DNA of 64,000 nt from an uncultured Planctomycetota bacterium (GCA_963845755.1 CAWJTV010000028.1:96001-160000); one strand, 5' to 3'; shown: positions 1-64,000, counted from the first letter of the stretch. Translations and numbers: made by a program. The notes: generated by a model from the letters alone, not told the origin.

Positions 1-371
1 TGAACCTGCTGCCCCCGCAACCGGCGACGTCGATCACGGCGGAGGCACCCGCCGAGGCGGCGTCCGACAAGCTGCCCGCATCGCTGCGGACGCTGCCGAC
101 GATCCTCAGGGCCGGAGCGGGCGGAAGTCTGGGACAGATTCAGGTCGGCGAGCAGACGATCCCCACGGATCCGTCGGCATTGGAAAAGGAACTGGACAAG
201 TACTTCCAGGATCCGAACTTACCGTTCGATCAGACCTTGCTCAAGGTCAACCCACGCCTCAAGTATTCGGAGTTGATGAAGGTCATCAATGCCTTCTCCA
301 ACGCGTTCGTCCGCGCCAAGAAGGAGCCGAAGGTGAGCTTCGACGAACTGGTTCCGGGTGAGGAAGGCTGA
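1..371 (+). CDS. exbD: ExbD/TolR family biopolymer transport protein, C-terminal part (truncated by window start)
   Basis: Frame 3 is open from base 3 (NLLPPQP...TILRAGAGGSLGQIQVG...LLKVNPRLKYSELMKVINAF...KVSF); resembles the ExbD periplasmic domain. Confidence 0.65.
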   Translation, partial: NLLPPQPATSITAEAPAEAASDKLPASLRTLPTILRAGAGGSLGQIQVGEQTIPTDPSALEKELDKYFQDPNLPFDQTLLKVNPRLKYSELMKVINAFSNAFVRAKKEPKVSFDELVPGEEG

Positions 372-401
372 CAGGCGTAGGCTATCGAGGAGTGATCGAT
401 C

Positions 402-1283
402 GTGGAGCGTTCCTCGTCATTCTTCCGCGGCTCGGAATTCTCTCGCCTGGTGATATTGTCGGTCATCTTGATCGGTGGTTGGGTCGGGTTCTGGTACTAC
501 TGCGCAGCAGCAGCCCAAGCTGCCCGAGCCGCCGCTCAGGGCCACAGAACCGCCCGAACCGGTTGTCGCCGATCGTTCGATCGATTTCGAGACGGTCACG
601 GATTGGACGCCGATGTCGTTCCGCGATAATGCGGGGTTCGCCCGGCTTCTGGACCGAGTACGGACCAGGACACCGAACGACCTGGCCGGCGAGAGCCGCC
701 GCGACGTCCTCGCCACGCACCTCTGGGAGCGACCGGAGCACTACCGAGGCGTTCCGATTCACCTGGCCGGCACGGCGCTTCGCGTCATCCGACAAGATTC
801 CAAGCTCAGCAAGACCGGCTGGCTCTACGAGGCATCGATCCTCACGCCCGAAGCGCGGCGGGTTCCGTATCAGTGTGTCTTCGAGGACGTCCCCAAGGGA
901 TTTCCGATCAGCCCGAACATCTCCGAGCGCGTCGTCTTCAACGGCTACTTTCTCAAGGTCATGAAGTACGAGGCCGGCGACCTGTGCGCGGGGCACCGGT
1001 CCTCATCGGCCGCATTGGCTGGGAACCCGGTGACTCCGCCGAGGCGGATAACCAGGGGATGGGTTCGACCTTGAGATGGACGCTGATCGGCCTCGGTGCG
1101 ATGTTCTTCATCTCTCTGGTACGCTGGCTGATTCCGCTCCGTCGAATCTTCACGCGTCCCGGCGCGAACGTGGAGCCCAGAACGATCGTGAAGGACGAGC
1201 TCGACCCCGGACACCTCGATGCCTGGGTCCAATCCGTGACTCAGGAACCGGGCTCCAACGACCCTAACTCGATCCAGAGCTGA
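402..1283 (+). CDS. Hypothetical membrane protein with N- and C-terminal TM helices (2 frameshifts, ~500 and ~985)
   Basis: ORFs 402.., 475..1074 and 873..1283 join into one protein: LVILSVILIGGWVGFWYY / ...LWERPEHYRGVPIHLAG...GYFLKVMKYEAGD / RGAPVLIGRIGW...WTLIGLGAMFFISLVRW. Confidence 0.65.
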
Positions 1284-1498
1284 CCGTCAATTTGACACGA
1301 GTCGGCGTTCCATCGTCCTTTGTCGAGTTGATCAAAGCGGGGTGTGGACCAACGAGGCATGCAGGACTCTGTATGAGGTATTCGGACAAGCCCCTTGGTG
1401 AGAAGAGTCCGGTTCTCACTGGTCACGGGCGCCGGGCCCCTGGATACTAATGACTGGCCGCTGGCCATCGAATTCTCTCCCACCAGCCGACAAGACGC

Positions 1499-4400
1499 AT
1501 GCACCGCGAGTATAGACCGGACGACACGCACCATGTTCAGGTGGGCGCCTTCGGCGTCCCCCTGGCGGATACCGCACCCGACGAGCGCGCGCTCATCGCG
1601 TTCACGGCGTTGCTGGGCATCCTGATAGGGGTTGACGTGTTGCTGGGCGCGATGGGCTGGGGCGGCCTTCGGCTTCCACTAGGTCTGTCGTTCACGATGA
1701 TCGCGGCGGTACTGGGGGCCGTCTACATCGTCTACGGTACGCTCCGATCGTTGTTGCAACGACGGATCGGGGCCGACCTGGCTCTGGCACAGGCGAGCCT
1801 GGCCGCCCTGGTGATCGGTCAGCCATTCGTCGCGGCCGAGGTCGTCTTCATCGCCCTGCTGGGCGAGGTCCTCGAGGCGTGGACCTTCTCTCGCACCCGG
1901 CGCGCGCCTGGGCCGGCTCGTCGAGCAGACCCCGCGCACCGCACGCGTGCGCCGTGATGGCCAGGAGGTCGAGGTCCCCGCGGATCAGGTCGCGATCGGT
2001 GATCGTGTGCTCGTCGGGCCAGGTGAGCGGATCGCCGTCGACGGTCGGATCCTGTCGGGCCGGTCGACCGTCGACCAGTCCGCGTTGACCGGCGAGTCGC
2101 TGCCGGTCGACAAGGGCCCCGAGGACATGGTCTTCACCGGGACCATCAACCAGTTCGGCGCCATTGAGGTCGTCGCCGAGAAGGTAGGCGGCGAAACGAC
2201 GTTCGGCCAGGTGCTCCGGATGGTCGCCCAGGCGAGACGCCGGAAGGCGCGACTGGAAAAGACGGCCGACCGGTTGGCGCGCTACTTCTTGCCCCTGGTC
2301 GAGCTGATCGCCGGGGCGACCCTCGTCATCGGGTATCTCGCCGGCTGGCCCGACGTCTGGTCGCGCACGGTGGCCGTTCTGGTCGTGGCTTGCCCGTGCG
2401 GCCTGGTCCTGGCGACGCCGGCCGCGATGCTGGCCAGCATGGCCTGGCTGGCACGGCACGGCGTCCTAATCAAGGGGGGCGCCGCACTCGAAAGCCTGGC
2501 TGCGTGCGACACTTTCGCGTTTGACAAGACCGGCACGCTCACCCGCGGCAAGCCCGAGTTCATCAGCTTGGTCGCCGTCGGTGGTTATGAGGATAGGACA
2601 CTGCTGCGTCTGGCCGCGTCGGCCGAGGCTGCCAGTCGTCATCCGTTAGCCGCCGTCGTCGTCGCGGAGGCGCGGCGACGATCGGTCGAGCTCGTCGACC
2701 CGATCGAGGCCATCGTCTTGCCGGGCGCCGGGGTCCGTGCTCGTTGTGCCGCATCGCACGAGGAAGCTCACACGGTGCTCGTGGGGAATCGTCGTCTTCT
2801 AGCAGAGCAGGGGATCGCCATCGAGCATCCCATCGAGGAGATCCTGGGTCAGCTCGATGCCCGCGGTCAGACGGCGCTGATCGTTGCGATCGATGGCGCG
2901 GTCGCTGGCGTCCTCGGTGTCCACGACGCGATTCGCCCCGAGGCGCACGATGTGATCCACGACCTCCGCCACTTGAAGATCAAGGAAATCGCCGTCCTCA
3001 CGGGCGACCGCGAGCCGGCCGCCCGGGCAATCGCAAAGCGGATCCACGCAGACACGATCGCCGCGGAGCTCCTGCCGGCGGACAAGGCCCGCTGGATCGA
3101 AGAGCGACGGGCCGCCGGGCGGCGGGTCGCCATGGTTGGCGACGGGATCAACGACGCACCGGCCCTGGCGCAGGCGGACGCGGGGATTGCGCTGGGCGGC
3201 ATCGGTGCGGATCTTGCGGCGGAAGCCGGCGGGATCATCATCCTGGGCGAGCCGCTCCGCGTCTTGCCGGACTTGCTTAGCTTGGCCCGCGGCACCGTCG
3301 CGATCATTCGGCAAAACATCATCGGCTTCGCCTTTGGCCTGAATGCCGTGGCGATGCTCTCGGCAACACTCGGCATCCTCGGCCCGGTTCCCGCCGCGAT
3401 CCTTCATCAGATTGGCTCGTTGCTCGTCCTGCTCAATTCGATGAGGCTCCTGGTCTTCGGCGACTGGGCCGAGCTGCCGCCGTTCCGGCGCGCCCGACAG
3501 TTCGGGGCCTGGATCGCTCGATTCGATGACCGCATGGATCTGGAACGGGTACCGATGTGGGTTTGGAGTCGCCGTCGAGCCCTCCTGGCGTGTGCCCTCG
3601 TCGCGATCGTGATCGCCTACGCCACGAGCGGGTGGACCTCGATCGGTCCGGACGAGGTCGGGCTACTCCAGCGGTTCGGTCGCTATCAAGGGATGCTCGG
3701 ACCGGGCTTGCACCTGAGGTGGCCATCTCCGATCGAGCGGGTCCGGCCCTTTGCTCCCGACCGGGCGCGCAGCCTGGAAATCGGCTTTCGTGCGGCGCCC
3801 TGGCGCCGCGATGGTGGCGTCGGCTGGGAGGCGACCCACGGTCGTCAGCCCGGCGATCCGATCGAGGACGAGGCGCTGCTCCTGACCGGGGACGGCCGCT
3901 ATGTCGAGGTGGCGGCCACGGTCGAGTACGCGATGGACCGCGCGGATGCCGAATCGGTCCGGCGATTCCTCCTGGAGCTCGCGGATGGGGAAACCGCCGT
4001 GCGATCGCTGGCGGAGTCGGTCGTCCGCGAGGTGGTCAGCCGTCGCGAGCTGCTCAACCTCTTGACGGAAGGAAGGCGGGAGGCCGAAGGCGCAGCCGCC
4101 GAACTCCTTCGCGCGCGCCTCCAGCAGTATCGATTCGGTATCGCGGTCCGTCGCATCGCGTTCCAGGACATCCACCCGCCGCTGGCGGTCCTCGATGCGT
4201 ATCGCGATGTCTCCCGGGCCAGCAGCGATCGCCAGCGGCGCATCAATGAGGGGATCGCCTATCGCGATCGGGTCGTGACGGAAGCGCACGGTCGGTCTCG
4301 GTCGTTGAGGAATCATGCCGAAGCCGGCCGGAGCCGTCGCCTGTCGCTTGCCGCCGGCTCGGCCGACCGATTCGCATCCCTTCGCCAGGCGAGGCAATAC

Positions 4401-4646
4401 GCACCCGCCTTGACCGATTTCCGGCTCTTCTGGAAGTCGATCGCCGATGCCCTGGCCGGCAAGGACAAGTTCATCCTCGATGACAACCCGGCCAGGCGCC
4501 GACAGATGGTGATACCCGGTATCCCCTGGGAACAGATGATACCCGCACTTCATCCGGACCGACAACCTAGCGAAGGAACGACTCCGTCCTCCGGGATGCC
4601 GACCGGAGAAATCCTCATCCCATCGCTCGGGAACCCCGAACCATGA
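1499..4646 (+). CDS. Heavy-metal P1B-type ATPase with C-terminal SPFH/HflK-like domain (frameshift ~1905)
   Basis: Motifs TGES, ACPC, DKTGT, HP, GDGINDAP; then a TM helix and an SPFH domain (GLLQRFG..GPGLHLRWPSPIE, LLTGDG, QDIHPP). The N-terminal TMs are in ORF 1499..1957. Confidence 0.9.
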
Positions 4647-5623
4647 AGCATCTCCTTCGCTGGATCCTCGCACTCCTGTTTCTGGGCGCCGTGATCGGCG
4701 CGACGATGGCGTCCTTCGTGATCGTCAACGAGACGGAGTACGCCGTGGTGACGAGCTTCGGGCGGATTGGTGCGGTCTATGGCGACCAGCCATCCGAGTC
4801 GGGGCTACATCCGAAGGCGCCATGGCAGCTCGCGATCAAGATCGACCGCCGGATTCGCGTGTTCGATCCGCCGCCCCGTGAAGTCATCACCGGCGACAAG
4901 AAGAACCTCGAAGTTGCCCCCTATGTCGTCTGGCGAGTGGCCGACCCGATCTTGTTCTTGCGTGGGTCGGGGAGTCACGAGCTGGCCGAGGCGCGATTGA
5001 ACGAACGGATCTCGGCCGGTCTAAGCGATGCGATCGGCCGCCGGGAACTGGCCGGGCTCGCCTCGACCGACACCGCCAAGTGGGCCATCGACGCGCTGAA
5101 TGGCGACGTCATGGCCGCCGTCGTCCCCGGGGCCCGCGAGGAGCTGGGCGTCGAGGTCCTCGATGTGCGGCTCCGCCGGTTCAACCACCCGGTCGAGGTT
5201 CGGCCGGCCGTTTTCGAATTGATCCGGAGCGAGCGACGGCAAGTCGCCGCCAAGCTGAGGGCGGAGGGGGAGGCCCAGTACATCACGATCACCAGCCAGG
5301 CGGATCGGGCGCGCGACACGATCCTGGCCGAAGCCGAGGCCGAGGCCCAGCGGATCCGCGGTCAGGGTGAGGCCGAGGCAACTCGGGTCCTCAACGAGGC
5401 ACACGGCCGCGATCCCCGGTTCTTCGAATTCCTTCAGACCCTCGAATCTTATCGTTCGATCCTCGATGAACGCGCAACCGTGGTCCTCTCCGCCTCGAGT
5501 CCTCTGCTCAAGTTGCTGATCAAGGGCCCCGCGATCGATTCGCCCCCCGCGGCGCCCGATCGCCATGCGGCCGAGCCCACCGTCAAACCTCCCGCCCTCG
5601 AGAGCACGGCGCGACAACGATGA
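4643..5623 (+). CDS. hflC: HflC-like SPFH protein
   Basis: N-terminal TM, AVVTSFG, GLHPKAPWQ, ITGDKKNL, IRSERRQVA, RGQGEAEA, DPRFFEFLQTLESY; ATGA overlap with the ATPase. Confidence 0.85.
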   Translation: MKHLLRWILALLFLGAVIGATMASFVIVNETEYAVVTSFGRIGAVYGDQPSESGLHPKAPWQLAIKIDRRIRVFDPPPREVITGDKKNLEVAPYVVWRVADPILFLRGSGSHELAEARLNERISAGLSDAIGRRELAGLASTDTAKWAIDALNGDVMAAVVPGAREELGVEVLDVRLRRFNHPVEVRPAVFELIRSERRQVAAKLRAEGEAQYITITSQADRARDTILAEAEAEAQRIRGQGEAEATRVLNEAHGRDPRFFEFLQTLESYRSILDERATVVLSASSPLLKLLIKGPAIDSPPAAPDRHAAEPTVKPPALESTARQR

Positions 5624-6598
5624 AGAAACGGCTAGTCATCTTCGGAGTCGGGCTGGGGGTCATCGGCAGCCTCTTCGCCGCGAGTGGCGTGTGCCTGGTC
5701 GCGCCGGGAGAGGTCGTTGTGGTCCGCCGGTTCGGCAGACGCCTCGATCCTTCCTGGGGACCAGGACTGCACTGGCATCTTCCCCTGGGGATCGATCGCC
5801 TGGACCGGGTCCGATCCGATGCGGTGCGTCAATTCACCGTGGGAGAGGCTGGTCCGCCACGGGTTGACCAGGATCCTTCCGAGGGTGAAGCCCTGACCGG
5901 CGACTGGAATCTTGTGCGTATTCAGGCGACGATCCAGTATCGTGTGGCGAGTCCGATCGATTTCGTGGTGAAGGCCGAGCAAGTCGAGGGCCTGCTGATC
6001 AGGACCACCGAGGGGAGTATTTCGCGGGCGCTGGCCAGCCGAAGCATCGATTCCGTGCTCCGCTCGGACCGCAGGCGAATCGCGGATGAGGTTCACGCCG
6101 ACGTCCAGCGGGCAGCCGACCGACTCTCCCTTGGGGTGACGATCCTGGGTGTCAGCCTGACCGACGCGCGGCCGCCTCTTGAGGTCGCCGCCGATTTCGC
6201 GGCGGCCCAGTCCGCCGAGAGCCTGCGCGACCGTCGCGTCAACGAGGCAAAGACCTACGAGGCAGTGCAGCTCCCTGCGGCCACGGCGCACGCCCATGCC
6301 GTCCGAGAAACGGCCCACTCGGTCGCCGAAAGGACCGTGCTTCGCGCAGGCCGACTCTGGACGATTCCTCGCACTACTCGCCGAGGTCGTCCGTTCGCGC
6401 GAATTGACGATCAGACGGCTTTATATCCAATCGCTCCCGTCGCTCCTCGACGGCGTCCGGCGAAAGCTGGTCCTGCCTGCCGGAGATGCGCCGGACTTGA
6501 CCGTGATCGGACTTGGCGGCGAACGCCTTCCCAGGAACACGCCAGTACTGCAATCCGCCGAGCCATCCGGGGACCGACAGAACCGGGACGAGCCCTGA
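5620..6598 (+). CDS. hflK: HflK-like SPFH protein (frameshift ~6350)
   Basis: VVRRFG..GPGLHWHLPLGID, LTGDWNLV, PPLEVAADF; C-terminus (RRLYIQSL..KLVL) is in ORF 6179..6598. Confidence 0.8.
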
Positions 6599-6723
6599 TC
6601 GTTGGTCGGCCCTCGAGGATAGGCGCCTCATCCCGGCGCAACCGCCGGCAAGTCTTGTCGTGATCTCAGACCGCCTCCGTTTCCGGGTTGCTCCCCTTCC
6701 CGCAGCCGGGCTCCCTGTCCATA

Positions 6724-6978
6724 ATGGTTTTCATGGAAAGACCTTCCTTTCAAATGACTGTCGGTGCGATGCTGGGCGTCGTGGCGTGTATTGCGCTCAA
6801 CTTCTGGTTATTCCGACTCGGCGTCCTGTGGGGTATCCTGGGCTTGAACGTGACCAAACATGTCGTAATCGCCTATCTTTGCCAGATCCTCGGCGTTGAT
6901 CGGCGTGTCCCTAGCGAGCCTTCGAACATCGCCCCGAACCGTCCCCCACACGTTCCGGCCTCGTCGGGTACCCCATAG
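6724..6978 (+). CDS. Small hypothetical membrane protein
   Basis: FQMTVGAMLGVVACIALNFWLFRLG... hydrophobic segments; start codon uncertain. Confidence 0.55.
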   Translation: MVFMERPSFQMTVGAMLGVVACIALNFWLFRLGVLWGILGLNVTKHVVIAYLCQILGVDRRVPSEPSNIAPNRPPHVPASSGTP

Positions 6979-7994
6979 TTGAAGCCGTGGGTTGTTCTTG
7001 CAACGCGTGTCGATTGCTCGATGCCGTGCGTCCGTGCACACGCTTGCGCACCTACTCGGCCGCCAGTCACGGATCCGTCCGTCGGCACGGTCGCGAGCCA
7101 GCCCTGCGAAACCGAGCTTCCTCTCAAGAACGAGTGACTTCGGGCATCTGACTCTGGAACTGGCATGGATTTCCGCCGCGAGGGCTCAGGTCACGCGAGT
7201 CCGCGCAAGTGAGGCGCTTCGGCAACAGAGCCGGTGACTATTCCACAAAAACCGTCAGTAGCTTGTTGTCAAGTAACAGACGGCTTCTTATCATGAGGGG
7301 ACCTACGGGGCGGATTTGCGTACAGTAGAACCTCTCCGTCAGCTCCAGTCAGTCTTCTCAAACGATCTTGATCTCTACGTCGTGGCAAAGGTTCTTTCGG
7401 GTTCAACCCGGAAGTCGAGGGTTCGTGCTGCCCTGCATCCTCGCTGGATGTGTTCGACTGAACGATCTTGGTGTTGTCAACGAGGCCAATAAGCTCATGT
7501 TCGGCTTGCGTGCGCATTCCGAGCCAGCCCGAGCTGGACGGAGCGTACGTGGCCGCTAATTGTCATGATTCTGCGTATGCAGCGTCGATCAGCCTCAACC
7601 GACCCAGGTTCGGGTGAACTGGAAGGCACTAATCCTAATTGATTCGTTATGAGATTCAGCCCTTTATGGCTGCAAAGATCAAGGTGCGCGCGTGGAGTTG
7701 GCAACTGTCCATTCGAATACAACCTGAGACGATGTGTTTTTGAATCGGGGTCTTTCCGCGGAATCGAGCAGAATCTCCGAACCGCAATCCTTCCGTGAGG
7801 TTCCTTATCTAAGTGGGCGTGGGCGATTGATGGGGCGGACCGGCCTGAAGACTCCGCGTGGTTCCACGACAGGACAATCATTCGACCAGAGACTTTTTCT
7901 CGACGCACGCGTTTGCGCGGCACCTGCATTCGCGATTGGCAGGTGCTCTGTCAGGTCCGATTTCCATTTTTTTACCATGCCGAGGGAACGATTG

Positions 7995-8213
7995 ATGAGC
8001 ACACGGCGAATTCCTCGTGGTCAGCGGTTGGTCTTGTGTCTGAGTTTACTCGGGTTCCTGGGCTTGATGAGCGGTTGCTCTGAATCCAATCCGGTGGATG
8101 CGATCGGGCCGGAGGCAGCCAAGGAGAAAGGGCTGGCCCAGCAGAAAGCGCGTGAGAACGCGTTTGGTAAGGGTGGTAACCCGAAGAGCGAGAAAGGCGC
8201 GAAGAAGCAATGA
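7995..8213 (+). CDS. Small lipoprotein preceding a DUF1559 gene
   Basis: Basic N-terminus, hydrophobic core, lipobox MSG-C, short Lys-rich mature part; GAGG upstream. Confidence 0.75.
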   Translation: MSTRRIPRGQRLVLCLSLLGFLGLMSGCSESNPVDAIGPEAAKEKGLAQQKARENAFGKGGNPKSEKGAKKQ

Positions 8214-8650
8214 TCCGAGAAGGCTCGACTCAATCCAATCGGTTCCGTGTCGATCGGGCCAGTTGGTTGGGCTGCCTTCATGTCTCCGTATCGGGGTCGG
8301 CATGAGCTCAGTTAGCCCAGTGTTCGATCGATCGTTCGAGTCCGAGAAGATCCGAGATGTCCGTTCCGAGAGCACTGCGCCAATGTCCATCCTTACTCCG
8401 ACAGTCTTGCGTTTTCGGCAACTGGCGAAGGACCTTCCGTTGGACTTCTCGGTGCTTCGGCGTGCGAAGCTTGCCGATAGATCGTCGCTCACATTCCTGC
8501 TCGCACCCGTTCTTCGTGATCGATCCTGAAAGGGGTTTCGGTTCGGTCAACATTCGGGGACGCATTGGGGATCCCAAGACGTCCCATCCCCGTTCGTGAC
8601 ATCTTGAGTCGTTCGTTCTCACTTTCTTATCCCTGATTTGGAGCGCTCTC

Positions 8651-9820
8651 ATGACGGCGAGAATGCGTCGAGGATTCACTCTGATCGAACTCCTGGTCGT
8701 CATCGCGATCATCGCGGTGCTGATCGCGTTGTTGCTACCGGCGGTGCAGGCGGCCCGTGAGGCGGCCCGGCGCGCGCAATGCAGCAACAACCTCAAGCAG
8801 ATTGGTCTGGCGTTGCACAACTACCATCAGACCAACAACAAGTTTCCACAAGGTCATTCGCAGTCATTCGCCTATTTTTCGCATACCGCGTATGCCGGCT
8901 GGACCGAATGGAGTGCGCACTCCCAGATGCTCGGTTACATGGAGGCGACCGCGATCTACAACGCGATTAATTTCAGCTTCTGCGGCGGCTACGGCAACGC
9001 GGGCTACATCAACGTGACGGCGTACACCGCTGTCATCAGCTCGTTCATGTGTCCCTCCGACACGAATGTGGACAAGGGCGGCCCGCCGGCCGGCATCAAT
9101 GGACTCAACAATTGGGGAGGCAACGGCACGTATCCGCCGAACATCTGTGACTACCGCGGCAGCGTGGGCACCACGACCGCTCCCTACAATTGGGGGGCGG
9201 GCTTTGCATGCTGCCAGCCCGACCCGTTCAATCTCTCGGGTGGCACAGGGTCCGTCTCGGCGGCCTCGACCGGGATGTTCGCCTACTGGATCAGTAACGG
9301 CATCCAGGACTGCACCGACGGCACCTCGAATACGATTATCTTCGCCGAATCGCTGGTGGGCGACCCGACGAACATCGGTTCGGCGACGCTCTCGCACAAT
9401 AACAACTCGGTGACGAACGTCACCGCCGCCGCAGTGGCCCAAGCCTATGACGCCAGCACGCTCAATTACCAGCAGGTCGTCCTGCCGGCTCTCAACGCCT
9501 GCACCGCGGCGTACAAGTCGAACAGCAACGTCACCACGGATAACGGCAACCGCTGGGGCTGGGGCGCCGTGGGAATTACCTTATTCAACACGGTCATCCC
9601 TCCGAATTTCGCCCCGTGGAACGCGTGCCGCTCTTCGTGCCCGGGTTGCAGTCCCGATGATTCGATGTTCTCGATGGCCCAGAGCAACCACCCCGGTGGA
9701 GTCAACGTACTGATGACAGACGGCAGCGCCCGCTTCATCAAGAGTACGATCAGTCCGTTGACCTGGATGCAGTTGGGCACGAAGGCCAATGGCGAAACCA
9801 TCAGCTCCGACTCTTACTGA
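8651..9820 (+). CDS. DUF1559 prepilin-type N-terminal cleavage/methylation protein (H-X9-DG domain)
   Basis: [61 protein letters not shown]. Confidence 0.95.
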
Positions 9821-9869
9821 CCTGACCGGAGTCCATCGGGCACTTCGGGTCCGTTTCTTTCGGAAGAAT

Positions 9870-9911
9870 GGCTAAGGTCCGGCCGAGTCCCAGGCTCGGC
9901 CAGCCTTGGCC
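9870..9911 (+). other. Intercistronic GC-rich hairpin
   Basis: GGCTAAGG..GGCCGAGTC-CCA-GGCTCGGCC..CCTTGGCC; no U-tract. Confidence 0.55.
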
Positions 9912-9937
9912 TTCGGATTCGCGTTGTCGAGACATTG

Positions 9938-12853
9938 ATGCGTGGTCGGTTGATGATTGTCTTCCTTGCGCTCGCGGCCATGGTGGCGGCGTGGCTCGGG
10001 GCTCGCGCGCTGGGAGCACGGCAGTTCGGGGGTGAACTGCGCCTCGCTCGAGGTGAATTCGCAGCGCGGCGGTTTGCCAAGGCGCGTGAGCGGTTAGCGC
10101 GGCTCGCCCAGCGCTGGCCGGGTCAGGGTGAAGTCGAGTATCTGCTCGGGAGTTGTGAGAAGGTTCGGGGCCATCTCGACGCCGCGATGGCGGCGTGGGA
10201 TCGGGTACCCGAGAACGCCAACGAAGCACCCCTGGCGGCTCTCTCGCAAGGCCGGCTCGCGCTGGAGCTGGGTCGCTATCGGTTCGCCGAGGACCGTTTG
10301 ACCCGCGCCAGCCGTGCGGAAGCCGAGGTCGCCGACGAGGCGTGGCGGCTTCTCGAATGGCTGTACTGGATGACCGGTCGGCGCGACGAGAATCGCGAAA
10401 TCCTTGATCGGAGGGTCGAGCGGACAGAGGACCCGTCGAAGACGCTCCGCGTCCTGTGGAGCGAGTACCAGGACCCCTATCCGGTCGATGGCATCGCGTA
10501 CGCACTGGCCAAGGCCAACAAGTCCGCTCCGGACGACGATCGCGTCTGGCTGGGACTGGCCGATTTGGCAACTCGCAGCGGGCGGTTCGACGAGGCCGAC
10601 AACTGGCTGACTCAGTGCCAGCGGGCCCATCCCGATGATCCGGTGGTCTGGCATGCTCGGCTCCTGTGGGCCAAGGCCGCTGGCCAGCCCGAGGAACTCG
10701 TCCGAGCGGCGACCCACTTGCCCGCTTCGCGGGTGTCCCAGTCCACGATGCTGGGTCTCCGCGCCTGGCTGGCCGCGCGGAACGGCGACAGCCGGGCGGA
10801 GCGATCGGCCCTCGAGGCACTCATCGGCCTCCAGCCTGGAGATGATGCGGCTCTGGAGCGACTTGCCGACCTCGCCGCACAGACCGGCGAGCTCGATCGG
10901 GTCGCCGAGCTGAGACGCCGCAAGGCGGCGATCGACAGGGCCCGCGATCACTACCGGGCCCTGATCAACCTGCCCGACATGGCGCCCCACGCGGCCGAGT
11001 TCGCCTGCGTCGCGGAGGCGATCGGCTGGTGGTTTGAAGCCAAAGCCTGGTGGGCCCTTGCGGCCCGGCGCGACCGAGCCCTCGCCCGTGAGGCGTCCGC
11101 CTCGATCGCCCGCTTGACCCGGGCCGAGCCGGCCTCCGCGCCCGACGGCCAAACGCTGGCCGACCTCCTCGGTCCGAGCCGTCCGAGGACGTCCGACCTG
11201 GTCCCGGCCCCGCCCGGCCTGAGGATCCCCACGTTCGTGGACGACGCCGAGCACCGGGGTCTGACGTTTACTTTCAACAACGGCCGCTCGGAGCTTTTCC
11301 AGCTCCCCGAGACCATGAGCGGAGGCGTGGCGCTCTTGGATTTCGACGGGGATGGACGACTCGATGTCTATGTTGTCCAAGGAGGACCGTTCCCTCCACC
11401 CACGGATCACCCTCCCTTCGGGGACCGCCTCTTTCGCAACTGCGACGACGGCCGGTTCGTGGACGTGACCGACGCATCGGGACTGGCCGGGCTGCCCGGC
11501 GGCTACGGCCACGGCGTGGCTGTGGGAGACTGCGACAACGATGGCCGCCCGGACCTCTTCGTGACCCGATTTGGCTCCTATGCCCTCTATCACAATCTCG
11601 GCCAGGGTCGGTTCGAGGACGCCACCTCTCGGGCAGGGCTGGGCGGCGACCGCGACTGGCCGACCTCGGCGGCCTGGGCCGACTTCGACAACGATGGCGA
11701 TCTCGACCTCTACGTCTGCCACTACCTGAAATGGCACGCCCAAGAGCCAGCCGTTTGTGACTATGCGGAGCATTCCAAACCGGGGCATATGTATTGCGAC
11801 CCGCGCCAATTCCCTGCGGTGCCAGACCACATCTTCCGCAATGATGGTGGCCGGTTCATCGATGTGACCAAAGAGGCGGGCATCGGCGACCGCCAGGGGC
11901 GCGGCTTGGGGGTCGTCGCGGCCGATCTCGACGGCGACGGCAAGACCGACGTGTTCGTAGCCAACGATACGACGGCCAATTACTTCTTTCGCAACCGCGG
12001 CGGCTTCCGCTTTTCGGAAGAAGGCGTCGAGTCGGGCCTTACTTCCAGCGCGGAGGGGGGCGATCTGGCGGGAATGGGGATCGCCTGCGGTGACTTCGAT
12101 GGCGACAGCCGCCTCGACCTGGCCGTCACCAATTTCTTCAACCAATCGACCACCCTCTATCACAATCACGGGGGTGGGATCTTCAGCGACCGGTCCACCG
12201 TCACAAGACTCGCCGCGTTGACTCGGCAAGTCCTCGGCTTTGGGCTCGCCGCGCTGGACGCCAACAATGACGGCTGGCTCGACCTGGTCCAGGCCAACGG
12301 CCATGTCACCGATTACCGTCCCACGATCCCGCGCGAGATGAAAGCCCAGCTCCTCCTCGCCGACGGCGCGGGGCGGTTCGTCGATGTCTCCGACCGCGCC
12401 GGACCGCCCTGGCAGGTCCTCCGGATCGGGCGCGGACTGGCCGTTGGCGATCTGGACAACGACGGTCTCACCGACGTATTGCTCGTCAGTCAGAACGGTC
12501 CGCTGGCAGTACTCCATAATCGATCCCAAGTTCGAGGCCATTTTCTGACCCTGACGCTGGAGGGAACCGCCTCGAATCGAGACGCCGTCGCCGCGCGGGT
12601 GGCCGTCACCGCCTCGGGTCGGACTCAGGTTGCGGCCCGCTTCGGCGGCGGCAGCTATCTGTCGGCCTCGGATCCCCGTCTCCACTTCGGGCTCGGCCCT
12701 GCGGAAGTCGTCGATCGCGTCGAAGTCACCTGGCCGTCGGGACGGCGGGACTGCTATCAGAGCCTAGCAGCCGATACGGGCTACCGGTTCCGCGAAGGAG
12801 AGGCGGCCCCGACTCGCCTCCGTGGTTTCGGGGCCAGCGCGACCGATCAGTGA
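9938..12853 (+). CDS. TPR + FG-GAP/ASPIC-UnbV (CRTAC1-like) protein
   Basis: N-terminal anchor, helical TPR-like region, ETMSGGVALLDFDGDGRLD, several DxDxDG repeats, GGGSYLSASDPRLHFGLG, VTWPSG. Confidence 0.92.
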   Translation: MRGRLMIVFLALAAMVAAWLGARALGARQFGGELRLARGEFAARRFAKARERLARLAQRWPGQGEVEYLLGSCEKVRGHLDAAMAAWDRVPENANEAPLAALSQGRLALELGRYRFAEDRLTRASRAEAEVADEAWRLLEWLYWMTGRRDENREILDRRVERTEDPSKTLRVLWSEYQDPYPVDGIAYALAKANKSAPDDDRVWLGLADLATRSGRFDEADNWLTQCQRAHPDDPVVWHARLLWAKAAGQPEELVRAATHLPASRVSQSTMLGLRAWLAARNGDSRAERSALEALIGLQPGDDAALERLADLAAQTGELDRVAELRRRKAAIDRARDHYRALINLPDMAPHAAEFACVAEAIGWWFEAKAWWALAARRDRALAREASASIARLTRAEPASAPDGQTLADLLGPSRPRTSDLVPAPPGLRIPTFVDDAEHRGLTFTFNNGRSELFQLPETMSGGVALLDFDGDGRLDVYVVQGGPFPPPTDHPPFGDRLFRNCDDGRFVDVTDASGLAGLPGGYGHGVAVGDCDNDGRPDLFVTRFGSYALYHNLGQGRFEDATSRAGLGGDRDWPTSAAWADFDNDGDLDLYVCHYLKWHAQEPAVCDYAEHSKPGHMYCDPRQFPAVPDHIFRNDGGRFIDVTKEAGIGDRQGRGLGVVAADLDGDGKTDVFVANDTTANYFFRNRGGFRFSEEGVESGLTSSAEGGDLAGMGIACGDFDGDSRLDLAVTNFFNQSTTLYHNHGGGIFSDRSTVTRLAALTRQVLGFGLAALDANNDGWLDLVQANGHVTDYRPTIPREMKAQLLLADGAGRFVDVSDRAGPPWQVLRIGRGLAVGDLDNDGLTDVLLVSQNGPLAVLHNRSQVRGHFLTLTLEGTASNRDAVAARVAVTASGRTQVAARFGGGSYLSASDPRLHFGLGPAEVVDRVEVTWPSGRRDCYQSLAADTGYRFREGEAAPTRLRGFGASATDQ

Positions 12854-13114
12854 CGAGTGACTTCATTACGATCACTCGTTGATTCGAAGCGATGCGTGCC
12901 GGCACGGCCCTTGTGCCCGAAGGAGGTGGAGATCCGGGCCGGCAGATCAAATCATGGAGGTCCCCGTAGACGGGGCTGATTCCTTTTTGTACAGTAGAGG
13001 GATGTGACTCACCCTGGTTTGATCCTCTTCGCTGAGGAGCCGTACGTGGCCAGGATCGGATCGGCCCCTTTCCACCACCCCTTGTTGGTTTTAGTCGCAC
13101 CCGTTTGAACGCCG

Positions 13115-15094
13115 ATGATCAGTCGTACCGCTGTCGTCACGAAAGCCGAAACGGTCGGCCAGCCGACTCCCGACCGGGCAAACGGGTTCGGTTCCGTCTC
13201 GCTCTTGCTCCTGTCGGCCTGGTCCGGCCTGGTCGGCGGCTCGCTGGAAGTGGCCACGATCGTGGTTCGCCATGAGTTCTTTGATCCGGATCAAATCTGG
13301 AGGATCAGCCGACACGTCTTCTGGCTGATCCCTCTTTCGAACCTCGCGGTCTTGCTAACGCTGGGATTGCTCGGTTGCGGAGTGATCCCGGTCTGGCCGC
13401 ACCGTGGTCGATGGGTGTTGACGCGGGTGTTGGTCGCGCTTCTGTTTCTGCCCTCGTTTCTGGTGGCCTTTCCCAGGATCTATACTCTGGCGTGGTTCGT
13501 GGTGACCCTGGGGATGGCCACGCGGCTCGTTCCGCTTCTCGAACGTGCGAGTCGAGGATTTCGGCGATTCGTCCTGGTCAGTTTGCCGATGGCCGTCGGG
13601 ATTGTGGCGATTCTGGGGGCATCGCTATGGGTCGGCGACCTGAAGAAGCAACGGCGCGAGAATGAGCGATCCTTACCGCCGCCGGGGACGCCGAACGTCC
13701 TGTTGATCGTGATGGACACCGTCACCGCGGGCCACCTGGGGCTGTATGGCTACGACCGGGCGACCAGCACAACCTTGGCCGAGCTCGCCGAGCGCGGCAT
13801 CCTCTTCGATTCGGCCCGGGCGGCCTCGTCATGGACGCTGCCATCTCATGCGACCATGTTTACAGGACGATGGTTGCACGAGCTCTCCGTCGGCTGGATG
13901 ACGCCGCTTGACGAGACTCATCCGACGCTGGCAGAGTCCCTCGGCGACCGGGGGTACGCGACGGCTGGGTTCGTCGCCAATACGGCGTATTGTGCTGCCG
14001 GTACGGGGCTGGGCCGCGGCTTCACGCGATACCAGGATTTCATCTTTCCCGAGCTCACCACGCTCAAGACGGCGGCACTGGCAAGCCGGGTACTGGAAGG
14101 CCTGCGCATGACCGTCTATTATGCGGAAGATTGGCTGAAATCCGCCGGGCTCCTCCCCTATGTGGACCGCCTCGTGCGGGCGCTGGACGCCGATCGCAAG
14201 GGGGCGGCGGTGGTCAATCGCGAGCTTCTGGACTGGCTCTCACACCGCACGCAGCCGGAGCGGCCTTTTTTCGCTTTCTTGAACTACAATGATGCTCATT
14301 ATCCCTACGAATTGCCGCCGGGAAGGCCCCATCGTTTCGGGGCCGAGCCGACCGATGATTATCAGCGCCTCCTGATCGGACATTGGGGGGACCTCGACAA
14401 GACGACAGTCTCACCTGCGGGTGTCACATTTGCCTCCGCCGCTTATGACGATTGCATCGCAGACCTTGATGAGCAGCTCGGGAAGCTGATCGACCAATTG
14501 AACCAACGCGGGGACCTGGAGCGGACGTGGCTGATTGTCACCTCAGACCATGGCGAGGGCTTCGGTGAGCACCCTGGCTATTTCTGCCACGGCATAAGTC
14601 TGTATGATACCGAGCTGCACGTTCCGCTACTGATCATTCCGCCGGGGGGCAGCGCGACGAAGCAGTCCGTCAAAGAGGCGGTCAGTCTGCGCGACCTGGC
14701 GGCGACGATTGTCAACGTGGCCGGTCAGGAGGGAGGCGCGCCATTTCCCGGGGTTTCTCTGGCACGGTTCTGGAAGAGGCCCGGGCCGGTGGCGATGGTC
14801 CAGCCGCCATCGGCGTCACCCTCGCTCGCCGAGTTGGTCCGGGACCCGCACCAGCGCGATCAGGGGGGCTTGCCCAGGCCACTCCTTCCGCAGGCAGCCG
14901 TCAAGAACTCAGAGTGGTCCTATATCCGTCGAGAGGGCGATGACCGCGAGAAGTTGTTCTATTTGCGCGAAGACGCGAAAGAGCAGCACAACCTGGCCGA
15001 CGATCCGTCGGCACAAACAATGCTCCGACGAATGCGAGCCGAGCTGGAGCGTCTCACCGGCGGGCCGCTGGTGCCGGGGCGCTTCAGTAAATGA
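13115..15094 (+). CDS. Membrane-anchored sulfatase-like (AlkP superfamily) hydrolase/transferase #1
   Basis: About 5 N-terminal TMs, PNVLLIVMDT, WTLPSH, DAHYPY, SDHGE, HVPL. Confidence 0.9.
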   Translation: MISRTAVVTKAETVGQPTPDRANGFGSVSLLLLSAWSGLVGGSLEVATIVVRHEFFDPDQIWRISRHVFWLIPLSNLAVLLTLGLLGCGVIPVWPHRGRWVLTRVLVALLFLPSFLVAFPRIYTLAWFVVTLGMATRLVPLLERASRGFRRFVLVSLPMAVGIVAILGASLWVGDLKKQRRENERSLPPPGTPNVLLIVMDTVTAGHLGLYGYDRATSTTLAELAERGILFDSARAASSWTLPSHATMFTGRWLHELSVGWMTPLDETHPTLAESLGDRGYATAGFVANTAYCAAGTGLGRGFTRYQDFIFPELTTLKTAALASRVLEGLRMTVYYAEDWLKSAGLLPYVDRLVRALDADRKGAAVVNRELLDWLSHRTQPERPFFAFLNYNDAHYPYELPPGRPHRFGAEPTDDYQRLLIGHWGDLDKTTVSPAGVTFASAAYDDCIADLDEQLGKLIDQLNQRGDLERTWLIVTSDHGEGFGEHPGYFCHGISLYDTELHVPLLIIPPGGSATKQSVKEAVSLRDLAATIVNVAGQEGGAPFPGVSLARFWKRPGPVAMVQPPSASPSLAELVRDPHQRDQGGLPRPLLPQAAVKNSEWSYIRREGDDREKLFYLREDAKEQHNLADDPSAQTMLRRMRAELERLTGGPLVPGRFSK

Positions 15095-15170
15095 TGCCGT
15101 TGGCCTCGCCCCGTCGGGGTTGCCGAATGCCGATGTGTGGGCTAACGCGGCCTTGCCGCAACCAAAAAGG

Positions 15171-15256
15171 GATTCCCGATTCGAGATTCCCGATTCAAGA
15201 AACCGGAAGCGTCTCCATCCTGAATGGGGAATGTGGAATCTTGAATGGGGAGTCGA
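15171..15256. repeat. Imperfect inverted repeat built of 7-bp units between convergent genes
   Basis: GATTCCC-GATTCGA-GATTCCC-GATTCAA ... GAATGGG-GAATGTG-GAATCTT-GAATGGG-GAGTCGA. Confidence 0.7.
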
Positions 15257-15287
15257 GTCCTTCCCAAACGCGCAAAACGCAGGGGCC

Positions 15288-16567
15288 CTACGGCGGAAGA
15301 CTCGATGTCGCCGGGGTTGCGCTCAACTGCCGGAGGCGCTGGCGGAGACCAGCGCGGCCAGGGTCTTCCGAGATCGCAATGGTCAGAAAGACTCGGGATT
15401 CGAACCGTCGACCGAGCACCTCGGCCAGCCGGGCGAGCTCCTCGGCGTCGCGGATGGGCTGATTCCGATCGTGGCGCTTCAGGTATCGCGCGAGCAGCCG
15501 GGCGATTTCCGTCTCGCGCGCATTAGTTCTGCGGCTTTAGCGGGCTGATGTTCCTTTTCCGCGAGGTCGGCCAACCGGGTCAGGGCCGTCACGTCGGCGG
15601 GGTTGGCTGTGAGCAACAGTTCCAGCTCGCGGCGTTCGGCGGCAAGATCGCCGCGCTGGGCGGCCAGCCAGGCATTGGTCCGATGGAGCCAACCGGCGAT
15701 CCGCTCGTTGGCGGGCCGGTGGTTCATGGCCAGAGTGACCACGTCGATCCGCCTGGTCGCGATGCCGAAGCGCAGGCAGGCTCGCCAGACCGGAACGTCA
15801 TCAGGCCGGCCGTTCCGGCACGCGTCCAGCCATCGTTGGGCCTCGTCGTAGGCCCCGGTGCGGATCGCCAGGTTGGCTCGCCCCAGCCAGACCCGATCGT
15901 CGTCGGGGGCAAGCTGCGCGGCGCGCTCGAGCGCGGCGCGGCTGGTCTCGACCGGAGTGGGCTTCAAAGTCAGCTCGATGTGCGCGCGGACCAGCTTGCT
16001 GGCCGACTCGAACGGATCGATTGCTGATGCGTTCAAATGTTCCCACCGATCCTCGATCAACCGCTCGGCTTCCTCGAGGCGCCCCTGGTCGCTATAGAGC
16101 GGTACGAGCAACAAGAGCAAGGCCGTTCCGTCGTTGCGAGGGTCCTGGGCGGCTTCGTTCGCGAGTCGCTCGGCGGCGGCGTATTGCCCGGCCTCTTCGA
16201 GCAGATGGATCCGGCCCTCGATGGCTTTTTGCCCGAACGCGCACCCCGGGACGACGCGTGCCCACGCTCGACCGGCCGCCTGGTTTCGCCCCCGGGCCAG
16301 CTCGCAGGACCCTAGAAGGTAAAGGGCCCTCCCGTTCGAGTCCGACGTCCACGACAAAAGTGCCTCGAGGTCACGGCAGGCGATGGAGAATCGACCGGAG
16401 ACGATTTCCGCTTCGATCTCGTCCATCGCGCTGCGATAGCGCCAATAGCTCCACCCGGCCCAGCCGGCCGCGACGAGCCCCGTTCCCAGGAGAAAGGCGA
16501 TCAGCAGCCTCCATCGTTGCCGGCTCCGGGCCATGGGGGCGCCGTTTGCCGCGTTGGTCACTGACAT
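15288..16567 (-). CDS. Membrane-anchored TPR protein (frameshift ~15515)
   Basis: ORF 15479..16609 plus C-terminal frame EIARLLARYLKRHDRNQPIRDAEELARLAE...SSLPP*; carries the PDDDRVWLG motif. Confidence 0.8.
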
Positions 16568-16574
16568 TGACAGC

Positions 16575-18608
16575 TCACTCCGACAGTTCCCTGGTGGGTT
16601 CGACTTCAAGTGTTGAACTTAAGATGCGGTGGCCCTGAGTGGGAGATCCATTCTTCTGGAGAGCAATTCCGCGCGGACGACTGAGATTCGTGACGGTCGG
16701 AGGGTGGGCTTTCGCCAGTTGGAGCCGGTCGCGAAAACGTCGCAGGACCGGAAGCATGGCCTCGGCGCGAGCACGATTGCTGAGCTCATATGGGTCATCG
16801 CGCTCATTAAACAACTCCTCACTCCCGTCACCTTCGTTGCGGACGTACACAAAATCCCCCTCTGCCAGGGAAATGAGCGGGCCGCGATAGGCCGGAGATC
16901 GACCTTGATTGGGATCGGTCGGATTGGGCGACGTGAGCTCGGAAAGGACCATGGAGTCGGCGGCGGGACCGGACGGTTTCCCCGAGAGCTCGCTAAAGGA
17001 CCACGTCAGCGGCCGGCCCGGGAACGGTGACCTCGTCCCGGGACGAACGACATCCACGATAGTCGCCGGGAGGTCGCGGAGGCTGACGAAATCGTCCACA
17101 ATCGCACGGAATTGGCCCCGCCCACCAGGCGGGACGAGCAACAGAGGCACCCGGACCTCCGTGCGGTAGAGGCTCTCGCCATGATCGAACAGCTCGTGCT
17201 CCCCCAGCCCCTCGCCGTGATCGGCCGCCACGATGATGAAGGTCTTATCGAGGATCCCGCGACGCTGCAATTCGCCGATCAATTGGCCCAGGCATTCATC
17301 GACATAAGCCAGGCAGTTATCGTAAGAGTCGCGCACCAAGGCTCGCGCCCGTTGGGAGATGTGCCGCTTGTCAACCCGCGACCAACCGTCCAGCAAGAAC
17401 AGGAAATCGGCTTGCGTCTCCGGGACTTCCCCGAAGCGGTATTCCGCACCCGCGGGCAGGACGTAGGGGGCATGAGCGTCTGCATAGTTCAGAAATGCAA
17501 AGAAGGGTCGGCGCGGCTCGCGACGCCGCGATAACCATTCGAGGAATTCACGATTGACATCGCCCGCGCCCTTGCGGTCGGCGTGGGTGATCTGACGCAA
17601 CCGCAGGTCGCCGATCGACAAAAACCTGCCGAGCGGGCCGACCCGCTTCAACGCTTGGTCGATCAGGGACACCGTCCGAACCGCGCCGAGCATGTCGAGG
17701 ACGTAATCCTGATAATGTGTAAAGCCACGGCTCAGACCACTGTCGTAGGAACAATAGAAGGTGTTGCCGACAAAACCCGCTGTTGCATAACCGATCGAAC
17801 CGAGGAATTCGGCCAGAGTCGGCACGTCGCCACGCAGGGGACGCATCCAGCCGATGTTGATCTCGTGTGGCCATCGACCTGTGAACATGCTCGCGTGTGA
17901 GGCCAGGGTCCAGGGCGCCGCCGTACGTGCCTGGTCAAAACGGATGCCGAGGGCTGCCACCCTCTGGAGGTTGGGACTGGTCGGACGTCCATATCCATAG
18001 AGGCTGAGGTGATCCGCGCGCACCGTGTCGAGAACGACGAGCAGGACGTTGGGTGCATCGGCGGGTGGCAAGGGCCGGCCGTCTTCCTGCCACTGCTTCA
18101 GCCGGTCACCGCCGAAGATCCAGGACGCCTGCAGAAGCACCATGCCTAGAAGGATCGGAATCACAAAAGCAAACACGCGCCGCATCCCCGCCGCATGCCG
18201 CTCGATCACGGGGCCGAACCAGACTCCGATCCCGATGGCGAGGATTAACCAGGCTTCGACATGAACCTGGCGCCCCACCTCCACGAGTATGGGAAGGATG
18301 GCCCAGGCGACGATGAGGCGCGGACTCAGCCACCCGACCCGGCGAGGCCAGGAGCGCGTACCCAATGCCAGGAACGCCCCAAGTCCAAGGAATAGCAGAA
18401 GATCGACCAGCGGGACCAACCAGACGAAGTGGCGCGTCATCATCAGAAGCCGGTTAGTCGAACTCACGGTACTATACAGGACCCTGGCGACCACCTCGCC
18501 TTCCCCGGAAATCAGGGCGCATCCTGCCGACAGCACCAGCACGTCGAGCGGGCCAAGCCGGGAGGCATCGGCGGTCGATCGCGACATGCCGTGAGAGGCG
18601 GACTTCAT
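16575..18608 (-). CDS. Membrane-anchored sulfatase-like (AlkP superfamily) hydrolase/transferase #2
   Basis: TMs, PNVLLVVLDTVRAD, WTLASH, DAHAPY, ADHGE; start may instead be 18587. Confidence 0.9.
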   Translation of the reverse strand: MKSASHGMSRSTADASRLGPLDVLVLSAGCALISGEGEVVARVLYSTVSSTNRLLMMTRHFVWLVPLVDLLLFLGLGAFLALGTRSWPRRVGWLSPRLIVAWAILPILVEVGRQVHVEAWLILAIGIGVWFGPVIERHAAGMRRVFAFVIPILLGMVLLQASWIFGGDRLKQWQEDGRPLPPADAPNVLLVVLDTVRADHLSLYGYGRPTSPNLQRVAALGIRFDQARTAAPWTLASHASMFTGRWPHEINIGWMRPLRGDVPTLAEFLGSIGYATAGFVGNTFYCSYDSGLSRGFTHYQDYVLDMLGAVRTVSLIDQALKRVGPLGRFLSIGDLRLRQITHADRKGAGDVNREFLEWLSRRREPRRPFFAFLNYADAHAPYVLPAGAEYRFGEVPETQADFLFLLDGWSRVDKRHISQRARALVRDSYDNCLAYVDECLGQLIGELQRRGILDKTFIIVAADHGEGLGEHELFDHGESLYRTEVRVPLLLVPPGGRGQFRAIVDDFVSLRDLPATIVDVVRPGTRSPFPGRPLTWSFSELSGKPSGPAADSMVLSELTSPNPTDPNQGRSPAYRGPLISLAEGDFVYVRNEGDGSEELFNERDDPYELSNRARAEAMLPVLRRFRDRLQLAKAHPPTVTNLSRPRGIALQKNGSPTQGHRILSSTLEVEPTRELSE

Positions 18609-19653
18609 AGACAGTAGTCCACTCGCCGTGGCTTTTCTGAAGAGACCCATCGAGTCCAGACAATCCTTTACAAATCGTGGAGGACTTCGCCGCGACGTTT
18701 TGCCCCCAAGCCACCGACATGGGCACAATCCGTATCGCAGCCTGTCTATCCTCATTCACGTCATGAATCGATTGCCGGTAACGGTCCAGTCTCGGGTTGG
18801 CCGCGACACGAAACCGGCCAAACCGAAGCTATCACGAATAGAAAAAGGCAGCAAGACATTTTATCAACCTGCTTGTTAGCAATTTGTCATATGCACAATT
18901 GGGGTTTTGCCTCGAAGTCGGCCCGATTTCGCCGGATTTTCCGGGAATCGGGTCCAACTCGATCGGTGTGAAGCTCGACTTTCACCCCAGGATGGAGGTC
19001 CCCGTTTCCGTCCATCTCATGGGGAAGGCTCCGTGTACTCGAGAGATCCGGCGAACGGAATGAGGAACTCGAGCTGAAGCGAAGGCACGATCGGTTTCAA
19101 ACACTCGCAATCTTGGATTGAAAGAGGGATCGTCGGCATCGCCTCGGGAGACTCGATAGATCCCCCACATATTCATCCGCATCCAAATTAGTCGGAACGA
19201 ATTTTGCTTGGTAAGTCGTTGAATGCTTGTCAGGACAGGGTCGCTCCCGTTAACATAAGGATTGTACGAGGGAATTCGGAGTGAGTCGTGATGTCACCAA
19301 ACGCCCGCTTGCGAGAGTTTTGGCAGGTGACATGACCTCGGCGTCAAAGAAAGAGCTGAATCAAGGTTTCTGCTCAAGTGAGCGACCGCGCCAAGGTCTC
19401 ATGGCTTTGCGGAGGGTTCGGGGCGCATACAACGACCAACAACCGTGACCGTAATCTCAGCGATTCGGCTCGGAATCCGAGAACCAGGGCTTCGTTGTGA
19501 CGCTCTCTTAACGATAGGAACCTCGCTGGCACTCGCACGAAGTCCACCCTCGGCACGCCCGTTGGAGCGGCGGCGGCTTTCCCTAAGCCGGTTGGTAACC
19601 TGCCTGTTTTTGCTCCAACGTTGTCCCACTCTCCAAAAGAAAGGATCGATCGC

Positions 19654-19872
19654 ATGCCGCGATTTGAGCGCGCGAGCCGGTTGGCCCTGGCTCTGACTCT
19701 GTTCGGATTGCTCCCTTTGTCGAGCGGGTGCAGTGGTGAAGGCGAGGCGCCAACTCCGCAGCAGACCCAGCAGATACAGAAAGACGAGTCGGACGCCCGC
19801 AAGAAGGCCTACGGAGGGAACACCGGCGTCCCCGTTGGCAAGAAAGCCATGGAGAATGCTTCGAAGCAGTGA
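19654..19872 (+). CDS. Small lipoprotein preceding a DUF1559 gene
   Basis: MPRFERASRLALALTLFGLLPLSSG-C; AAAGGA RBS; mature part resembles that of 7995..8213 (ARKKAYGG vs ARENAFGK). Confidence 0.75.
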   Translation: MPRFERASRLALALTLFGLLPLSSGCSGEGEAPTPQQTQQIQKDESDARKKAYGGNTGVPVGKKAMENASKQ

Positions 19873-20031
19873 TTCCCCAATTGGATCAATCGGGCTGTCC
19901 GCATCAGGAGGACCGCCAGAGGGCCTAGTATCTTGGTGTTGCCACCCGACTCCGTGTTTCGTGGTGTCGCCGTTTAGAACCCCTGTGTAGGGGACCGTCC
20001 TTTTTCCTTTCATTTTCGCAGGACATCGCTC

Positions 20032-21192
20032 ATGAGTTCCAGAACCAGAAGGTTTCGCGGGTTCACGCTGATCGAGTTGCTGGTTGTCATCGCCATCATC
20101 GCGGTGTTGATTGCCCTCCTCTTGCCCGCCGTCCAGGCCGCACGCGAGGCAGCCCGCCGCGCACAATGCAACAACAACCTCAAGCAGATCGGCCTGGGTC
20201 TGCACAATTATCATCAGACCAACAACGTTTTCCCGCCGGGCCATTCGGAATCATTCGCCTACTTCACTCATACCGCCTATGCCGGCTGGACCGAATGGAG
20301 TGCCCAGGCGATGATGCTCAGCTACATGGAGCAAACGCCGACGTACAACACGATCAATTTCGACTTCTGCGGCGGCTACGGCAATGCCGCACAGGTTAAC
20401 GGAACCGCCTGGAGCCAGATCATCCAGACGTTCCTCTGTCCCTCCGACACCAACGCCGCCTTTTCCGCTTCGCGGAGCGCTCTGGTCGGCACCAATCCCC
20501 CGAACACCAACAGCTACCGGGGCAGCGTGGGCACAACCACATCCCCTTACGGTTGGGGCACCGGGTATGGCGGTTGCACACCCGATCCTCTGAACATCCA
20601 GGGTGGTACCCCCAGTGGGTGCACGCCTTATTCCTCGGGAATGTTCGCTTACTGGATCAGCTACGGCATCCAGAGCTGCACCGACGGGACGTCCAATACC
20701 ATCATTTTTGCCGAGTCGCTGACGGGCAATTCGTCCGGGGCCACGATCAATCCGATGACGCAGCGAAACAACGCCGTCACGGGTGTCACCGCAGCGGCAG
20801 TCGCCGAGGCTGCGGATGCCAGCGCAATCCCGTACGCCACGGTTGTCCTCGCGATGCAGGCATGCAACAACGCGTATCGCACGAGCAGTTCCCCTCTGAC
20901 GGCTGTCACTGGCAATCGCTGGGGCTGGGGTGCCACGACGATGACACTGTTCCACACGATCGTCCCGCCGAGTTCGACGACGTACCTCTTCAACTCGTGC
21001 CGCGACCAGTGCAGCGGCTGCGGTCCGGACGACTCGATCTTCTCCAACGCCCAGAGCAACCACCCGGGCGGTTGCAACGTGCTGATGTCTGATGGAAGCT
21101 CTCGGTTCATCAAGAATACGATCAGTCCTCAGACCTGGATGGCACTGGGCACCAAGGCTAATGGCGAGACCATCAGCTCCGACTCCTATTGA
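20032..21192 (+). CDS. DUF1559 prepilin-type protein, paralog of 8651..9820
   Basis: [49 protein letters not shown]. Confidence 0.95.
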
Positions 21193-21429
21193 TCGGATCG
21201 ACCATGGGGCGTCCGATCATTGTCGTCGAAATGAGCAGGATCCGGCGGGGTCGCTGACTCGGCCGGATCTTGCCTTTCCGTCGCAGTTCCCCAGGCTCCA
21301 TTCGCCGCGCACTGGGTATCGCCAATCCTCCATTCCAGGTTCCCGCGAGCGATCTCCGGAATTCGGGATCTGGAATCCTCTCTCATCGTGGCCGAATGCC
21401 GCGTTCCGGGGTCGAGTGTCGAGGCGACG

Positions 21430-24374
21430 ATGCGCGGTCGCTTGCTGATCGGTTTAATTGTGATTGGGGTCGTGCTGGTGACGTGGTTCGTGGTCCGCGC
21501 GGTGGAGACGCAGCGGTTCGGGAACGAGTTACTCAGGGCCCGTCGCGATTTCGGGGCGGGGCGGTTCGAGACGGCCCGAAAGAACCTGGCGCAACTGGCT
21601 CGGGGGCGGCCCGGCGAGGGAGAAGTCGAGTACCTGCTGGGCGCCTGCGAGATGGTCAAGAGCCATGCCGATGCGGCGATGGCGGCGTGGGCTCGCGTCC
21701 CCGATTCATCCCCATTCGCACCGGCCGCCGGTCTGGCGCGGGGCCGCCGTGCGCTGGATGTCGGTCGCTACCGGCTCGCTGAGACCTGCCTCGAGCGCGC
21801 GAGCCGCGGGGGGGGCGAAATTGGCCAGGAGGCCGGGCGGCTTCTCGAATGGCTCTACTGGATGACCGGCCGGCGCGACGATTACAAGAGACTCTTGCAC
21901 CGGAACGTCGAGCGGGCCATCGATCCTTCCCCTCTCCTGCGTACCCTCTGGGCCGCCGACCACGATCCGTATCCGGTCAACGGCATGACGCGGTCGCTCG
22001 CCAAGGCCAGGGAGTCCGCTCCCGACGACGATCGTGTCTGGCTCGGTCTGGCCGACCTGGCTACCCGCAACGGGCGATATCAGGAGGCCGGCTCCTGGTT
22101 GGATCGATGCGAACAAGCGCAGCCCGACGATTCCTCAGTCTGGCTTGCCCGTCTCCGATGGGCGGAGGCGGCCGGCCGGTCCGACGAGGTCAGCAGAGCG
22201 GCGACACACCTGCCAGGTTCGAGTGTGCCCTGGTCGCGCATTCTGGCCCTTCGGGCGAAGCTCGCTGCCCACAAGGGAGACACACAGGGCGAGCGCGCCG
22301 TCCCTCGAAGAGCTCGTTGCTGTGCAACCGGGGGCCGATGACGCACTCGAGCGCCTGGCCGATCTCGCCGCGCAAGCGGGGGAGGGGGAACGCGTCGCGG
22401 AATTGCGGCACCGCAAGGCGACGATCGATTCGGCTCGCGATCATTATCGGGGTCTCATCAACCTGCCTGACATGGCGCCGCACGCCGCGGAATTCGCCCG
22501 GGCGGCCGAGTCGATCGGCCGATGGTTCGACGCTCGAGCCTGGTGGACGCTGGCGGCTCCGTCGCGAACAATCCTTCGCCGCCGAGGCTGCCGCCGCGAT
22601 GGCCCGGATGTCTGAGGCCGAGTCGGCCGCCGAGGCGGTATCGCCGAGTGTCGAGCCGGCGTCACGCCAATCGCTGGCCAACCTCATCGGTCCGATCGCA
22701 GTCCCACAAGCGCCGTCAACCACCGGAGTGCGCGGTCTCGACATCCCTCTGTTCGCGGACGAGGCTGAGGCCCGAGGGTTGGTTTTTCCTTTCGACAACG
22801 GTTGCACGGATCTCCGACAGATCCCCGAGACCATGAGCGGCGGGGTGGCTGTCCTCGATTTCGACGGCGATGGATGGCTTGACGTCTATGCCGTTCAAGG
22901 CGGCCCTTTTCCGCCTCCCGATGCGAACCCGCCGTTTGGCGACCGACTCTTCCGCAACCACGGCGACGGCCGATTTGTGGACGTGACGGCAGCATCGGGA
23001 CTTGCCCGCTGTCCCGGCGGATACGGCCACGGCATCGCCGTGGGGGATTACGACAACGATGGCCGGTCGGACCTCTTCGTCACTCGATGGGGGTCTTACG
23101 CCCTCTATCACAACCTCGGCGAGGGCCGCTTCCAGGACGTCACCTCAGAGTCGGGGCTTGGCGGCGATCGCGACTGGCCGACCTCGGCGGCCTGGGCCGA
23201 CCTCGATAATGACGGCGATCTCGACCTCTATGTCTGTCACTATCTGAAGTGGGATCCCAAGAACCCCGAGCTTTGTGAGAGTCCGGATCATCCCGGGCAG
23301 GGGCACACTTACTGCGACCCGCGAGGCTCTCCGGCATTGCCGGACCACGTTTTTCGAAACGACCGTGGCCGGTTCACCGACGTGACTCGCGCGGCCGGAA
23401 TTCTCGACCGCGAGGGGCGCGGCCTTGGCGTCGTCGCGGCCGATCTTGATGGCGACGGCCGGACCGACCTGTTCGTGGCCAATGATACCACCGCCAATTA
23501 CTTCTTCCTTAATCGCGGAGGCTTTCGCTTCTCGGAGCAGGGGATGGAGTCGGGTCTGACCGCCAGCGCCGAGGGCGGTTATCTCGCGGGGATGGGGGTG
23601 GCCTGCGGCGACTTCGACGGCGACGGCCGGATCGACCTGGCCGTGACCAATTTCTTCAACCAGTCGACGACCCTGTATCACAATCACGGCGGCGGTCTCT
23701 TCAGCGACCGCTCCGCCGAAACTGGCCTCGCCGTCGCCACGCGGCAGGTCCTCGGCTTCGGTCTGGCGGCGCTGGACGCCAACAATGACGGCTGGTTAGA
23801 CCTGGTCCAGGCCAACGGACATGTCGCCGACTTCCGCCCCTCGATCCCTCGAGAGATGAACGCCCAGCTCCTGCTCGGCGATGGCATGGGCCGGTTCGTC
23901 GATGTCTCGGACCGCGCCGGTAAACCATGGCAAATCCCCAGGTTGGGACGTGGCCTGGCCCTCGCCGATGTGGACAATGATGGGTACACTGACGTGCTGC
24001 TCGTCAGCCAGAACGCGCCGCTGGCCCTGATGCGCAATCAGTCCCGCTCGCAAGGCCACTACCTCGCGCTCGCGCTGGAAGGAACGGCCTCCAACCGCGA
24101 CGGCGCAGGCGCGCGGGTGGCTGTGACAGTATCGGGCCAGACGAGAGTGACGGCGCGGTTCGGGGGCGGAAGCTATCTGTCGGCGAGTGACCCCCGGCTC
24201 CACTTCGGGCTAGGGCGGGCTCAGATCGTGGATCGTGTCGAGGTTACCTGGCCATCGGGCCGCCGGGACTCCTACCGAGACCTGCCCGCCAACACCGGCT
24301 ATCGGCTTCGCGAGGGGGCTGCCGCACCGGAGCCACTTTGCGGATTCGCCCCCGGGGCGGCGAAACGGCAATGA
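21430..24374 (+). CDS. TPR + FG-GAP/ASPIC-UnbV (CRTAC1-like) protein (frameshifts ~22300, ~22560)
   Basis: ORFs 21388.. and 21849..24374 plus a bridging frame (ALERLADLAAQAGE...HYRGLINLPDMAPHAAEF) are colinear with 9938..12853. Confidence 0.9.
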
Positions 24375-24612
24375 GTCGCGCCCTACGTGACTCACAGTAT
24401 TCTCGACGACGACCGTGTCCGCGCCCGTAGAACAGCTGTTGGAATCCGCGATGGGCGCCGGGCCAGCGTCTGGATAAGATGTCCGGACAGCCTAACACCC
24501 GAGTTGAACTCGCATGAGCCCTGAGCTAGCGCCCATGCGTTCGCATTAACGAGTCCAAGCGGGCCCTGAGTCGGTGACGGGACTCGAACGAGAGGATGGA
24601 CTCTGTTCCCTC

Positions 24613-25122
24613 ATGGAGAAGACCATGGATGGTAAGGGACGGGGCAGGCTGTTATTGGTCGAAGACGAGAGCCTCCTGAGGCGATTGATCGCGGAATTCC
24701 TTCGTGCGGAAGGGTTTGAGGTGATCGAGGCTGCCGACGGACTCGAAGGGGCCGGCTTCTTTGCCGGTCAGGGTCCTTTCGATCTGGTTCTGCTGGACCT
24801 GAATCTCCCCTTCCTCTCCGGTGTCAACGTCTGTCAACAGATCAAGACCCGCAACCCCCTCCAGCCGGTGTTGATCTGTAGCGCCGCCATTCTGGACAAC
24901 CATGTGGCGGCACTCCATGCCCTGAACGTCAACCATTTCCTGACCAAGCCCTATCACCCCCTCGACCTGTTGGATCGCATTGCCGCGAGATGTCCCGCCC
25001 CATCTCGAGGGAGAGTGAACGTCTCCCGCGGCCCTTCACCGCCGCGGGTTTGGCACCGAAGCCCCCCGGCCCATCATTGTCGCAACGGTCAAACCCTGGT
25101 CAAGCGACTCCCTTTGGATTAA
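24613..25122 (+). CDS. Stand-alone response regulator receiver protein
   Basis: LLVEDE, LLDLNLP, ICSA, FLTKPY. Confidence 0.85.
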   Translation: MEKTMDGKGRGRLLLVEDESLLRRLIAEFLRAEGFEVIEAADGLEGAGFFAGQGPFDLVLLDLNLPFLSGVNVCQQIKTRNPLQPVLICSAAILDNHVAALHALNVNHFLTKPYHPLDLLDRIAARCPAPSRGRVNVSRGPSPPRVWHRSPPAHHCRNGQTLVKRLPLD

Positions 25123-25226
25123 GATGATTCCCTGTTCGTGTGCCGGTCTCGCTCGTCACGGGTGATCGCGTCGAGGGAGCCACACTGGGACCAAGCGACA
25201 TTATCTCGTCTGCGAAGGACGGTTTC

Positions 25227-25748
25227 ATGGCTGGGAAACCGCTGAATCGATTGGACCTGCGGCGGCAAAGGGAGGCTGCTGAACCCCTGGACCCGATGGA
25301 AGACGAAACCGACGAGGTCGTCGAGGAAGTCGAGGAGGAAGAGGTAGCCGAACGTCGTCCCAAGAAGAAACCGAAGGCGGCTCCCAAGTCCAAGGCGAAG
25401 TCTTCCCGCTCGGCCAAGCCGGCCGCCCGGATGCGAATCGTCTGGGCGGTCCTGAACGATGCGTTCAAGCCGGTCGCAACATTCGAGTATTCCCAGAAGC
25501 CGGCGGCCGAGGCCAGGGCGGCCGAGTTGACCGCCAAGGGGAAGGGAACCCATTTCGTGGTCAAGACCAAGGAGCCGATGCCCGAAGACGCTCCGGGTAT
25601 CGGCGCCGCGATTCCCCGCGTGGTCACACCGCCGGCGAAGGCGGCACGGAAAGAGGTGGAAGCTCCGATCGAAGAGGAAGAAGAGATCGAAGAGGAAGAA
25701 GACAACGATATCGACATGGGGGATGACGGCGGCGACGACGACGAGTGA
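25227..25748 (+). CDS. Hypothetical charged low-complexity protein
   Basis: Acidic and Lys/Ala tracts flank a small folded-looking core (RMRIVWAVLNDAFKPVATFEY...HFVVKTKEP). Confidence 0.75.
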   Translation: MAGKPLNRLDLRRQREAAEPLDPMEDETDEVVEEVEEEEVAERRPKKKPKAAPKSKAKSSRSAKPAARMRIVWAVLNDAFKPVATFEYSQKPAAEARAAELTAKGKGTHFVVKTKEPMPEDAPGIGAAIPRVVTPPAKAARKEVEAPIEEEEEIEEEEDNDIDMGDDGGDDDE

Positions 25749-25860
25749 GGGCGACGAATCTCAGGACTCGCGGTCGTCCGCATCGCTCGTCTCATCCCAG
25801 CGATCATCGGGATCCTACGACCGAGCTTCGTCATCTCCCATTCTTCCAGGGTTGTGTAAC

Positions 25861-26553
25861 TTGCTCGATGCTTTGGTCGTTGCACCGCATCCGGATGATG
25901 CCGAGCTCGGTATGGGTGGGACGATCATCCGGCTGATCCAACAGGGCTGGTCCTTGGGTATCCTCGACCTGACCAGCGGCGAGCCGACTCCGTTGGGCAA
26001 TCCGGAGCGCCGCGCGGCCGAGACGGCGGCGGCCAACGCTGAAATGGGGAATCCCTGGCGGAAAAACCTCGGGCTCCCCAACCGCAACCTCGAACCGACC
26101 CTTCTCCATCGCCGGGCCGTTGCAGCGGTGTTCCGCCAGGTCCGGCCGCGACTGTTGTTCGCCCCCTTCTGGGAAGATGCCCATCCCGATCACACCGCGG
26201 CCACCAAACTGGTCGAGGACGCGCGATTCTGGAGCAAGCTCACCAAGTCGGACATTCCCGGCGAGCCGTTTCATCCGGCGCGAATCCTCTACTACTTCAG
26301 CGTGCACTTGAAGATCGTCGAGCGTCCCAGCCTGGCCATCGACGTCTCCGACCAGCACGACGCCAAGCTCGCGGCCCTACGGTGCTATCGGTCGCAACTC
26401 GTGGAGAATCAGCCCCAGGTCGGGCTGGGGGTCATCGATTCGATCTGCGACCGGACCCGCTACTGGGGACATTTCATCGGCGTTCGTCATGCCGAGCCGT
26501 TCGCCAGCCGCGAGCCCGTCGGGTTGCGCGGGCTCGATGACCTGTTGCTGTGA
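25861..26553 (+). CDS. bshB1: PIG-L family deacetylase (BshB1-like)
   Basis: APHPDDAELGMGG, DLTSGE, DAHPDH, CYRSQ, AEPF; TTG start assumed. Confidence 0.75.
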   Translation: MLDALVVAPHPDDAELGMGGTIIRLIQQGWSLGILDLTSGEPTPLGNPERRAAETAAANAEMGNPWRKNLGLPNRNLEPTLLHRRAVAAVFRQVRPRLLFAPFWEDAHPDHTAATKLVEDARFWSKLTKSDIPGEPFHPARILYYFSVHLKIVERPSLAIDVSDQHDAKLAALRCYRSQLVENQPQVGLGVIDSICDRTRYWGHFIGVRHAEPFASREPVGLRGLDDLLL

Positions 26554-26561
26554 GATGACCA

Positions 26562-27218
26562 TCAACCCGCCGGCGCGACGCGAACACGACGGCCGTCGAC
26601 CTTGAGTCGGCCCTGGGCATACATCGTGATCGCTTCGGGCAGCGCCTTGCATTCCTCTTGAAAGACACGGGCGGCGAGGGTCTCCGCAGTGTCATCTTCC
26701 AGCACGGGAACGACTCGCTGAAGGATGATCGGCCCACTGTCGTAGTTGTCATCGGCGAAGTGGATCGTGCAACCACTCGTCTTCACACCGGATTCGATCA
26801 CGGCCTTGTGGATCTTCGAACCGTAATACCCCTCGCCCGAAAAGGCGGGAATCAGTGAAGGATGAATGTTGATCACGCGACCCTTGTAGTCGGGCGGGAT
26901 ATGCAGCAATGAGAGAAAACCTCCCAGCACCACCAAATCGGCCCGGCTATGCCGGATCGGTTCGAAGACCGAGGCGCTGAACTCGGTCCGGGAACGTGCG
27001 TTGCGGTTGGCCAGGGCCATCGGGATCTGGGCCGCATCGGCACGCGAGACCGCGCCGATCCGAGGTCGACTCGCGACCACCTGAACAATCTCCGCCGTCA
27101 GCCGCCGCCCTCGGATCTGATCGATGAGGTTTTGGAGCGTGGTTCCTTCCCCCGAGACGCAAACAGCCAGCCGAATCGGTGGATTGACGATCGGCGGATT
27201 GCGCGGAATCTGGGCCAT
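26562..27218 (-). CDS. purN: Phosphoribosylglycinamide formyltransferase
   Basis: SGEGTTLQ, NIHPSLIPAFSG, SGCTIHF, YDSGPIILQ. Confidence 0.93.
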   Translation of the reverse strand: MAQIPRNPPIVNPPIRLAVCVSGEGTTLQNLIDQIRGRRLTAEIVQVVASRPRIGAVSRADAAQIPMALANRNARSRTEFSASVFEPIRHSRADLVVLGGFLSLLHIPPDYKGRVINIHPSLIPAFSGEGYYGSKIHKAVIESGVKTSGCTIHFADDNYDSGPIILQRVVPVLEDDTAETLAARVFQEECKALPEAITMYAQGRLKVDGRRVRVAPAG

Positions 27219-27318
27219 GGCGAATCATCTCCCGGAAGGAGGATTGGCTGTCATCCCATTATGAAGCCTATCCGGGAGTTTTCAAATCCTCGTATGGAAA
27301 CGGGTCCGACCGGCGTCT

Positions 27319-27915
27319 TCAAACCTGGGCCGCCGGCGCGATCGGATCGAACAACCGCGCCAGCGGCAGCCGAAAGCCGGGCAAGACGTCGCCACCCTCG
27401 AGCGCGTCGGATTCGGTGATGAGTCGCATCCGGGTCGGAGACTCGTAGACGTGAGCAAAGCGATGCTGGGGGGAGATCAACCAGACAAGTCGAACTCCGG
27501 CCTGGAAATACTCGAAAACTCTGCTCCATAAGTCCTCGGCGAAGTCGGTGGGGCTGACGACCTCGACAGCAAGGTCGGGGACGACGTCCCAGGCATTATC
27601 GCCGACCGGTTGCGTGCGATCGTCGGGCCATCGTTCACTGGAGACGAAGGCGACGTCGGGTTTTCGATTGCGACCGGTATCCTTGGCCAGGGGCAGGCGG
27701 AAGAGAGATTCGACAATCGCTTCACCACGTTTCTCGGGCCAGGCAAAGAGATTGATCTCGGTCGCCAGCCTCGTTGCGATCTTGGCGGCATAAGCACTCA
27801 TGGGAGGGATCTCGATGCGTTGTCCATCGACGATTTCGTAAGCATCGTCGTCCAAGAATGCCGGTTCTAACTGGACAGCGCTGTCCGGGCTCTCGAGTAA
27901 GGCGGTAGCCGCCAT
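27319..27915 (-). CDS. Uma2 family endonuclease-like protein
   Basis: YEIVDG, KPDVAFVS, PDLAVEVVSP, YFQAGVRLVWLI, VLPGF. Confidence 0.9.
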   Translation of the reverse strand: MAATALLESPDSAVQLEPAFLDDDAYEIVDGQRIEIPPMSAYAAKIATRLATEINLFAWPEKRGEAIVESLFRLPLAKDTGRNRKPDVAFVSSERWPDDRTQPVGDNAWDVVPDLAVEVVSPTDFAEDLWSRVFEYFQAGVRLVWLISPQHRFAHVYESPTRMRLITESDALEGGDVLPGFRLPLARLFDPIAPAAQV

Positions 27916-27988
27916 GATCGTCTCCCCCCCGTCCGCCCCGACTTACGACGATTCACCACCGGTCCCAACACCGATTCTACACTCGGGT

Positions 27989-30815
27989 TCAATCCGCTCC
28001 CACTCGAGAGCTGGACTCGGTGACGACTCGCGCCAACGCTCGCAGAGCGTCGGATGCGCGGAGTTCTGGCCGACGCTAGGCCGGTAATTCCAGCATCGTT
28101 CACACTTGGCGTATGACGAGCGTTCAGCCTGGATGGTCTCGTTGGCGGCCGACGGGTCGGCGACGATCTCGACCTCGGAGACCATGCAGAGCATCGCGAG
28201 CAACTCGCAATCGGGTAGCAAACGATCCGGCCGACTGGTCGCGATCCGGACCCTGGCTTCCTGGCGCTGCCGATTTGTTTGTTCTTCCGCAACGTCTCCA
28301 GGGCGACGAGCACTTGCTCACGGAGCCGGATCAGCTCGTCCCAGCGTGCGCTGAATGCCTCGTCGTCCCATCGGGGGTCGGGCTCGGGGAACTCGGTGAG
28401 ATGCACGCTCGACCGTTCCTCGAGTCCGGCGGGCCGGTAGTCCCACGACTCCTCGGCCGTGTGCGGGATGATCGGGGCGAGCAGTCGAGTAAGATGATCG
28501 TGCAGTCGAGCGAGGACGAACTGGGCGGCGCGGCGGTCGGGGCCCGAGGGCGCTTCGGCATAGAGCCGGTCCTTGAGCACGTCCAAGTAGAAGCTCGACA
28601 GCTCCACTGCGCAGAACTGGTAGATTCGCTGATAGACCCGATAGAACTCGAACCGTTCGTAGGCCGCCCGGACGTCGCGAGTCACCCGGTTGAGCTGGCC
28701 GAGCGCCCAGCGGTCGATCTCGTGGAGAGACGACGGGGCGACCGAGGACGGGTCGAACCGCTGATAGTCCTCGACGTTTCCCAGGAGGTAGCGAAACGTG
28801 TTGCGGATCTTGCGGTAGGCTTCCGACATCTCCTTGATGCCGCGCTCGCTAACCGCGATGTCGTCGGCATAGTCCATGCTGGCGACATACAGCCTCAGGA
28901 CGTCGGCCCCGTAGGTGTTGGTCATCGTGTCGGCCGGGATGTAGTTGCCCAGCGACTTGGAGATCTTTCGCCCCTTCTCGTTGACGACGAACCCGTGGGT
29001 GAGCACCGTCTCGAACGGTGCGGTACCTGTCGTGCCGACGGCCGTCAAAATCGACGACTGGAACCAACCGCGGTGCTGGTCCGAGCCCTCGAGATACATG
29101 AACGTCGGGTAGCCGAGGTCGAAGTCCTTCGACAATACGGCGCGATGGCTGGAGCCGGACTCGAACCAGACGTCAAGAATGTCTCCCTCCTTGCGGAAGG
29201 AATTCCCGCCGCACTGCGGACACGACGCGCCGGGCGGAAGTAACTCTTCGACCGGCCGGGTGAACCAGGCATCGGCACCCTCGGCGCGGAACAGATCTCG
29301 GAAATGGCGTACCGTCTGGGCCGTGAGCCACTGGGCGTGGCAGGAGGTGCACCCCAGAGCCGGGATCGGAACACCCCAGGATCGCTGACGGCTGATGCAC
29401 CAATCCGGGCGGAGCGACACCATGGCCTCGATCCGCGTCTGGCCCCACTCCGGCAGCCACCGCACCTCGTCGATAGCCTTGAGAGTCCGACCCCGCAGAT
29501 CATCGTGGTCCACGCCGATGAACCACTGCTCGGTCGCCCGGAAGATCACGGGCTTCTTGCAGCGCCAGCAATGGGGATAGCTGTGCACCAGCGGCTGCTC
29601 GTGATACAGGTGGCCCGATTCCTTCAGCCGGTCGACGATCACCGGGTTCGCGGCAAAGACCTGCTGGCCCGTGAGCCAGCCGGGGGCCTCGGCAGTAAAT
29701 CGACCGGACTCGTCGACCGGACTCAGGACCGAGAGCTGATAGGCGCGCCCGGTATGATAGTCCTCGGCACCGTGCCCGGGCGCCGTGTGCACCATCCCCG
29801 TCCCATCCTCGACGCTCACGTAGTTGGCCAGCACGATCGGGCTAACCCGGTCAACGAAGGGATGCCGGTATTCCCGATGCTCGAGATCGCGGCCGCGGCA
29901 TCGGCCGACCTCGGTGAACTCGGTGACCTGGCGCAGGCCCATGACCTTGGCGACGAGGTCGGCGGCCAGGATGGTCGAAACCGTGCGTCCGGTCCCCGGG
30001 TCGTGATACCGCACTCCCGCGTAGGTTACTTCCGGGTGGACGGCAATCGCCACGTTGGCCGGGAGTGTCCACGGGGTGGTCGTCCAGATCATGAGGTGCC
30101 ACGAACAGCCGCCGGCGCCTTCACTCGCCTGCCAGCCGTCGGGCACACCCGAGACCATCGGGAAGTTGACATAGATGCTCGGTGTCGTCTCCTCTTGATA
30201 TTCCAGCTCCGCCTCGGCCAGAGCAGTGCGATCGGTCAGGCACCAGTGGATCGGCTTGAGCTGGCGGTTGACGAAGCCCCGCTCGATCAGGTCGGCCAGG
30301 ACGTCGAGGATGCCCGCCTCATACCGCGGGTCGAGAGTCAGGTAGGGACGGTCCCAGTCGCCCAGGACCCCGAGCCGTCGGAACTGGGTACGTTGAACGT
30401 CCACCCACTTCATGGCCTCGGTTTGACACAGGGCCCGGATTTCGGCATGGCTCATCCGCGCAGCCTTGGGCCCCAGGTCCTTGGCCACTTTGTGCTCGAT
30501 CGGCAGCCCGTGGCAGTCCCAACCGGGAACGTACGGACTGTCGAACCCCACCATCGACAACGAACGGGCGACGATGTCCTTGAGCACCTTGTTCAGCAAG
30601 GTGCCCATATGGATCTCGCCATTGGCATAGGGAGGCCCGTCGTGCAGGACCTTCCGCGGTCGTCCGGCGCGCACACGACGGAGCTGGGCGTACAGATCCT
30701 CGTCGCGCCACCGGGCCTGGATCTGCGGCTCGCGAACCGTCAGGTTCGCTTTCATCTCGAAACGGGTCACCGGGAGATTAAGAGTTTCTTTATAGGGCTT
30801 GGTATGAGTGGCCAT
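27989..30815 (-). CDS. ileS: Isoleucine--tRNA ligase (frameshifts ~28260, ~28035)
   Basis: HDGPPYANGEIHMG, GWDCHGLP, WTTTPWT, DWCISRQR, GSDQHRGWF, KISKS; C-terminal CERCW zinc finger in another frame. Confidence 0.95.
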
Positions 30816-31026
30816 GGGCAAAACGGCAAAAAAGGGTGCGGGATAAATCGTCCTCGACCAGGGAACACCGCGATGACGATCGGGTCGGATGACTCCGTCG
30901 CGTCGTCGAGGCCAATGGAAACGTTCCCGATCTCCGACCGGCCCGTCGTGGTCCAGGAAGGTGCATCGAATCGCGAATAGAAGGGTGAGTCTCCCCAGGT
31001 CGCGCCGCGATTCCAGCCGCCCTGGA

Positions 31027-31856
31027 CTAGCCCTTCCATCTCATGAGGACACCACCAACGATCGCTCGCAACTTGGACTCGGCTTCGTTGGCCACGGCGA
31101 CGATCTCCTCGATGCTCACCGGATGCAGGGCGTCGGGCAGGCACAAGTCCGTGACGATCGAAAACCCCAGCACCTTCAGACCAGCGTGGACCGCGACGAG
31201 AACCTCGGGAACCGTTGACATCCCGACCACGTCGGCACCGATGCCTCTAAGAAAGCGATATTCGGCGCGAGTTTCGAGATTGGGGCCGACCACCGCCACG
31301 TAGACACCGCGGCGCGCCACGATGTTCGATTCCATCGCCAGTTCCAGCGCGAGATTCTGGAGGCCTCGATCATAGGGCTCGATCAGGTCGGGGAAACGGG
31401 GACCGAGCCGGTCGTCGTTGGGCCCGATCAGCGGGTTCAATCCCATCAAATTGATGTGATCGTCGATGACAACCAGGTCCCCCTTCTCGTAGAGAGGGTT
31501 GAGACCGCCCGCGGCGTTGGAGACGATCAGGAGCCGGCAACCCAGTTCTTTCATCACGCGGATCGGAAAGGTCACCTGCGAGGGCGAATAGCCTTCGTAG
31601 AGGTGGAACCGCCCCTCCATGGCCATGACCGCCTGGCCGGCCAGCCGGCCACAGACCAATTGCCCCTTGTGGCTCTCGACCGTCAACCTCGGAAAATGGG
31701 GTATTTCCGGGTACGGGATCGTCACTTCCGTCTCGATCTCGCGCGCAGGGCGCCCAGTCCCGTACCCAGGACCATGCCGACTCCCGGCTCACCACGCCAC
31801 CGCTCGCGGATTGTCCGTGACGCCTCCTGAACATGCTCCCATTCGTGTCGAATCAT
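31027..31856 (-). CDS. punA: Purine-nucleoside phosphorylase, trimeric family (frameshift ~31745)
   Basis: VLGTGLG in the upstream frame; [31 protein letters not shown]. Confidence 0.9.
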
Positions 31857-32056
31857 GGGTCTCCCCGATAGTACGTCAAGAGAGTCTCGGCCCGAACACG
31901 GCCATCACCGACCCGTCAGGTTGCGACGGGTCTTTTAGCCGCTCGACGCGGCATGTTCCATCGCATCTCCCCGCCAAACGGGAGAGCCCCCATGAGTCAG
32001 ATCGCATCGAGCCCGGTTTCTGTGGCATGAGAACCCACAGATCATCAGCGCGACGC

Positions 32057-32497
32057 TCACGCCCGGAATCCGAACCGGCGCAGCAAGCGAGCGAACCGCG
32101 GATCGCGTCGCAGGGATTTCAGATCGGGATCACGCCGGAGACGGGTGGCCCATCGGTAGCCCAGTTCCAGGGACCTTTGCAGAGCAAAGAAGCCCGGGTC
32201 GATCATCCCCAGGACCGTGTAGCTGCAAGCCAGGTTATACCACGCAATGGCATCCTCGGGCATCAGCCGAACCAACCGGCGATCGAGCTGGAGCGCTCGG
32301 CCGTACTGTCCCTTGGCGGCGAGGTTGTTCGCCTGCACCCGCAAAGCATCCGTGAAGAAGGGGTCGCGCTCCAGGAGCCGGCCGAGAAACTCGATTTCGA
32401 AGTCGAGCTGGCTTTGCTCGCGCAAACGTCGCGTTGACGTCTCGGGAGAAGGGCGTTCCGAGGATGGTTCGCCCGGACGATCCACTGGTGCGGCCAT
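32057..32497 (-). CDS. Small TPR protein
   Basis: DFEIEF...DRRLVRLMPEDAIAWYNLACSY...DPDLKSLRRDPRF. Confidence 0.8.
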   Translation of the reverse strand: MAAPVDRPGEPSSERPSPETSTRRLREQSQLDFEIEFLGRLLERDPFFTDALRVQANNLAAKGQYGRALQLDRRLVRLMPEDAIAWYNLACSYTVLGMIDPGFFALQRSLELGYRWATRLRRDPDLKSLRRDPRFARLLRRFGFRA

Positions 32498-33013
32498 CGC
32501 AGCGTGACTCCTCCCGACCAGGGTTCCCGCACCCTCTTCCCCGAGCCTCCAGGGAGATCCGGTTGGAGTGTGGCTGATGCCTAATGAATTCAATGCCCGC
32601 GGACTCGCGCGAGATGGCCTCGGCCACCCTCTTCGAAAACCCATTCGCTCCAGGAATTCGGGTCCGATCCACTGTCCGTCCCCGACGCGAACGATCCGGG
32701 TCTCGGAAGAGTGATGCAGAGAGACTTAGGATAGCCGGAATCGACTCCGGCCGACAAGGTGTCAGGCCCAGGAGCGCCTGTGCCTTCGCGCACTTCCACT
32801 CCCCTCATGATAAGGGAAGTCTCACCACGTGACCAGCAGCCAGACACCCGCGACCACTCAAAGCACCTTACCGAAGTCGCTCCAAATGGCACCAGGGGCA
32901 TCCCCTGCGGTCCGTCGCCTGGGCTGCCCCTCGCAATCATCCATCATTGTGTAGGAATCAAGTCGGTGCCGCGGAACAAGGGCATGGAGGAGTGTTGCCG
33001 TCGAGGAGGGGGA

Positions 33014-33376
33014 TCAGATATCTTCGAGATCCTCCTCTTCCTCTTCATCATCCAGCTCGTCGAGGTCCTCATCCTCGTCGAAATCGTCGTCCTCCTCATC
33101 AATATCAATATCGTCGATTTCGTCGTCGAGTTCTTCGTCAATCTCTTCCTCGTCCTCGTCGTCGAAATCCTCGTCGTCAAAATCCTCATCCTCGTCGTCG
33201 AAGTCTTCGTCGTCGTCGAGATCCTCGTCGTCGTCGAAGGCTTCATCGTCCACGTCCGCCTCCTCGTCGGGATGGCGCCCGAACAATGGGGGGGGAGAGT
33301 CCAGCCAACCCTCGGACGAAGCGGTGACGGCGGTGGGGTTGGCGACCGTTTCGAGTAGTTCCTGACAGTCCAGCAT
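33014..33376 (-). CDS. Small extremely acidic protein
   Basis: The C-terminal two-thirds is almost only D/E with spaced F/L/I; start uncertain. Confidence 0.6.
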   Translation of the reverse strand: MLDCQELLETVANPTAVTASSEGWLDSPPPLFGRHPDEEADVDDEAFDDDEDLDDDEDFDDEDEDFDDEDFDDEDEEEIDEELDDEIDDIDIDEEDDDFDEDEDLDELDDEEEEEDLEDI

Positions 33377-33806
33377 AGAATCAGTCCTCAGACCAAGGGA
33401 GTTCATCGGAGAATCGCCCCTGACCAACGCGCTGCCAATGGCCGATTCGCCCTTGTGTGAACCCGCAACGAGTGAAGGGCGGAGCCATAGTCGTAGTCAG
33501 CCGGGGGCTTCATTGTCAAGTATCGAAATCACGGGGATTCCGACGAACGGAGGCTTGTGGATCCGGCGCGAGCTCAGGCGACCGAAATCATGCAGCTTGG
33601 GGACCTTCAGTTCGCTTGCTAACCGAATTGGTCGGCATGCTCCCCGGGGGACCTTGAGAGTCTCTCCGGGGTTGTTCCATTCCCGTTGGATGAGTCGCCC
33701 AGCAGCCCGACCGGAGAGTACCCCGGTCCGAATTGTGGTCGATCATGACGAGCCCGAAGCGAGCGAGTGACCGCGCCTCCTTTCCGATTCCTATCGGTGT
33801 AATCGT

Positions 33807-34813
33807 TCAGATGAGCCGCACGATCTGTCGAGTGGCGGCGGACCTCGCTACGGCCTCAAGGAGACGTACGGTCTCGAGAGCCTCATCGGCTGGGCAGCAC
33901 AATGCCGTCTGATTCTTCAGAGCGGCAACGAAATCGCTATCGATGGACGCGGTGAGTGGTGCCAGGGGGATCTCGTGAAGGGGAGCGCCGGGCCGATCCT
34001 CCTCGAGAGCTCGGTCGGAGGCGCGCAGCCGCCCCTGTTCGCCGTAATAGTCCAGGACAAACCGGGCTCCGGGCGAGACACCGGAGATCGCCATCGTGAC
34101 GGGTGTGCCGTCAGCCAGGCGGATGGCGGCGGCCGTGACCAGGTCGATGTCAGGGTCGCGCCGATTCTGAATGGCGCCGACTTCAACCGCGACCTGGCCT
34201 GTTGTCCAGAGCAGGGAGTCGATCATGTGGACGCCGGCATCCGCGAGGATGCCTCCGTCGGCCGACTCCGGATCGAAACGCCAGGCGCTATCAGCCCGGC
34301 CGAGCGTGGTCAGCCAGGGTCGGGCGAGCAGGGCGGTAACCAGTCGTAGCGGACCGATTGCACCGGCGGCCAGCCGGCGCCGAGCTTCGACCAGGCTGGG
34401 AGCCAGTCGATACTGATGTCCCACACCGACCTGAAGATTGCGGCCGCGAGCGAGCCCCACGATATCGGCGGCTTCCTGGACACTCGTAGACAGAGGTTTC
34501 TCCATGAACACATGGCACCCCGCCTGGAGGGCGTCCATCGCCAGCCGGTAATGGGACCGGTGCGGGCTGAAGATCCCCAGTGCGTCGGCAGACGTCTGAC
34601 GCATCAGCTCGCGATGATCGGCGAAAGCCAGGACGGTCGCCCCTCCCGAGCCCGTGTGGGTCGCCGCGCAATCGGCCAGCGCCCGCGCCGCCGAGAGATC
34701 GGGGTCCGCGCAGCCAACGATCGCGACCCCATCCAGGGCCAGCAACCGGTCGAGGTGGATCCGCAGGCTGCGCCGCAGCCGGCGATCCCCATTCGCAGCG
34801 CGGATGTCTCCAT
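33807..34813 (-). CDS. Gfo/Idh/MocA family oxidoreductase (frameshift ~34760)
   Basis: MGIAGCG, HVFMEKP, VGHQYR, GGILADAGVHMID. Confidence 0.9.
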
Positions 34814-35163
34814 GGTCGCCAATCCACCTCTCACAACGCCCCGCTCCCAGGCCTCGGTTCGCCCCTCTCGCACAGGTCGAACGAAGTCGATCCAGCCTGT
34901 TCCCGGGTTGCGGTAAACTGCGGCTTCATCCCAGCAATATCACGGCCTAACGTCAAGAGTCTATCCTGACGTGTCAAGCCCTTCTTTTCAAATTATCTGG
35001 GCCCTATTCTGGCAATAACTCCACCCACACATTCATTGCCCTCGAAGGAGGCCCAGGGAAAAGCTCGCGAGCTCTCGTGACGGAAGGACTTCCATCTCGA
35101 CGATCGAGTTCCGGCGATTACCTTGACGCGAACCCGAACCGCGGTTTATCGTGTCGAAATGAT

Positions 35164-35237
35164 GGTGGGTGTGGCCTAGCGGTTAAGGCACCAGATTGTG
35201 GATCTGGATATCGCGGGTTCGAATCCCGTCACCCACC
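35164..35237 (+). tRNA. tRNA-His (GTG)
   Basis: G-1; acceptor stem GTGGGTG/CACCCAC; anticodon arm CCAGA-TTGTGGA-TCTGG; GTTCGAATC T-loop; discriminator C; CCA not encoded. Confidence 0.96.
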
Positions 35238-35673
35238 CTGGTCACAATCGCTAGTGACTGAGGAATCCGGCGTCGTCAAGATCGCAGGTCCGCCAACTTC
35301 GCAGGCAAGAATGACCAGCGCGGAAGTCTCGAGAGCATGTCTGCGTGATTGCTGGCTTTCACGTTTTGCGGATCGTAACCAGCCCGGGATCGCCAGAGAC
35401 TCGTGCGCGGCCCCTTTGTTTGAATAAGGCGCGCGAAGTGACACCAAATTAACGGCCTACCGGATCACCACGATCCCTTCGCAGGACATGCGAGAAACGT
35501 GGTGGCGATGGCTCCTTACAGGTCAAGGCGGCCTGTCCGATCAGCCAAGTCAAGGCGACCTGCCGATCAACATCATCATCCTCCAGTTCCTGACGCACGA
35601 TGCCGGCCGGCAGCAGTGGCGACCTGATGGGTCACCGACCCAAGGATGAGACGGCCCTATCGGTCGCGAAAAC

Positions 35674-38492
35674 ATGACAGAGGACCCCATGGATCCATCA
35701 TCCGCCACCCCGTCCCGGCTCGCGGACCCGGTTCGTCTTCGCGCCCAACTCGGGGTTGGCGTCCTGTTCGCGGCCTCGGGTGCATCGGGCCTGATGCTGG
35801 AGATCGTGTGGTCGCGGATGCTCGTCTGGCTCTTGGGGGCGACGACATGGTCGGTGATGACGATCCTCGTCGCCTTCATGGGTGGGCTGGGACTGGGAGG
35901 GATCCTCTGGGGGCGCTGGTCCGGACGGTCGTCTCGTCCGCTGCGACTCTTCGCCTTGATGGAGCTCGCGATCGGACTTTACAGCCTGGCGGTGCCGATC
36001 CTATTCGAATGGCTTGGCCATGTCTTCGTGATGGCGACCCAGATGGTCGGAGATTCGCCGGGAATCGTGGTGGCTATCCGCGTGATCGCGGCCGTTGCAG
36101 CACTGGCACCGCCGACTCTCCTGATGGGGGGCACCTTGCCGGTCTTGACGCGGTTCGCCGCTCGCCGCGGAGCGGAGCCTGGTCGGGCCGCGGGTTTGCT
36201 GTACGCGGCCAACACGGCGGGGGCGGTGGCTGGCTGCTCGGTGACGGGGTGCCTGCTGATCTTCCGGCTTGGCGTCATCGAGTCGAACCTGGTGGCGGCG
36301 CTGATCGATCTTGGTGTTGGCATCGCGGCGCTGTCCTTGGACCGTTGGGAGGCCGATTCTCCCGTCGATGATAGACCCCCCGGGAATACGCGGATCGCTC
36401 CGGCGGCGGCATGGGGGCGCTGCTTGTCGCCTCGATCTCGGGGTTCTGCGGGCTGGCGTACGAACTCCTCTGGTCTCGCGGCCTGCTGGCGGCCATGACC
36501 GACGATACGACGTATGCGTTCACGCTGATGCTGACGTCGTTTCTCGCCGGGCATGCCCTGGGCGCCACGATGGCTGGCCGGGGGGGTCGAGACCGGCAAG
36601 CCGGCCGCGACTGGGGACGACTGGGCACGGCCCAGATGCTCGCGGCCGCGGCCGCACTGCTTGCCCTACCCCTGCTTGCCATCCTACAGGAGCCGATTAG
36701 CCGGGTGTCGTTCACCGAAGGGATGAGTTTCTGGGGCGGACGGATCCCATTTCACCTGGCGATCAGCCTGGCCGTCTTCGCGCCTTCGGCGGCCTTTCTC
36801 GGGGCGAGCTTCGCGATCGCGGCCCGGCTCTACATCGGCTTCGGGCGGCAGGTGGGCGCGAGCACTGGCCGGCTTTACGGACTGAATACTCTGGCGGCCA
36901 TCGCCGGTGCGATTGTCACCACGGCCTGGCTGATCCCGAACCTGGGCACGCAGGGCGCCGTCATCTTGCTGGCCATCCTCCAGGCGCTCGTCGGTGGACT
37001 GGTGATCCTCTTCTATGGGGAATCGAGGGGAGGTTGGGCACGGCAGCGCCAGCCGCTACCGCCGGATGGGCGATCGTGGTCGCCTTGGCCTGTGGCATCA
37101 ACTATCCTCTATCGCTGACCGATATCTACGCCCGGCAAGAACCCGGCAAGCTCCTGGCGCTCGTTGAAGGGTCGGGGGCGGCCATCACCGTGCATCAGCG
37201 CGGACCGTCTGACCGTGTGATCTCGATCAACGGCGTCAATGTCGCGGGGACGAATCCGATTCTCCGGGCCACTCAGAAACTCCAGGCCCACTTGCCCGTC
37301 TGTCTGCATCCTTCACCCCGCTCGGTGCTGCAGATCGGGTTCGGATCCGGGGGCACTTGCTACTCTCTCAGCCTCCATCCCGAGGTCGAGTCGATCGATG
37401 TCGTCGAACTCAATCCCGACGTGCTCAAGGTCGCCGCAGCATGGTTCCGCGACATCCATCACGGAGTGCTCGACAACCCGCGGGTGCACGCGCGGATCGT
37501 CAACGCCAAGAGCTATGTCGTCGCCAGCGACCGGACCTACGACCTGATCCTTTCCGACTCGACACACCCCCGTTTCCGGGACAACGCCGCGCTTTACGCT
37601 CAGGATTACTTCGCCAACTGCGCGCGTCGCCTCCGTCCCGGCGGTCTCGTCTCGACCTGGCTCCCCCTCTATGGGATGTCGGTTGCGGACATCCAGGGCA
37701 TCCTCAAGAGCATCCAGTCGGTCCTTCCTCACGTCCAGATCTGGTACGCGAACCTCGAACCGCATGAGAACACGATCGTGATCGCATCTCAGGAGCCGAT
37801 CGCCATCACTCCGGATCAATTAGACCGGCGCCTTTCCGAACCGCATGTCGCAGACGACCTGGCCGAAGTGGGGATCGCTTCCACGGTCCAGGTGCTGGAC
37901 TTCTTCATGCTGGGCGATCGCGCGGTCGCCCAGTTCTCCCATTCGGGACGTCTGAACACCGACAACCATCCCCGGCTCGAGTTCCTCGCACCCCGGAGCC
38001 TTCGCCGGAGACAATCCTGGGTCGAGGACTTCGCGGCACTTCGCCAGGCGCACGAGCCGATCGACCCCTATCTCGTGAACGCCGATACCACCTGGCGAGC
38101 CCGGCTGGCGCTGGTACGCCGGGACGACCTGGAAGCTCGCCGGCCAATCCTACGAGCTCGAAAGTCACGTCCCGGACGCTTTGAAGGCGTACTCCCAGGG
38201 CGTACTCCTGAATCCGGAAGATCTCCTTGCCAAGATCCGGCTCGGCCGGCTGCGCCGCGCCCTGGAATCGGTGGGGCCAAAACGCACGGCCCCTGCCGAC
38301 GCTCGTGGCTCACGGGTATTCCGCCCGGTTCCTCCACCTCCTGCCAACGACGCGCCCATCGTAGGGAGCGGGAAAGCAGATTCCCTCGCCGTTATCGGGG
38401 AGGGCGGGGACCGGTGTTTGCACGATCCGGTCGAGATCCGGGAGCGCCTCGCGGGCGAATATCACGCAAAAGGTGTCTTGATAGAGGGGTAG
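35674..38492 (+). CDS. Fused multi-TM / spermidine-synthase-like SAM-fold protein with TPR-like tail (frameshifts ~36410, ~37050, ~38105)
   Basis: Duplicated TM halves (SGASGLMLEIVWSR..LYAANTAGA; SGFCGLAYELLWSR..LYGLNTLAA), VLQIGFGSGGT, VELNP, YDLILSD, NTDNHPRLEF; 3' end uncertain. Confidence 0.82.
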
Positions 38493-39920
38493 CCAGCCCG
38501 TCTCCTGGCTCAACAGGACGACATCCGGCGACCCGTTCGGGACCAGGACGAGATCGGTGACCGGCCCCGTCCTCAGCAAGGCATCCCAGGCCCCTTCTCC
38601 CCGTGCGAAGTCGCGCGATTGCCGATATGACTCGTCCGGGTAGACGGTCTCGCGCCTTCCGTCGATCGATACCTTCACCGCGGGCCCCAGGTGCCAGATG
38701 ACAAATTCTCCCCAGTCGAACGGGACCGCCATGTTCCCGTGAACCTGGCTTCGCTTCAAGAGCGCCACCGCCCGCGCCGGGAAAGCGAAATAATAGGGCT
38801 CGATTCGGATGCAACCAAATCGCGGGAGAGAGACGCCTATCAGGACCATGGAGGCGACGAAACACGGGGCCACGTACCCACCCGACTTGGGGACGGGCGA
38901 CGATCCGTGCGGTCGCCAGCGATTCCAGGTGTCCGCGATGTGCTCTCCCCCCTGAACAATCAGTGCCAGCGCGAAGAGCGGATAATGCCGATTAGAAAAC
39001 AGAGGGAGAGCCGCCGTGAGGCCAAGGATCAGGGACGGCGCCGGTTTGAGTGGGTGTCGGCTCCCGATCAGTCCCATGACGCCAATGGCCACGAGTCCGA
39101 GATAGAGTATTCCCGGAAAGCTCGACAATCCCAGGGGCGACCACTCGCTGATCTCGGGCCGGGGTACCGTGGCCGTGCGGAGCAGGAACCCCACCAGCTC
39201 GGCTCCGAAGGGGTTGACCAGCAGCGCGAGGACGCAAGTTATCGCCAAGAGTCCCAGGCGGCCGAGATCAACCAGGTATCCGCGCGGAGAGTCCTTGGGA
39301 TTTCGAAGGATCGAGGTGGCCCGCACTGCCATCCAGACACACACGATCCCGACTCCCGCGAGGACGCCGCCATGAAGGTTGACCCACGCCACCAACACGA
39401 CCGGCAACGCCCAGAGGCCCGTCTCACGTCCCGCCTCCGCCCAGTCTAGGAGCAGCAACACTAGAAAAAAGAGAGCATAAGTGAATATTTGAGGACGAAT
39501 CGTGCCCAGGCCCATCCGGAATGGGAGGCAGATGAGCAACAGCAAGAATACCGAAGGCCACGGCCCGAGGCCGCGACAACTCAAATGAACATAGCTGAGC
39601 CCAACGATCACGAGGCTGACGAGTACCTTGAAGGCGATCAGGCCTTGTGGCCCCAAATGGTCGTAGATCACGGCGAAGATCAGCTCCGACAACCACTCGT
39701 GATTGATCCAGGATTGTCCAGCCGTCCGATAAGAGTACGTGTCGGTCTGAATCAACGCACCCGTGCGCAAGATGTCCTGGCCGAACCGGATGTGGCCCCA
39801 AAGGTCGGGATCGGCGACGGTCTCCGAGAACCAGAACAGACAAATGCTTGCAAGCAAAGATGTTGGGCCGAGTGCCAGCCTGGAGTTAGGTCCCGTCCGC
39901 GTTGTTCTTGGCTTTTTCAT
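38310..39920 (-). CDS. Multi-TM membrane protein, possibly GT-C-fold glycosyltransferase-like
   Basis: DPDLWGHIRFG after TM1, WINHEWL, RPQIF, WVNLHGG, NPFG, ISEWSP, IDGR. The CDS is clear; the function is inferred. Confidence 0.6.
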   Translation of the reverse strand: MKKPRTTRTGPNSRLALGPTSLLASICLFWFSETVADPDLWGHIRFGQDILRTGALIQTDTYSYRTAGQSWINHEWLSELIFAVIYDHLGPQGLIAFKVLVSLVIVGLSYVHLSCRGLGPWPSVFLLLLICLPFRMGLGTIRPQIFTYALFFLVLLLLDWAEAGRETGLWALPVVLVAWVNLHGGVLAGVGIVCVWMAVRATSILRNPKDSPRGYLVDLGRLGLLAITCVLALLVNPFGAELVGFLLRTATVPRPEISEWSPLGLSSFPGILYLGLVAIGVMGLIGSRHPLKPAPSLILGLTAALPLFSNRHYPLFALALIVQGGEHIADTWNRWRPHGSSPVPKSGGYVAPCFVASMVLIGVSLPRFGCIRIEPYYFAFPARAVALLKRSQVHGNMAVPFDWGEFVIWHLGPAVKVSIDGRRETVYPDESYRQSRDFARGEGAWDALLRTGPVTDLVLVPNGSPDVVLLSQETGWLPLYQDTFCVIFAREALPDLDRIVQTPVPALPDNGEGICFPAPYDGRVVGRRWRNRAEYP

Positions 39921-40430
39921 GGCACTCTGACAGCTTGCAATTCGATGCGAACCTCGGACTAATGAGTCCGAAGGATTTCACTTTAATCGCCGACAAGTAG
40001 TTATTTCTTGAGGATTTAGGTCTATGCGACTCGTAATCGCGGAGAGGACTGTAACCGATCGCTCCCCCGAGGGCTCAGTGAGGATAGGATGGCAGTTGGT
40101 CCCGGGCTCTCCTGGAGCATGTACAAGCGTTACTATCTTTACCATGTTTCCACAGAACGTCGGCACAATCAAGGGAAACAGCAGCGGGACAATAGAGGTG
40201 ATAAACCGCCTTTCTTCTTGCTCTTGGGGATTCCTCAGGAGTATAGTATCGGATCGGACAATGCTCTCCTCTCTGTTGTCCGCGTCATCGTATTCCCATG
40301 GGCCGGAGTTGGTAGTCACCAATCAACACAAAGTCCACGGTTTTTCGTGCCGACGTCGGGACGTACTCCGATGGACAACTGCCGGATTCATCCCATGCTC
40401 CATTTCCTTCCCCTCGACTGGAGGGTCCCG

Positions 40431-41525
40431 ATGCGAACACAGAGGCCCGGCTTCACGTTGATCGAACTCCTGGTGGTGATTGCAATCATCGCTGTCCTGA
40501 TTGCGTTACTCTTGCCGGCCGTGCAGTCGGCGAGAGAGGCAGCCCGCCGCTCCCAATGCACGAACAACCTCAAACAGCTTGGGCTTGCGGTACATAACTA
40601 CATCTCCCAATTCAACGTCCTGCCCCTCCAAACCGTTTATCCGACCGCCCAGGCAATAAGCTGGGGTTGGAGTACGGCTGGCCACTGGCCCTCCTGCCGA
40701 ACCTCGAGCAGGGGACCATGTTCAACGCGTTCAATATTAACTCTGGCATATTCGGCAACTCGTCCACTCCCAATTTTGCATCGCTGGGAAATACGACGGT
40801 CGCCTACATGCAATTGAGCGTCTTGATCTGCCCCTCGGACGGGACTCGTCTCCGTCCCCAGAATCCCTACGGTGCGACCAATTACATGGGGAATCAGGGC
40901 GGGCCCGGCGCGATCCAAGCCTTTACCGGAACGATCGTCCCCACTCCCGGTACCTGGATCAGTGGCTGGGGCGATGCTCAGAACATGGGCCCGGTCGGCG
41001 TGGAGAACATCCGCGACGGCACATCGAGCACCGGCCTGTTCTGCGAGCGATTGCTCGGAATCAACGGTGGCCCGACGGTGCTGCGCTCCTCGATCGATTC
41101 CAGGCGAGCGGTCTACAACGGCACCGTCAGCATGCCCTGGCATACGACTACGCAGGCCCAGCTCATCAATTTCGTTCAAAACTGCAAGAGCCTCCCTGGT
41201 ACCACGGCGTCGGTCACGTCAGCCGGCAGTGGAGGGTACTGGGCCGCCTCTTACCCGTGGCACCTGGTCATCAACGAATACAATCACGTTATCCCTCCGA
41301 ACGGACCGAACTGCCAGAATCCCGCGGAGTATTTCGGCTCCTCCTGGCTAACCTACGTCGGGCCAACCGGCGCGGCGACGCCGAGCAGCAACCACCCTGG
41401 CGGCGTGAACATTTGCATGGCCGATGGACATGTCCAGTTCATCAAGGATTCGGTCGTCTCCGCAGCCTTGGTGGGCGCTGGGTACACGAGCCTTGGGTGA
41501 AACGATCAGCTCGGACAGCTATTGA
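40431..41525 (+). CDS. DUF1559 prepilin-type protein #3 (frameshifts ~40670, ~41460)
   Basis: [10 protein letters not shown]..., [18 protein letters not shown], ends GETISSDSY at TGA 41523-41525. Confidence 0.9.
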
Positions 41526-41999
41526 TCATACGACCACCGCCCAACCAGCGATGGACAGCAGCTTCGACTGGCAAAGTTGGGAAGGGCGGTGTTGTGAACC
41601 GGGTTTCTCTGCGGGATCGCGTTTCCTGAACTCGGTCTGGCTGGAACCTTATGACGGAGAGAGAGGCGATCTCGTTTTTTCAGCCTGTCTTCGCGTCGGA
41701 ATCAAGGCAGAGAGCCAGACCGACGTACATTCCTTGATGATGCACGTTCTCCCGAGCTGACCGACGTGACTTGCGGCAAGGCGCGACTGCAGCGAAGTAC
41801 TCAAGGGGTGCCGGAGATGAGACCCGGGTCGCGCCCTCGTCAAGGTCACGCATCACCACACCTGCCGATGTCTTTTTCATCGGGCCCTACGCCGAGTCGA
41901 ACCAAGGCCAAGATGTTCCGCGGCTCTTGAGTATCGACTCCCGAACGGCTCGAGACAATCTGTCCGTGCCTTCTTACTCTTACAACGGATTCGTCTTTC

Positions 42000-42215
42000 A
42001 TGAAGCGGTCTCGTATGTTGATTGCTGGAACCTTGGTGTCGATCGTGATGGCTGGTTGTGACGGTGGAGGGATCCAGGAAGGACCACCCACAACACCAAC
42101 AACCGCGGAAAGTGCACAGCCCAACTCCTTCAAGGATGAAATGCGGAAGAACGCGGAAAAGATGAAGAATAAGAAATCGTCGAGGCCAAAGGCTCCGGCG
42201 CCCGCCGCGGAGTAG
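42000..42215 (+). CDS. Small lipoprotein
   Basis: MKRSRMLIAGTLVSIVMAG-C, Lys-rich tail. Confidence 0.75.
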   Translation: MKRSRMLIAGTLVSIVMAGCDGGGIQEGPPTTPTTAESAQPNSFKDEMRKNAEKMKNKKSSRPKAPAPAAE

Positions 42216-42528
42216 AAACTTTCGCCGGGGAATCTTCGCGCTTTTTGCTGGCTGGCGACTCTCCGCAATTCGGAGGGCTCACGAAGCTGTCCTTGGCTCA
42301 TCGCAACCCGATCTACGATCGGGCATCGCGCGGGACGGCTCTCACTCGAAGGACATGGGCCAAATCACCGGCCCATCCGACTCAAGCCTGCGGTCGTTGG
42401 ACCGTGTCGAATCCCCTGAGGAAACAATCTCACAGCCCCATTTGGCCAGCGGAAATCCCGGAGGAATCAGGGAGAGGGATCATGATCGTTCTCAGATCGT
42501 TTCTTCGTTCTTGGAGTGCCCTGGAGCC

Positions 42529-43324
42529 ATGGAAGAATCGAGAACCGAGTCAACGTCCTCGAAGCCGGCCGCCGGCGGTGGCTCGATCGGCTCGGCCCCG
42601 CTTCGGCGAATAATCGGATCGGCGCTCGGCTGGATCTGGGGGATCGCCTTGACCGCGGGAGTCGTGGCTGGCCTCATCTCCTGGGTTGGCGGCGAGATCG
42701 CCCAGAATACTTACCAGCCACGAAGATTCCCGACCGTGGTTCCGGGTGGGGCCATCGAGATGCGTCCCACGGCTTCGTCAACGAATGTTGCCGAGTTCAA
42801 GAATGGAATCCTCATCTTTGCCATCCTCGGCGGCATCACCGGCCTGAGTATGGGGTTGTCAGGTGGTCTGGTCGGCCAGTCGCCGTACCGTGGCATGGTT
42901 GTCGGTCTCGGCGCGCTGGTGTCGGGGATGCTCGTCGGTGCCCTGATCTCCCTGGCCTTGCTTCGATTCTTCTACCGAAGCTATGTGGCCGATCCGAACG
43001 ATTTGTTGTCGCCGATCTTGATCCATGGCGGCATCTGGATGGCCATCGGCGCCGTGGGCGGATTCGCCTTCGCGCTCGGCATGGGCCGATGGCGACGGAT
43101 CCCGGCGGCGATCGATGGCGCGGTCGGCGGCTTCTTTGCCTCGATCCTCTTCCAGACCCTCACCGCGAGTTTCTTTCCCGATGCCGAATCCTTGGGCCCG
43201 TCGCCAGCCCGGCGCCTGTCCGCCTCCTGGCCATGCTCTCGGCCACCGTCCTGATCGCAGCGGGAGCGGCAAAAGGGACCCAGGGCCAAATTTCCCGGCA
43301 CGCCTCCCGCGCAGCCGATCTTGA
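42529..43324 (+). CDS. Hypothetical Gly-rich multi-TM protein (frameshift ~43195)
   Basis: About 6 hydrophobic helices in ORF 42355..43254; the last helix is in an adjacent frame; both ends approximate. Confidence 0.6.
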
Positions 43325-43376
43325 CCGACCCCGGTTCCGGCTGACGTTCCTCATCGTTCCGCGGCATGCGGGCGAA

Positions 43377-45383
43377 TCATTCCCGCCTCTTGTTCGATCG
43401 GTCTTCCCGAGCCGATAGGGGCTCCCCGGGAGAAGGCCCCTCGGCAACGAGGTCCTTGAGCCACTGCCGGTACGGCTTCAAGTAGGCCTTTTCGACCTCG
43501 GTCGAGCCGGGGTTGTGGGTCAGCACGTCGAGGAGCATCCGCCGAAAGTCTCCCACGACCTGCTTGCCCTCGGCGGAATCGATCAGGTTCACGCTCTCGA
43601 CCGGATCGCGACTCAGGTCGTAGAGCTGCTCGAGCCCCGAAGCCGTCGCGGATGTAGTGCCGGCCCGGGCCACCAACGACATCTGGACATCGCGGCGTCT
43701 GAGGCTCTTCTCGGCCTCCGGCTGCGAAACGCGGTCACGGTGGCGTGCTCGGAGAGGGCCGGCGTGATCTCCGGAGTAGCCTGTCCGGGTGCGAGGACCA
43801 GTAGGCCGCCAGCGAGCTGCCCCGGGAATGGTGAGCCGGCCGAGAGACCCAACTGGTCGACCACGGTGGCGGGCAGGTCGCGCAGGCTGACGGGTTCGGC
43901 CACGACGCGGCTCGCGGGCGCATCGGGAGAGAGGATCACCAGCGGCACGGCGATCTCGTCGAGGAAGACGTTGTTGGCGTGGAGGAAAACGCCATGATCG
44001 CCGAACGATTCGCCGTGGTCGGAGGTGATGATCACCACCGTGTTGTCGAGAAGTCCCTGGCCCTGGAGCTCGTCGAGGAGCTGTCCGAGCTGGTCGTCGA
44101 GGTAGGCGATGCAATCGTCGTAGCAGTCGCGGGCCATCCAGATGTCTCGATTCTGGAGGCTCTTCCACCCAGGATTCCCATAGTCGAGCAGGAACTCGGT
44201 AATCCCGCGGCGGCCGGGGCCTGATCCCGAAACGGCCCGCATAGCCCGCCGGCGGGATGTACGGCTCGTGGGCATCGAAGTAGTTCAAGTAGGCGAAGAA
44301 CGGGCGATCGCGTTGCCGATGGCGCAGCCAGTCCAGGAAGGAGTCGCTGATCGCGCTCCGCGTTGCGCGATTGCAAGCGGATCCATTTGGACTCGTAGAA
44401 GTCGCCGCGATAGACGATGTTCTCGAGGATCCAGCTTCCCGCGACCGTCCGGCTCAACAGCGACCGCGGGGTCAGCGGATAGTCCTCGAAATGGATGAAG
44501 CCTCGATCCAGCCTCGTCTCGTAAGTGCAGCAGAGGGTGTTCGCGGAAAACCCGGCGGTCTGATAGCCTCGTGAGGCCAGGTGCTCAGCCAGGGTGGGAA
44601 CCGGGGCATCGAGCGTGTATTTCCACTGCGAAATCACCTGGAACGGCCAGTGGCCGGTGAAGAAGCTGCTATGCGAGGGATAAGTCCAGGGGGCCGGCGC
44701 CAGGGCCATGCTGTATCGGACGCCCTTCCGCGCCCAACGCACCAGGTTGGGGGTCGTGTTCCGCGGATAGCCGTAGAGGCTCAGGTTGGCGGCCGGACGG
44801 CGTCCCACACGATCATGACGACGTTGCGGGCGTTGGAAGGCGGTGCCGGCAATCCGGCCATGCGCACGGTATTCCCGGACCGCGCGCCACCCGTTGAAAG
44901 CGCGGCCAGGATGACCAGCAGGCCAAGCAGTCCCGCCACGGAGTAACCACGCCGACCTCGGGCCGTTGATAATGCGCCGCGACGCCACCGCTGATCAGCC
45001 GGCCCAGTCCGGCGGCCAGGAGCAGGCTGGCGACGCCGTACAGGGGCATCCGCAGCAGGGCGGCCCAGATCGCGAGCGTCGCGAACAGCCACACGCCGCG
45101 CGCAGCGACATGGGCTTCGGCCGGAGCCGGTTGACCGCGGCCAGCAGCACTCCCGGGATCAGCAGCAGGACCACGTGCCCAACCGGAACGCTCCAGGGGA
45201 AATCGTGAGCGTTCGCATAGTTCTTCAGACCATTCCAGAAGTATTTCTTGAAGACGATGATGACCAGATCGAGATAACCACCGGCGAGGCCGAAGAGATC
45301 GCCAGCAGGATCGCGGCCGAGGGCGTGAGGCGGCTATGACCGGCCGGGTCCCGATTCCGCGGCTTTGGGGGAATGGTATCCAT
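43377..45383 (-). CDS. Membrane-anchored sulfatase-like enzyme #3 (multiple frameshifts)
   Basis: Fragments NVVMIVWDAVR, WTYPSHSSFFTG, YFDAHEPY, TSDHGE, VSLRDLPAT in successive frames. Confidence 0.8.
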
Positions 45384-45592
45384 CAAGGCTCGACCTTCAC
45401 GTGCGTTTTTCGGCGCAACATCGCTGGGCAACAGTGCCGTCGCTGTTCGACGGCTTGAGCCACGTAGGGTTGAGGCGCGATGGAGTCAGCGAGGAACCGA
45501 CCAGAGCCTGATTCCTACCGTATCACGTTCCAGGCGGCAGATCGAGAGATCCCGGCCAGGTGGTCCACTGTGCAACGGTCCGCTAGCGTTTC

Positions 45593-47568
45593 TCAGATGG
45601 GTGGGCGCGGGATCATCGACCCGAGCAACGTCAGGAGCTGTTTCTGATAGGCGGCAGCCACCTCGCCTGGGGCGCGATTGTCGCGGAGGAACAGGGCCAG
45701 CGCGTTGCGCAAATGGTTCAAAGTGGAGTCTCGCTCCGGCGCGTTCTTGAGGTCGCGAATCTCCGCGGGTCGGCCGCCAGGTCGTAAAGCTCCTCCGTAC
45801 CCCGGATATCGAGCAGGTAATGCAGGCCCTCGTCCACAACGGACGTCGTGAATCCCCGCTGGTTCGGCCCTCGGCCGCGCTGGGGGATGATCACCAAGGG
45901 GATATCGACCTCCGAGAGCGCTTTCGAGACGCGTCGATCGTCGCGGAGCCGCGCGGCGTCCGCCACGATTCCGCGAGCGAGCGGCCGGGGAAGGGCGAGC
46001 CGCCACCCAGTCCGATCAGGTCGACTACCGTCGCCGGCAGATCGCGGAGGCTGACCGGCTCGGATACCGTGCGACCGGCCGGCGCCGCCGACGAGATGAT
46101 CAGCAAGGGGACATGCACCTCTTGCGAGTACAGGCTGAAGCCGTGGTTGAACACGCCATGCTCGCCGAACTGCTCGCCGTGATCGGAAGTGATGATCACG
46201 AGCGTATCGCGGAGCACCTCGCGCCGTTCGAGCTCATCGAGGAGCGCGCCCACTCGCCGATCAAGGGCCGCGATGCAGTCGTCGTAGGAATCGCGAGCCA
46301 GCTCGATGTCCTGTTCGCTGAGCTTGAGCTTGTCCCGATCCCAGTATTCCACCAGCATGGCGTGGTCGCGGGACGACTCGGGGCGGAGCCCGAAATGTGT
46401 CCCCTCGTCCTGGGGCGGCAGGAACGGCTCATGCGCATCGAGATAGTTCAAGAACGCGAAGAAGGGCCGTCCGGAATCCCGTTGCCATGACAGCCAGTCC
46501 AGGAACGATTGGTTGATCCCGTGGGCATCCCGCGATAGGGATCGGATCCACTTGACGGCGTAATAGTCGCGAGGACTTCGCAAGTTCTCGAGCACCAACG
46601 GCCCGGAAGCGTGCTGCCCAGGACGGTCGTGGCGTGAGCGGATAGTCCTCGTAATGGATGAACCCCCGGTCCATGCCGGACTCGTAGCTGCACCAATGCG
46701 TATTGGCGGCGAACCCGGCGGTCAGATAACCGCGGGTGGCGAGGAACTCGGCGAGCGTGGGATAGGCCGGGTCAAGGTCGGCTCCCAGTGTGCGCCCAGG
46801 GTCGAGGGCCACTGGCCGGTCAGGAACGAGCAATGCGACGGGAACGTCCAAGGGGCGGGCGCCAGGCCCCAATCGAACCGCACGCCTTTCTTCGCCCATC
46901 GGTCCAACTGGGGCGTCGTCTCGCGGTGGTAGCCGTAGAGGCTCAGGCTGTCGGCGCGGACGGTGTCCATGACGATCAACAAGACGTTCTCGCGCCGGCA
47001 GGCGGACCGGCAGCCGCGCGATCGCCCGGGCTTCCGCCAGAGCTTCCCTCCGCAGAGAAACCGTGGCCGTCGACGACTACGAGGACAAGGATAGACAGAC
47101 TGTAGCCGGCAAAACGCCGGAACCCCGCGGCGTGCCGTGCGAGCCAGCGGCTCAACAACCGCGCGAATCCGATCGCGACGAACAGGCTCGCCACCCGTAG
47201 AACGGTATCCTCAGCATCGGCCCCCAGACCGCTACCGTGGCGAACAGAAAGACCGCGAATCGGCACGAGATCCTCCCAGGACGGAGCCGGTTCATCCCGG
47301 CGACCAGCAGTCCAGGAATCATCAAGATCGCCAGGTTCGCGAGCGGCACGGCCCAGCGGAAGTGCCTCCCCTGCTGGTAATACAAGGACGCATGGAATAG
47401 GTCCCGCTTCAAGAAGATCATCCCGAGATCCAGGTAACCGCCGACCAGGCCGAACCACGCGGCCAGTACGAGGGCGGCAATCCAGGATAGGGCGACGGTC
47501 GCCTGGGTCATCGCTTCGGGCTCGGTGCTACCGAGGTCAGGTTGCGTGGTCGTTCGCGGCGGATTCAT
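45593..47568 (-). CDS. Membrane-anchored sulfatase-like enzyme #4 (multiple frameshifts)
   Basis: TMs, LIVMDTVRAD, WTFPSHCSFLTG, YLDAHEPF, TSDHGE. Confidence 0.8.
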
Positions 47569-49564
47569 GGATTGAACCGTTGCGGCGTCAACGGGCCGGC
47601 CGTGAGGCGGCCAGGGCTTGCCGCATTTGTTCCAGGGTCGGCTGCATGGCCGGGTTGCCGGCGAGGTTGTGCAGCTCCTGCGGGTCGTCGCGCAAGTGGA
47701 AAAGCTCTTCGCGAACGTCTCCTTCCCGGCGGATGTAAGTCCAGTCGCCTTCGGGTCAATGCGACCAACGGCCATCGGGGCTTGAGCAATTGCGCGGGGT
47801 CCGGGTTGAGCCCGTCGAGCGGGACCACTTCGGAGAGCGCCGCATCGGTCGCGAGGCGGATCGTCGGGCGCCGCCGGGGATGATCGCTTGCTGAACCGGG
47901 CCAGCGACTCGCCCGGGAAAGGGAGATCCTTCTGGAGACCCAGTCCCTCGACGATCGTCGCCGCCAGGTCCCGGAGGCTCACCGGCTCGGTGACGATCCG
48001 TCTCGACGGGCTCCCTGCCGTGGCCGGTGGGACGATCAGAGGGGAACATGAAGCTCCGTCTGGTAGAGGCTCGTTCCGTGGCGGAACACGCCGGGATGTT
48101 CGCCGAAACTCTCGCCGTGGTCCGCGACGACGATGAGCCAGGTCCGGTCGAGGATGGCACGACGCTCGAGCTCGTCGATCAACCGTCCCAGTTGCTCATC
48201 GAGGTCCGCGACACAATCGTCGTAAGCGTCGCGAGCCAGAGCGATCTGCTGCCGGCGAAGGCCGGTTCTGCGGCCAGCAGCAACGTATCCTCGAATGGGG
48301 TCGATCTCATGGTCGTCGTCGGGCCTGACCCCCGAACCGATGGATGCCCATCTCCGGGAGCTGATAGGGATGGTGGGCGTCATAGTAATTCAGGAAGGCG
48401 AAAAAGGGCCGATCCGGTCTGGCGGCGAGACAGCCAGTCGAGGAACTCGCGATTGACGACCGCCGCCCCTTTGCGGTCGGAATTGAAAAGCCCACCAGAG
48501 TTGATTCACCGCGGGCTTCAGGAGATCGAAATCCAGCCGGTCTTCCAGGAAACGCTCGACCGCCTGGAGCCCGTCCACGGGACGATTGACCAGGACGGCC
48601 GCCTTGAACGCAGTGAGCCGCGGAAAGATGTAGTCTCGATAGACGGTAAAACCCCGGTCCAGTCCGGAGTCGGACGCACAATACCAGTAATTGGCGGCGA
48701 AACCGGCCGTCGCATAACCGTGCGCCCCCAGGATACTCGGCCAGGGTCGGATACGGTCCCGTCGAGGGGCGTGATCCAGCCGGCGGAAAGCTCGTGAGGC
48801 CATCGTCCTGTAAACATGCTTGCATGGGATGGCAGCGTCCACGATGAGGTCGCCTGCACGCGATCGAAGCGAATGCCGCGGGTCGCCAGCTCATCGATCG
48901 TCGGGCTGGTGGGACGGTCGTAGCCGTAGAGGCTCAGATGGTCCGCGGCGACCGTGTCCAGCACGATCAAGAGCACGTTGGGGCTCCCGGCGGCGGTAAC
49001 GGCCGCCCCGCCTCGCGCCACTCCTTGATCCGGTCCTGCCCCCAGAGCGATGCCGCCAGCAAGGGAACCAGACCGGCGACGACGGGGAAGCTGAGCCGGA
49101 CGAGCCGCCGGAAGCCGGCGGCACGCCGTTCGAGTAGCGGGACCAGCCGCGTCGCGATACCCAGGGCCAGGAGGAACCCGGCGGGACCGAAAATCCGCGG
49201 AGAGGCCGCCCAGATCGGGGGAAGCAGGGTCAAGGTGCAAAGCAACCGCGGTGCCAGCCAACGGCCGCGGCGGCCCCACACGACGAGCAGCGACAGCAAC
49301 ACGCCCAGCGGTGAGGAAGATCAAGAGATCGGTCAGCGGGACCAGCCAGACAAAATGGCGGCTCATCCAGTAGAGATGATTCAAGTCGAACGTTCGCTTG
49401 CGCAGTACGGTGACTCCGACCTCGAGCAGGCCCGCGACCAGCCCGCACCAGGCCGAGAGGAGCAGAAAGCGCCAAGAGCCCAGTCCATCCGCGGTAAGAT
49501 CCTCGGATCGCGAACCGGCTGGGCTGGCCTCCTCGAAGACAGCGATCCGACTCGACATCAGCAT
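47565..49564 (-). CDS. Membrane-anchored sulfatase-like enzyme #5 (multiple frameshifts), close paralog of #1
   Basis: LLLSAWCGLVAGLLEV, PNVLLIVLDT, WTLPSHASMFTG, YYDAHHPY, ADHGE; ends RLTAGPLTPQRFNP (cf. RLTGGPLVPGRFSK in #1). Confidence 0.8.
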
Positions 49565-49824
49565 CAGCCCATCGAGAGATAGGGAATCCAGCGCGGGGTG
49601 AATGCATCATGCCAAAGGACCTGTGGGGAGTCAAGGCTCCCAGGCAGCGATCAGTGCTGAGAAATCCGCCCCTCGGGCGGTCGGCCGGCACGCGGAAGCC
49701 GCGTGGATGGCGACCGAGGGCCGGCAAAGGCCGTAAGGGGACGGGCTCGAAGGCGGCTTCGTGCGACCGCTATCAGACCTGAAGAACCCGGCTGAACCTG
49801 GAACACGCCCACCCGCACCGGCGG

Positions 49825-51510
49825 CTAACTGCTGTCAGTCGGATCTGGATCGGCCCGGCTCCGGCAGCTTGGAGCACGTCGGCCAGTGTCGAAACCGCAG
49901 GCTCTCCAACAATCGTTGCGCATGTTCTTCAACGAGCCGAACAGCTCCACGGCCGTTCGCTTCCCTGCTCTTGGGCCAGGTGCCGCAACAGGCTCCCTTC
50001 TCCACAGTTGCAACAGCAGATGGGGGTAGGAACGGAAATCGTCGGCCGGCCAGCATCTGTGGCTGTAGGCATGTTCCAGGTTCAGGCCACTGTTCTTGTG
50101 GGGTTCAATTGCACGTTCTGCTCGCGCCAGCGTGCCTCCCTCCGTTGGTCGCTACTTCACCACAGTCTCGTGGCTCAAATCCAGAGAGGTCACCCACGAC
50201 CATTCCGTCTGCTTCCCTCCTTGCATCTTGGTGCACTCCAGAGCGTTGATGGTCCAGTCCCGACCATCACTGTCCCTGTAGTGCAGGCCGTTGGATCCAG
50301 CATAGACCTGCCGGACCCTTGCGGCGTATCCGTTCCACGCGCTGGTCGGGACGCAACCGCAGCAACCCCTGGAAATCCTCCCAGAGGGCGGGAAGTCGTC
50401 CAGGCTGAAACGTGTAAATGTAGTCGCATCGATAATCTTGGCGACCTAGGAATCCTTCTCCGCAGGCATACAGGCCGTCACCGCCGAGGCAAATCCGCAA
50501 CTGCGGGAACTCGATCCGCAACTTCTCCACCAGGCGTCGCAAGGCCTTCAACTCGCAATCCTGCTTGATCCGTTCCGCGCTGGCACCGCTGGGGCACTGG
50601 CGACGTCGTGGTTGTCGATGAACTCACTGGCGATCGAGATGACCGTGCCGGCGCCAGCACCTTGGCCTCCAGCACCTGGTGCATATATAGCGTCGTCTCA
50701 CCGTGCCGCTGGGTAGGCAATCGTCGCAATGCCGGGAGTGAAACACCAGATAGCCGAGCCGTCAATCAAGACGACGAACCACCCTGCAGCCGCACCGCGT
50801 CGAGCCTTGATGCGGATCAACCGCTGGACCATCCGCTGCCGCAACCCGGCGATGGGGTCGGGGCCGATTTTCCCCAGGAAGTACTCCAAGGTCTGGTTCA
50901 CCGGCCGGCTCTACTTCACAGTACCCGCAGACGATTGAGATTGGGCAGGACCTCCGGGCCGTCGGTGTTCAACTGGTAGTCCAGTTGGCGCCGGCTGCTC
51001 AACTTGCACAGGAACAAACTCAGCCCCCACCACAGCAGGAACCGCTTGTGGTAGATCACCAAGGGGGCAAACGCGGGTCATGGATCGCATCGATCCAGGT
51101 GTTGAGATCGGGGAAGAAGTGACCCAGGGTTCGCACCGGGATAAGTCCGATGTTCAGCGTCGTCCCCGCCGCCGCTTTCGGTGCGAGACGTGGCCCTGGA
51201 TCAAGGCCAGGGTCAACTGGCTGATTTCGTGGATGAGGCCTTTGAGACGTTGGTGTTTATTGCACCCATTCTTGGACCTCCGTGAGCAGGTCCTGGGGCA
51301 CATACACCGTGCGAGTTTTTACCCCCCTCCGAGAAGGTGAGGTGGTGGGCGGAGTGCAACGGGCCACCGTGGTGGCAGGCCGGAGGGCTGGCCGCAACGT
51401 TTCTGCACCTGGGCCAGGCTGGCCGCCAGGAGCGGCCCAGCCGGAGCCAGTTGCTTGAGGCGGCGGTCGAGCATCCGACGGACCAGCGTGGGGTGGCTCG
51501 GCACATGCAT
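49825..51510 (-). mobile_element. Degraded insertion sequence: small Cys/His accessory ORF (DUF6788-like) plus DDE-type transposase fragments
   Basis: KRCGQPS..CHHGGPLH..KTRTVYVP; then DPR, LIDGS, HQVLEAK, KQDCELKA, GDGLYA, LNLEHAYS in shifting frames; ends not defined. Confidence 0.7.
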
Positions 51511-51784
51511 CGATGGGCCCCTGGAACTTCCGGTAAGTGGACCTTATACCGGGAAAGGCCCGAAAAGTCATGAGGTGGAAGAAAAAAATTGAGGGCCTAG
51601 GATGGTCGGGCAATTCAACAGAGGTTCTACTCGGGACTTACGCTGCCGTCAAGGTGCGACAAATTCCCCAATTCCTCAGAGCTGGGCAGCGATTCGCGTT
51701 GCTCACCCCGGCCTGAAGGGGACATACTGGTCAAGGGAGGCGAAAGCTCGGGCGGTCTGAAAACCTGGTGGCGAGGCAGAGTGA

Positions 51785-53153
51785 ATGAGCAGGAATGCGC
51801 GGTGGTGGCTGATCGTCTTGCTGGCCGTCGTCGTTGGATCGATCTGGACAGGCTGGAAAGCTTGGGAGATCCGGCGCGATCGGAAGGCCATGGCGGACGT
51901 CCGGAAGGGATCCAGGAGCGGAGACACGGCACCGCCGCGCGCGAAAGTTGAACGCGATGCTGACACGGGAACCTGGCTGGGGAGAGGCGGCCTACCTCCT
52001 GGGAACCTGTGAACAGGCAGCGGGGTCGGGAACAGGCCGCCAAAGAAGCCTGGATTCGAGTGTCGATGGATTCTCCGTTTGCGCCTCGGGCGATACAGGC
52101 CCTGATGGATCTGGAGGTGCGAAGCGGGCGGCTCGCCGACGCCGAGCAGCTGATCCTACGGGCGATGAATGATCCTCGGATTGATGGATCCGGCTTGCCA
52201 CTTTACCTGGGACCCATCTACACGCTGCAAGGTCGCGGCGAGGAGGCGGAGCGGTCGGTCGAGGCGCGATGGGACCATTTGAACGCCCTGGGACAAGGAG
52301 CTTCCGAGAAGGCGATCAACCTGGCTCGGTTGCACAACGAACTCCAACACAATACTTTGCCGGTCGATCTGATCCGGACTTTCCTGGATCAGTCCGGTAA
52401 GTCGGCGCCGGAAGACGATCGAGTCTGGCTGGGGCGGGCCAACCTGGCGATCCGCGTCGGTGCTTACAGCGACGCGGCGCGGTGGCTCGATGCCTGCTTG
52501 CGGCGGCGCCCGCGGATCTCCCAGTCTCGCGCGCCCGGCTAAGGTGGGCCATGGCGACGAACCGTATCGCCGAGGCGAGGGAAGCTCGTGAAGCATCTTC
52601 CGGTCGAGGAGGCGACGCCTGCCCAGATCCCAAAACTGTCGGCCTGGCTCGCCAATCGTCGCGGGGATCGCGTGTCGGAGCAGCGCGCCCTGGAACGACT
52701 CATCGAGGCCGATCCCATCGATTTCGCGGCCCTTGACCGACTGGCCGGACTGGCCATCGAGGAGGGCCGTCCTGCTCAGGCATCCGATCTGCAACGCCGG
52801 AAGACCGAGATCCTTCAACTTCAGAATCGATACCAGGCACTCTATCAGCATAACCAGCCGATTCGCAATGCGGAGCAGATGGCCGGGCTGGCCGTGCGAC
52901 TCGGCCGTGGTTTCGAGGCTCGCGTGTTCGGAACTCTGGCCGTCGCGGCAGACCCTCACCGCGATGATTTACGGCGCCAACTCACCAGGCTCAACCAACA
53001 GGTTCAAACGGGCGATGCGAGGGGGCAAACATGGAGGATGTGCTCGCCGCCGAGTTCGAATCCGTCACGACCTCCTCACCCTCAACGCGCTCGCCCTCAT
53101 CAACTCGGGACGTCTCGCTGGCCCCGACTCCGCGTACCGACATCCCCGAATGA
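51785..53153 (+). CDS. Membrane-anchored TPR protein (several frameshifts), paralog of 15288..16567
   Basis: TM, AAYLLGTCE, EARWDHLNA, PEDDRVWLGRANLAIR, NQPIRNAEQMAGLA. Confidence 0.78.
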
Positions 53154-53204
53154 CCCAAGCGGGCGTATCCCGGCAGACGACAACTCATCGTCGTCCGAGA
53201 GCGA

Positions 53205-53453
53205 TCAGGCGGTTCGCCGGACCTGTCGATTCTCATCGCCCTGCCCGCTGGCCGACTCCGTCTGGTTCCCGCTGCTAATCGTTTCACCCTTAGATCGTTC
53301 GAAGCCCTTCTTCAGATTCCTCGAACTCGTATGGAAGCATCGCGCAATGAAGCGGAACGGTGCGCGACCGACCATCATGATGAAACCCATGGCAGCCGCC
53401 AGCAACGAGGCGACAGGAAGGACAACCTCCGGAGAGAAGTAAGCGAGAATCAT
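53205..53453 (-). CDS. Small single-TM peptide
   Basis: MILAYFSPEVVLPVASLLAAAMGFIMMVG followed by a basic segment. Confidence 0.55.
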   Translation of the reverse strand: MILAYFSPEVVLPVASLLAAAMGFIMMVGRAPFRFIARCFHTSSRNLKKGFERSKGETISSGNQTESASGQGDENRQVRRTA

Positions 53454-53723
53454 GAGAAGCGTCTCACGTGTCGGTGGCGACCTGGGCCTTGATCGCGTCG
53501 CCATCGGGTGACTGGCAGCGATCGCCCAGGTTTTTTCTGGAGTTTCCGGAGGTAGTGAACGCCGGTGATGGGCTACAAGGCGGCATTTCGAATGATCGCG
53601 AAATCGCGACAGCAGTCATCCGAAGTGCTTCTAAATTCATGGATATAGACTATCAAACGGTCGGGTGGCCAGCAAGGTTTCCAGATACGAGTCCGGTGTC
53701 ATTCCTTATCGGTCCAGTTCGGC

Positions 53724-55008
53724 TCACCGAGGCGTGGTCGGATTCATTCGGTCCTTCGATGAGGGAGACGGGGAGTTCGTTTCCGACCCGGACGGATTGA
53801 GTCGAGCCAGTGCCTGCTGCGCCTGCGCGTCCAGCGGATCACGACCGATTGCCAGCCGATACCAGACGCGAGCCTGCTCGCAGAGCTTCATCGACTCGCA
53901 GATTTCGCCGAGCTTATCGAAAAGCTTTCGGTCGGTATCTAGAGTGGTGACGGAGTCTTTGATCGTCCGCTTCAACTGGTCATGGTAGGAGGCGGCCTGG
54001 AGGAACTCCTTGAACTGGGGGTCGCCAAGAGCCTGCAGCGCCACGCCCAGGCCATGGATCGCGTCGCGGTCGGTCGGGTCCTGTCGGAGGACGGCCCGAA
54101 ACGCGTCGGCGGCCCGCCGCGGGTCGTTTCCTTGCAGTGCCAATCGGCCGCGGAAGAGGATGAGCCGAAGGTGGTCCTCGGGGCCTTCCTGGATTAGCTT
54201 TTCCGCGGTTTCGCGGTCGCCTCGGTCGATGGCGAGCTGGGCTCGCAGGGCACGGGCTTCCGGGTCGGAATTCGGAAGAGGCTCCATCGCGGCTTCGGCC
54301 TTGTCGAGATCGGAGGTCATCGCATAACCGGTCGCCAGCGCCAGCCGCGAGTACCTGTCCGTGGGGTCCTCGGCGACGAACGGGATCAAGACCTTGCGCC
54401 GCCCCGGGCACATCCCAGAGTCCGCAATCATTCTGACTCCAGGCGAAAGCCAGGGTGTAGTCCAGCAGCATGAGCCGATCGAGCGCGCGGAACTGGGTGT
54501 CGCAGTCCGCCTTCCGGCGCTGAACCGCATAGAGGTAGGCCAGTTCGCGATGGGACTGGATCTGGTCGGGGTTGAGCGCCATCGCGTGGAGATAGGCCGC
54601 CTCCGCCGCTCGCGCGTGGTGCCGCGCCAGCTCGATCTGACCGGCCTTGAGCCAGGCCTGGGCGGCGATCGGTTCGGAATCCGGGATGTGCTTCAGATGA
54701 GCCAAAGCCTGGTCCGACCGCCCCTGCGCCGCGTCCACACGGGCGCGGAGCATCCAGTCCAGCGGTGTCGGCGGAGCCTCAGTCGCCCGGCGGTCCAGCA
54801 GGGTCAGGGCCTGCTCGAATCGTCCGGCGTTGAACTCGGCCAGAGCCTCGCTTAGTAGGCCGAGACGAGCCGGGTCACGATCGGGTTCGCGCCGCCATCG
54901 TCGTAGGGCCGCGACGCCCCCGATCGCCACTGCGACGACAAGAAAGACGAGTAGCAGGACCCCTCGGATTCGACGTCCCGTCTTCAAATTGCCCCGACCC
55001 GCTCCCAT
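53724..55008 (-). CDS. Membrane-anchored TPR protein (frameshift ~54420)
   Basis: TM then TPR-like helices across ORFs 53980..55101 and 53724..54530; GGAGG RBS. Confidence 0.8.
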
Positions 55009-55030
55009 GTCCACCTCCCGTCCCGGGTCC

Positions 55031-55972
55031 TCATCGTTCGCCGTCCGGTCCGCTGATCTCAACCTCGACACGTTGACCGAGTTTGAGCGGGGTCGGCTCA
55101 AGGAGGGAGATCTTCACGATCAGGACGCGCGTATCGGCCGGTCGGCCAGGATCCGCCGGGCGTGTCTGCCTGGGGACGACGATGGGGGAGATCTGCTCAA
55201 CCTGACCGCGCCAGCCGCGCCCCTGATACCCTTCGGCGGTAATGGTCGCGCGACCTTGCTGGCTGATTCGCGGGATGTCGAACTCGTCAACCTCCGCTTC
55301 GACACGGAGCCGGGTCAGGTCGACAATGGTGACCAGCGAAGTAGCCGGGCTGACGGTCTCGCCGGGATCCGCATGACGCGCAACGATGACTCCGGCGATA
55401 GGGGCCAGGATGCGGTACTTGGCAGCTTCGGCTTCGAGGCGATCTACGGCTGCGCGTGCGGCATCGCGACGGGCGACGGCGAGCGTCTGGGTCTCCTGAC
55501 GCGACTTCGCCATCCAGGGCTGGGCCTCTCCGCCCGAGGGGAAGGGCAGAATCCGATCCAGTCGCGACCTCGCCTGCTCCAATCGGAGTCCCACCTCGGC
55601 CTCGAGAAGGCGCAAGTGCGCCTCACGGAGCGACGCGCGCACATCGTCGGAACGCAACTCCACCAAGAGGTCTCCCTTGTGGACGATCGCGTTCTCACGC
55701 GCCGGCATGCCCACGATCGTTCCGAGCACCTCCGTCCCCACCGTCACCTCGGCGCCGGGGTAGGCCGAAACCCGGCCCTCGGCCATCACCCGGCCGGTTG
55801 AAGACCCCGGCGGCGCGGCCTGGGTTCCTTCCTCCATCACGCTGACAGTCCGGGTCGAGCCGGATTTGGTCCCGACCGCAGCGCCCTGCACCCAGTGCCA
55901 GGCCAGGGCGAGTGCCAGAAGTCCAGCGGTCGCCGGGAGTACGACCCGGCCCAAGATCATCGATATCGACAT
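55031..55972 (-). CDS. HlyD/RND-family periplasmic adaptor
   Basis: VHKGDLLVEL, ILAPIAGVI, PGETV, VDEFDI, LKLGQRVEV. Confidence 0.9.
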   Translation of the reverse strand: MSISMILGRVVLPATAGLLALALAWHWVQGAAVGTKSGSTRTVSVMEEGTQAAPPGSSTGRVMAEGRVSAYPGAEVTVGTEVLGTIVGMPARENAIVHKGDLLVELRSDDVRASLREAHLRLLEAEVGLRLEQARSRLDRILPFPSGGEAQPWMAKSRQETQTLAVARRDAARAAVDRLEAEAAKYRILAPIAGVIVARHADPGETVSPATSLVTIVDLTRLRVEAEVDEFDIPRISQQGRATITAEGYQGRGWRGQVEQISPIVVPRQTRPADPGRPADTRVLIVKISLLEPTPLKLGQRVEVEISGPDGER

Positions 55973-56110
55973 CGGTTCGTTGATATCCCCGTCCGTCGTT
56001 CCCCGTGCACACCCGCATGGACGCGTCCTGACTTCTGCATGACCAATCCGAAGAGCTTCATCATAATCGCCCCGGAGCTGGAAGACACTCCGAGAGTTGG
56101 ATCGGTGAGG

Positions 56111-56803
56111 TCAGGGATCCGCCTCGGTCGCGCCAGGGAACAATCGCCCGTCGCGGATCGTCACGACCCGGTCGGCGATCGACCGGACGCGCGGATCGTG
56201 AGTGACGATTACCAGCGTGCGATCCTCTGAGCGGGCCAGGTCGCGGAAGAGGCTCAGGACGCGATTGCCGCTTTCCGAGTCGAGATTACCGGTCGGCTCG
56301 TCGGCCAGGAGTACACTTGCCGGGCCAGCCAACGCCCGTGCCACGGCGACCCGTTGTCGTTGGCCGCCTGAGAGGTCGCGGGGCCGAAAGTCTTTGCGAT
56401 CGCCGAGTCCCACGGAATCGAGCACGCGCTCCGCCTCTCGACGGGCTTTCGGGCCCGTCCAGCCCTTCAGGTTCAATCCGTACTGGACATTTTCCGAGGC
56501 CGTCAACGCCCCGAAGAGATTGAACTGCTGAAACACGAAACCGATCGAGTTCTGGCGGAGGTGTCGGAGCTGATCGGGCCGTCGCAGATCGACTTCCTGG
56601 CCATCGATCACGATCCGGCCCGCGCTGGGGGTCAGCAAGCAGCCCAGGACGCACAGCAGAGTCGTCTTACCCGAGCCCGATGGCCCCTCGATGGCGACAA
56701 TCTCGCCGCGCGACACGGTCAGCGAGACCCCACGGAGCGCCGGCACCTCATGATGACCTTCACGGTAGATCTTCGTCACCTCGTGGGCCTCGAGTACGGT
56801 CAT
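56111..56803 (-). CDS. ABC transporter ATP-binding protein (LolD/DevA-like)
   Basis: GPSGSGKTT, FVFQQFNL, LSGGQRQR, ADEPT, VTHD. Confidence 0.95.
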   Translation of the reverse strand: MTVLEAHEVTKIYREGHHEVPALRGVSLTVSRGEIVAIEGPSGSGKTTLLCVLGCLLTPSAGRIVIDGQEVDLRRPDQLRHLRQNSIGFVFQQFNLFGALTASENVQYGLNLKGWTGPKARREAERVLDSVGLGDRKDFRPRDLSGGQRQRVAVARALAGPASVLLADEPTGNLDSESGNRVLSLFRDLARSEDRTLVIVTHDPRVRSIADRVVTIRDGRLFPGATEADP

Positions 56804-56831
56804 GAAGCGTTCCCCTCCCTCCCTGGTCGGT

Positions 56832-57959
56832 TTAACTACGGAAGACGATCGCCGGATCGAGCGACGCCACCTTGCGGAATGACAGCGACGCGGCCCCCAG
56901 GCAAAGCCCCTGCGTCCCTACAAAAACCAGCGCGGCCAGAGTGGGGGAGACCGTCATTCTCATGTCGAGCCGCTCCAGGGCCGGCCCCAAGCCCAGTGCC
57001 AGCGCCAATGCCAGACCATAGCCCAATGCCGCGGCGAATGTGGCTTGCTCGGCGATGATCCCATAGACCGTAAGATTCCCACCCCCCAGCGCCTTGACCG
57101 TGCCGAATTCGGTCAGATGTTCGGTCGTCGAGGCATAAAGCGTCTGCGCCACGATGACGACGCCCACCAAGGCGCCCAGCGCCACCGTCAGGAAGAGGGT
57201 CAGTCCCAGCCCCGTGCTCTCGATCCAGTAGGCGCGCGACCGGGCCGCCCACTCGTCCTTCAAGTACACATCGTTATAGGGGAGGCGGTTGCGTATCTCG
57301 CGGCGGACCTGCGACACATCGGCACCCGGCTCGAGCCGGACGATGATGAATGTGGTCCGGCCGCCGAGCTCGTCGGGGGAGAGCGACTGGGCCAGCCGAT
57401 AGTCGAGGAACGCGATCGGGCTGGTCGTGAACGAAAGCGCCTGGCGGGTCCGGCCGATGATCTTGAGCCGGCGGCCCTGAAACTCGCGATACTCGCCGAC
57501 ACGAAACGCACCGAACCGCCGCTCGGCCGACGCGTCGAGCAATACGAATCGCCCGCGCCGGAGGTCGGCCGGATTGCCCGACTCGACGTCCCAAGGGAAG
57601 TGCCAGGCCGGGAAGTCTTCCAGCCCATAGTAGACCACCGACTCCTTCGCGCCGGTCGGCAGCGCGACGATCGCGTACCAGACGATCAGGTTGTCGGCTC
57701 TCGCCACCCCGGGAATCGATCGCACCCGTTGGACGTAGCCTTCGGGGAAGGGATTGCCAAAGTCAACGTTCGGTGCGTTTCGCGCCGTGATCCATAGGTC
57801 GGCGTCCAGCCGGTCGATGGTGATGCTTGCGTTCTCGAGCAGGCCGAAGAAGATCCCGACCTGGATCAGCACCAGCGCGGCGGCGAACCCGACGCCGAGC
57901 ACGGTCGCGGCGAATCGGGCCTTCTCGTCGAGCAGCATCTTGAGGGCCAGATCGATCAT
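56832..57959 (-). CDS. ABC transporter permease (MacB/FtsX, DevC-like)
   Basis: TM1, ADLWI periplasmic domain, QTLYAST..EFGTVKALG, three C-terminal TMs, LDPAIVFR. Confidence 0.9.
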   Translation of the reverse strand: MIDLALKMLLDEKARFAATVLGVGFAAALVLIQVGIFFGLLENASITIDRLDADLWITARNAPNVDFGNPFPEGYVQRVRSIPGVARADNLIVWYAIVALPTGAKESVVYYGLEDFPAWHFPWDVESGNPADLRRGRFVLLDASAERRFGAFRVGEYREFQGRRLKIIGRTRQALSFTTSPIAFLDYRLAQSLSPDELGGRTTFIIVRLEPGADVSQVRREIRNRLPYNDVYLKDEWAARSRAYWIESTGLGLTLFLTVALGALVGVVIVAQTLYASTTEHLTEFGTVKALGGGNLTVYGIIAEQATFAAALGYGLALALALGLGPALERLDMRMTVSPTLAALVFVGTQGLCLGAASLSFRKVASLDPAIVFRS

Positions 57960-58747
57960 CGATCGGCCTCCAGCGAGGCCGGATCGGGACCCGGTTCGAC
58001 AGGAACCAGCCGTGCCACGATCGCGTCGGGGAACCGGGCGAGCAGGAACATCAGGATCGCCATGGGCCAGGGGAAGCGAACGACCCCACCGCGACGTCGA
58101 GCGATCGTCCGGGCGATGCGCCGGGCGGCCTCGTCGGCCGACATGAGAAACGGCATCGCCGTGTTCATCGTGGTCATCGGCGTCTGGACGAAGCCCGGAC
58201 AGACGGTGGTCACCACGACACCCCGCGACCGCAAAGCGATCCGCAAGCCCTCCATATAGGCGTTCACCGCGGCCTTACTGGCGCAGTATGCCGACTCGCC
58301 GGGCAGGCCCTTGAACGCGGCCAGGCTGGAGATTGCGACGAGATGACCGCGACGTCGGGCCAGCATGCCGGGCAAGACGGCCTCGATCGAATAGATCACC
58401 CCCATCACGTTGACCCGGAAAGTCTTGTCAACATCGGCAATGTTCAAGGGATCGAGGTGGGTCGGCATGCCGTAGCCGGCATTGGCAACCATCACGTCGA
58501 TTGGCCCCAGCCGCCGCTCGACCGCAGCGATGGCGGCGCGCAGGGCCGGTCGGTCGCCGACGTCGGCAACATCGGTGACCGCCGTGCCGCCGGCCTGGAT
58601 GATCGCGAAGGCAGCCTGATCGAGTTCCTCGCGTCGGCGGGCGATCAGCCCAACGCGATAGCCCTCGGCTCCCAGCCGCAGAGCCAAGGCCCGGCCGATC
58701 CCGCTCGAGGCTCCCGTCACGATGGCAACTGGTCTTTCAGCCGGCAT
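57956..58747 (-). CDS. SDR family oxidoreductase
   Basis: TGASSGIG, ANAG, YCASK, PGFVQT; overlaps the permease start. Confidence 0.93.
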   Translation of the reverse strand: MPAERPVAIVTGASSGIGRALALRLGAEGYRVGLIARRREELDQAAFAIIQAGGTAVTDVADVGDRPALRAAIAAVERRLGPIDVMVANAGYGMPTHLDPLNIADVDKTFRVNVMGVIYSIEAVLPGMLARRRGHLVAISSLAAFKGLPGESAYCASKAAVNAYMEGLRIALRSRGVVVTTVCPGFVQTPMTTMNTAMPFLMSADEAARRIARTIARRRGGVVRFPWPMAILMFLLARFPDAIVARLVPVEPGPDPASLEADR

Positions 58748-58912
58748 CGAGGATCCCCCAGTTCCGGCTGCTAAATCTCACAAGTGAAGACGATGCTTCC
58801 CATCTGACTGAATTCTGTCCAGGTGTCTACCGTGGAGACACCGAGCCGACGAGCCGACGGATTCTGTTCGAATCGGAGAATCACCGACACAAGAAGAAAA
58901 CCGCACGAAACA

Positions 58913-59299
58913 TTAGCTCGGATGTCCACCAATCCGTGCCGCCAGGCGTTTCGGGGCGGCGAGGCGGTAGCTGTCCGTGACGAAATCCGTGACCTCTTGC
59001 CAATCGATCTCGCCAAGGTCCAGCCGCAGACCGACCCATCCCCTCGGCCCTATGTACGCCGGACTATAGAACCGCACCGCGTCCGAGGCCAGCAGGACTC
59101 TGTTCTCGCCTGGCTCGGTCCTGAAGCAGACGGAGACGATGCCGTCGCCGTGATGGTCGTTGAGGAAATAAGAGAACTTCTTGTCGCGCACACTGAATGA
59201 CGCATGGTCCCCTGTGCACACTCGGATCGCCTCGGGAAGGATCAGGCAGATCTCCGTCAAGCGGGTGAGTCGGCGATCCTCGGCAGACGTACGTGTCAT
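58913..59299 (-). CDS. MmcQ/YjbR family protein
   Basis: FSVRDKKF, PAYIGPRGWVGL, SYRLAAPKRL. Confidence 0.85.
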   Translation of the reverse strand: MTRTSAEDRRLTRLTEICLILPEAIRVCTGDHASFSVRDKKFSYFLNDHHGDGIVSVCFRTEPGENRVLLASDAVRFYSPAYIGPRGWVGLRLDLGEIDWQEVTDFVTDSYRLAAPKRLAARIGGHPS

Positions 59300-59407
59300 G
59301 GCGATTGACCTCGCGAGTTGCACCCGACGTACGGGAGGAAAGCAATAAGCGAGGGCCGGGCGCATGCGATCTCCACCCTCGCCCTCGGTGACTCAGTGCC
59401 GTGAGGG

Positions 59408-60653
59408 TCACGCCAGGTGCCGGTCCACCTCGGGCAAGAGCCTCGCGAAATCGAGCCGGTTGGGGCATGCGGCGCGGGCGGCTTCGAGGTCGGCGCCCGA
59501 CCAGTCACGAGCTTCTGCGGGCAACTCGGCGTAACGCCGGCGCGCCTCGGAGCGGTCGCCATGATGCTCGTGGTAAGTCAGGAACCGGGTCAGATTGCCC
59601 AGCTCGGCCTTGGTACCGGCCGCGACCGAGCATCGGCCGTCACAATCCGCGCAGAGCATCGAGCCGTGGGCCAGGGTGGCGTCGCGGAGCTGCTCGACAT
59701 CGGCCGCTTTGAGCGGCTCGAACCGTCGCGCGGCGTCCGTATTCTCACGGATGTGGTCGGTGTTGCGCATCGTGGTGCAGACCGCGCTGAGCCGCTCGTC
59801 GGACCAGATCGCGTGCAGCAGGCCCTGATACGGCGTCAACTTTCGTTCGACGAGCATGGGCACCTGGCGGACGACGTCATCGAGGATGTTCCCCTGGGGC
59901 TTGTCGCCCAGGAAGGTGCCGGCGATCTGCTTCATCGAGATCAGGCCGATCCCGCGCTGGTGCGCGGCGTCGATCGCCTTGTTGAGCGAAGAGTCCTTGT
60001 CAAGCCAGGGGCGATACTGGAGCATGATCGCGTCAACGAATCCTCCCTCGGCCGCCGCCTGGATCATCTGGGCGCGGTCCCTGTGGTGGGTCGAGATCCC
60101 CACGAGCCGGGCTTTGCCGGACTTCTTGGCTGCCTCCGACGCCTCCTTCAGCTCCTTGCTCTTGACCATCGCGATGGCCTCGTCGAGCGAGTGGTTGTCG
60201 CCGAAACTGTGGATGAAGAAGAGGTCGACGTAGTCGGTCCCCAGCGCGCGCGCACCGCTTCTCCAGCATCCCCATGAGCTGGGCCGGAGTCTTGGGTGCG
60301 TCCTTGGTGACGAGGAAAATCTGCTTGCGGACCGCGGAGTCCTGCTGGAACCACTTCTTGAAGGCAGCCTCGGAGTGGTAGGTCTCCGACGTGTCATAGG
60401 CCCGGACTCCACGCGCGAACGCGTAGCGGAGGAGCCTATCCACATCCGGTCCCTTGCCGGTCCCCTGGTCAAGGATCGTGATGTCGATGCCGGTCTTCCC
60501 CAGGGGCCGAGTCGGCAGAGTCGAACCCGAGGACTTCGCGGTGGCCTCCTGACCGTTGAGGCCGTGGGCTGTGCCCAGCGCCGAGGCCGTGGCCAGCGCC
60601 CCGGCCTGGAGGAAGGTGCGTCGATCGGTCCCGTTCGATGCGTCGTGGGCCAT
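59408..60653 (-). CDS. Aldo/keto reductase with twin-Arg leader and Cys-rich C-terminus (frameshift ~60250)
   Basis: DRRTFLQ, RPLGKTG, DTSETY, LGTDYVDLFFIH, GISTH, SMKQ, CADCDGRC..CP. Confidence 0.88.
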
Positions 60654-60763
60654 CGTTCTTGACTCCTCGTCGGGCGGTTCGAAGGTGGACACTCCCCGCC
60701 GTGGTGATGGGTGGAATCCCCGGAGGTCCTCGGATTATAACCCAGGATTCCCCGACTTTCGAC

Positions 60764-61975
60764 CTACACCGCGCGAAGGACCAGGCTGGTATTGCTCCCG
60801 CCGAAGCCGAACGAGTTGGAGAGAGCGACCCGCACCTTATGCGGGCGGGCCTCGTTGGCGACCAGGCAGAGGTCAACGTCGGGCTCGTCGAGATTGATCG
60901 TCGGCGGGATGGCCTGATGGCGCATCGCTGTTAGACAGGCGAGGGCCTCGAAAGCGCCGGCGGCGGTCAGCATGTGGCCCGTGAGGCTCTTGGTCGAGGA
61001 GACGGGGATCCTGGCGGCGTCATCGCCCAGCACGATGCGGAGAACGTTCGCCTCGGCAGCGTCACCGACCGGCGTTCCCGTCGCATGGGCATTGACATGG
61101 TCGACACTCTCGGGATCGAGGCGCGCATCGGCCAGGGCCTGGCGCACGGCGGCGACGGCGAACGCGGGATCGGGGCTCGGAATGACGTGGTGGTGCGCAT
61201 CGCTGCTCGAGCCGTAGCCGGCGACCTCGGCGTAGGCATCGGCCGAGCGTCAACGCGCACTTGCAGCTCGCTCCAGGACGAAGGCCACGCCCCCTTCGCC
61301 CAGTACGAATCCGTCGCGAGCCCGGTCGAAAGGACGAGATGCCCCGGCGGGGTCCGAGTTCCGTCGCGACAACGCCCGGAGATTCCCGAACGTCGCGAGC
61401 CCGATCGGCGTGACGGCCAGGTCACAGGCCCCCGCCACGCAGACATCCACTAGCCCGAGCCGCAACCAGGTGCGGCCCATTTCCAGAGCGTGATTGCCGC
61501 TGGCACACGCCGCGGACAGAGCAAGCACCGGTCCCGACAGTTCCAGCTCGTGCCGGAGTCGATCGATCGTGGATTTCGCGTCCTGCTCCGGGTCGTAGAT
61601 CCGCGTTCCCCCGCGGAAGTGATCGGTCTCCCAGTGGTACATCAGCTCTGCGCCCAATCCCAGCACCAGCCCGACTCGAGCTTCGCGACGAGTCTCCCAC
61701 AGTCCGGCGTCGCGGAGCGCCATCTCGAGGCACCAATGAGTAAGCTGGTCGAGCAGGCTCTTCGCCGCGAAGACCTCTGCCGTACAACTGGGAGGAACGG
61801 GGATTCTCCCGACCTGGGCGGCAATGCGGCTCGGATAGTCCTCGGTCGGAAAAGACGTCACCTCCGCCACGCCCGACCGACCAGCCAGTAGGTTCGATTC
61901 GATTTCCGCGAGCCCGCAACCGAGCGGCGTGGCCGACCCGATGCCCGTGATCCAGATGGGGTCATCCCGGTCCAT
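60764..61975 (-). CDS. fabF: Beta-ketoacyl-ACP synthase (FabF-like/type II KS; frameshift ~61250)
   Basis: AACASG (Cys), RPFDRARDGFVLGEG, NAHATGT, KSLTGH, SNSFGFGG. Confidence 0.88.
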
Positions 61976-61981
61976 CGCAGA

Positions 61982-62768
61982 TTACTCCCGGCCCTCGGAT
62001 CCCACCAACAGTTCGACCCGGAGCCCACCGGTCGAATCGGTCGCGATCGTTCGCGGCGAGGGACCATCCCGACCTTCGAGACTCGCGGCCAGGCCGACCA
62101 GATCGAAGGAGGCTGCCATGGGGACGCTCTCCATGCCGTTGACGACGCGGATCGACGTTCGAGCTGCTCTCGGTCACTCCCGGCGTCAATGCCAGCGCCA
62201 GCGCCTGGCATTCGCCGATCGCAGGCGTGTCGTGATTCCGCTCCGGGATCGGTTCCGGAGACCAACCGGTCAGGACCAGCCAGACCCCCGGCACGACGCC
62301 GGAGGCAAGCCAGGTCAAGGCCGCCAGTGTTCCCTCGGCCGGTGCCCGCGCCCGCCGTCGACGCCCAGGTTTGGCCCATGCGTCCCCAGTGCCAGACTGA
62401 TCGTCCCCGACGAGGAATGCAGGCGCATAGTGGGGAATCAGGTGGGGCGAGATTCCCCAGACACCCTCGGCGCGAAATGTCCGCAACGTCGCGGCCAGGT
62501 AAATGCGGCCCAGGAAGCGCGAGGCGGACACCACACCCCAGTCCTCGAACCGATCGGGGGAGCAGCCCATGGCCTCGATGGCCGTGAAGACCGCGGCGGT
62601 TCCGGCGACCGTCTGCTCGTCGGAGTAGCGCAGCAGCGACGGCATCGTGCGCCGCCAACCTTCCGGCACGGGGCCTGGCTTACGCCGCAAGCCGGGCACG
62701 TCGCGAGGTCTCACCTGGACCAGTCCCGAACCCGTCACCGATCCGTTGAGGAACCGCAAGGCCGGCAC
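61982..62768 (-). CDS. Degenerate ketosynthase N-domain / chain-length-factor-like protein (frameshifts)
   Basis: LRYSDEQT, GVVSASRFLG, SPHLIPHY-LHSSSGTISLALGTHGPNLGVDGG; no Cys where the KS active-site Cys would lie; ends approximate. Confidence 0.6.
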
Positions 62769-63097
62769 TTCACACTCGACGCGCCTCGCTCCTCCTTGAC
62801 TACCACCACGTGAATGGGCCTCCTTGCCGGAGCCAGGATCCGGCGATTCGCACCGATCGGGGAATCCCCAAGCCGCACGACGCAGACCGACCCAGTTGAT
62901 CTTCCCCGAATTCGCGGAATTGAGCTAGCTAGGTTTTCGCTTCTTTTCTATAGAATGATGTCAGTTCTCGGGTTCGACAACAGGAATTTAGACGCCAAAC
63001 TCGGCACTATCCTTTCCCGTCTTGCCCAGGCCGCCCGTATTCTCGACGACGAAACTATCAACTTCGTCGGGCCTTGCCGGCTCGTTGAGGTGCGTTC

Positions 63098-64000
63098 ATG
63101 ACCGCGACGTCGCCAATGGATCAGTTGGATCAAGCCCTTCGTCAGAACATGCTCGTGAGGATCATCGAGCAGTTCAGCGAACAGCATCCGGATTCGCACC
63201 TGAAGGATTTGGTCATCGACGAGGTGCGACCCGGCCGAGAGATTGTCATCCATGGCCGCCCTGTGATCAACTTCGGCTCGGACAGTTTCCTCGGACTGGA
63301 CCAGGACCCGAGGGTGCTGGAGGCGGTGCGGCGCGGGTTGAGGCGCTGGGGCTCGCATAATGGCTCATCGCGGGCGTTTTCCAGCGTGCGAGCCAATATC
63401 GAGGCCGAACGGAAGCTGGCCGAATGGCTAGGTGTCGAGTCCGTCCTGATCCTTCCGTCCGTAATGCTGGCGAATCTGGGGGCGATTCCCGGCCTGACCG
63501 GGCGGCAGGATGCGATCGCCATGGACGAGCAGGCGCACAGCTCGATGCAAGAAGCGGCCAAGATCGCGCGAGCCAACGGAACGAAGGTGGCTACCTTCGC
63601 GCACAGCGACCCGATGGCCCTACGGCAGACGCTCCGGGGTCTCCGCCCCTACCGCTGCGCCCTCGTTTGCATCGACGGTGTCTACAGCATGAGCGGCCGG
63701 ATCCCGCCAATGGCCGAGCTGGATGAAGTGGCGCGCGAACACAACGCCGTCCTTTATATCGACGACGCCCATGGCACCGGCGTCCTGGGAGAGCAGGGGC
63801 GAGGGACGGTGCTCGAGACCCTTGGTAGTTATGAGAACGCGTTCGTGGTCGGCTCGCTCTCCAAGGCGTTCTCGTGCGCCGGAGGCTTCATCGGCTGTCC
63901 GGAGTCGTTCTCCCGGCTACTCAAGATCCGTTGCACTCCGTATGTCTTCGGCGGACCGGTTGTCCCCTCGTTCCTGGAAGCAATCGCGACGGTCATCGAC
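63098..64000 (+). CDS. PLP-dependent alpha-oxoamine synthase (BioF/SPT/KBL family), truncated by window end
   Basis: Translated by hand (open to the end, so absent from the ORF track): NFGSDSFLGL, GSSR, AHSSM, DGVYSMSG, DDAHGTG, GSLSKAF. Confidence 0.9.
   Translation, partial: MTATSPMDQLDQALRQNMLVRIIEQFSEQHPDSHLKDLVIDEVRPGREIVIHGRPVINFGSDSFLGLDQDPRVLEAVRRGLRRWGSHNGSSRAFSSVRANIEAERKLAEWLGVESVLILPSVMLANLGAIPGLTGRQDAIAMDEQAHSSMQEAAKIARANGTKVATFAHSDPMALRQTLRGLRPYRCALVCIDGVYSMSGRIPPMAELDEVAREHNAVLYIDDAHGTGVLGEQGRGTVLETLGSYENAFVVGSLSKAFSCAGGFIGCPESFSRLLKIRCTPYVFGGPVVPSFLEAIATVID

Follow-up and report, generated by a model that had tools for sequence, protein, structure and literature searches.

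The clustering of the envelope genes described here is not due to chance, and it points to an undescribed envelope system in a soil bacterium, an uncultured member of the Planctomycetota, and in its relatives. The stretch of DNA that was analysed, hereafter the window, comprises 64,000 nt (GCA_963845755.1 CAWJTV010000028.1:96001-160000). It contains three DUF1559 prepilin-like genes, each adjoining a lipobox ORF of 71-83 aa, together with genes for membrane-anchored enzymes, TPR proteins and TPR-propeller proteins. All components named in a preliminary description of this DNA were found, about where it had placed them. Many of the genes carry changes of frame, which are probably assembly errors.

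Linkage of enzyme and DUF1559 genes

A six-frame jackhmmer search of the bacterium's own genome (14.27 Mb) yielded 130 DUF1559 loci and 28 membrane-enzyme loci, and the proximity expected by chance was derived from 300 random placements. Ten of the 28 enzyme genes were located within 3 kb of a DUF1559 gene (random mean 1.8, maximum 6), 17 within 6 kb (mean 2.9, maximum 8) and 20 within 10 kb (mean 4.3, maximum 12). A DUF1559 gene was present in 13 of 15 separate enzyme neighbourhoods. For comparison we used 75 loci from 31 other assemblies, which are the best matches to one enzyme paralog; DUF1559 lay within 3 kb in 44 of these loci, which include orthologous copies and are not independent, and the pairing was seen in 22 of the 31 assemblies. 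Around the enzyme, DUF1559 density was 1.45 per 10 kb at distances of up to 1 kb and dropped to about 0.1 at more than 5 kb. The co-occurrence proposed from the window thus exceeds what the sizes of these families predict, both in the genome itself and among its relatives.

Of 120 other genomes in the family, 96 encode the enzyme, in 1 to 27 copies each. At 70 loci the upstream sequence was long enough to be inspected, and 34 of these have a divergent TPR gene at most 900 bp upstream of the enzyme. Outside the family a single genome gave matches, and neither of its two loci has a DUF1559, TPR or propeller gene within 10 kb. Because gene order is variable and strands are mixed (55 enzyme genes have a DUF1559 gene at most 3 kb away, in 35 cases on their own strand and in 20 on the other), co-transcription is not general. 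Within the window, recurrence partly reflects local duplication because the first region's pair of copies (7995-12853 and 19621-24374) is closely paralogous, with 66% and 58-74% identity.

Seen from the DUF1559 side, most of the 130 loci lack a nearby enzyme. Enzyme-adjacent genes occupy scattered positions in the DUF1559 tree (the 11 labelled rows among 96 require 9 changes, compared with an average of 10.6 in shuffles), and other neighbours include DUF1501 (16 of 88 near DUF1559, against a baseline of 8%), 4 of 10 members of a T2SSE ATPase family, and an ABC permease. The scattered tree positions, the few enzyme-paired loci and the varied neighbours suggest that DUF1559 proteins serve as a generic arm.

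Pilin-like proteins and their small partners

DUF1559_1 (8651-9820, + strand) encodes a prepilin-type H-X9-DG protein of 389 aa (PF07596 1e-45, N_methyl 3.5e-8). DUF1559_2 (20032-21192, +; 386 aa) is 66% identical to it, and DUF1559_3 (about 40431-41522, +) is spread over three frames; both match PF07596 and N_methyl. Scores of 157 and 168 bits against PF07596 (cut-off 23.3) and of 38 and 36 bits against TIGR04294 (cut-off 19) place the window proteins in the DUF1559 / H-X9-DG family. The type IV prepilin leader ascribed to them earlier is a canonical G|FTLIE class III signal, with Gly at -1, Phe at +1 and Glu at +5 ahead of a hydrophobic helix (PF07963 3e-8; TIGR02532 32 bits, cut-off 16.3), and a 12-residue stretch of this kind is present in all three genes.

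In the AF2 model of DUF1559_1 (pLDDT 76) the protein has a pilin fold, a long N-terminal helix on a C-terminal sheet. Eighteen chains matched this model at Z>=2, every one of them a pilin or pseudopilin; PilA4 (Z 4.2, 122 residues aligned) and EpsG (Z 3.9) ranked highest, although these Z values are low and a Foldseek search with the model gave no match at E<=0.001. The genome also contains three A24 prepilin peptidase genes (PF01478) and T2SSE ATPases. In signal, helix and fold, DUF1559 therefore resembles type II pseudopilins and type IV pilins (GspG/PulG/EpsG, PilA, PilE); comparable type IV pilin systems include modular pilins, as described in PMC8179133. In contrast to these pilins, DUF1559 proteins reach ~390 aa, have large insertions between helix and C-terminal sheet and a C-terminal H-X9-DG motif, and number ~130 paralogs per genome.

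The small lipoproteins are lipoprotein 1 (7995-8213, +; 72 aa, lipobox LMSGC, Lys/Glu-rich tail), located 437 bp upstream of DUF1559_1, lipoprotein 2 (19621-19872, +; 83 aa if the first start is used, lipobox LSSGC), upstream of DUF1559_2, and lipoprotein 3 (42000-42215, +; 71 aa, lipobox VMAGC, F-K-D-E-M-R-K..M-K motif), downstream of DUF1559_3. The first two are weakly similar (tblastn 2e-7). The pairing of such a lipoprotein with DUF1559, first noticed in the window, turned out to be general: 23 small lipobox ORFs lie at most 300 bp from a DUF1559 gene in the genome (4.0 expected), and the pairing was found in 19 of 55 cases in other genomes (2.0 expected).

One further family recurs with the module and had been missing from the initial list. 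TMp (42355-43254, +) is a Gly-rich polytopic membrane protein of 299 aa that has no match in Pfam or NCBIfam. Seven of its 8 loci in the genome lie within 4.4 kb of a DUF1559 gene, and so do all 12 of the 12 loci found among the 75, there within 2 kb.

Two other genes that the preliminary description had counted as parts are present, but they do not recur with the module. The first (38310-39920, - strand) encodes a polytopic membrane protein of 536 aa, possibly GT-C-like, for which Pfam, NCBIfam and a sequence search of the PDB gave no relative; among named Atlas clusters the nearest are Dpy19, STT3 and PMT_2, at a score of 0.92, a weak level that is often reached by chance. It is the divergent partner of the DUF1559_3 ortholog in three loci that share the same block (L028, L060 and L071), the first of which also has an ortholog of lipoprotein 3, and it thus belongs to an orthologous block with DUF1559_3, outside the recurrent module; of the 7 loci of this family in the genome, only 1 is close to DUF1559. 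The second (35674-38560) is a gene for an MFS/spermidine-synthase fusion, broken up into three overlapping ORFs in three frames. Its first fragment scores 56.5 bits against NF037959 (cut-off 40), and PF01564 gives 77 bits; in its orthologs the gene is one uninterrupted ORF (883 and 955 aa).

Membrane enzymes with a sulfatase fold and a Thr motif

Enzyme 1 (13115-15094, +; 659 aa, PF00884 3.3e-42) and enzyme 2 (16575-18755, -; 726 aa, 42% identical to enzyme 1) are intact. Enzymes 3 (about 43491-45300, -) and 4 (about 45897-47577, -) are frameshifted, and enzyme 5 (about 47571-49603, -) carries several frame changes; enzymes 2 to 5 all combine PF00884 with an N-terminal membrane domain. In the model of enzyme 1 (pLDDT 89.7), five TM helices at 27-184 precede the catalytic domain, which has the S1 sulfatase fold (Z 39.4 to 6hr5, Z 38.2 to 4upl). 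Its nearest folds are S1 sulfatases, choline sulfatase and phosphonate monoester hydrolases (PMH; 6hr5, 4upl, 4uph, 7pth), at Z 35-39 over 354-399 residues, and the best 50 Foldseek rows, led by a match at 3e-20, are all sulfatases or PMH.

In S1 sulfatases, a C/S-x-P-x-R motif gives rise to formylglycine. This motif is absent from the window enzymes, which carry W-T-L-P-S-H instead; in an alignment to 4upi, T-L-P-S-H occupies the formylglycine-motif position, with Thr241 of enzyme 1 in place of formylglycine. T241, S244 and H245 (W-T..S-H) are invariant in 63 of 63 enzyme sequences, and the pattern was found in 20 of 27 full enzyme ORFs of the genome, the other 7 lying outside the search pattern. 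Public entries label relatives 'arylsulfatase A-like enzyme' or 'sulfatase', which is probably wrong as to chemistry. G42, W70 and P73 of the membrane domain are conserved.

A Thr nucleophile is used by EptA/PptA/MCR-1, LtaS and BcsG. The window enzymes share with these an architecture, and only an architecture, of an N-terminal helical membrane domain and an extracytoplasmic domain with Thr at the nucleophile position (Z 23-31; EptA, LtaS/LtaP and MCR-1 at Z 27-31). Sulfatases are clearly closer in both sequence (phmmer 5e-21 for a sulfatase/PMH match vs 1.9e-5 for EptA) and fold (Z 39 vs 29). Membership in the PptA/EptA phosphoethanolamine transferase family was rejected, as NF028537, whose cut-off is 500 bits, gives only 34.3 and 54.4 bits and EptA equivalog models reach 25-51 bits where 561-660 are required; the comparison with PptA drawn earlier has thus given way to one with S1 sulfatases and phosphonate monoester hydrolases. 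The PbgA/YejM/LapC family was likewise rejected (NF038282, 27.9 and 24 bits; cut-off 825). PbgA/YejM (6xlp) nevertheless aligns over 463 residues (model positions 16-650, Z 33.4), and no other solved chain aligns with both the membrane and the periplasmic part. PbgA/YejM/LapC is described as forming a complex with the TPR protein LapB (PMC11025326, PMC7240159), so that five TM helices, a periplasmic alkaline-phosphatase-superfamily domain and a TPR partner are found together there as well.

TPR and propeller proteins

TPR-propeller protein 1 (9935-12853, +; 972 aa) is intact and consists of TPR, FG-GAP and ASPIC/UnbV parts behind an N-terminal signal or anchor. Protein 2 (21388-24374, +), of the same composition, is spread over three frames, with changes near 22290 and 22555-22620; a short-read contig (run X1) has one base fewer at 22555. 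Both score above the cut-offs of PF13517 (173 bits) and PF07593 (66-72 bits). Judged by its sequence the propeller is CRTAC1-like: it matches 9etn in the PDB (CRTAC1, 2.9e-19), and FG-GAP repeats are followed by an UnbV_ASPIC domain in CRTAC1 as in the window proteins. A Pfam scan (E<=0.001) of both proteins returned only FG-GAP, UnbV_ASPIC and TPR families and no PilY1 family, and the comparison with PilY1 drawn earlier is consequently no more than an analogy.

Unlike CRTAC1, the window proteins add an N-terminal TPR module that they have in common with the stand-alone TPR partner of the enzymes. TPR protein 1 (15479-16609, -; 376 aa, Pfam TPR families) is TM-anchored, overlaps the end of the enzyme 2 gene by 35 bp and shares homology with the N-terminal region of the TPR-propeller proteins, showing 36-37% identity to 9935-10918 in tblastn. 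TPR protein 2 (about 51785-52944, +), also TM-anchored, is frameshifted and divergent from enzyme 5, from which it is separated by 2.2 kb without a clear gene. Because a TPR domain is fused to the propeller behind a signal-like N terminus, the TPR of the module is probably periplasmic.

Interpretation

We tentatively favour the reading that the module captures and processes a substrate, which we regard as plausible if still short of probable. Each copy would be one unit of a multi-copy, Isosphaeraceae-specific envelope module that is anchored in the cytoplasmic membrane, faces the periplasm and has two physically associated arms. In the capture arm, the DUF1559 protein would be cut by prepilin peptidase and either stay membrane-bound through its hydrophobic helix or be raised by type II secretion-like machinery to form a short pseudopilus, with the tiny Lys/Met-rich lipoprotein and often the Gly-rich five-helix membrane protein as partners. 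The processing arm would consist of the five-TM-helix enzyme, with its S1-sulfatase fold and Thr for formylglycine, usually accompanied by a TM-anchored TPR protein and often by a TPR-CRTAC1-like calcium propeller. Substrate carried to the membrane surface by the DUF1559 arm would form a covalent intermediate with the Thr, and a phosphoester group (less likely a sulfoester) would then be cleaved or transferred; paralogous modules may differ in substrate, as polysaccharide utilisation loci do.

Both cobalamin riboswitches of the genome lie upstream of DUF1559 genes on the same strand, at 121 and 511 nt, an adjacency expected by chance in about 0.3% of cases each. They tie DUF1559 to a nutrient, although the genes concerned are others than those of the module. 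Because both riboswitches precede DUF1559 genes, we prefer capture and processing to a decoration of pilins, and the nearest folds of the enzyme, being nutrient-processing hydrolases, also support this choice. Several observations argue against it: the module has no recognisable transporter or substrate-binding domain, a five-helix domain with conserved residues is typical of lipid users (PbgA, EptA, LtaS) and not of scavenging hydrolases, and 11 of the 28 enzyme genes have no DUF1559 gene within 6 kb, gene order varies and partners are missing outside the family.

Pilin decoration, which we consider rather unlikely, would have the enzyme load its Thr with the phospho-headgroup of a membrane phospholipid and pass this group to the co-encoded DUF1559 protein in the cytoplasmic membrane before assembly. 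A precedent is PptA, which acts on the pilin PilE in Neisseria (PMC4010543). The five TM helices with a periplasmic alkaline-phosphatase-superfamily domain, the Thr at the nucleophile position, the full-length alignment to PbgA/YejM next to the EptA, LtaS/LtaP and MCR-1 matches, the conserved membrane residues and the tight linkage to a pilin-fold protein all fit such a transfer, in which lipid donor and protein acceptor are hypothetical. The low transferase scores and the closer kinship to sulfatases speak against it, 28 diverged paralogs are hard to square with a single modification step, and neither the many DUF1559 loci and the 11 enzyme genes that stand apart nor the lack of a special clade of enzyme-adjacent DUF1559 genes would be expected.

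It is improbable that there is no functional coupling at all and that proximity only records history, with lineage-expanded families accumulating in plastic regions by segmental duplication. Tandem runs of enzyme genes, the close paralogy of the two first-region copies, the variable gene order and the probable descent of many of the 75 loci, as orthologous copies, from a few ancestral arrangements would all be accounted for. However, linkage extends over the separate neighbourhoods and most of the assemblies and decays steeply with distance, within 3 kb; DUF1559 partners come from several distant branches, for which one duplicated block is insufficient; and other large families, such as DUF1501, are less enriched.

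A LapB-LapC-like role in envelope-lipid sensing or homeostasis, in which the enzyme-like protein and its TM-anchored TPR partner would sense or remodel lipid with DUF1559 as a bystander, is highly improbable: the TPR and enzyme genes are the most conserved pair and overlap in the window, PbgA alone aligns over both parts and has a known LapB complex, and there are weak matches to LapC (27.9 bits) and LapB (19 bits), but these fall far under the cut-offs (825 and 363 bits), the multi-copy enzymes are unlike a housekeeping sensor, the TPR domain of LapB is cytoplasmic whereas that of the module is probably periplasmic, and the strong linkage to pilin-like DUF1559 genes would be unexplained.

Capture and processing, the favoured reading, has a wider version that we consider unlikely, namely that DUF1559 pseudopilins are the planctomycete counterpart of substrate-specific outer-membrane uptake systems, with their neighbours as the kit for the substrate. 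If this were true, each DUF1559 paralog would capture one nutrient, as a device carried on a pilus or tethered to the membrane, the Isosphaeraceae modules would be utilisation loci for phosphoester or sulfoester compounds, and the enzymes would form an unrecognised membrane-embedded class with a sulfatase fold and a Thr nucleophile.

Expression

Expression is weakly suggested by the RNA library of a relative (about 95-96% identity), whose contigs span 8698-9245, 9406-9909 and 9928-10334.

A recurrent gene set in two regions of the window

The preliminary description placed the same parts list in two regions of the window, and this was borne out by a Pfam scan (58 ORFs), an NCBIfam scan (17 ORFs), ORF listings and tblastn of intact proteins against the window. 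Region 1 (7995-24374) opens with a lipobox ORF of 72 aa (7995-8213), followed by the first DUF1559 gene (8651-9820), a 972-aa protein with TPR, FG-GAP and UnbV_ASPIC domains (9935-12853) and a 659-aa PF00884 protein with a long hydrophobic N terminus (enzyme 1, 13115-15094). A TM-anchored TPR protein of 376 aa (15479-16609) and a second PF00884 membrane enzyme (16575-18755), the end of which overlaps the TPR gene, lie on the opposite strand. The region continues with a second lipobox ORF (19621-19872), the second DUF1559 gene (20032-21192) and a second TPR-propeller gene (21388-24374).

Region 2 comprises a fused MFS/spermidine-synthase gene (35674-38560), a polytopic protein of 536 aa (38310-39920), the third DUF1559 gene (about 40431-41522), a third lipobox ORF (42000-42215), a Gly-rich membrane protein termed TMp (42355-43254, plus strand), three tandem membrane enzymes (3-5, about 43491-49603) and a second stand-alone TPR gene (about 51785-52944). 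Between the two regions, Pfam identified a response regulator, a PIG-L deacetylase, purN, a Uma2 nuclease, a class I aminoacyl-tRNA synthetase, a purine nucleoside phosphorylase-type gene and a GFO/IDH/MocA oxidoreductase. A tRNA-His gene (35165-35238, plus strand), located approximately 440 bp ahead of region 2, was the sole match within the window in an Rfam search at gathering scores.

Enzyme and DUF1559 genes are linked beyond chance

To quantify linkage, we used jackhmmer profiles built from window proteins to search a six-frame translation of the complete 14.27 Mb genome of origin. This search yielded 130 DUF1559 loci, 28 loci of the enzyme membrane domain, 61 FG-GAP/ASPIC-like propeller loci and 7 loci of the 38310-39920 protein family; Pfam searches, with fragments counted, gave 163 matches for DUF1559 and 36 for UnbV_ASPIC. 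Compared with 300 random placements, enzyme genes were found near DUF1559 genes far above chance, as the preliminary description would predict: 10 of 28 within 3 kb (random mean 1.8, maximum 6), 17 within 6 kb (2.9 and 8) and 20 within 10 kb (4.3 and 12). At 6 kb, propellers were likewise associated with DUF1559 (21/61; mean 7.0, maximum 13) and enzymes with propellers (9/28; mean 1.4, maximum 6). When enzyme neighbourhoods were merged, 13 of 15 contained a DUF1559 gene.

Because single-linkage clustering of DUF1559 neighbours merged 1031 ORFs into a single giant cluster and also yielded several clusters of antisense ORFs, only named neighbour families were used in a survey at 4 kb. Against a baseline of 8%, 19 of 56 enzyme-family ORFs, 35 of 163 ORFs of the TPR/propeller cluster and 16 of 88 DUF1501 ORFs were located near DUF1559, as were 4 of 10 members of one T2SSE ATPase family; an ABC permease was also among the neighbours. 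The association is asymmetric: most enzyme genes have a DUF1559 neighbour, and few DUF1559 genes have an enzyme neighbour.

For other genomes, an alignment of eight enzyme paralogs was scanned against one genome per species, resulting in 553 stretches with relatives. The best 80 gave 75 loci from 31 assemblies, each with up to 10 kb of flank, that were scanned with the profiles from the genome of origin; where the family was labelled, they were mostly from Isosphaeraceae, Aquisphaera insulae and a Paludisphaera genome among them. The cultured strain A. insulae JC669 carries the module (loci L032 and L071). In these loci, taken from the best 80 of 553 stretches, DUF1559 was present within 1.5 kb in 28, 3 kb in 44, 5 kb in 50 and 10 kb in 51 of the 75. 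DUF1559 density per 10 kb fell from 1.45 in the first kb to 0.8-0.9 in the next two kb and 0.0-0.16 at 5-10 kb, and 22 of the 31 assemblies had at least one enzyme-DUF1559 pair within 3 kb. A divergent TPR gene was located at most 900 bp upstream of the enzyme in 34 of the 70 loci having at least 1.5 kb of upstream sequence, and a propeller gene occurred anywhere in the locus in 28 of 75. Gene order is variable: among 97 enzyme genes in these loci, the 55 with a DUF1559 gene within 3 kb had it upstream on the same strand (20), downstream on the same strand (15) or on the opposite strand (20). All counts from these loci overstate independence, as the set was made up of the nearest relatives of a single paralog and has orthologous copies in it. 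Overall, the enzyme-DUF1559 linkage is real and conserved.

Searches with residues 1-202 of the enzyme, its membrane domain, gave 1-27 matches per genome in 96 of 120 further genomes from the same order and family. Of 200 other genomes drawn from across the phylum, 1 matched, and so did 637 representative clusters among 1.84 billion at E ≤ 0.001. In the single outside-family genome, DUF1559, TPR and propeller genes were absent within 10 kb of both enzyme loci.

DUF1559 proteins resemble type IV pilins

The claim of a type IV prepilin leader was confirmed in that all three DUF1559 proteins of the window carry the motif G|FTLIE; the two intact ones also match the H-X9-DG C-terminus model. An AlphaFold2 model (32 sequences, pLDDT 76, pTM 0.79) shows an N-terminal helix 52 residues long and a sheet at the C-terminal end. 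With this model, Foldseek found no PDB match at E ≤ 0.001. An exhaustive structural aligner, which compares a model with all representative chains, gave 18 matches with Z ≥ 2, all of them type IV pilins or pseudopilins at low Z, the best being PilA4 (Z 4.2, 122 residues aligned), EpsG (3.9) and PulG (3.0). No other kind of protein was among these 18 chains. A solute-binding fold, hinted at by the Pfam name SBP_bac_10, was unsupported. The genome contains three prepilin peptidase genes. Modular pilins are described elsewhere as carriers of effector modules (PMC8179133).

DUF1559 is among the largest Planctomycetota protein families of unknown function. In Planctopirus limnophila its 68 genes, two of them essential, form the most numerous group of paralogs (PMC10632474), and one copy is plasmid-borne in Isosphaeraceae (PMC5352709). 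We constructed a FastTree phylogeny of 96 DUF1559 ORFs from the genome of origin, omitting ORFs with fewer than 240 aligned residues, most of them frameshifted. The 11 ORFs lying within 6 kb of an enzyme gene required 9 state changes compared with a mean of 10.6 for shuffled labels (29 of 500 shuffles were as low as 9), so that the enzyme partners come from many branches of the family.

This genome has two cobalamin riboswitches, both outside the window and each immediately preceding a DUF1559 gene in the same orientation; the chance expectation is approximately 0.3% each. One (C43:105433-105620, minus strand) is separated by 121 nt from the DUF1559 gene C43:104484-105312 and the other (C34:246640-246862, plus strand) by 511 nt from C34:247373-248517. 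A TPP riboswitch was not found in the genome. Taken together, three observations suggest that DUF1559 proteins act as a general-purpose arm to which various specific kits are joined: the linkage is asymmetric, the partners are scattered over the tree, and other members of the family are under riboswitch control.

A soil RNA library contained contigs approximately 95-96% identical to 8698-9245, 9406-9909 and 9928-10334, which span the first DUF1559 gene, its 3′ flank and the start of the first propeller gene; they originate from a relative, with possible DNA carry-over.

The membrane enzyme carries a threonine at the formylglycine position of sulfatases

In the model of enzyme 1 (63 sequences, pLDDT 89.7), five helices within residues 27-184 precede the catalytic domain. 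The best 50 Foldseek matches listed, led by one at 3e-20, consisted entirely of S1 sulfatases, choline sulfatase and phosphonate monoester hydrolases, and the exhaustive aligner placed sulfatases first at Z 39.4-35. Full-length PbgA/YejM, the only chain whose alignment also extended across the membrane part, scored Z 33.4 over 463 residues (model 16-650); the two differ in domain orientation, which makes the rmsd large. Z scores for the YejM periplasmic domain, LtaP, EptA, LtaS, MCR-1 and BcsG were 32.9, 30.6, 28.8, 28.2, 27.3 and 23.3, respectively. By sequence, the closest solved relative was a Ruegeria sulfatase (5e-21 compared with 1.9e-5 for EptA). In NCBIfam, the arylsulfatase model scored 118 bits against a cut-off of 481 and the phosphoethanolamine transferase model 34 bits against 500.

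The formylglycine motif of sulfatases is C/S-x-P-x-R, and a Thr nucleophile is used by phosphoryl-transfer members of the superfamily. At this place the enzyme family has W-T-L-P-S-H, with T241, S244 and H245 invariant in 63 of 63 sequences; among the 27 full ORFs in the genome of origin, 20 showed this motif. Because there is no Cys or Ser at the motif position, formylglycine formation is impossible. Public sources name the relatives 'arylsulfatase A-like enzyme' or 'sulfatase'. Several hundred database proteins labelled 'arylsulfatase A-like' are probably not sulfatases because they are without the formylglycine motif, and our analysis flags these labels as probably wrong.

Further partners of DUF1559

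Homology links the stand-alone TPR protein to the N-terminal ~380 residues of the TPR-propeller proteins (36-37% identity in tblastn). The propeller part matches human CRTAC1 (9etn, 2.9e-19), and CRTAC1-type propellers are generally extracellular. Because the TPR-propeller fusion also begins with a signal-like segment, the TPR module would be periplasmic. Counts of K+R flanking the TPR membrane helix (51 compared with 74 over 22 rows with truncated N termini) do not settle the topology, and a complex prediction for the TPR domain (residues 28-400 of the 9935-12853 protein) with the first DUF1559 protein (36-389) scored 0.01 and 0.00, which speaks neither for nor against binding.

Because jackhmmer searches of the genome of origin from each of the three window lipoproteins matched only the query itself, we used a lipobox pattern search to show their recurrence. 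In that genome, 23 small lipobox ORFs (45-130 aa, GC3 >0.6) lay within 300 bp of DUF1559, compared with 4.0 expected from their density, and in other genomes 19 of 55 DUF1559 genes had a same-strand lipobox ORF within 600 bp, compared with 2.0 expected, so that the described pairing of a lipoprotein with each DUF1559 gene was upheld as a wider trend. Many DUF1559-adjacent lipobox ORFs in other genomes have a short F-K/R-D/E-x-M...K motif in common. The tiny lipoproteins next to DUF1559 genes, in the window (7995-8213, 19621-19872 and 42000-42215) and at many other loci (e.g., L035, L053 and L068), have little in common apart from the lipobox and a short Lys/Met-rich motif towards the C terminus, e.g., G-M-K-E-F-M-Q..K.

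The TMp family (42355-43254) is a further module member that is tightly linked to DUF1559, with 7 of 8 loci in the genome of origin within 4.4 kb of a DUF1559 gene and, in other genomes, 12 of 12 within 2 kb (12 of the 75 loci). TMp is Gly-rich with about five helices; it matched no Pfam or NCBIfam family, and its nearest Atlas clusters are unnamed planctomycete proteins.

Two proposed partners did not recur. The family of the GT-C-like 38310-39920 protein was within 6 kb of DUF1559 at only 1 of its 7 loci in this genome (random mean 0.8, maximum 4), and the spermidine-synthase fusion has two copies, of which only the window copy adjoins a GT-C-like gene; in three other genomes its ortholog was ~4.7 kb away, on another contig or not found. 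The 38310-39920 protein forms a divergent pair with an ortholog of the third DUF1559 gene at three loci from other assemblies (L028, L060 and L071), which marks the block 38310-49603 as orthologous and old.

Possible roles of the module

Tentatively, we favour substrate-specific capture-and-processing modules as the role of the set. This fits an enzyme that has nutrient-processing esterases as its closest relatives and varies in copy number from 1 to 27. Decoration, as put forward in the preliminary description, is a somewhat unlikely but serious alternative, in which the enzyme would move a phospho-headgroup from a membrane lipid to an acceptor, the adjacent pilin-fold protein: the five-helix membrane domain and the Thr nucleophile suit lipid-headgroup transfer equally well, and the pilin-fold protein is encoded next door. 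That the families were merely co-amplified is improbable, and a lipid-sensing pair resembling LapB/LapC is very improbable.

The literature searched contained no description of DUF1559 gene neighbourhoods and no account of this gene set. The reproducible partner set lends itself to concrete experiments, comprising TPR, propeller and small membrane proteins and a tiny lipoprotein as well as an enzyme open to assay.

Reading frames and other features of the window

According to Pfam and tblastn, the second TPR-propeller gene, the third DUF1559 gene, enzymes 3-5, the second stand-alone TPR gene and the spermidine-synthase fusion are spread over two or three reading frames. Syntenic copies in a genome of the same genus (G246) have frame changes at different positions. 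A near-identical short-read DNA contig from sequencing run X1 has one base fewer at 22555, the frame-change point of the second TPR-propeller gene, and another contig of that run has an additional G after 24983 (depth ~3, one contig in each case). The assembly has 49 contigs and a completeness of 87.9%. Most of the frameshifts are likely assembly indels, and some may reflect real pseudogenes. Shares in the sequencing runs were all ≤0.14, and uncovered parts of the window carry no meaning. Beyond the module, a beta-ketoacyl synthase gene (60764-61975) is likewise split over two or three frames.

A promoter and terminator scan, based on pattern matching only, gave 26 terminator-like sites in the region compared with 12.3 in shuffles. 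Terminator-like hairpins matched at 9837-9853 and 12959-12977 (plus strand), right after the stop codons of the first DUF1559 and first TPR-propeller genes. Between enzyme 5 and the second stand-alone TPR gene, 2.2 kb of lower G+C (49603-51785) are without a convincing gene; a short ORF therein (50267-50551, minus strand) appears transposase-like by eye. Upstream, an 899-aa ORF (1947-4646, plus strand) combines P-type ATPase domains with a Band 7/SPFH domain, which may be a true fusion or another frame error, and is followed by two further Band 7 genes. Just beyond the module end, additional TPR ORFs (53724-55101, minus strand) were matched by a drifted TPR profile and not by tblastn with the module TPR protein; HlyD/ABC/MacB-type exporter genes follow.
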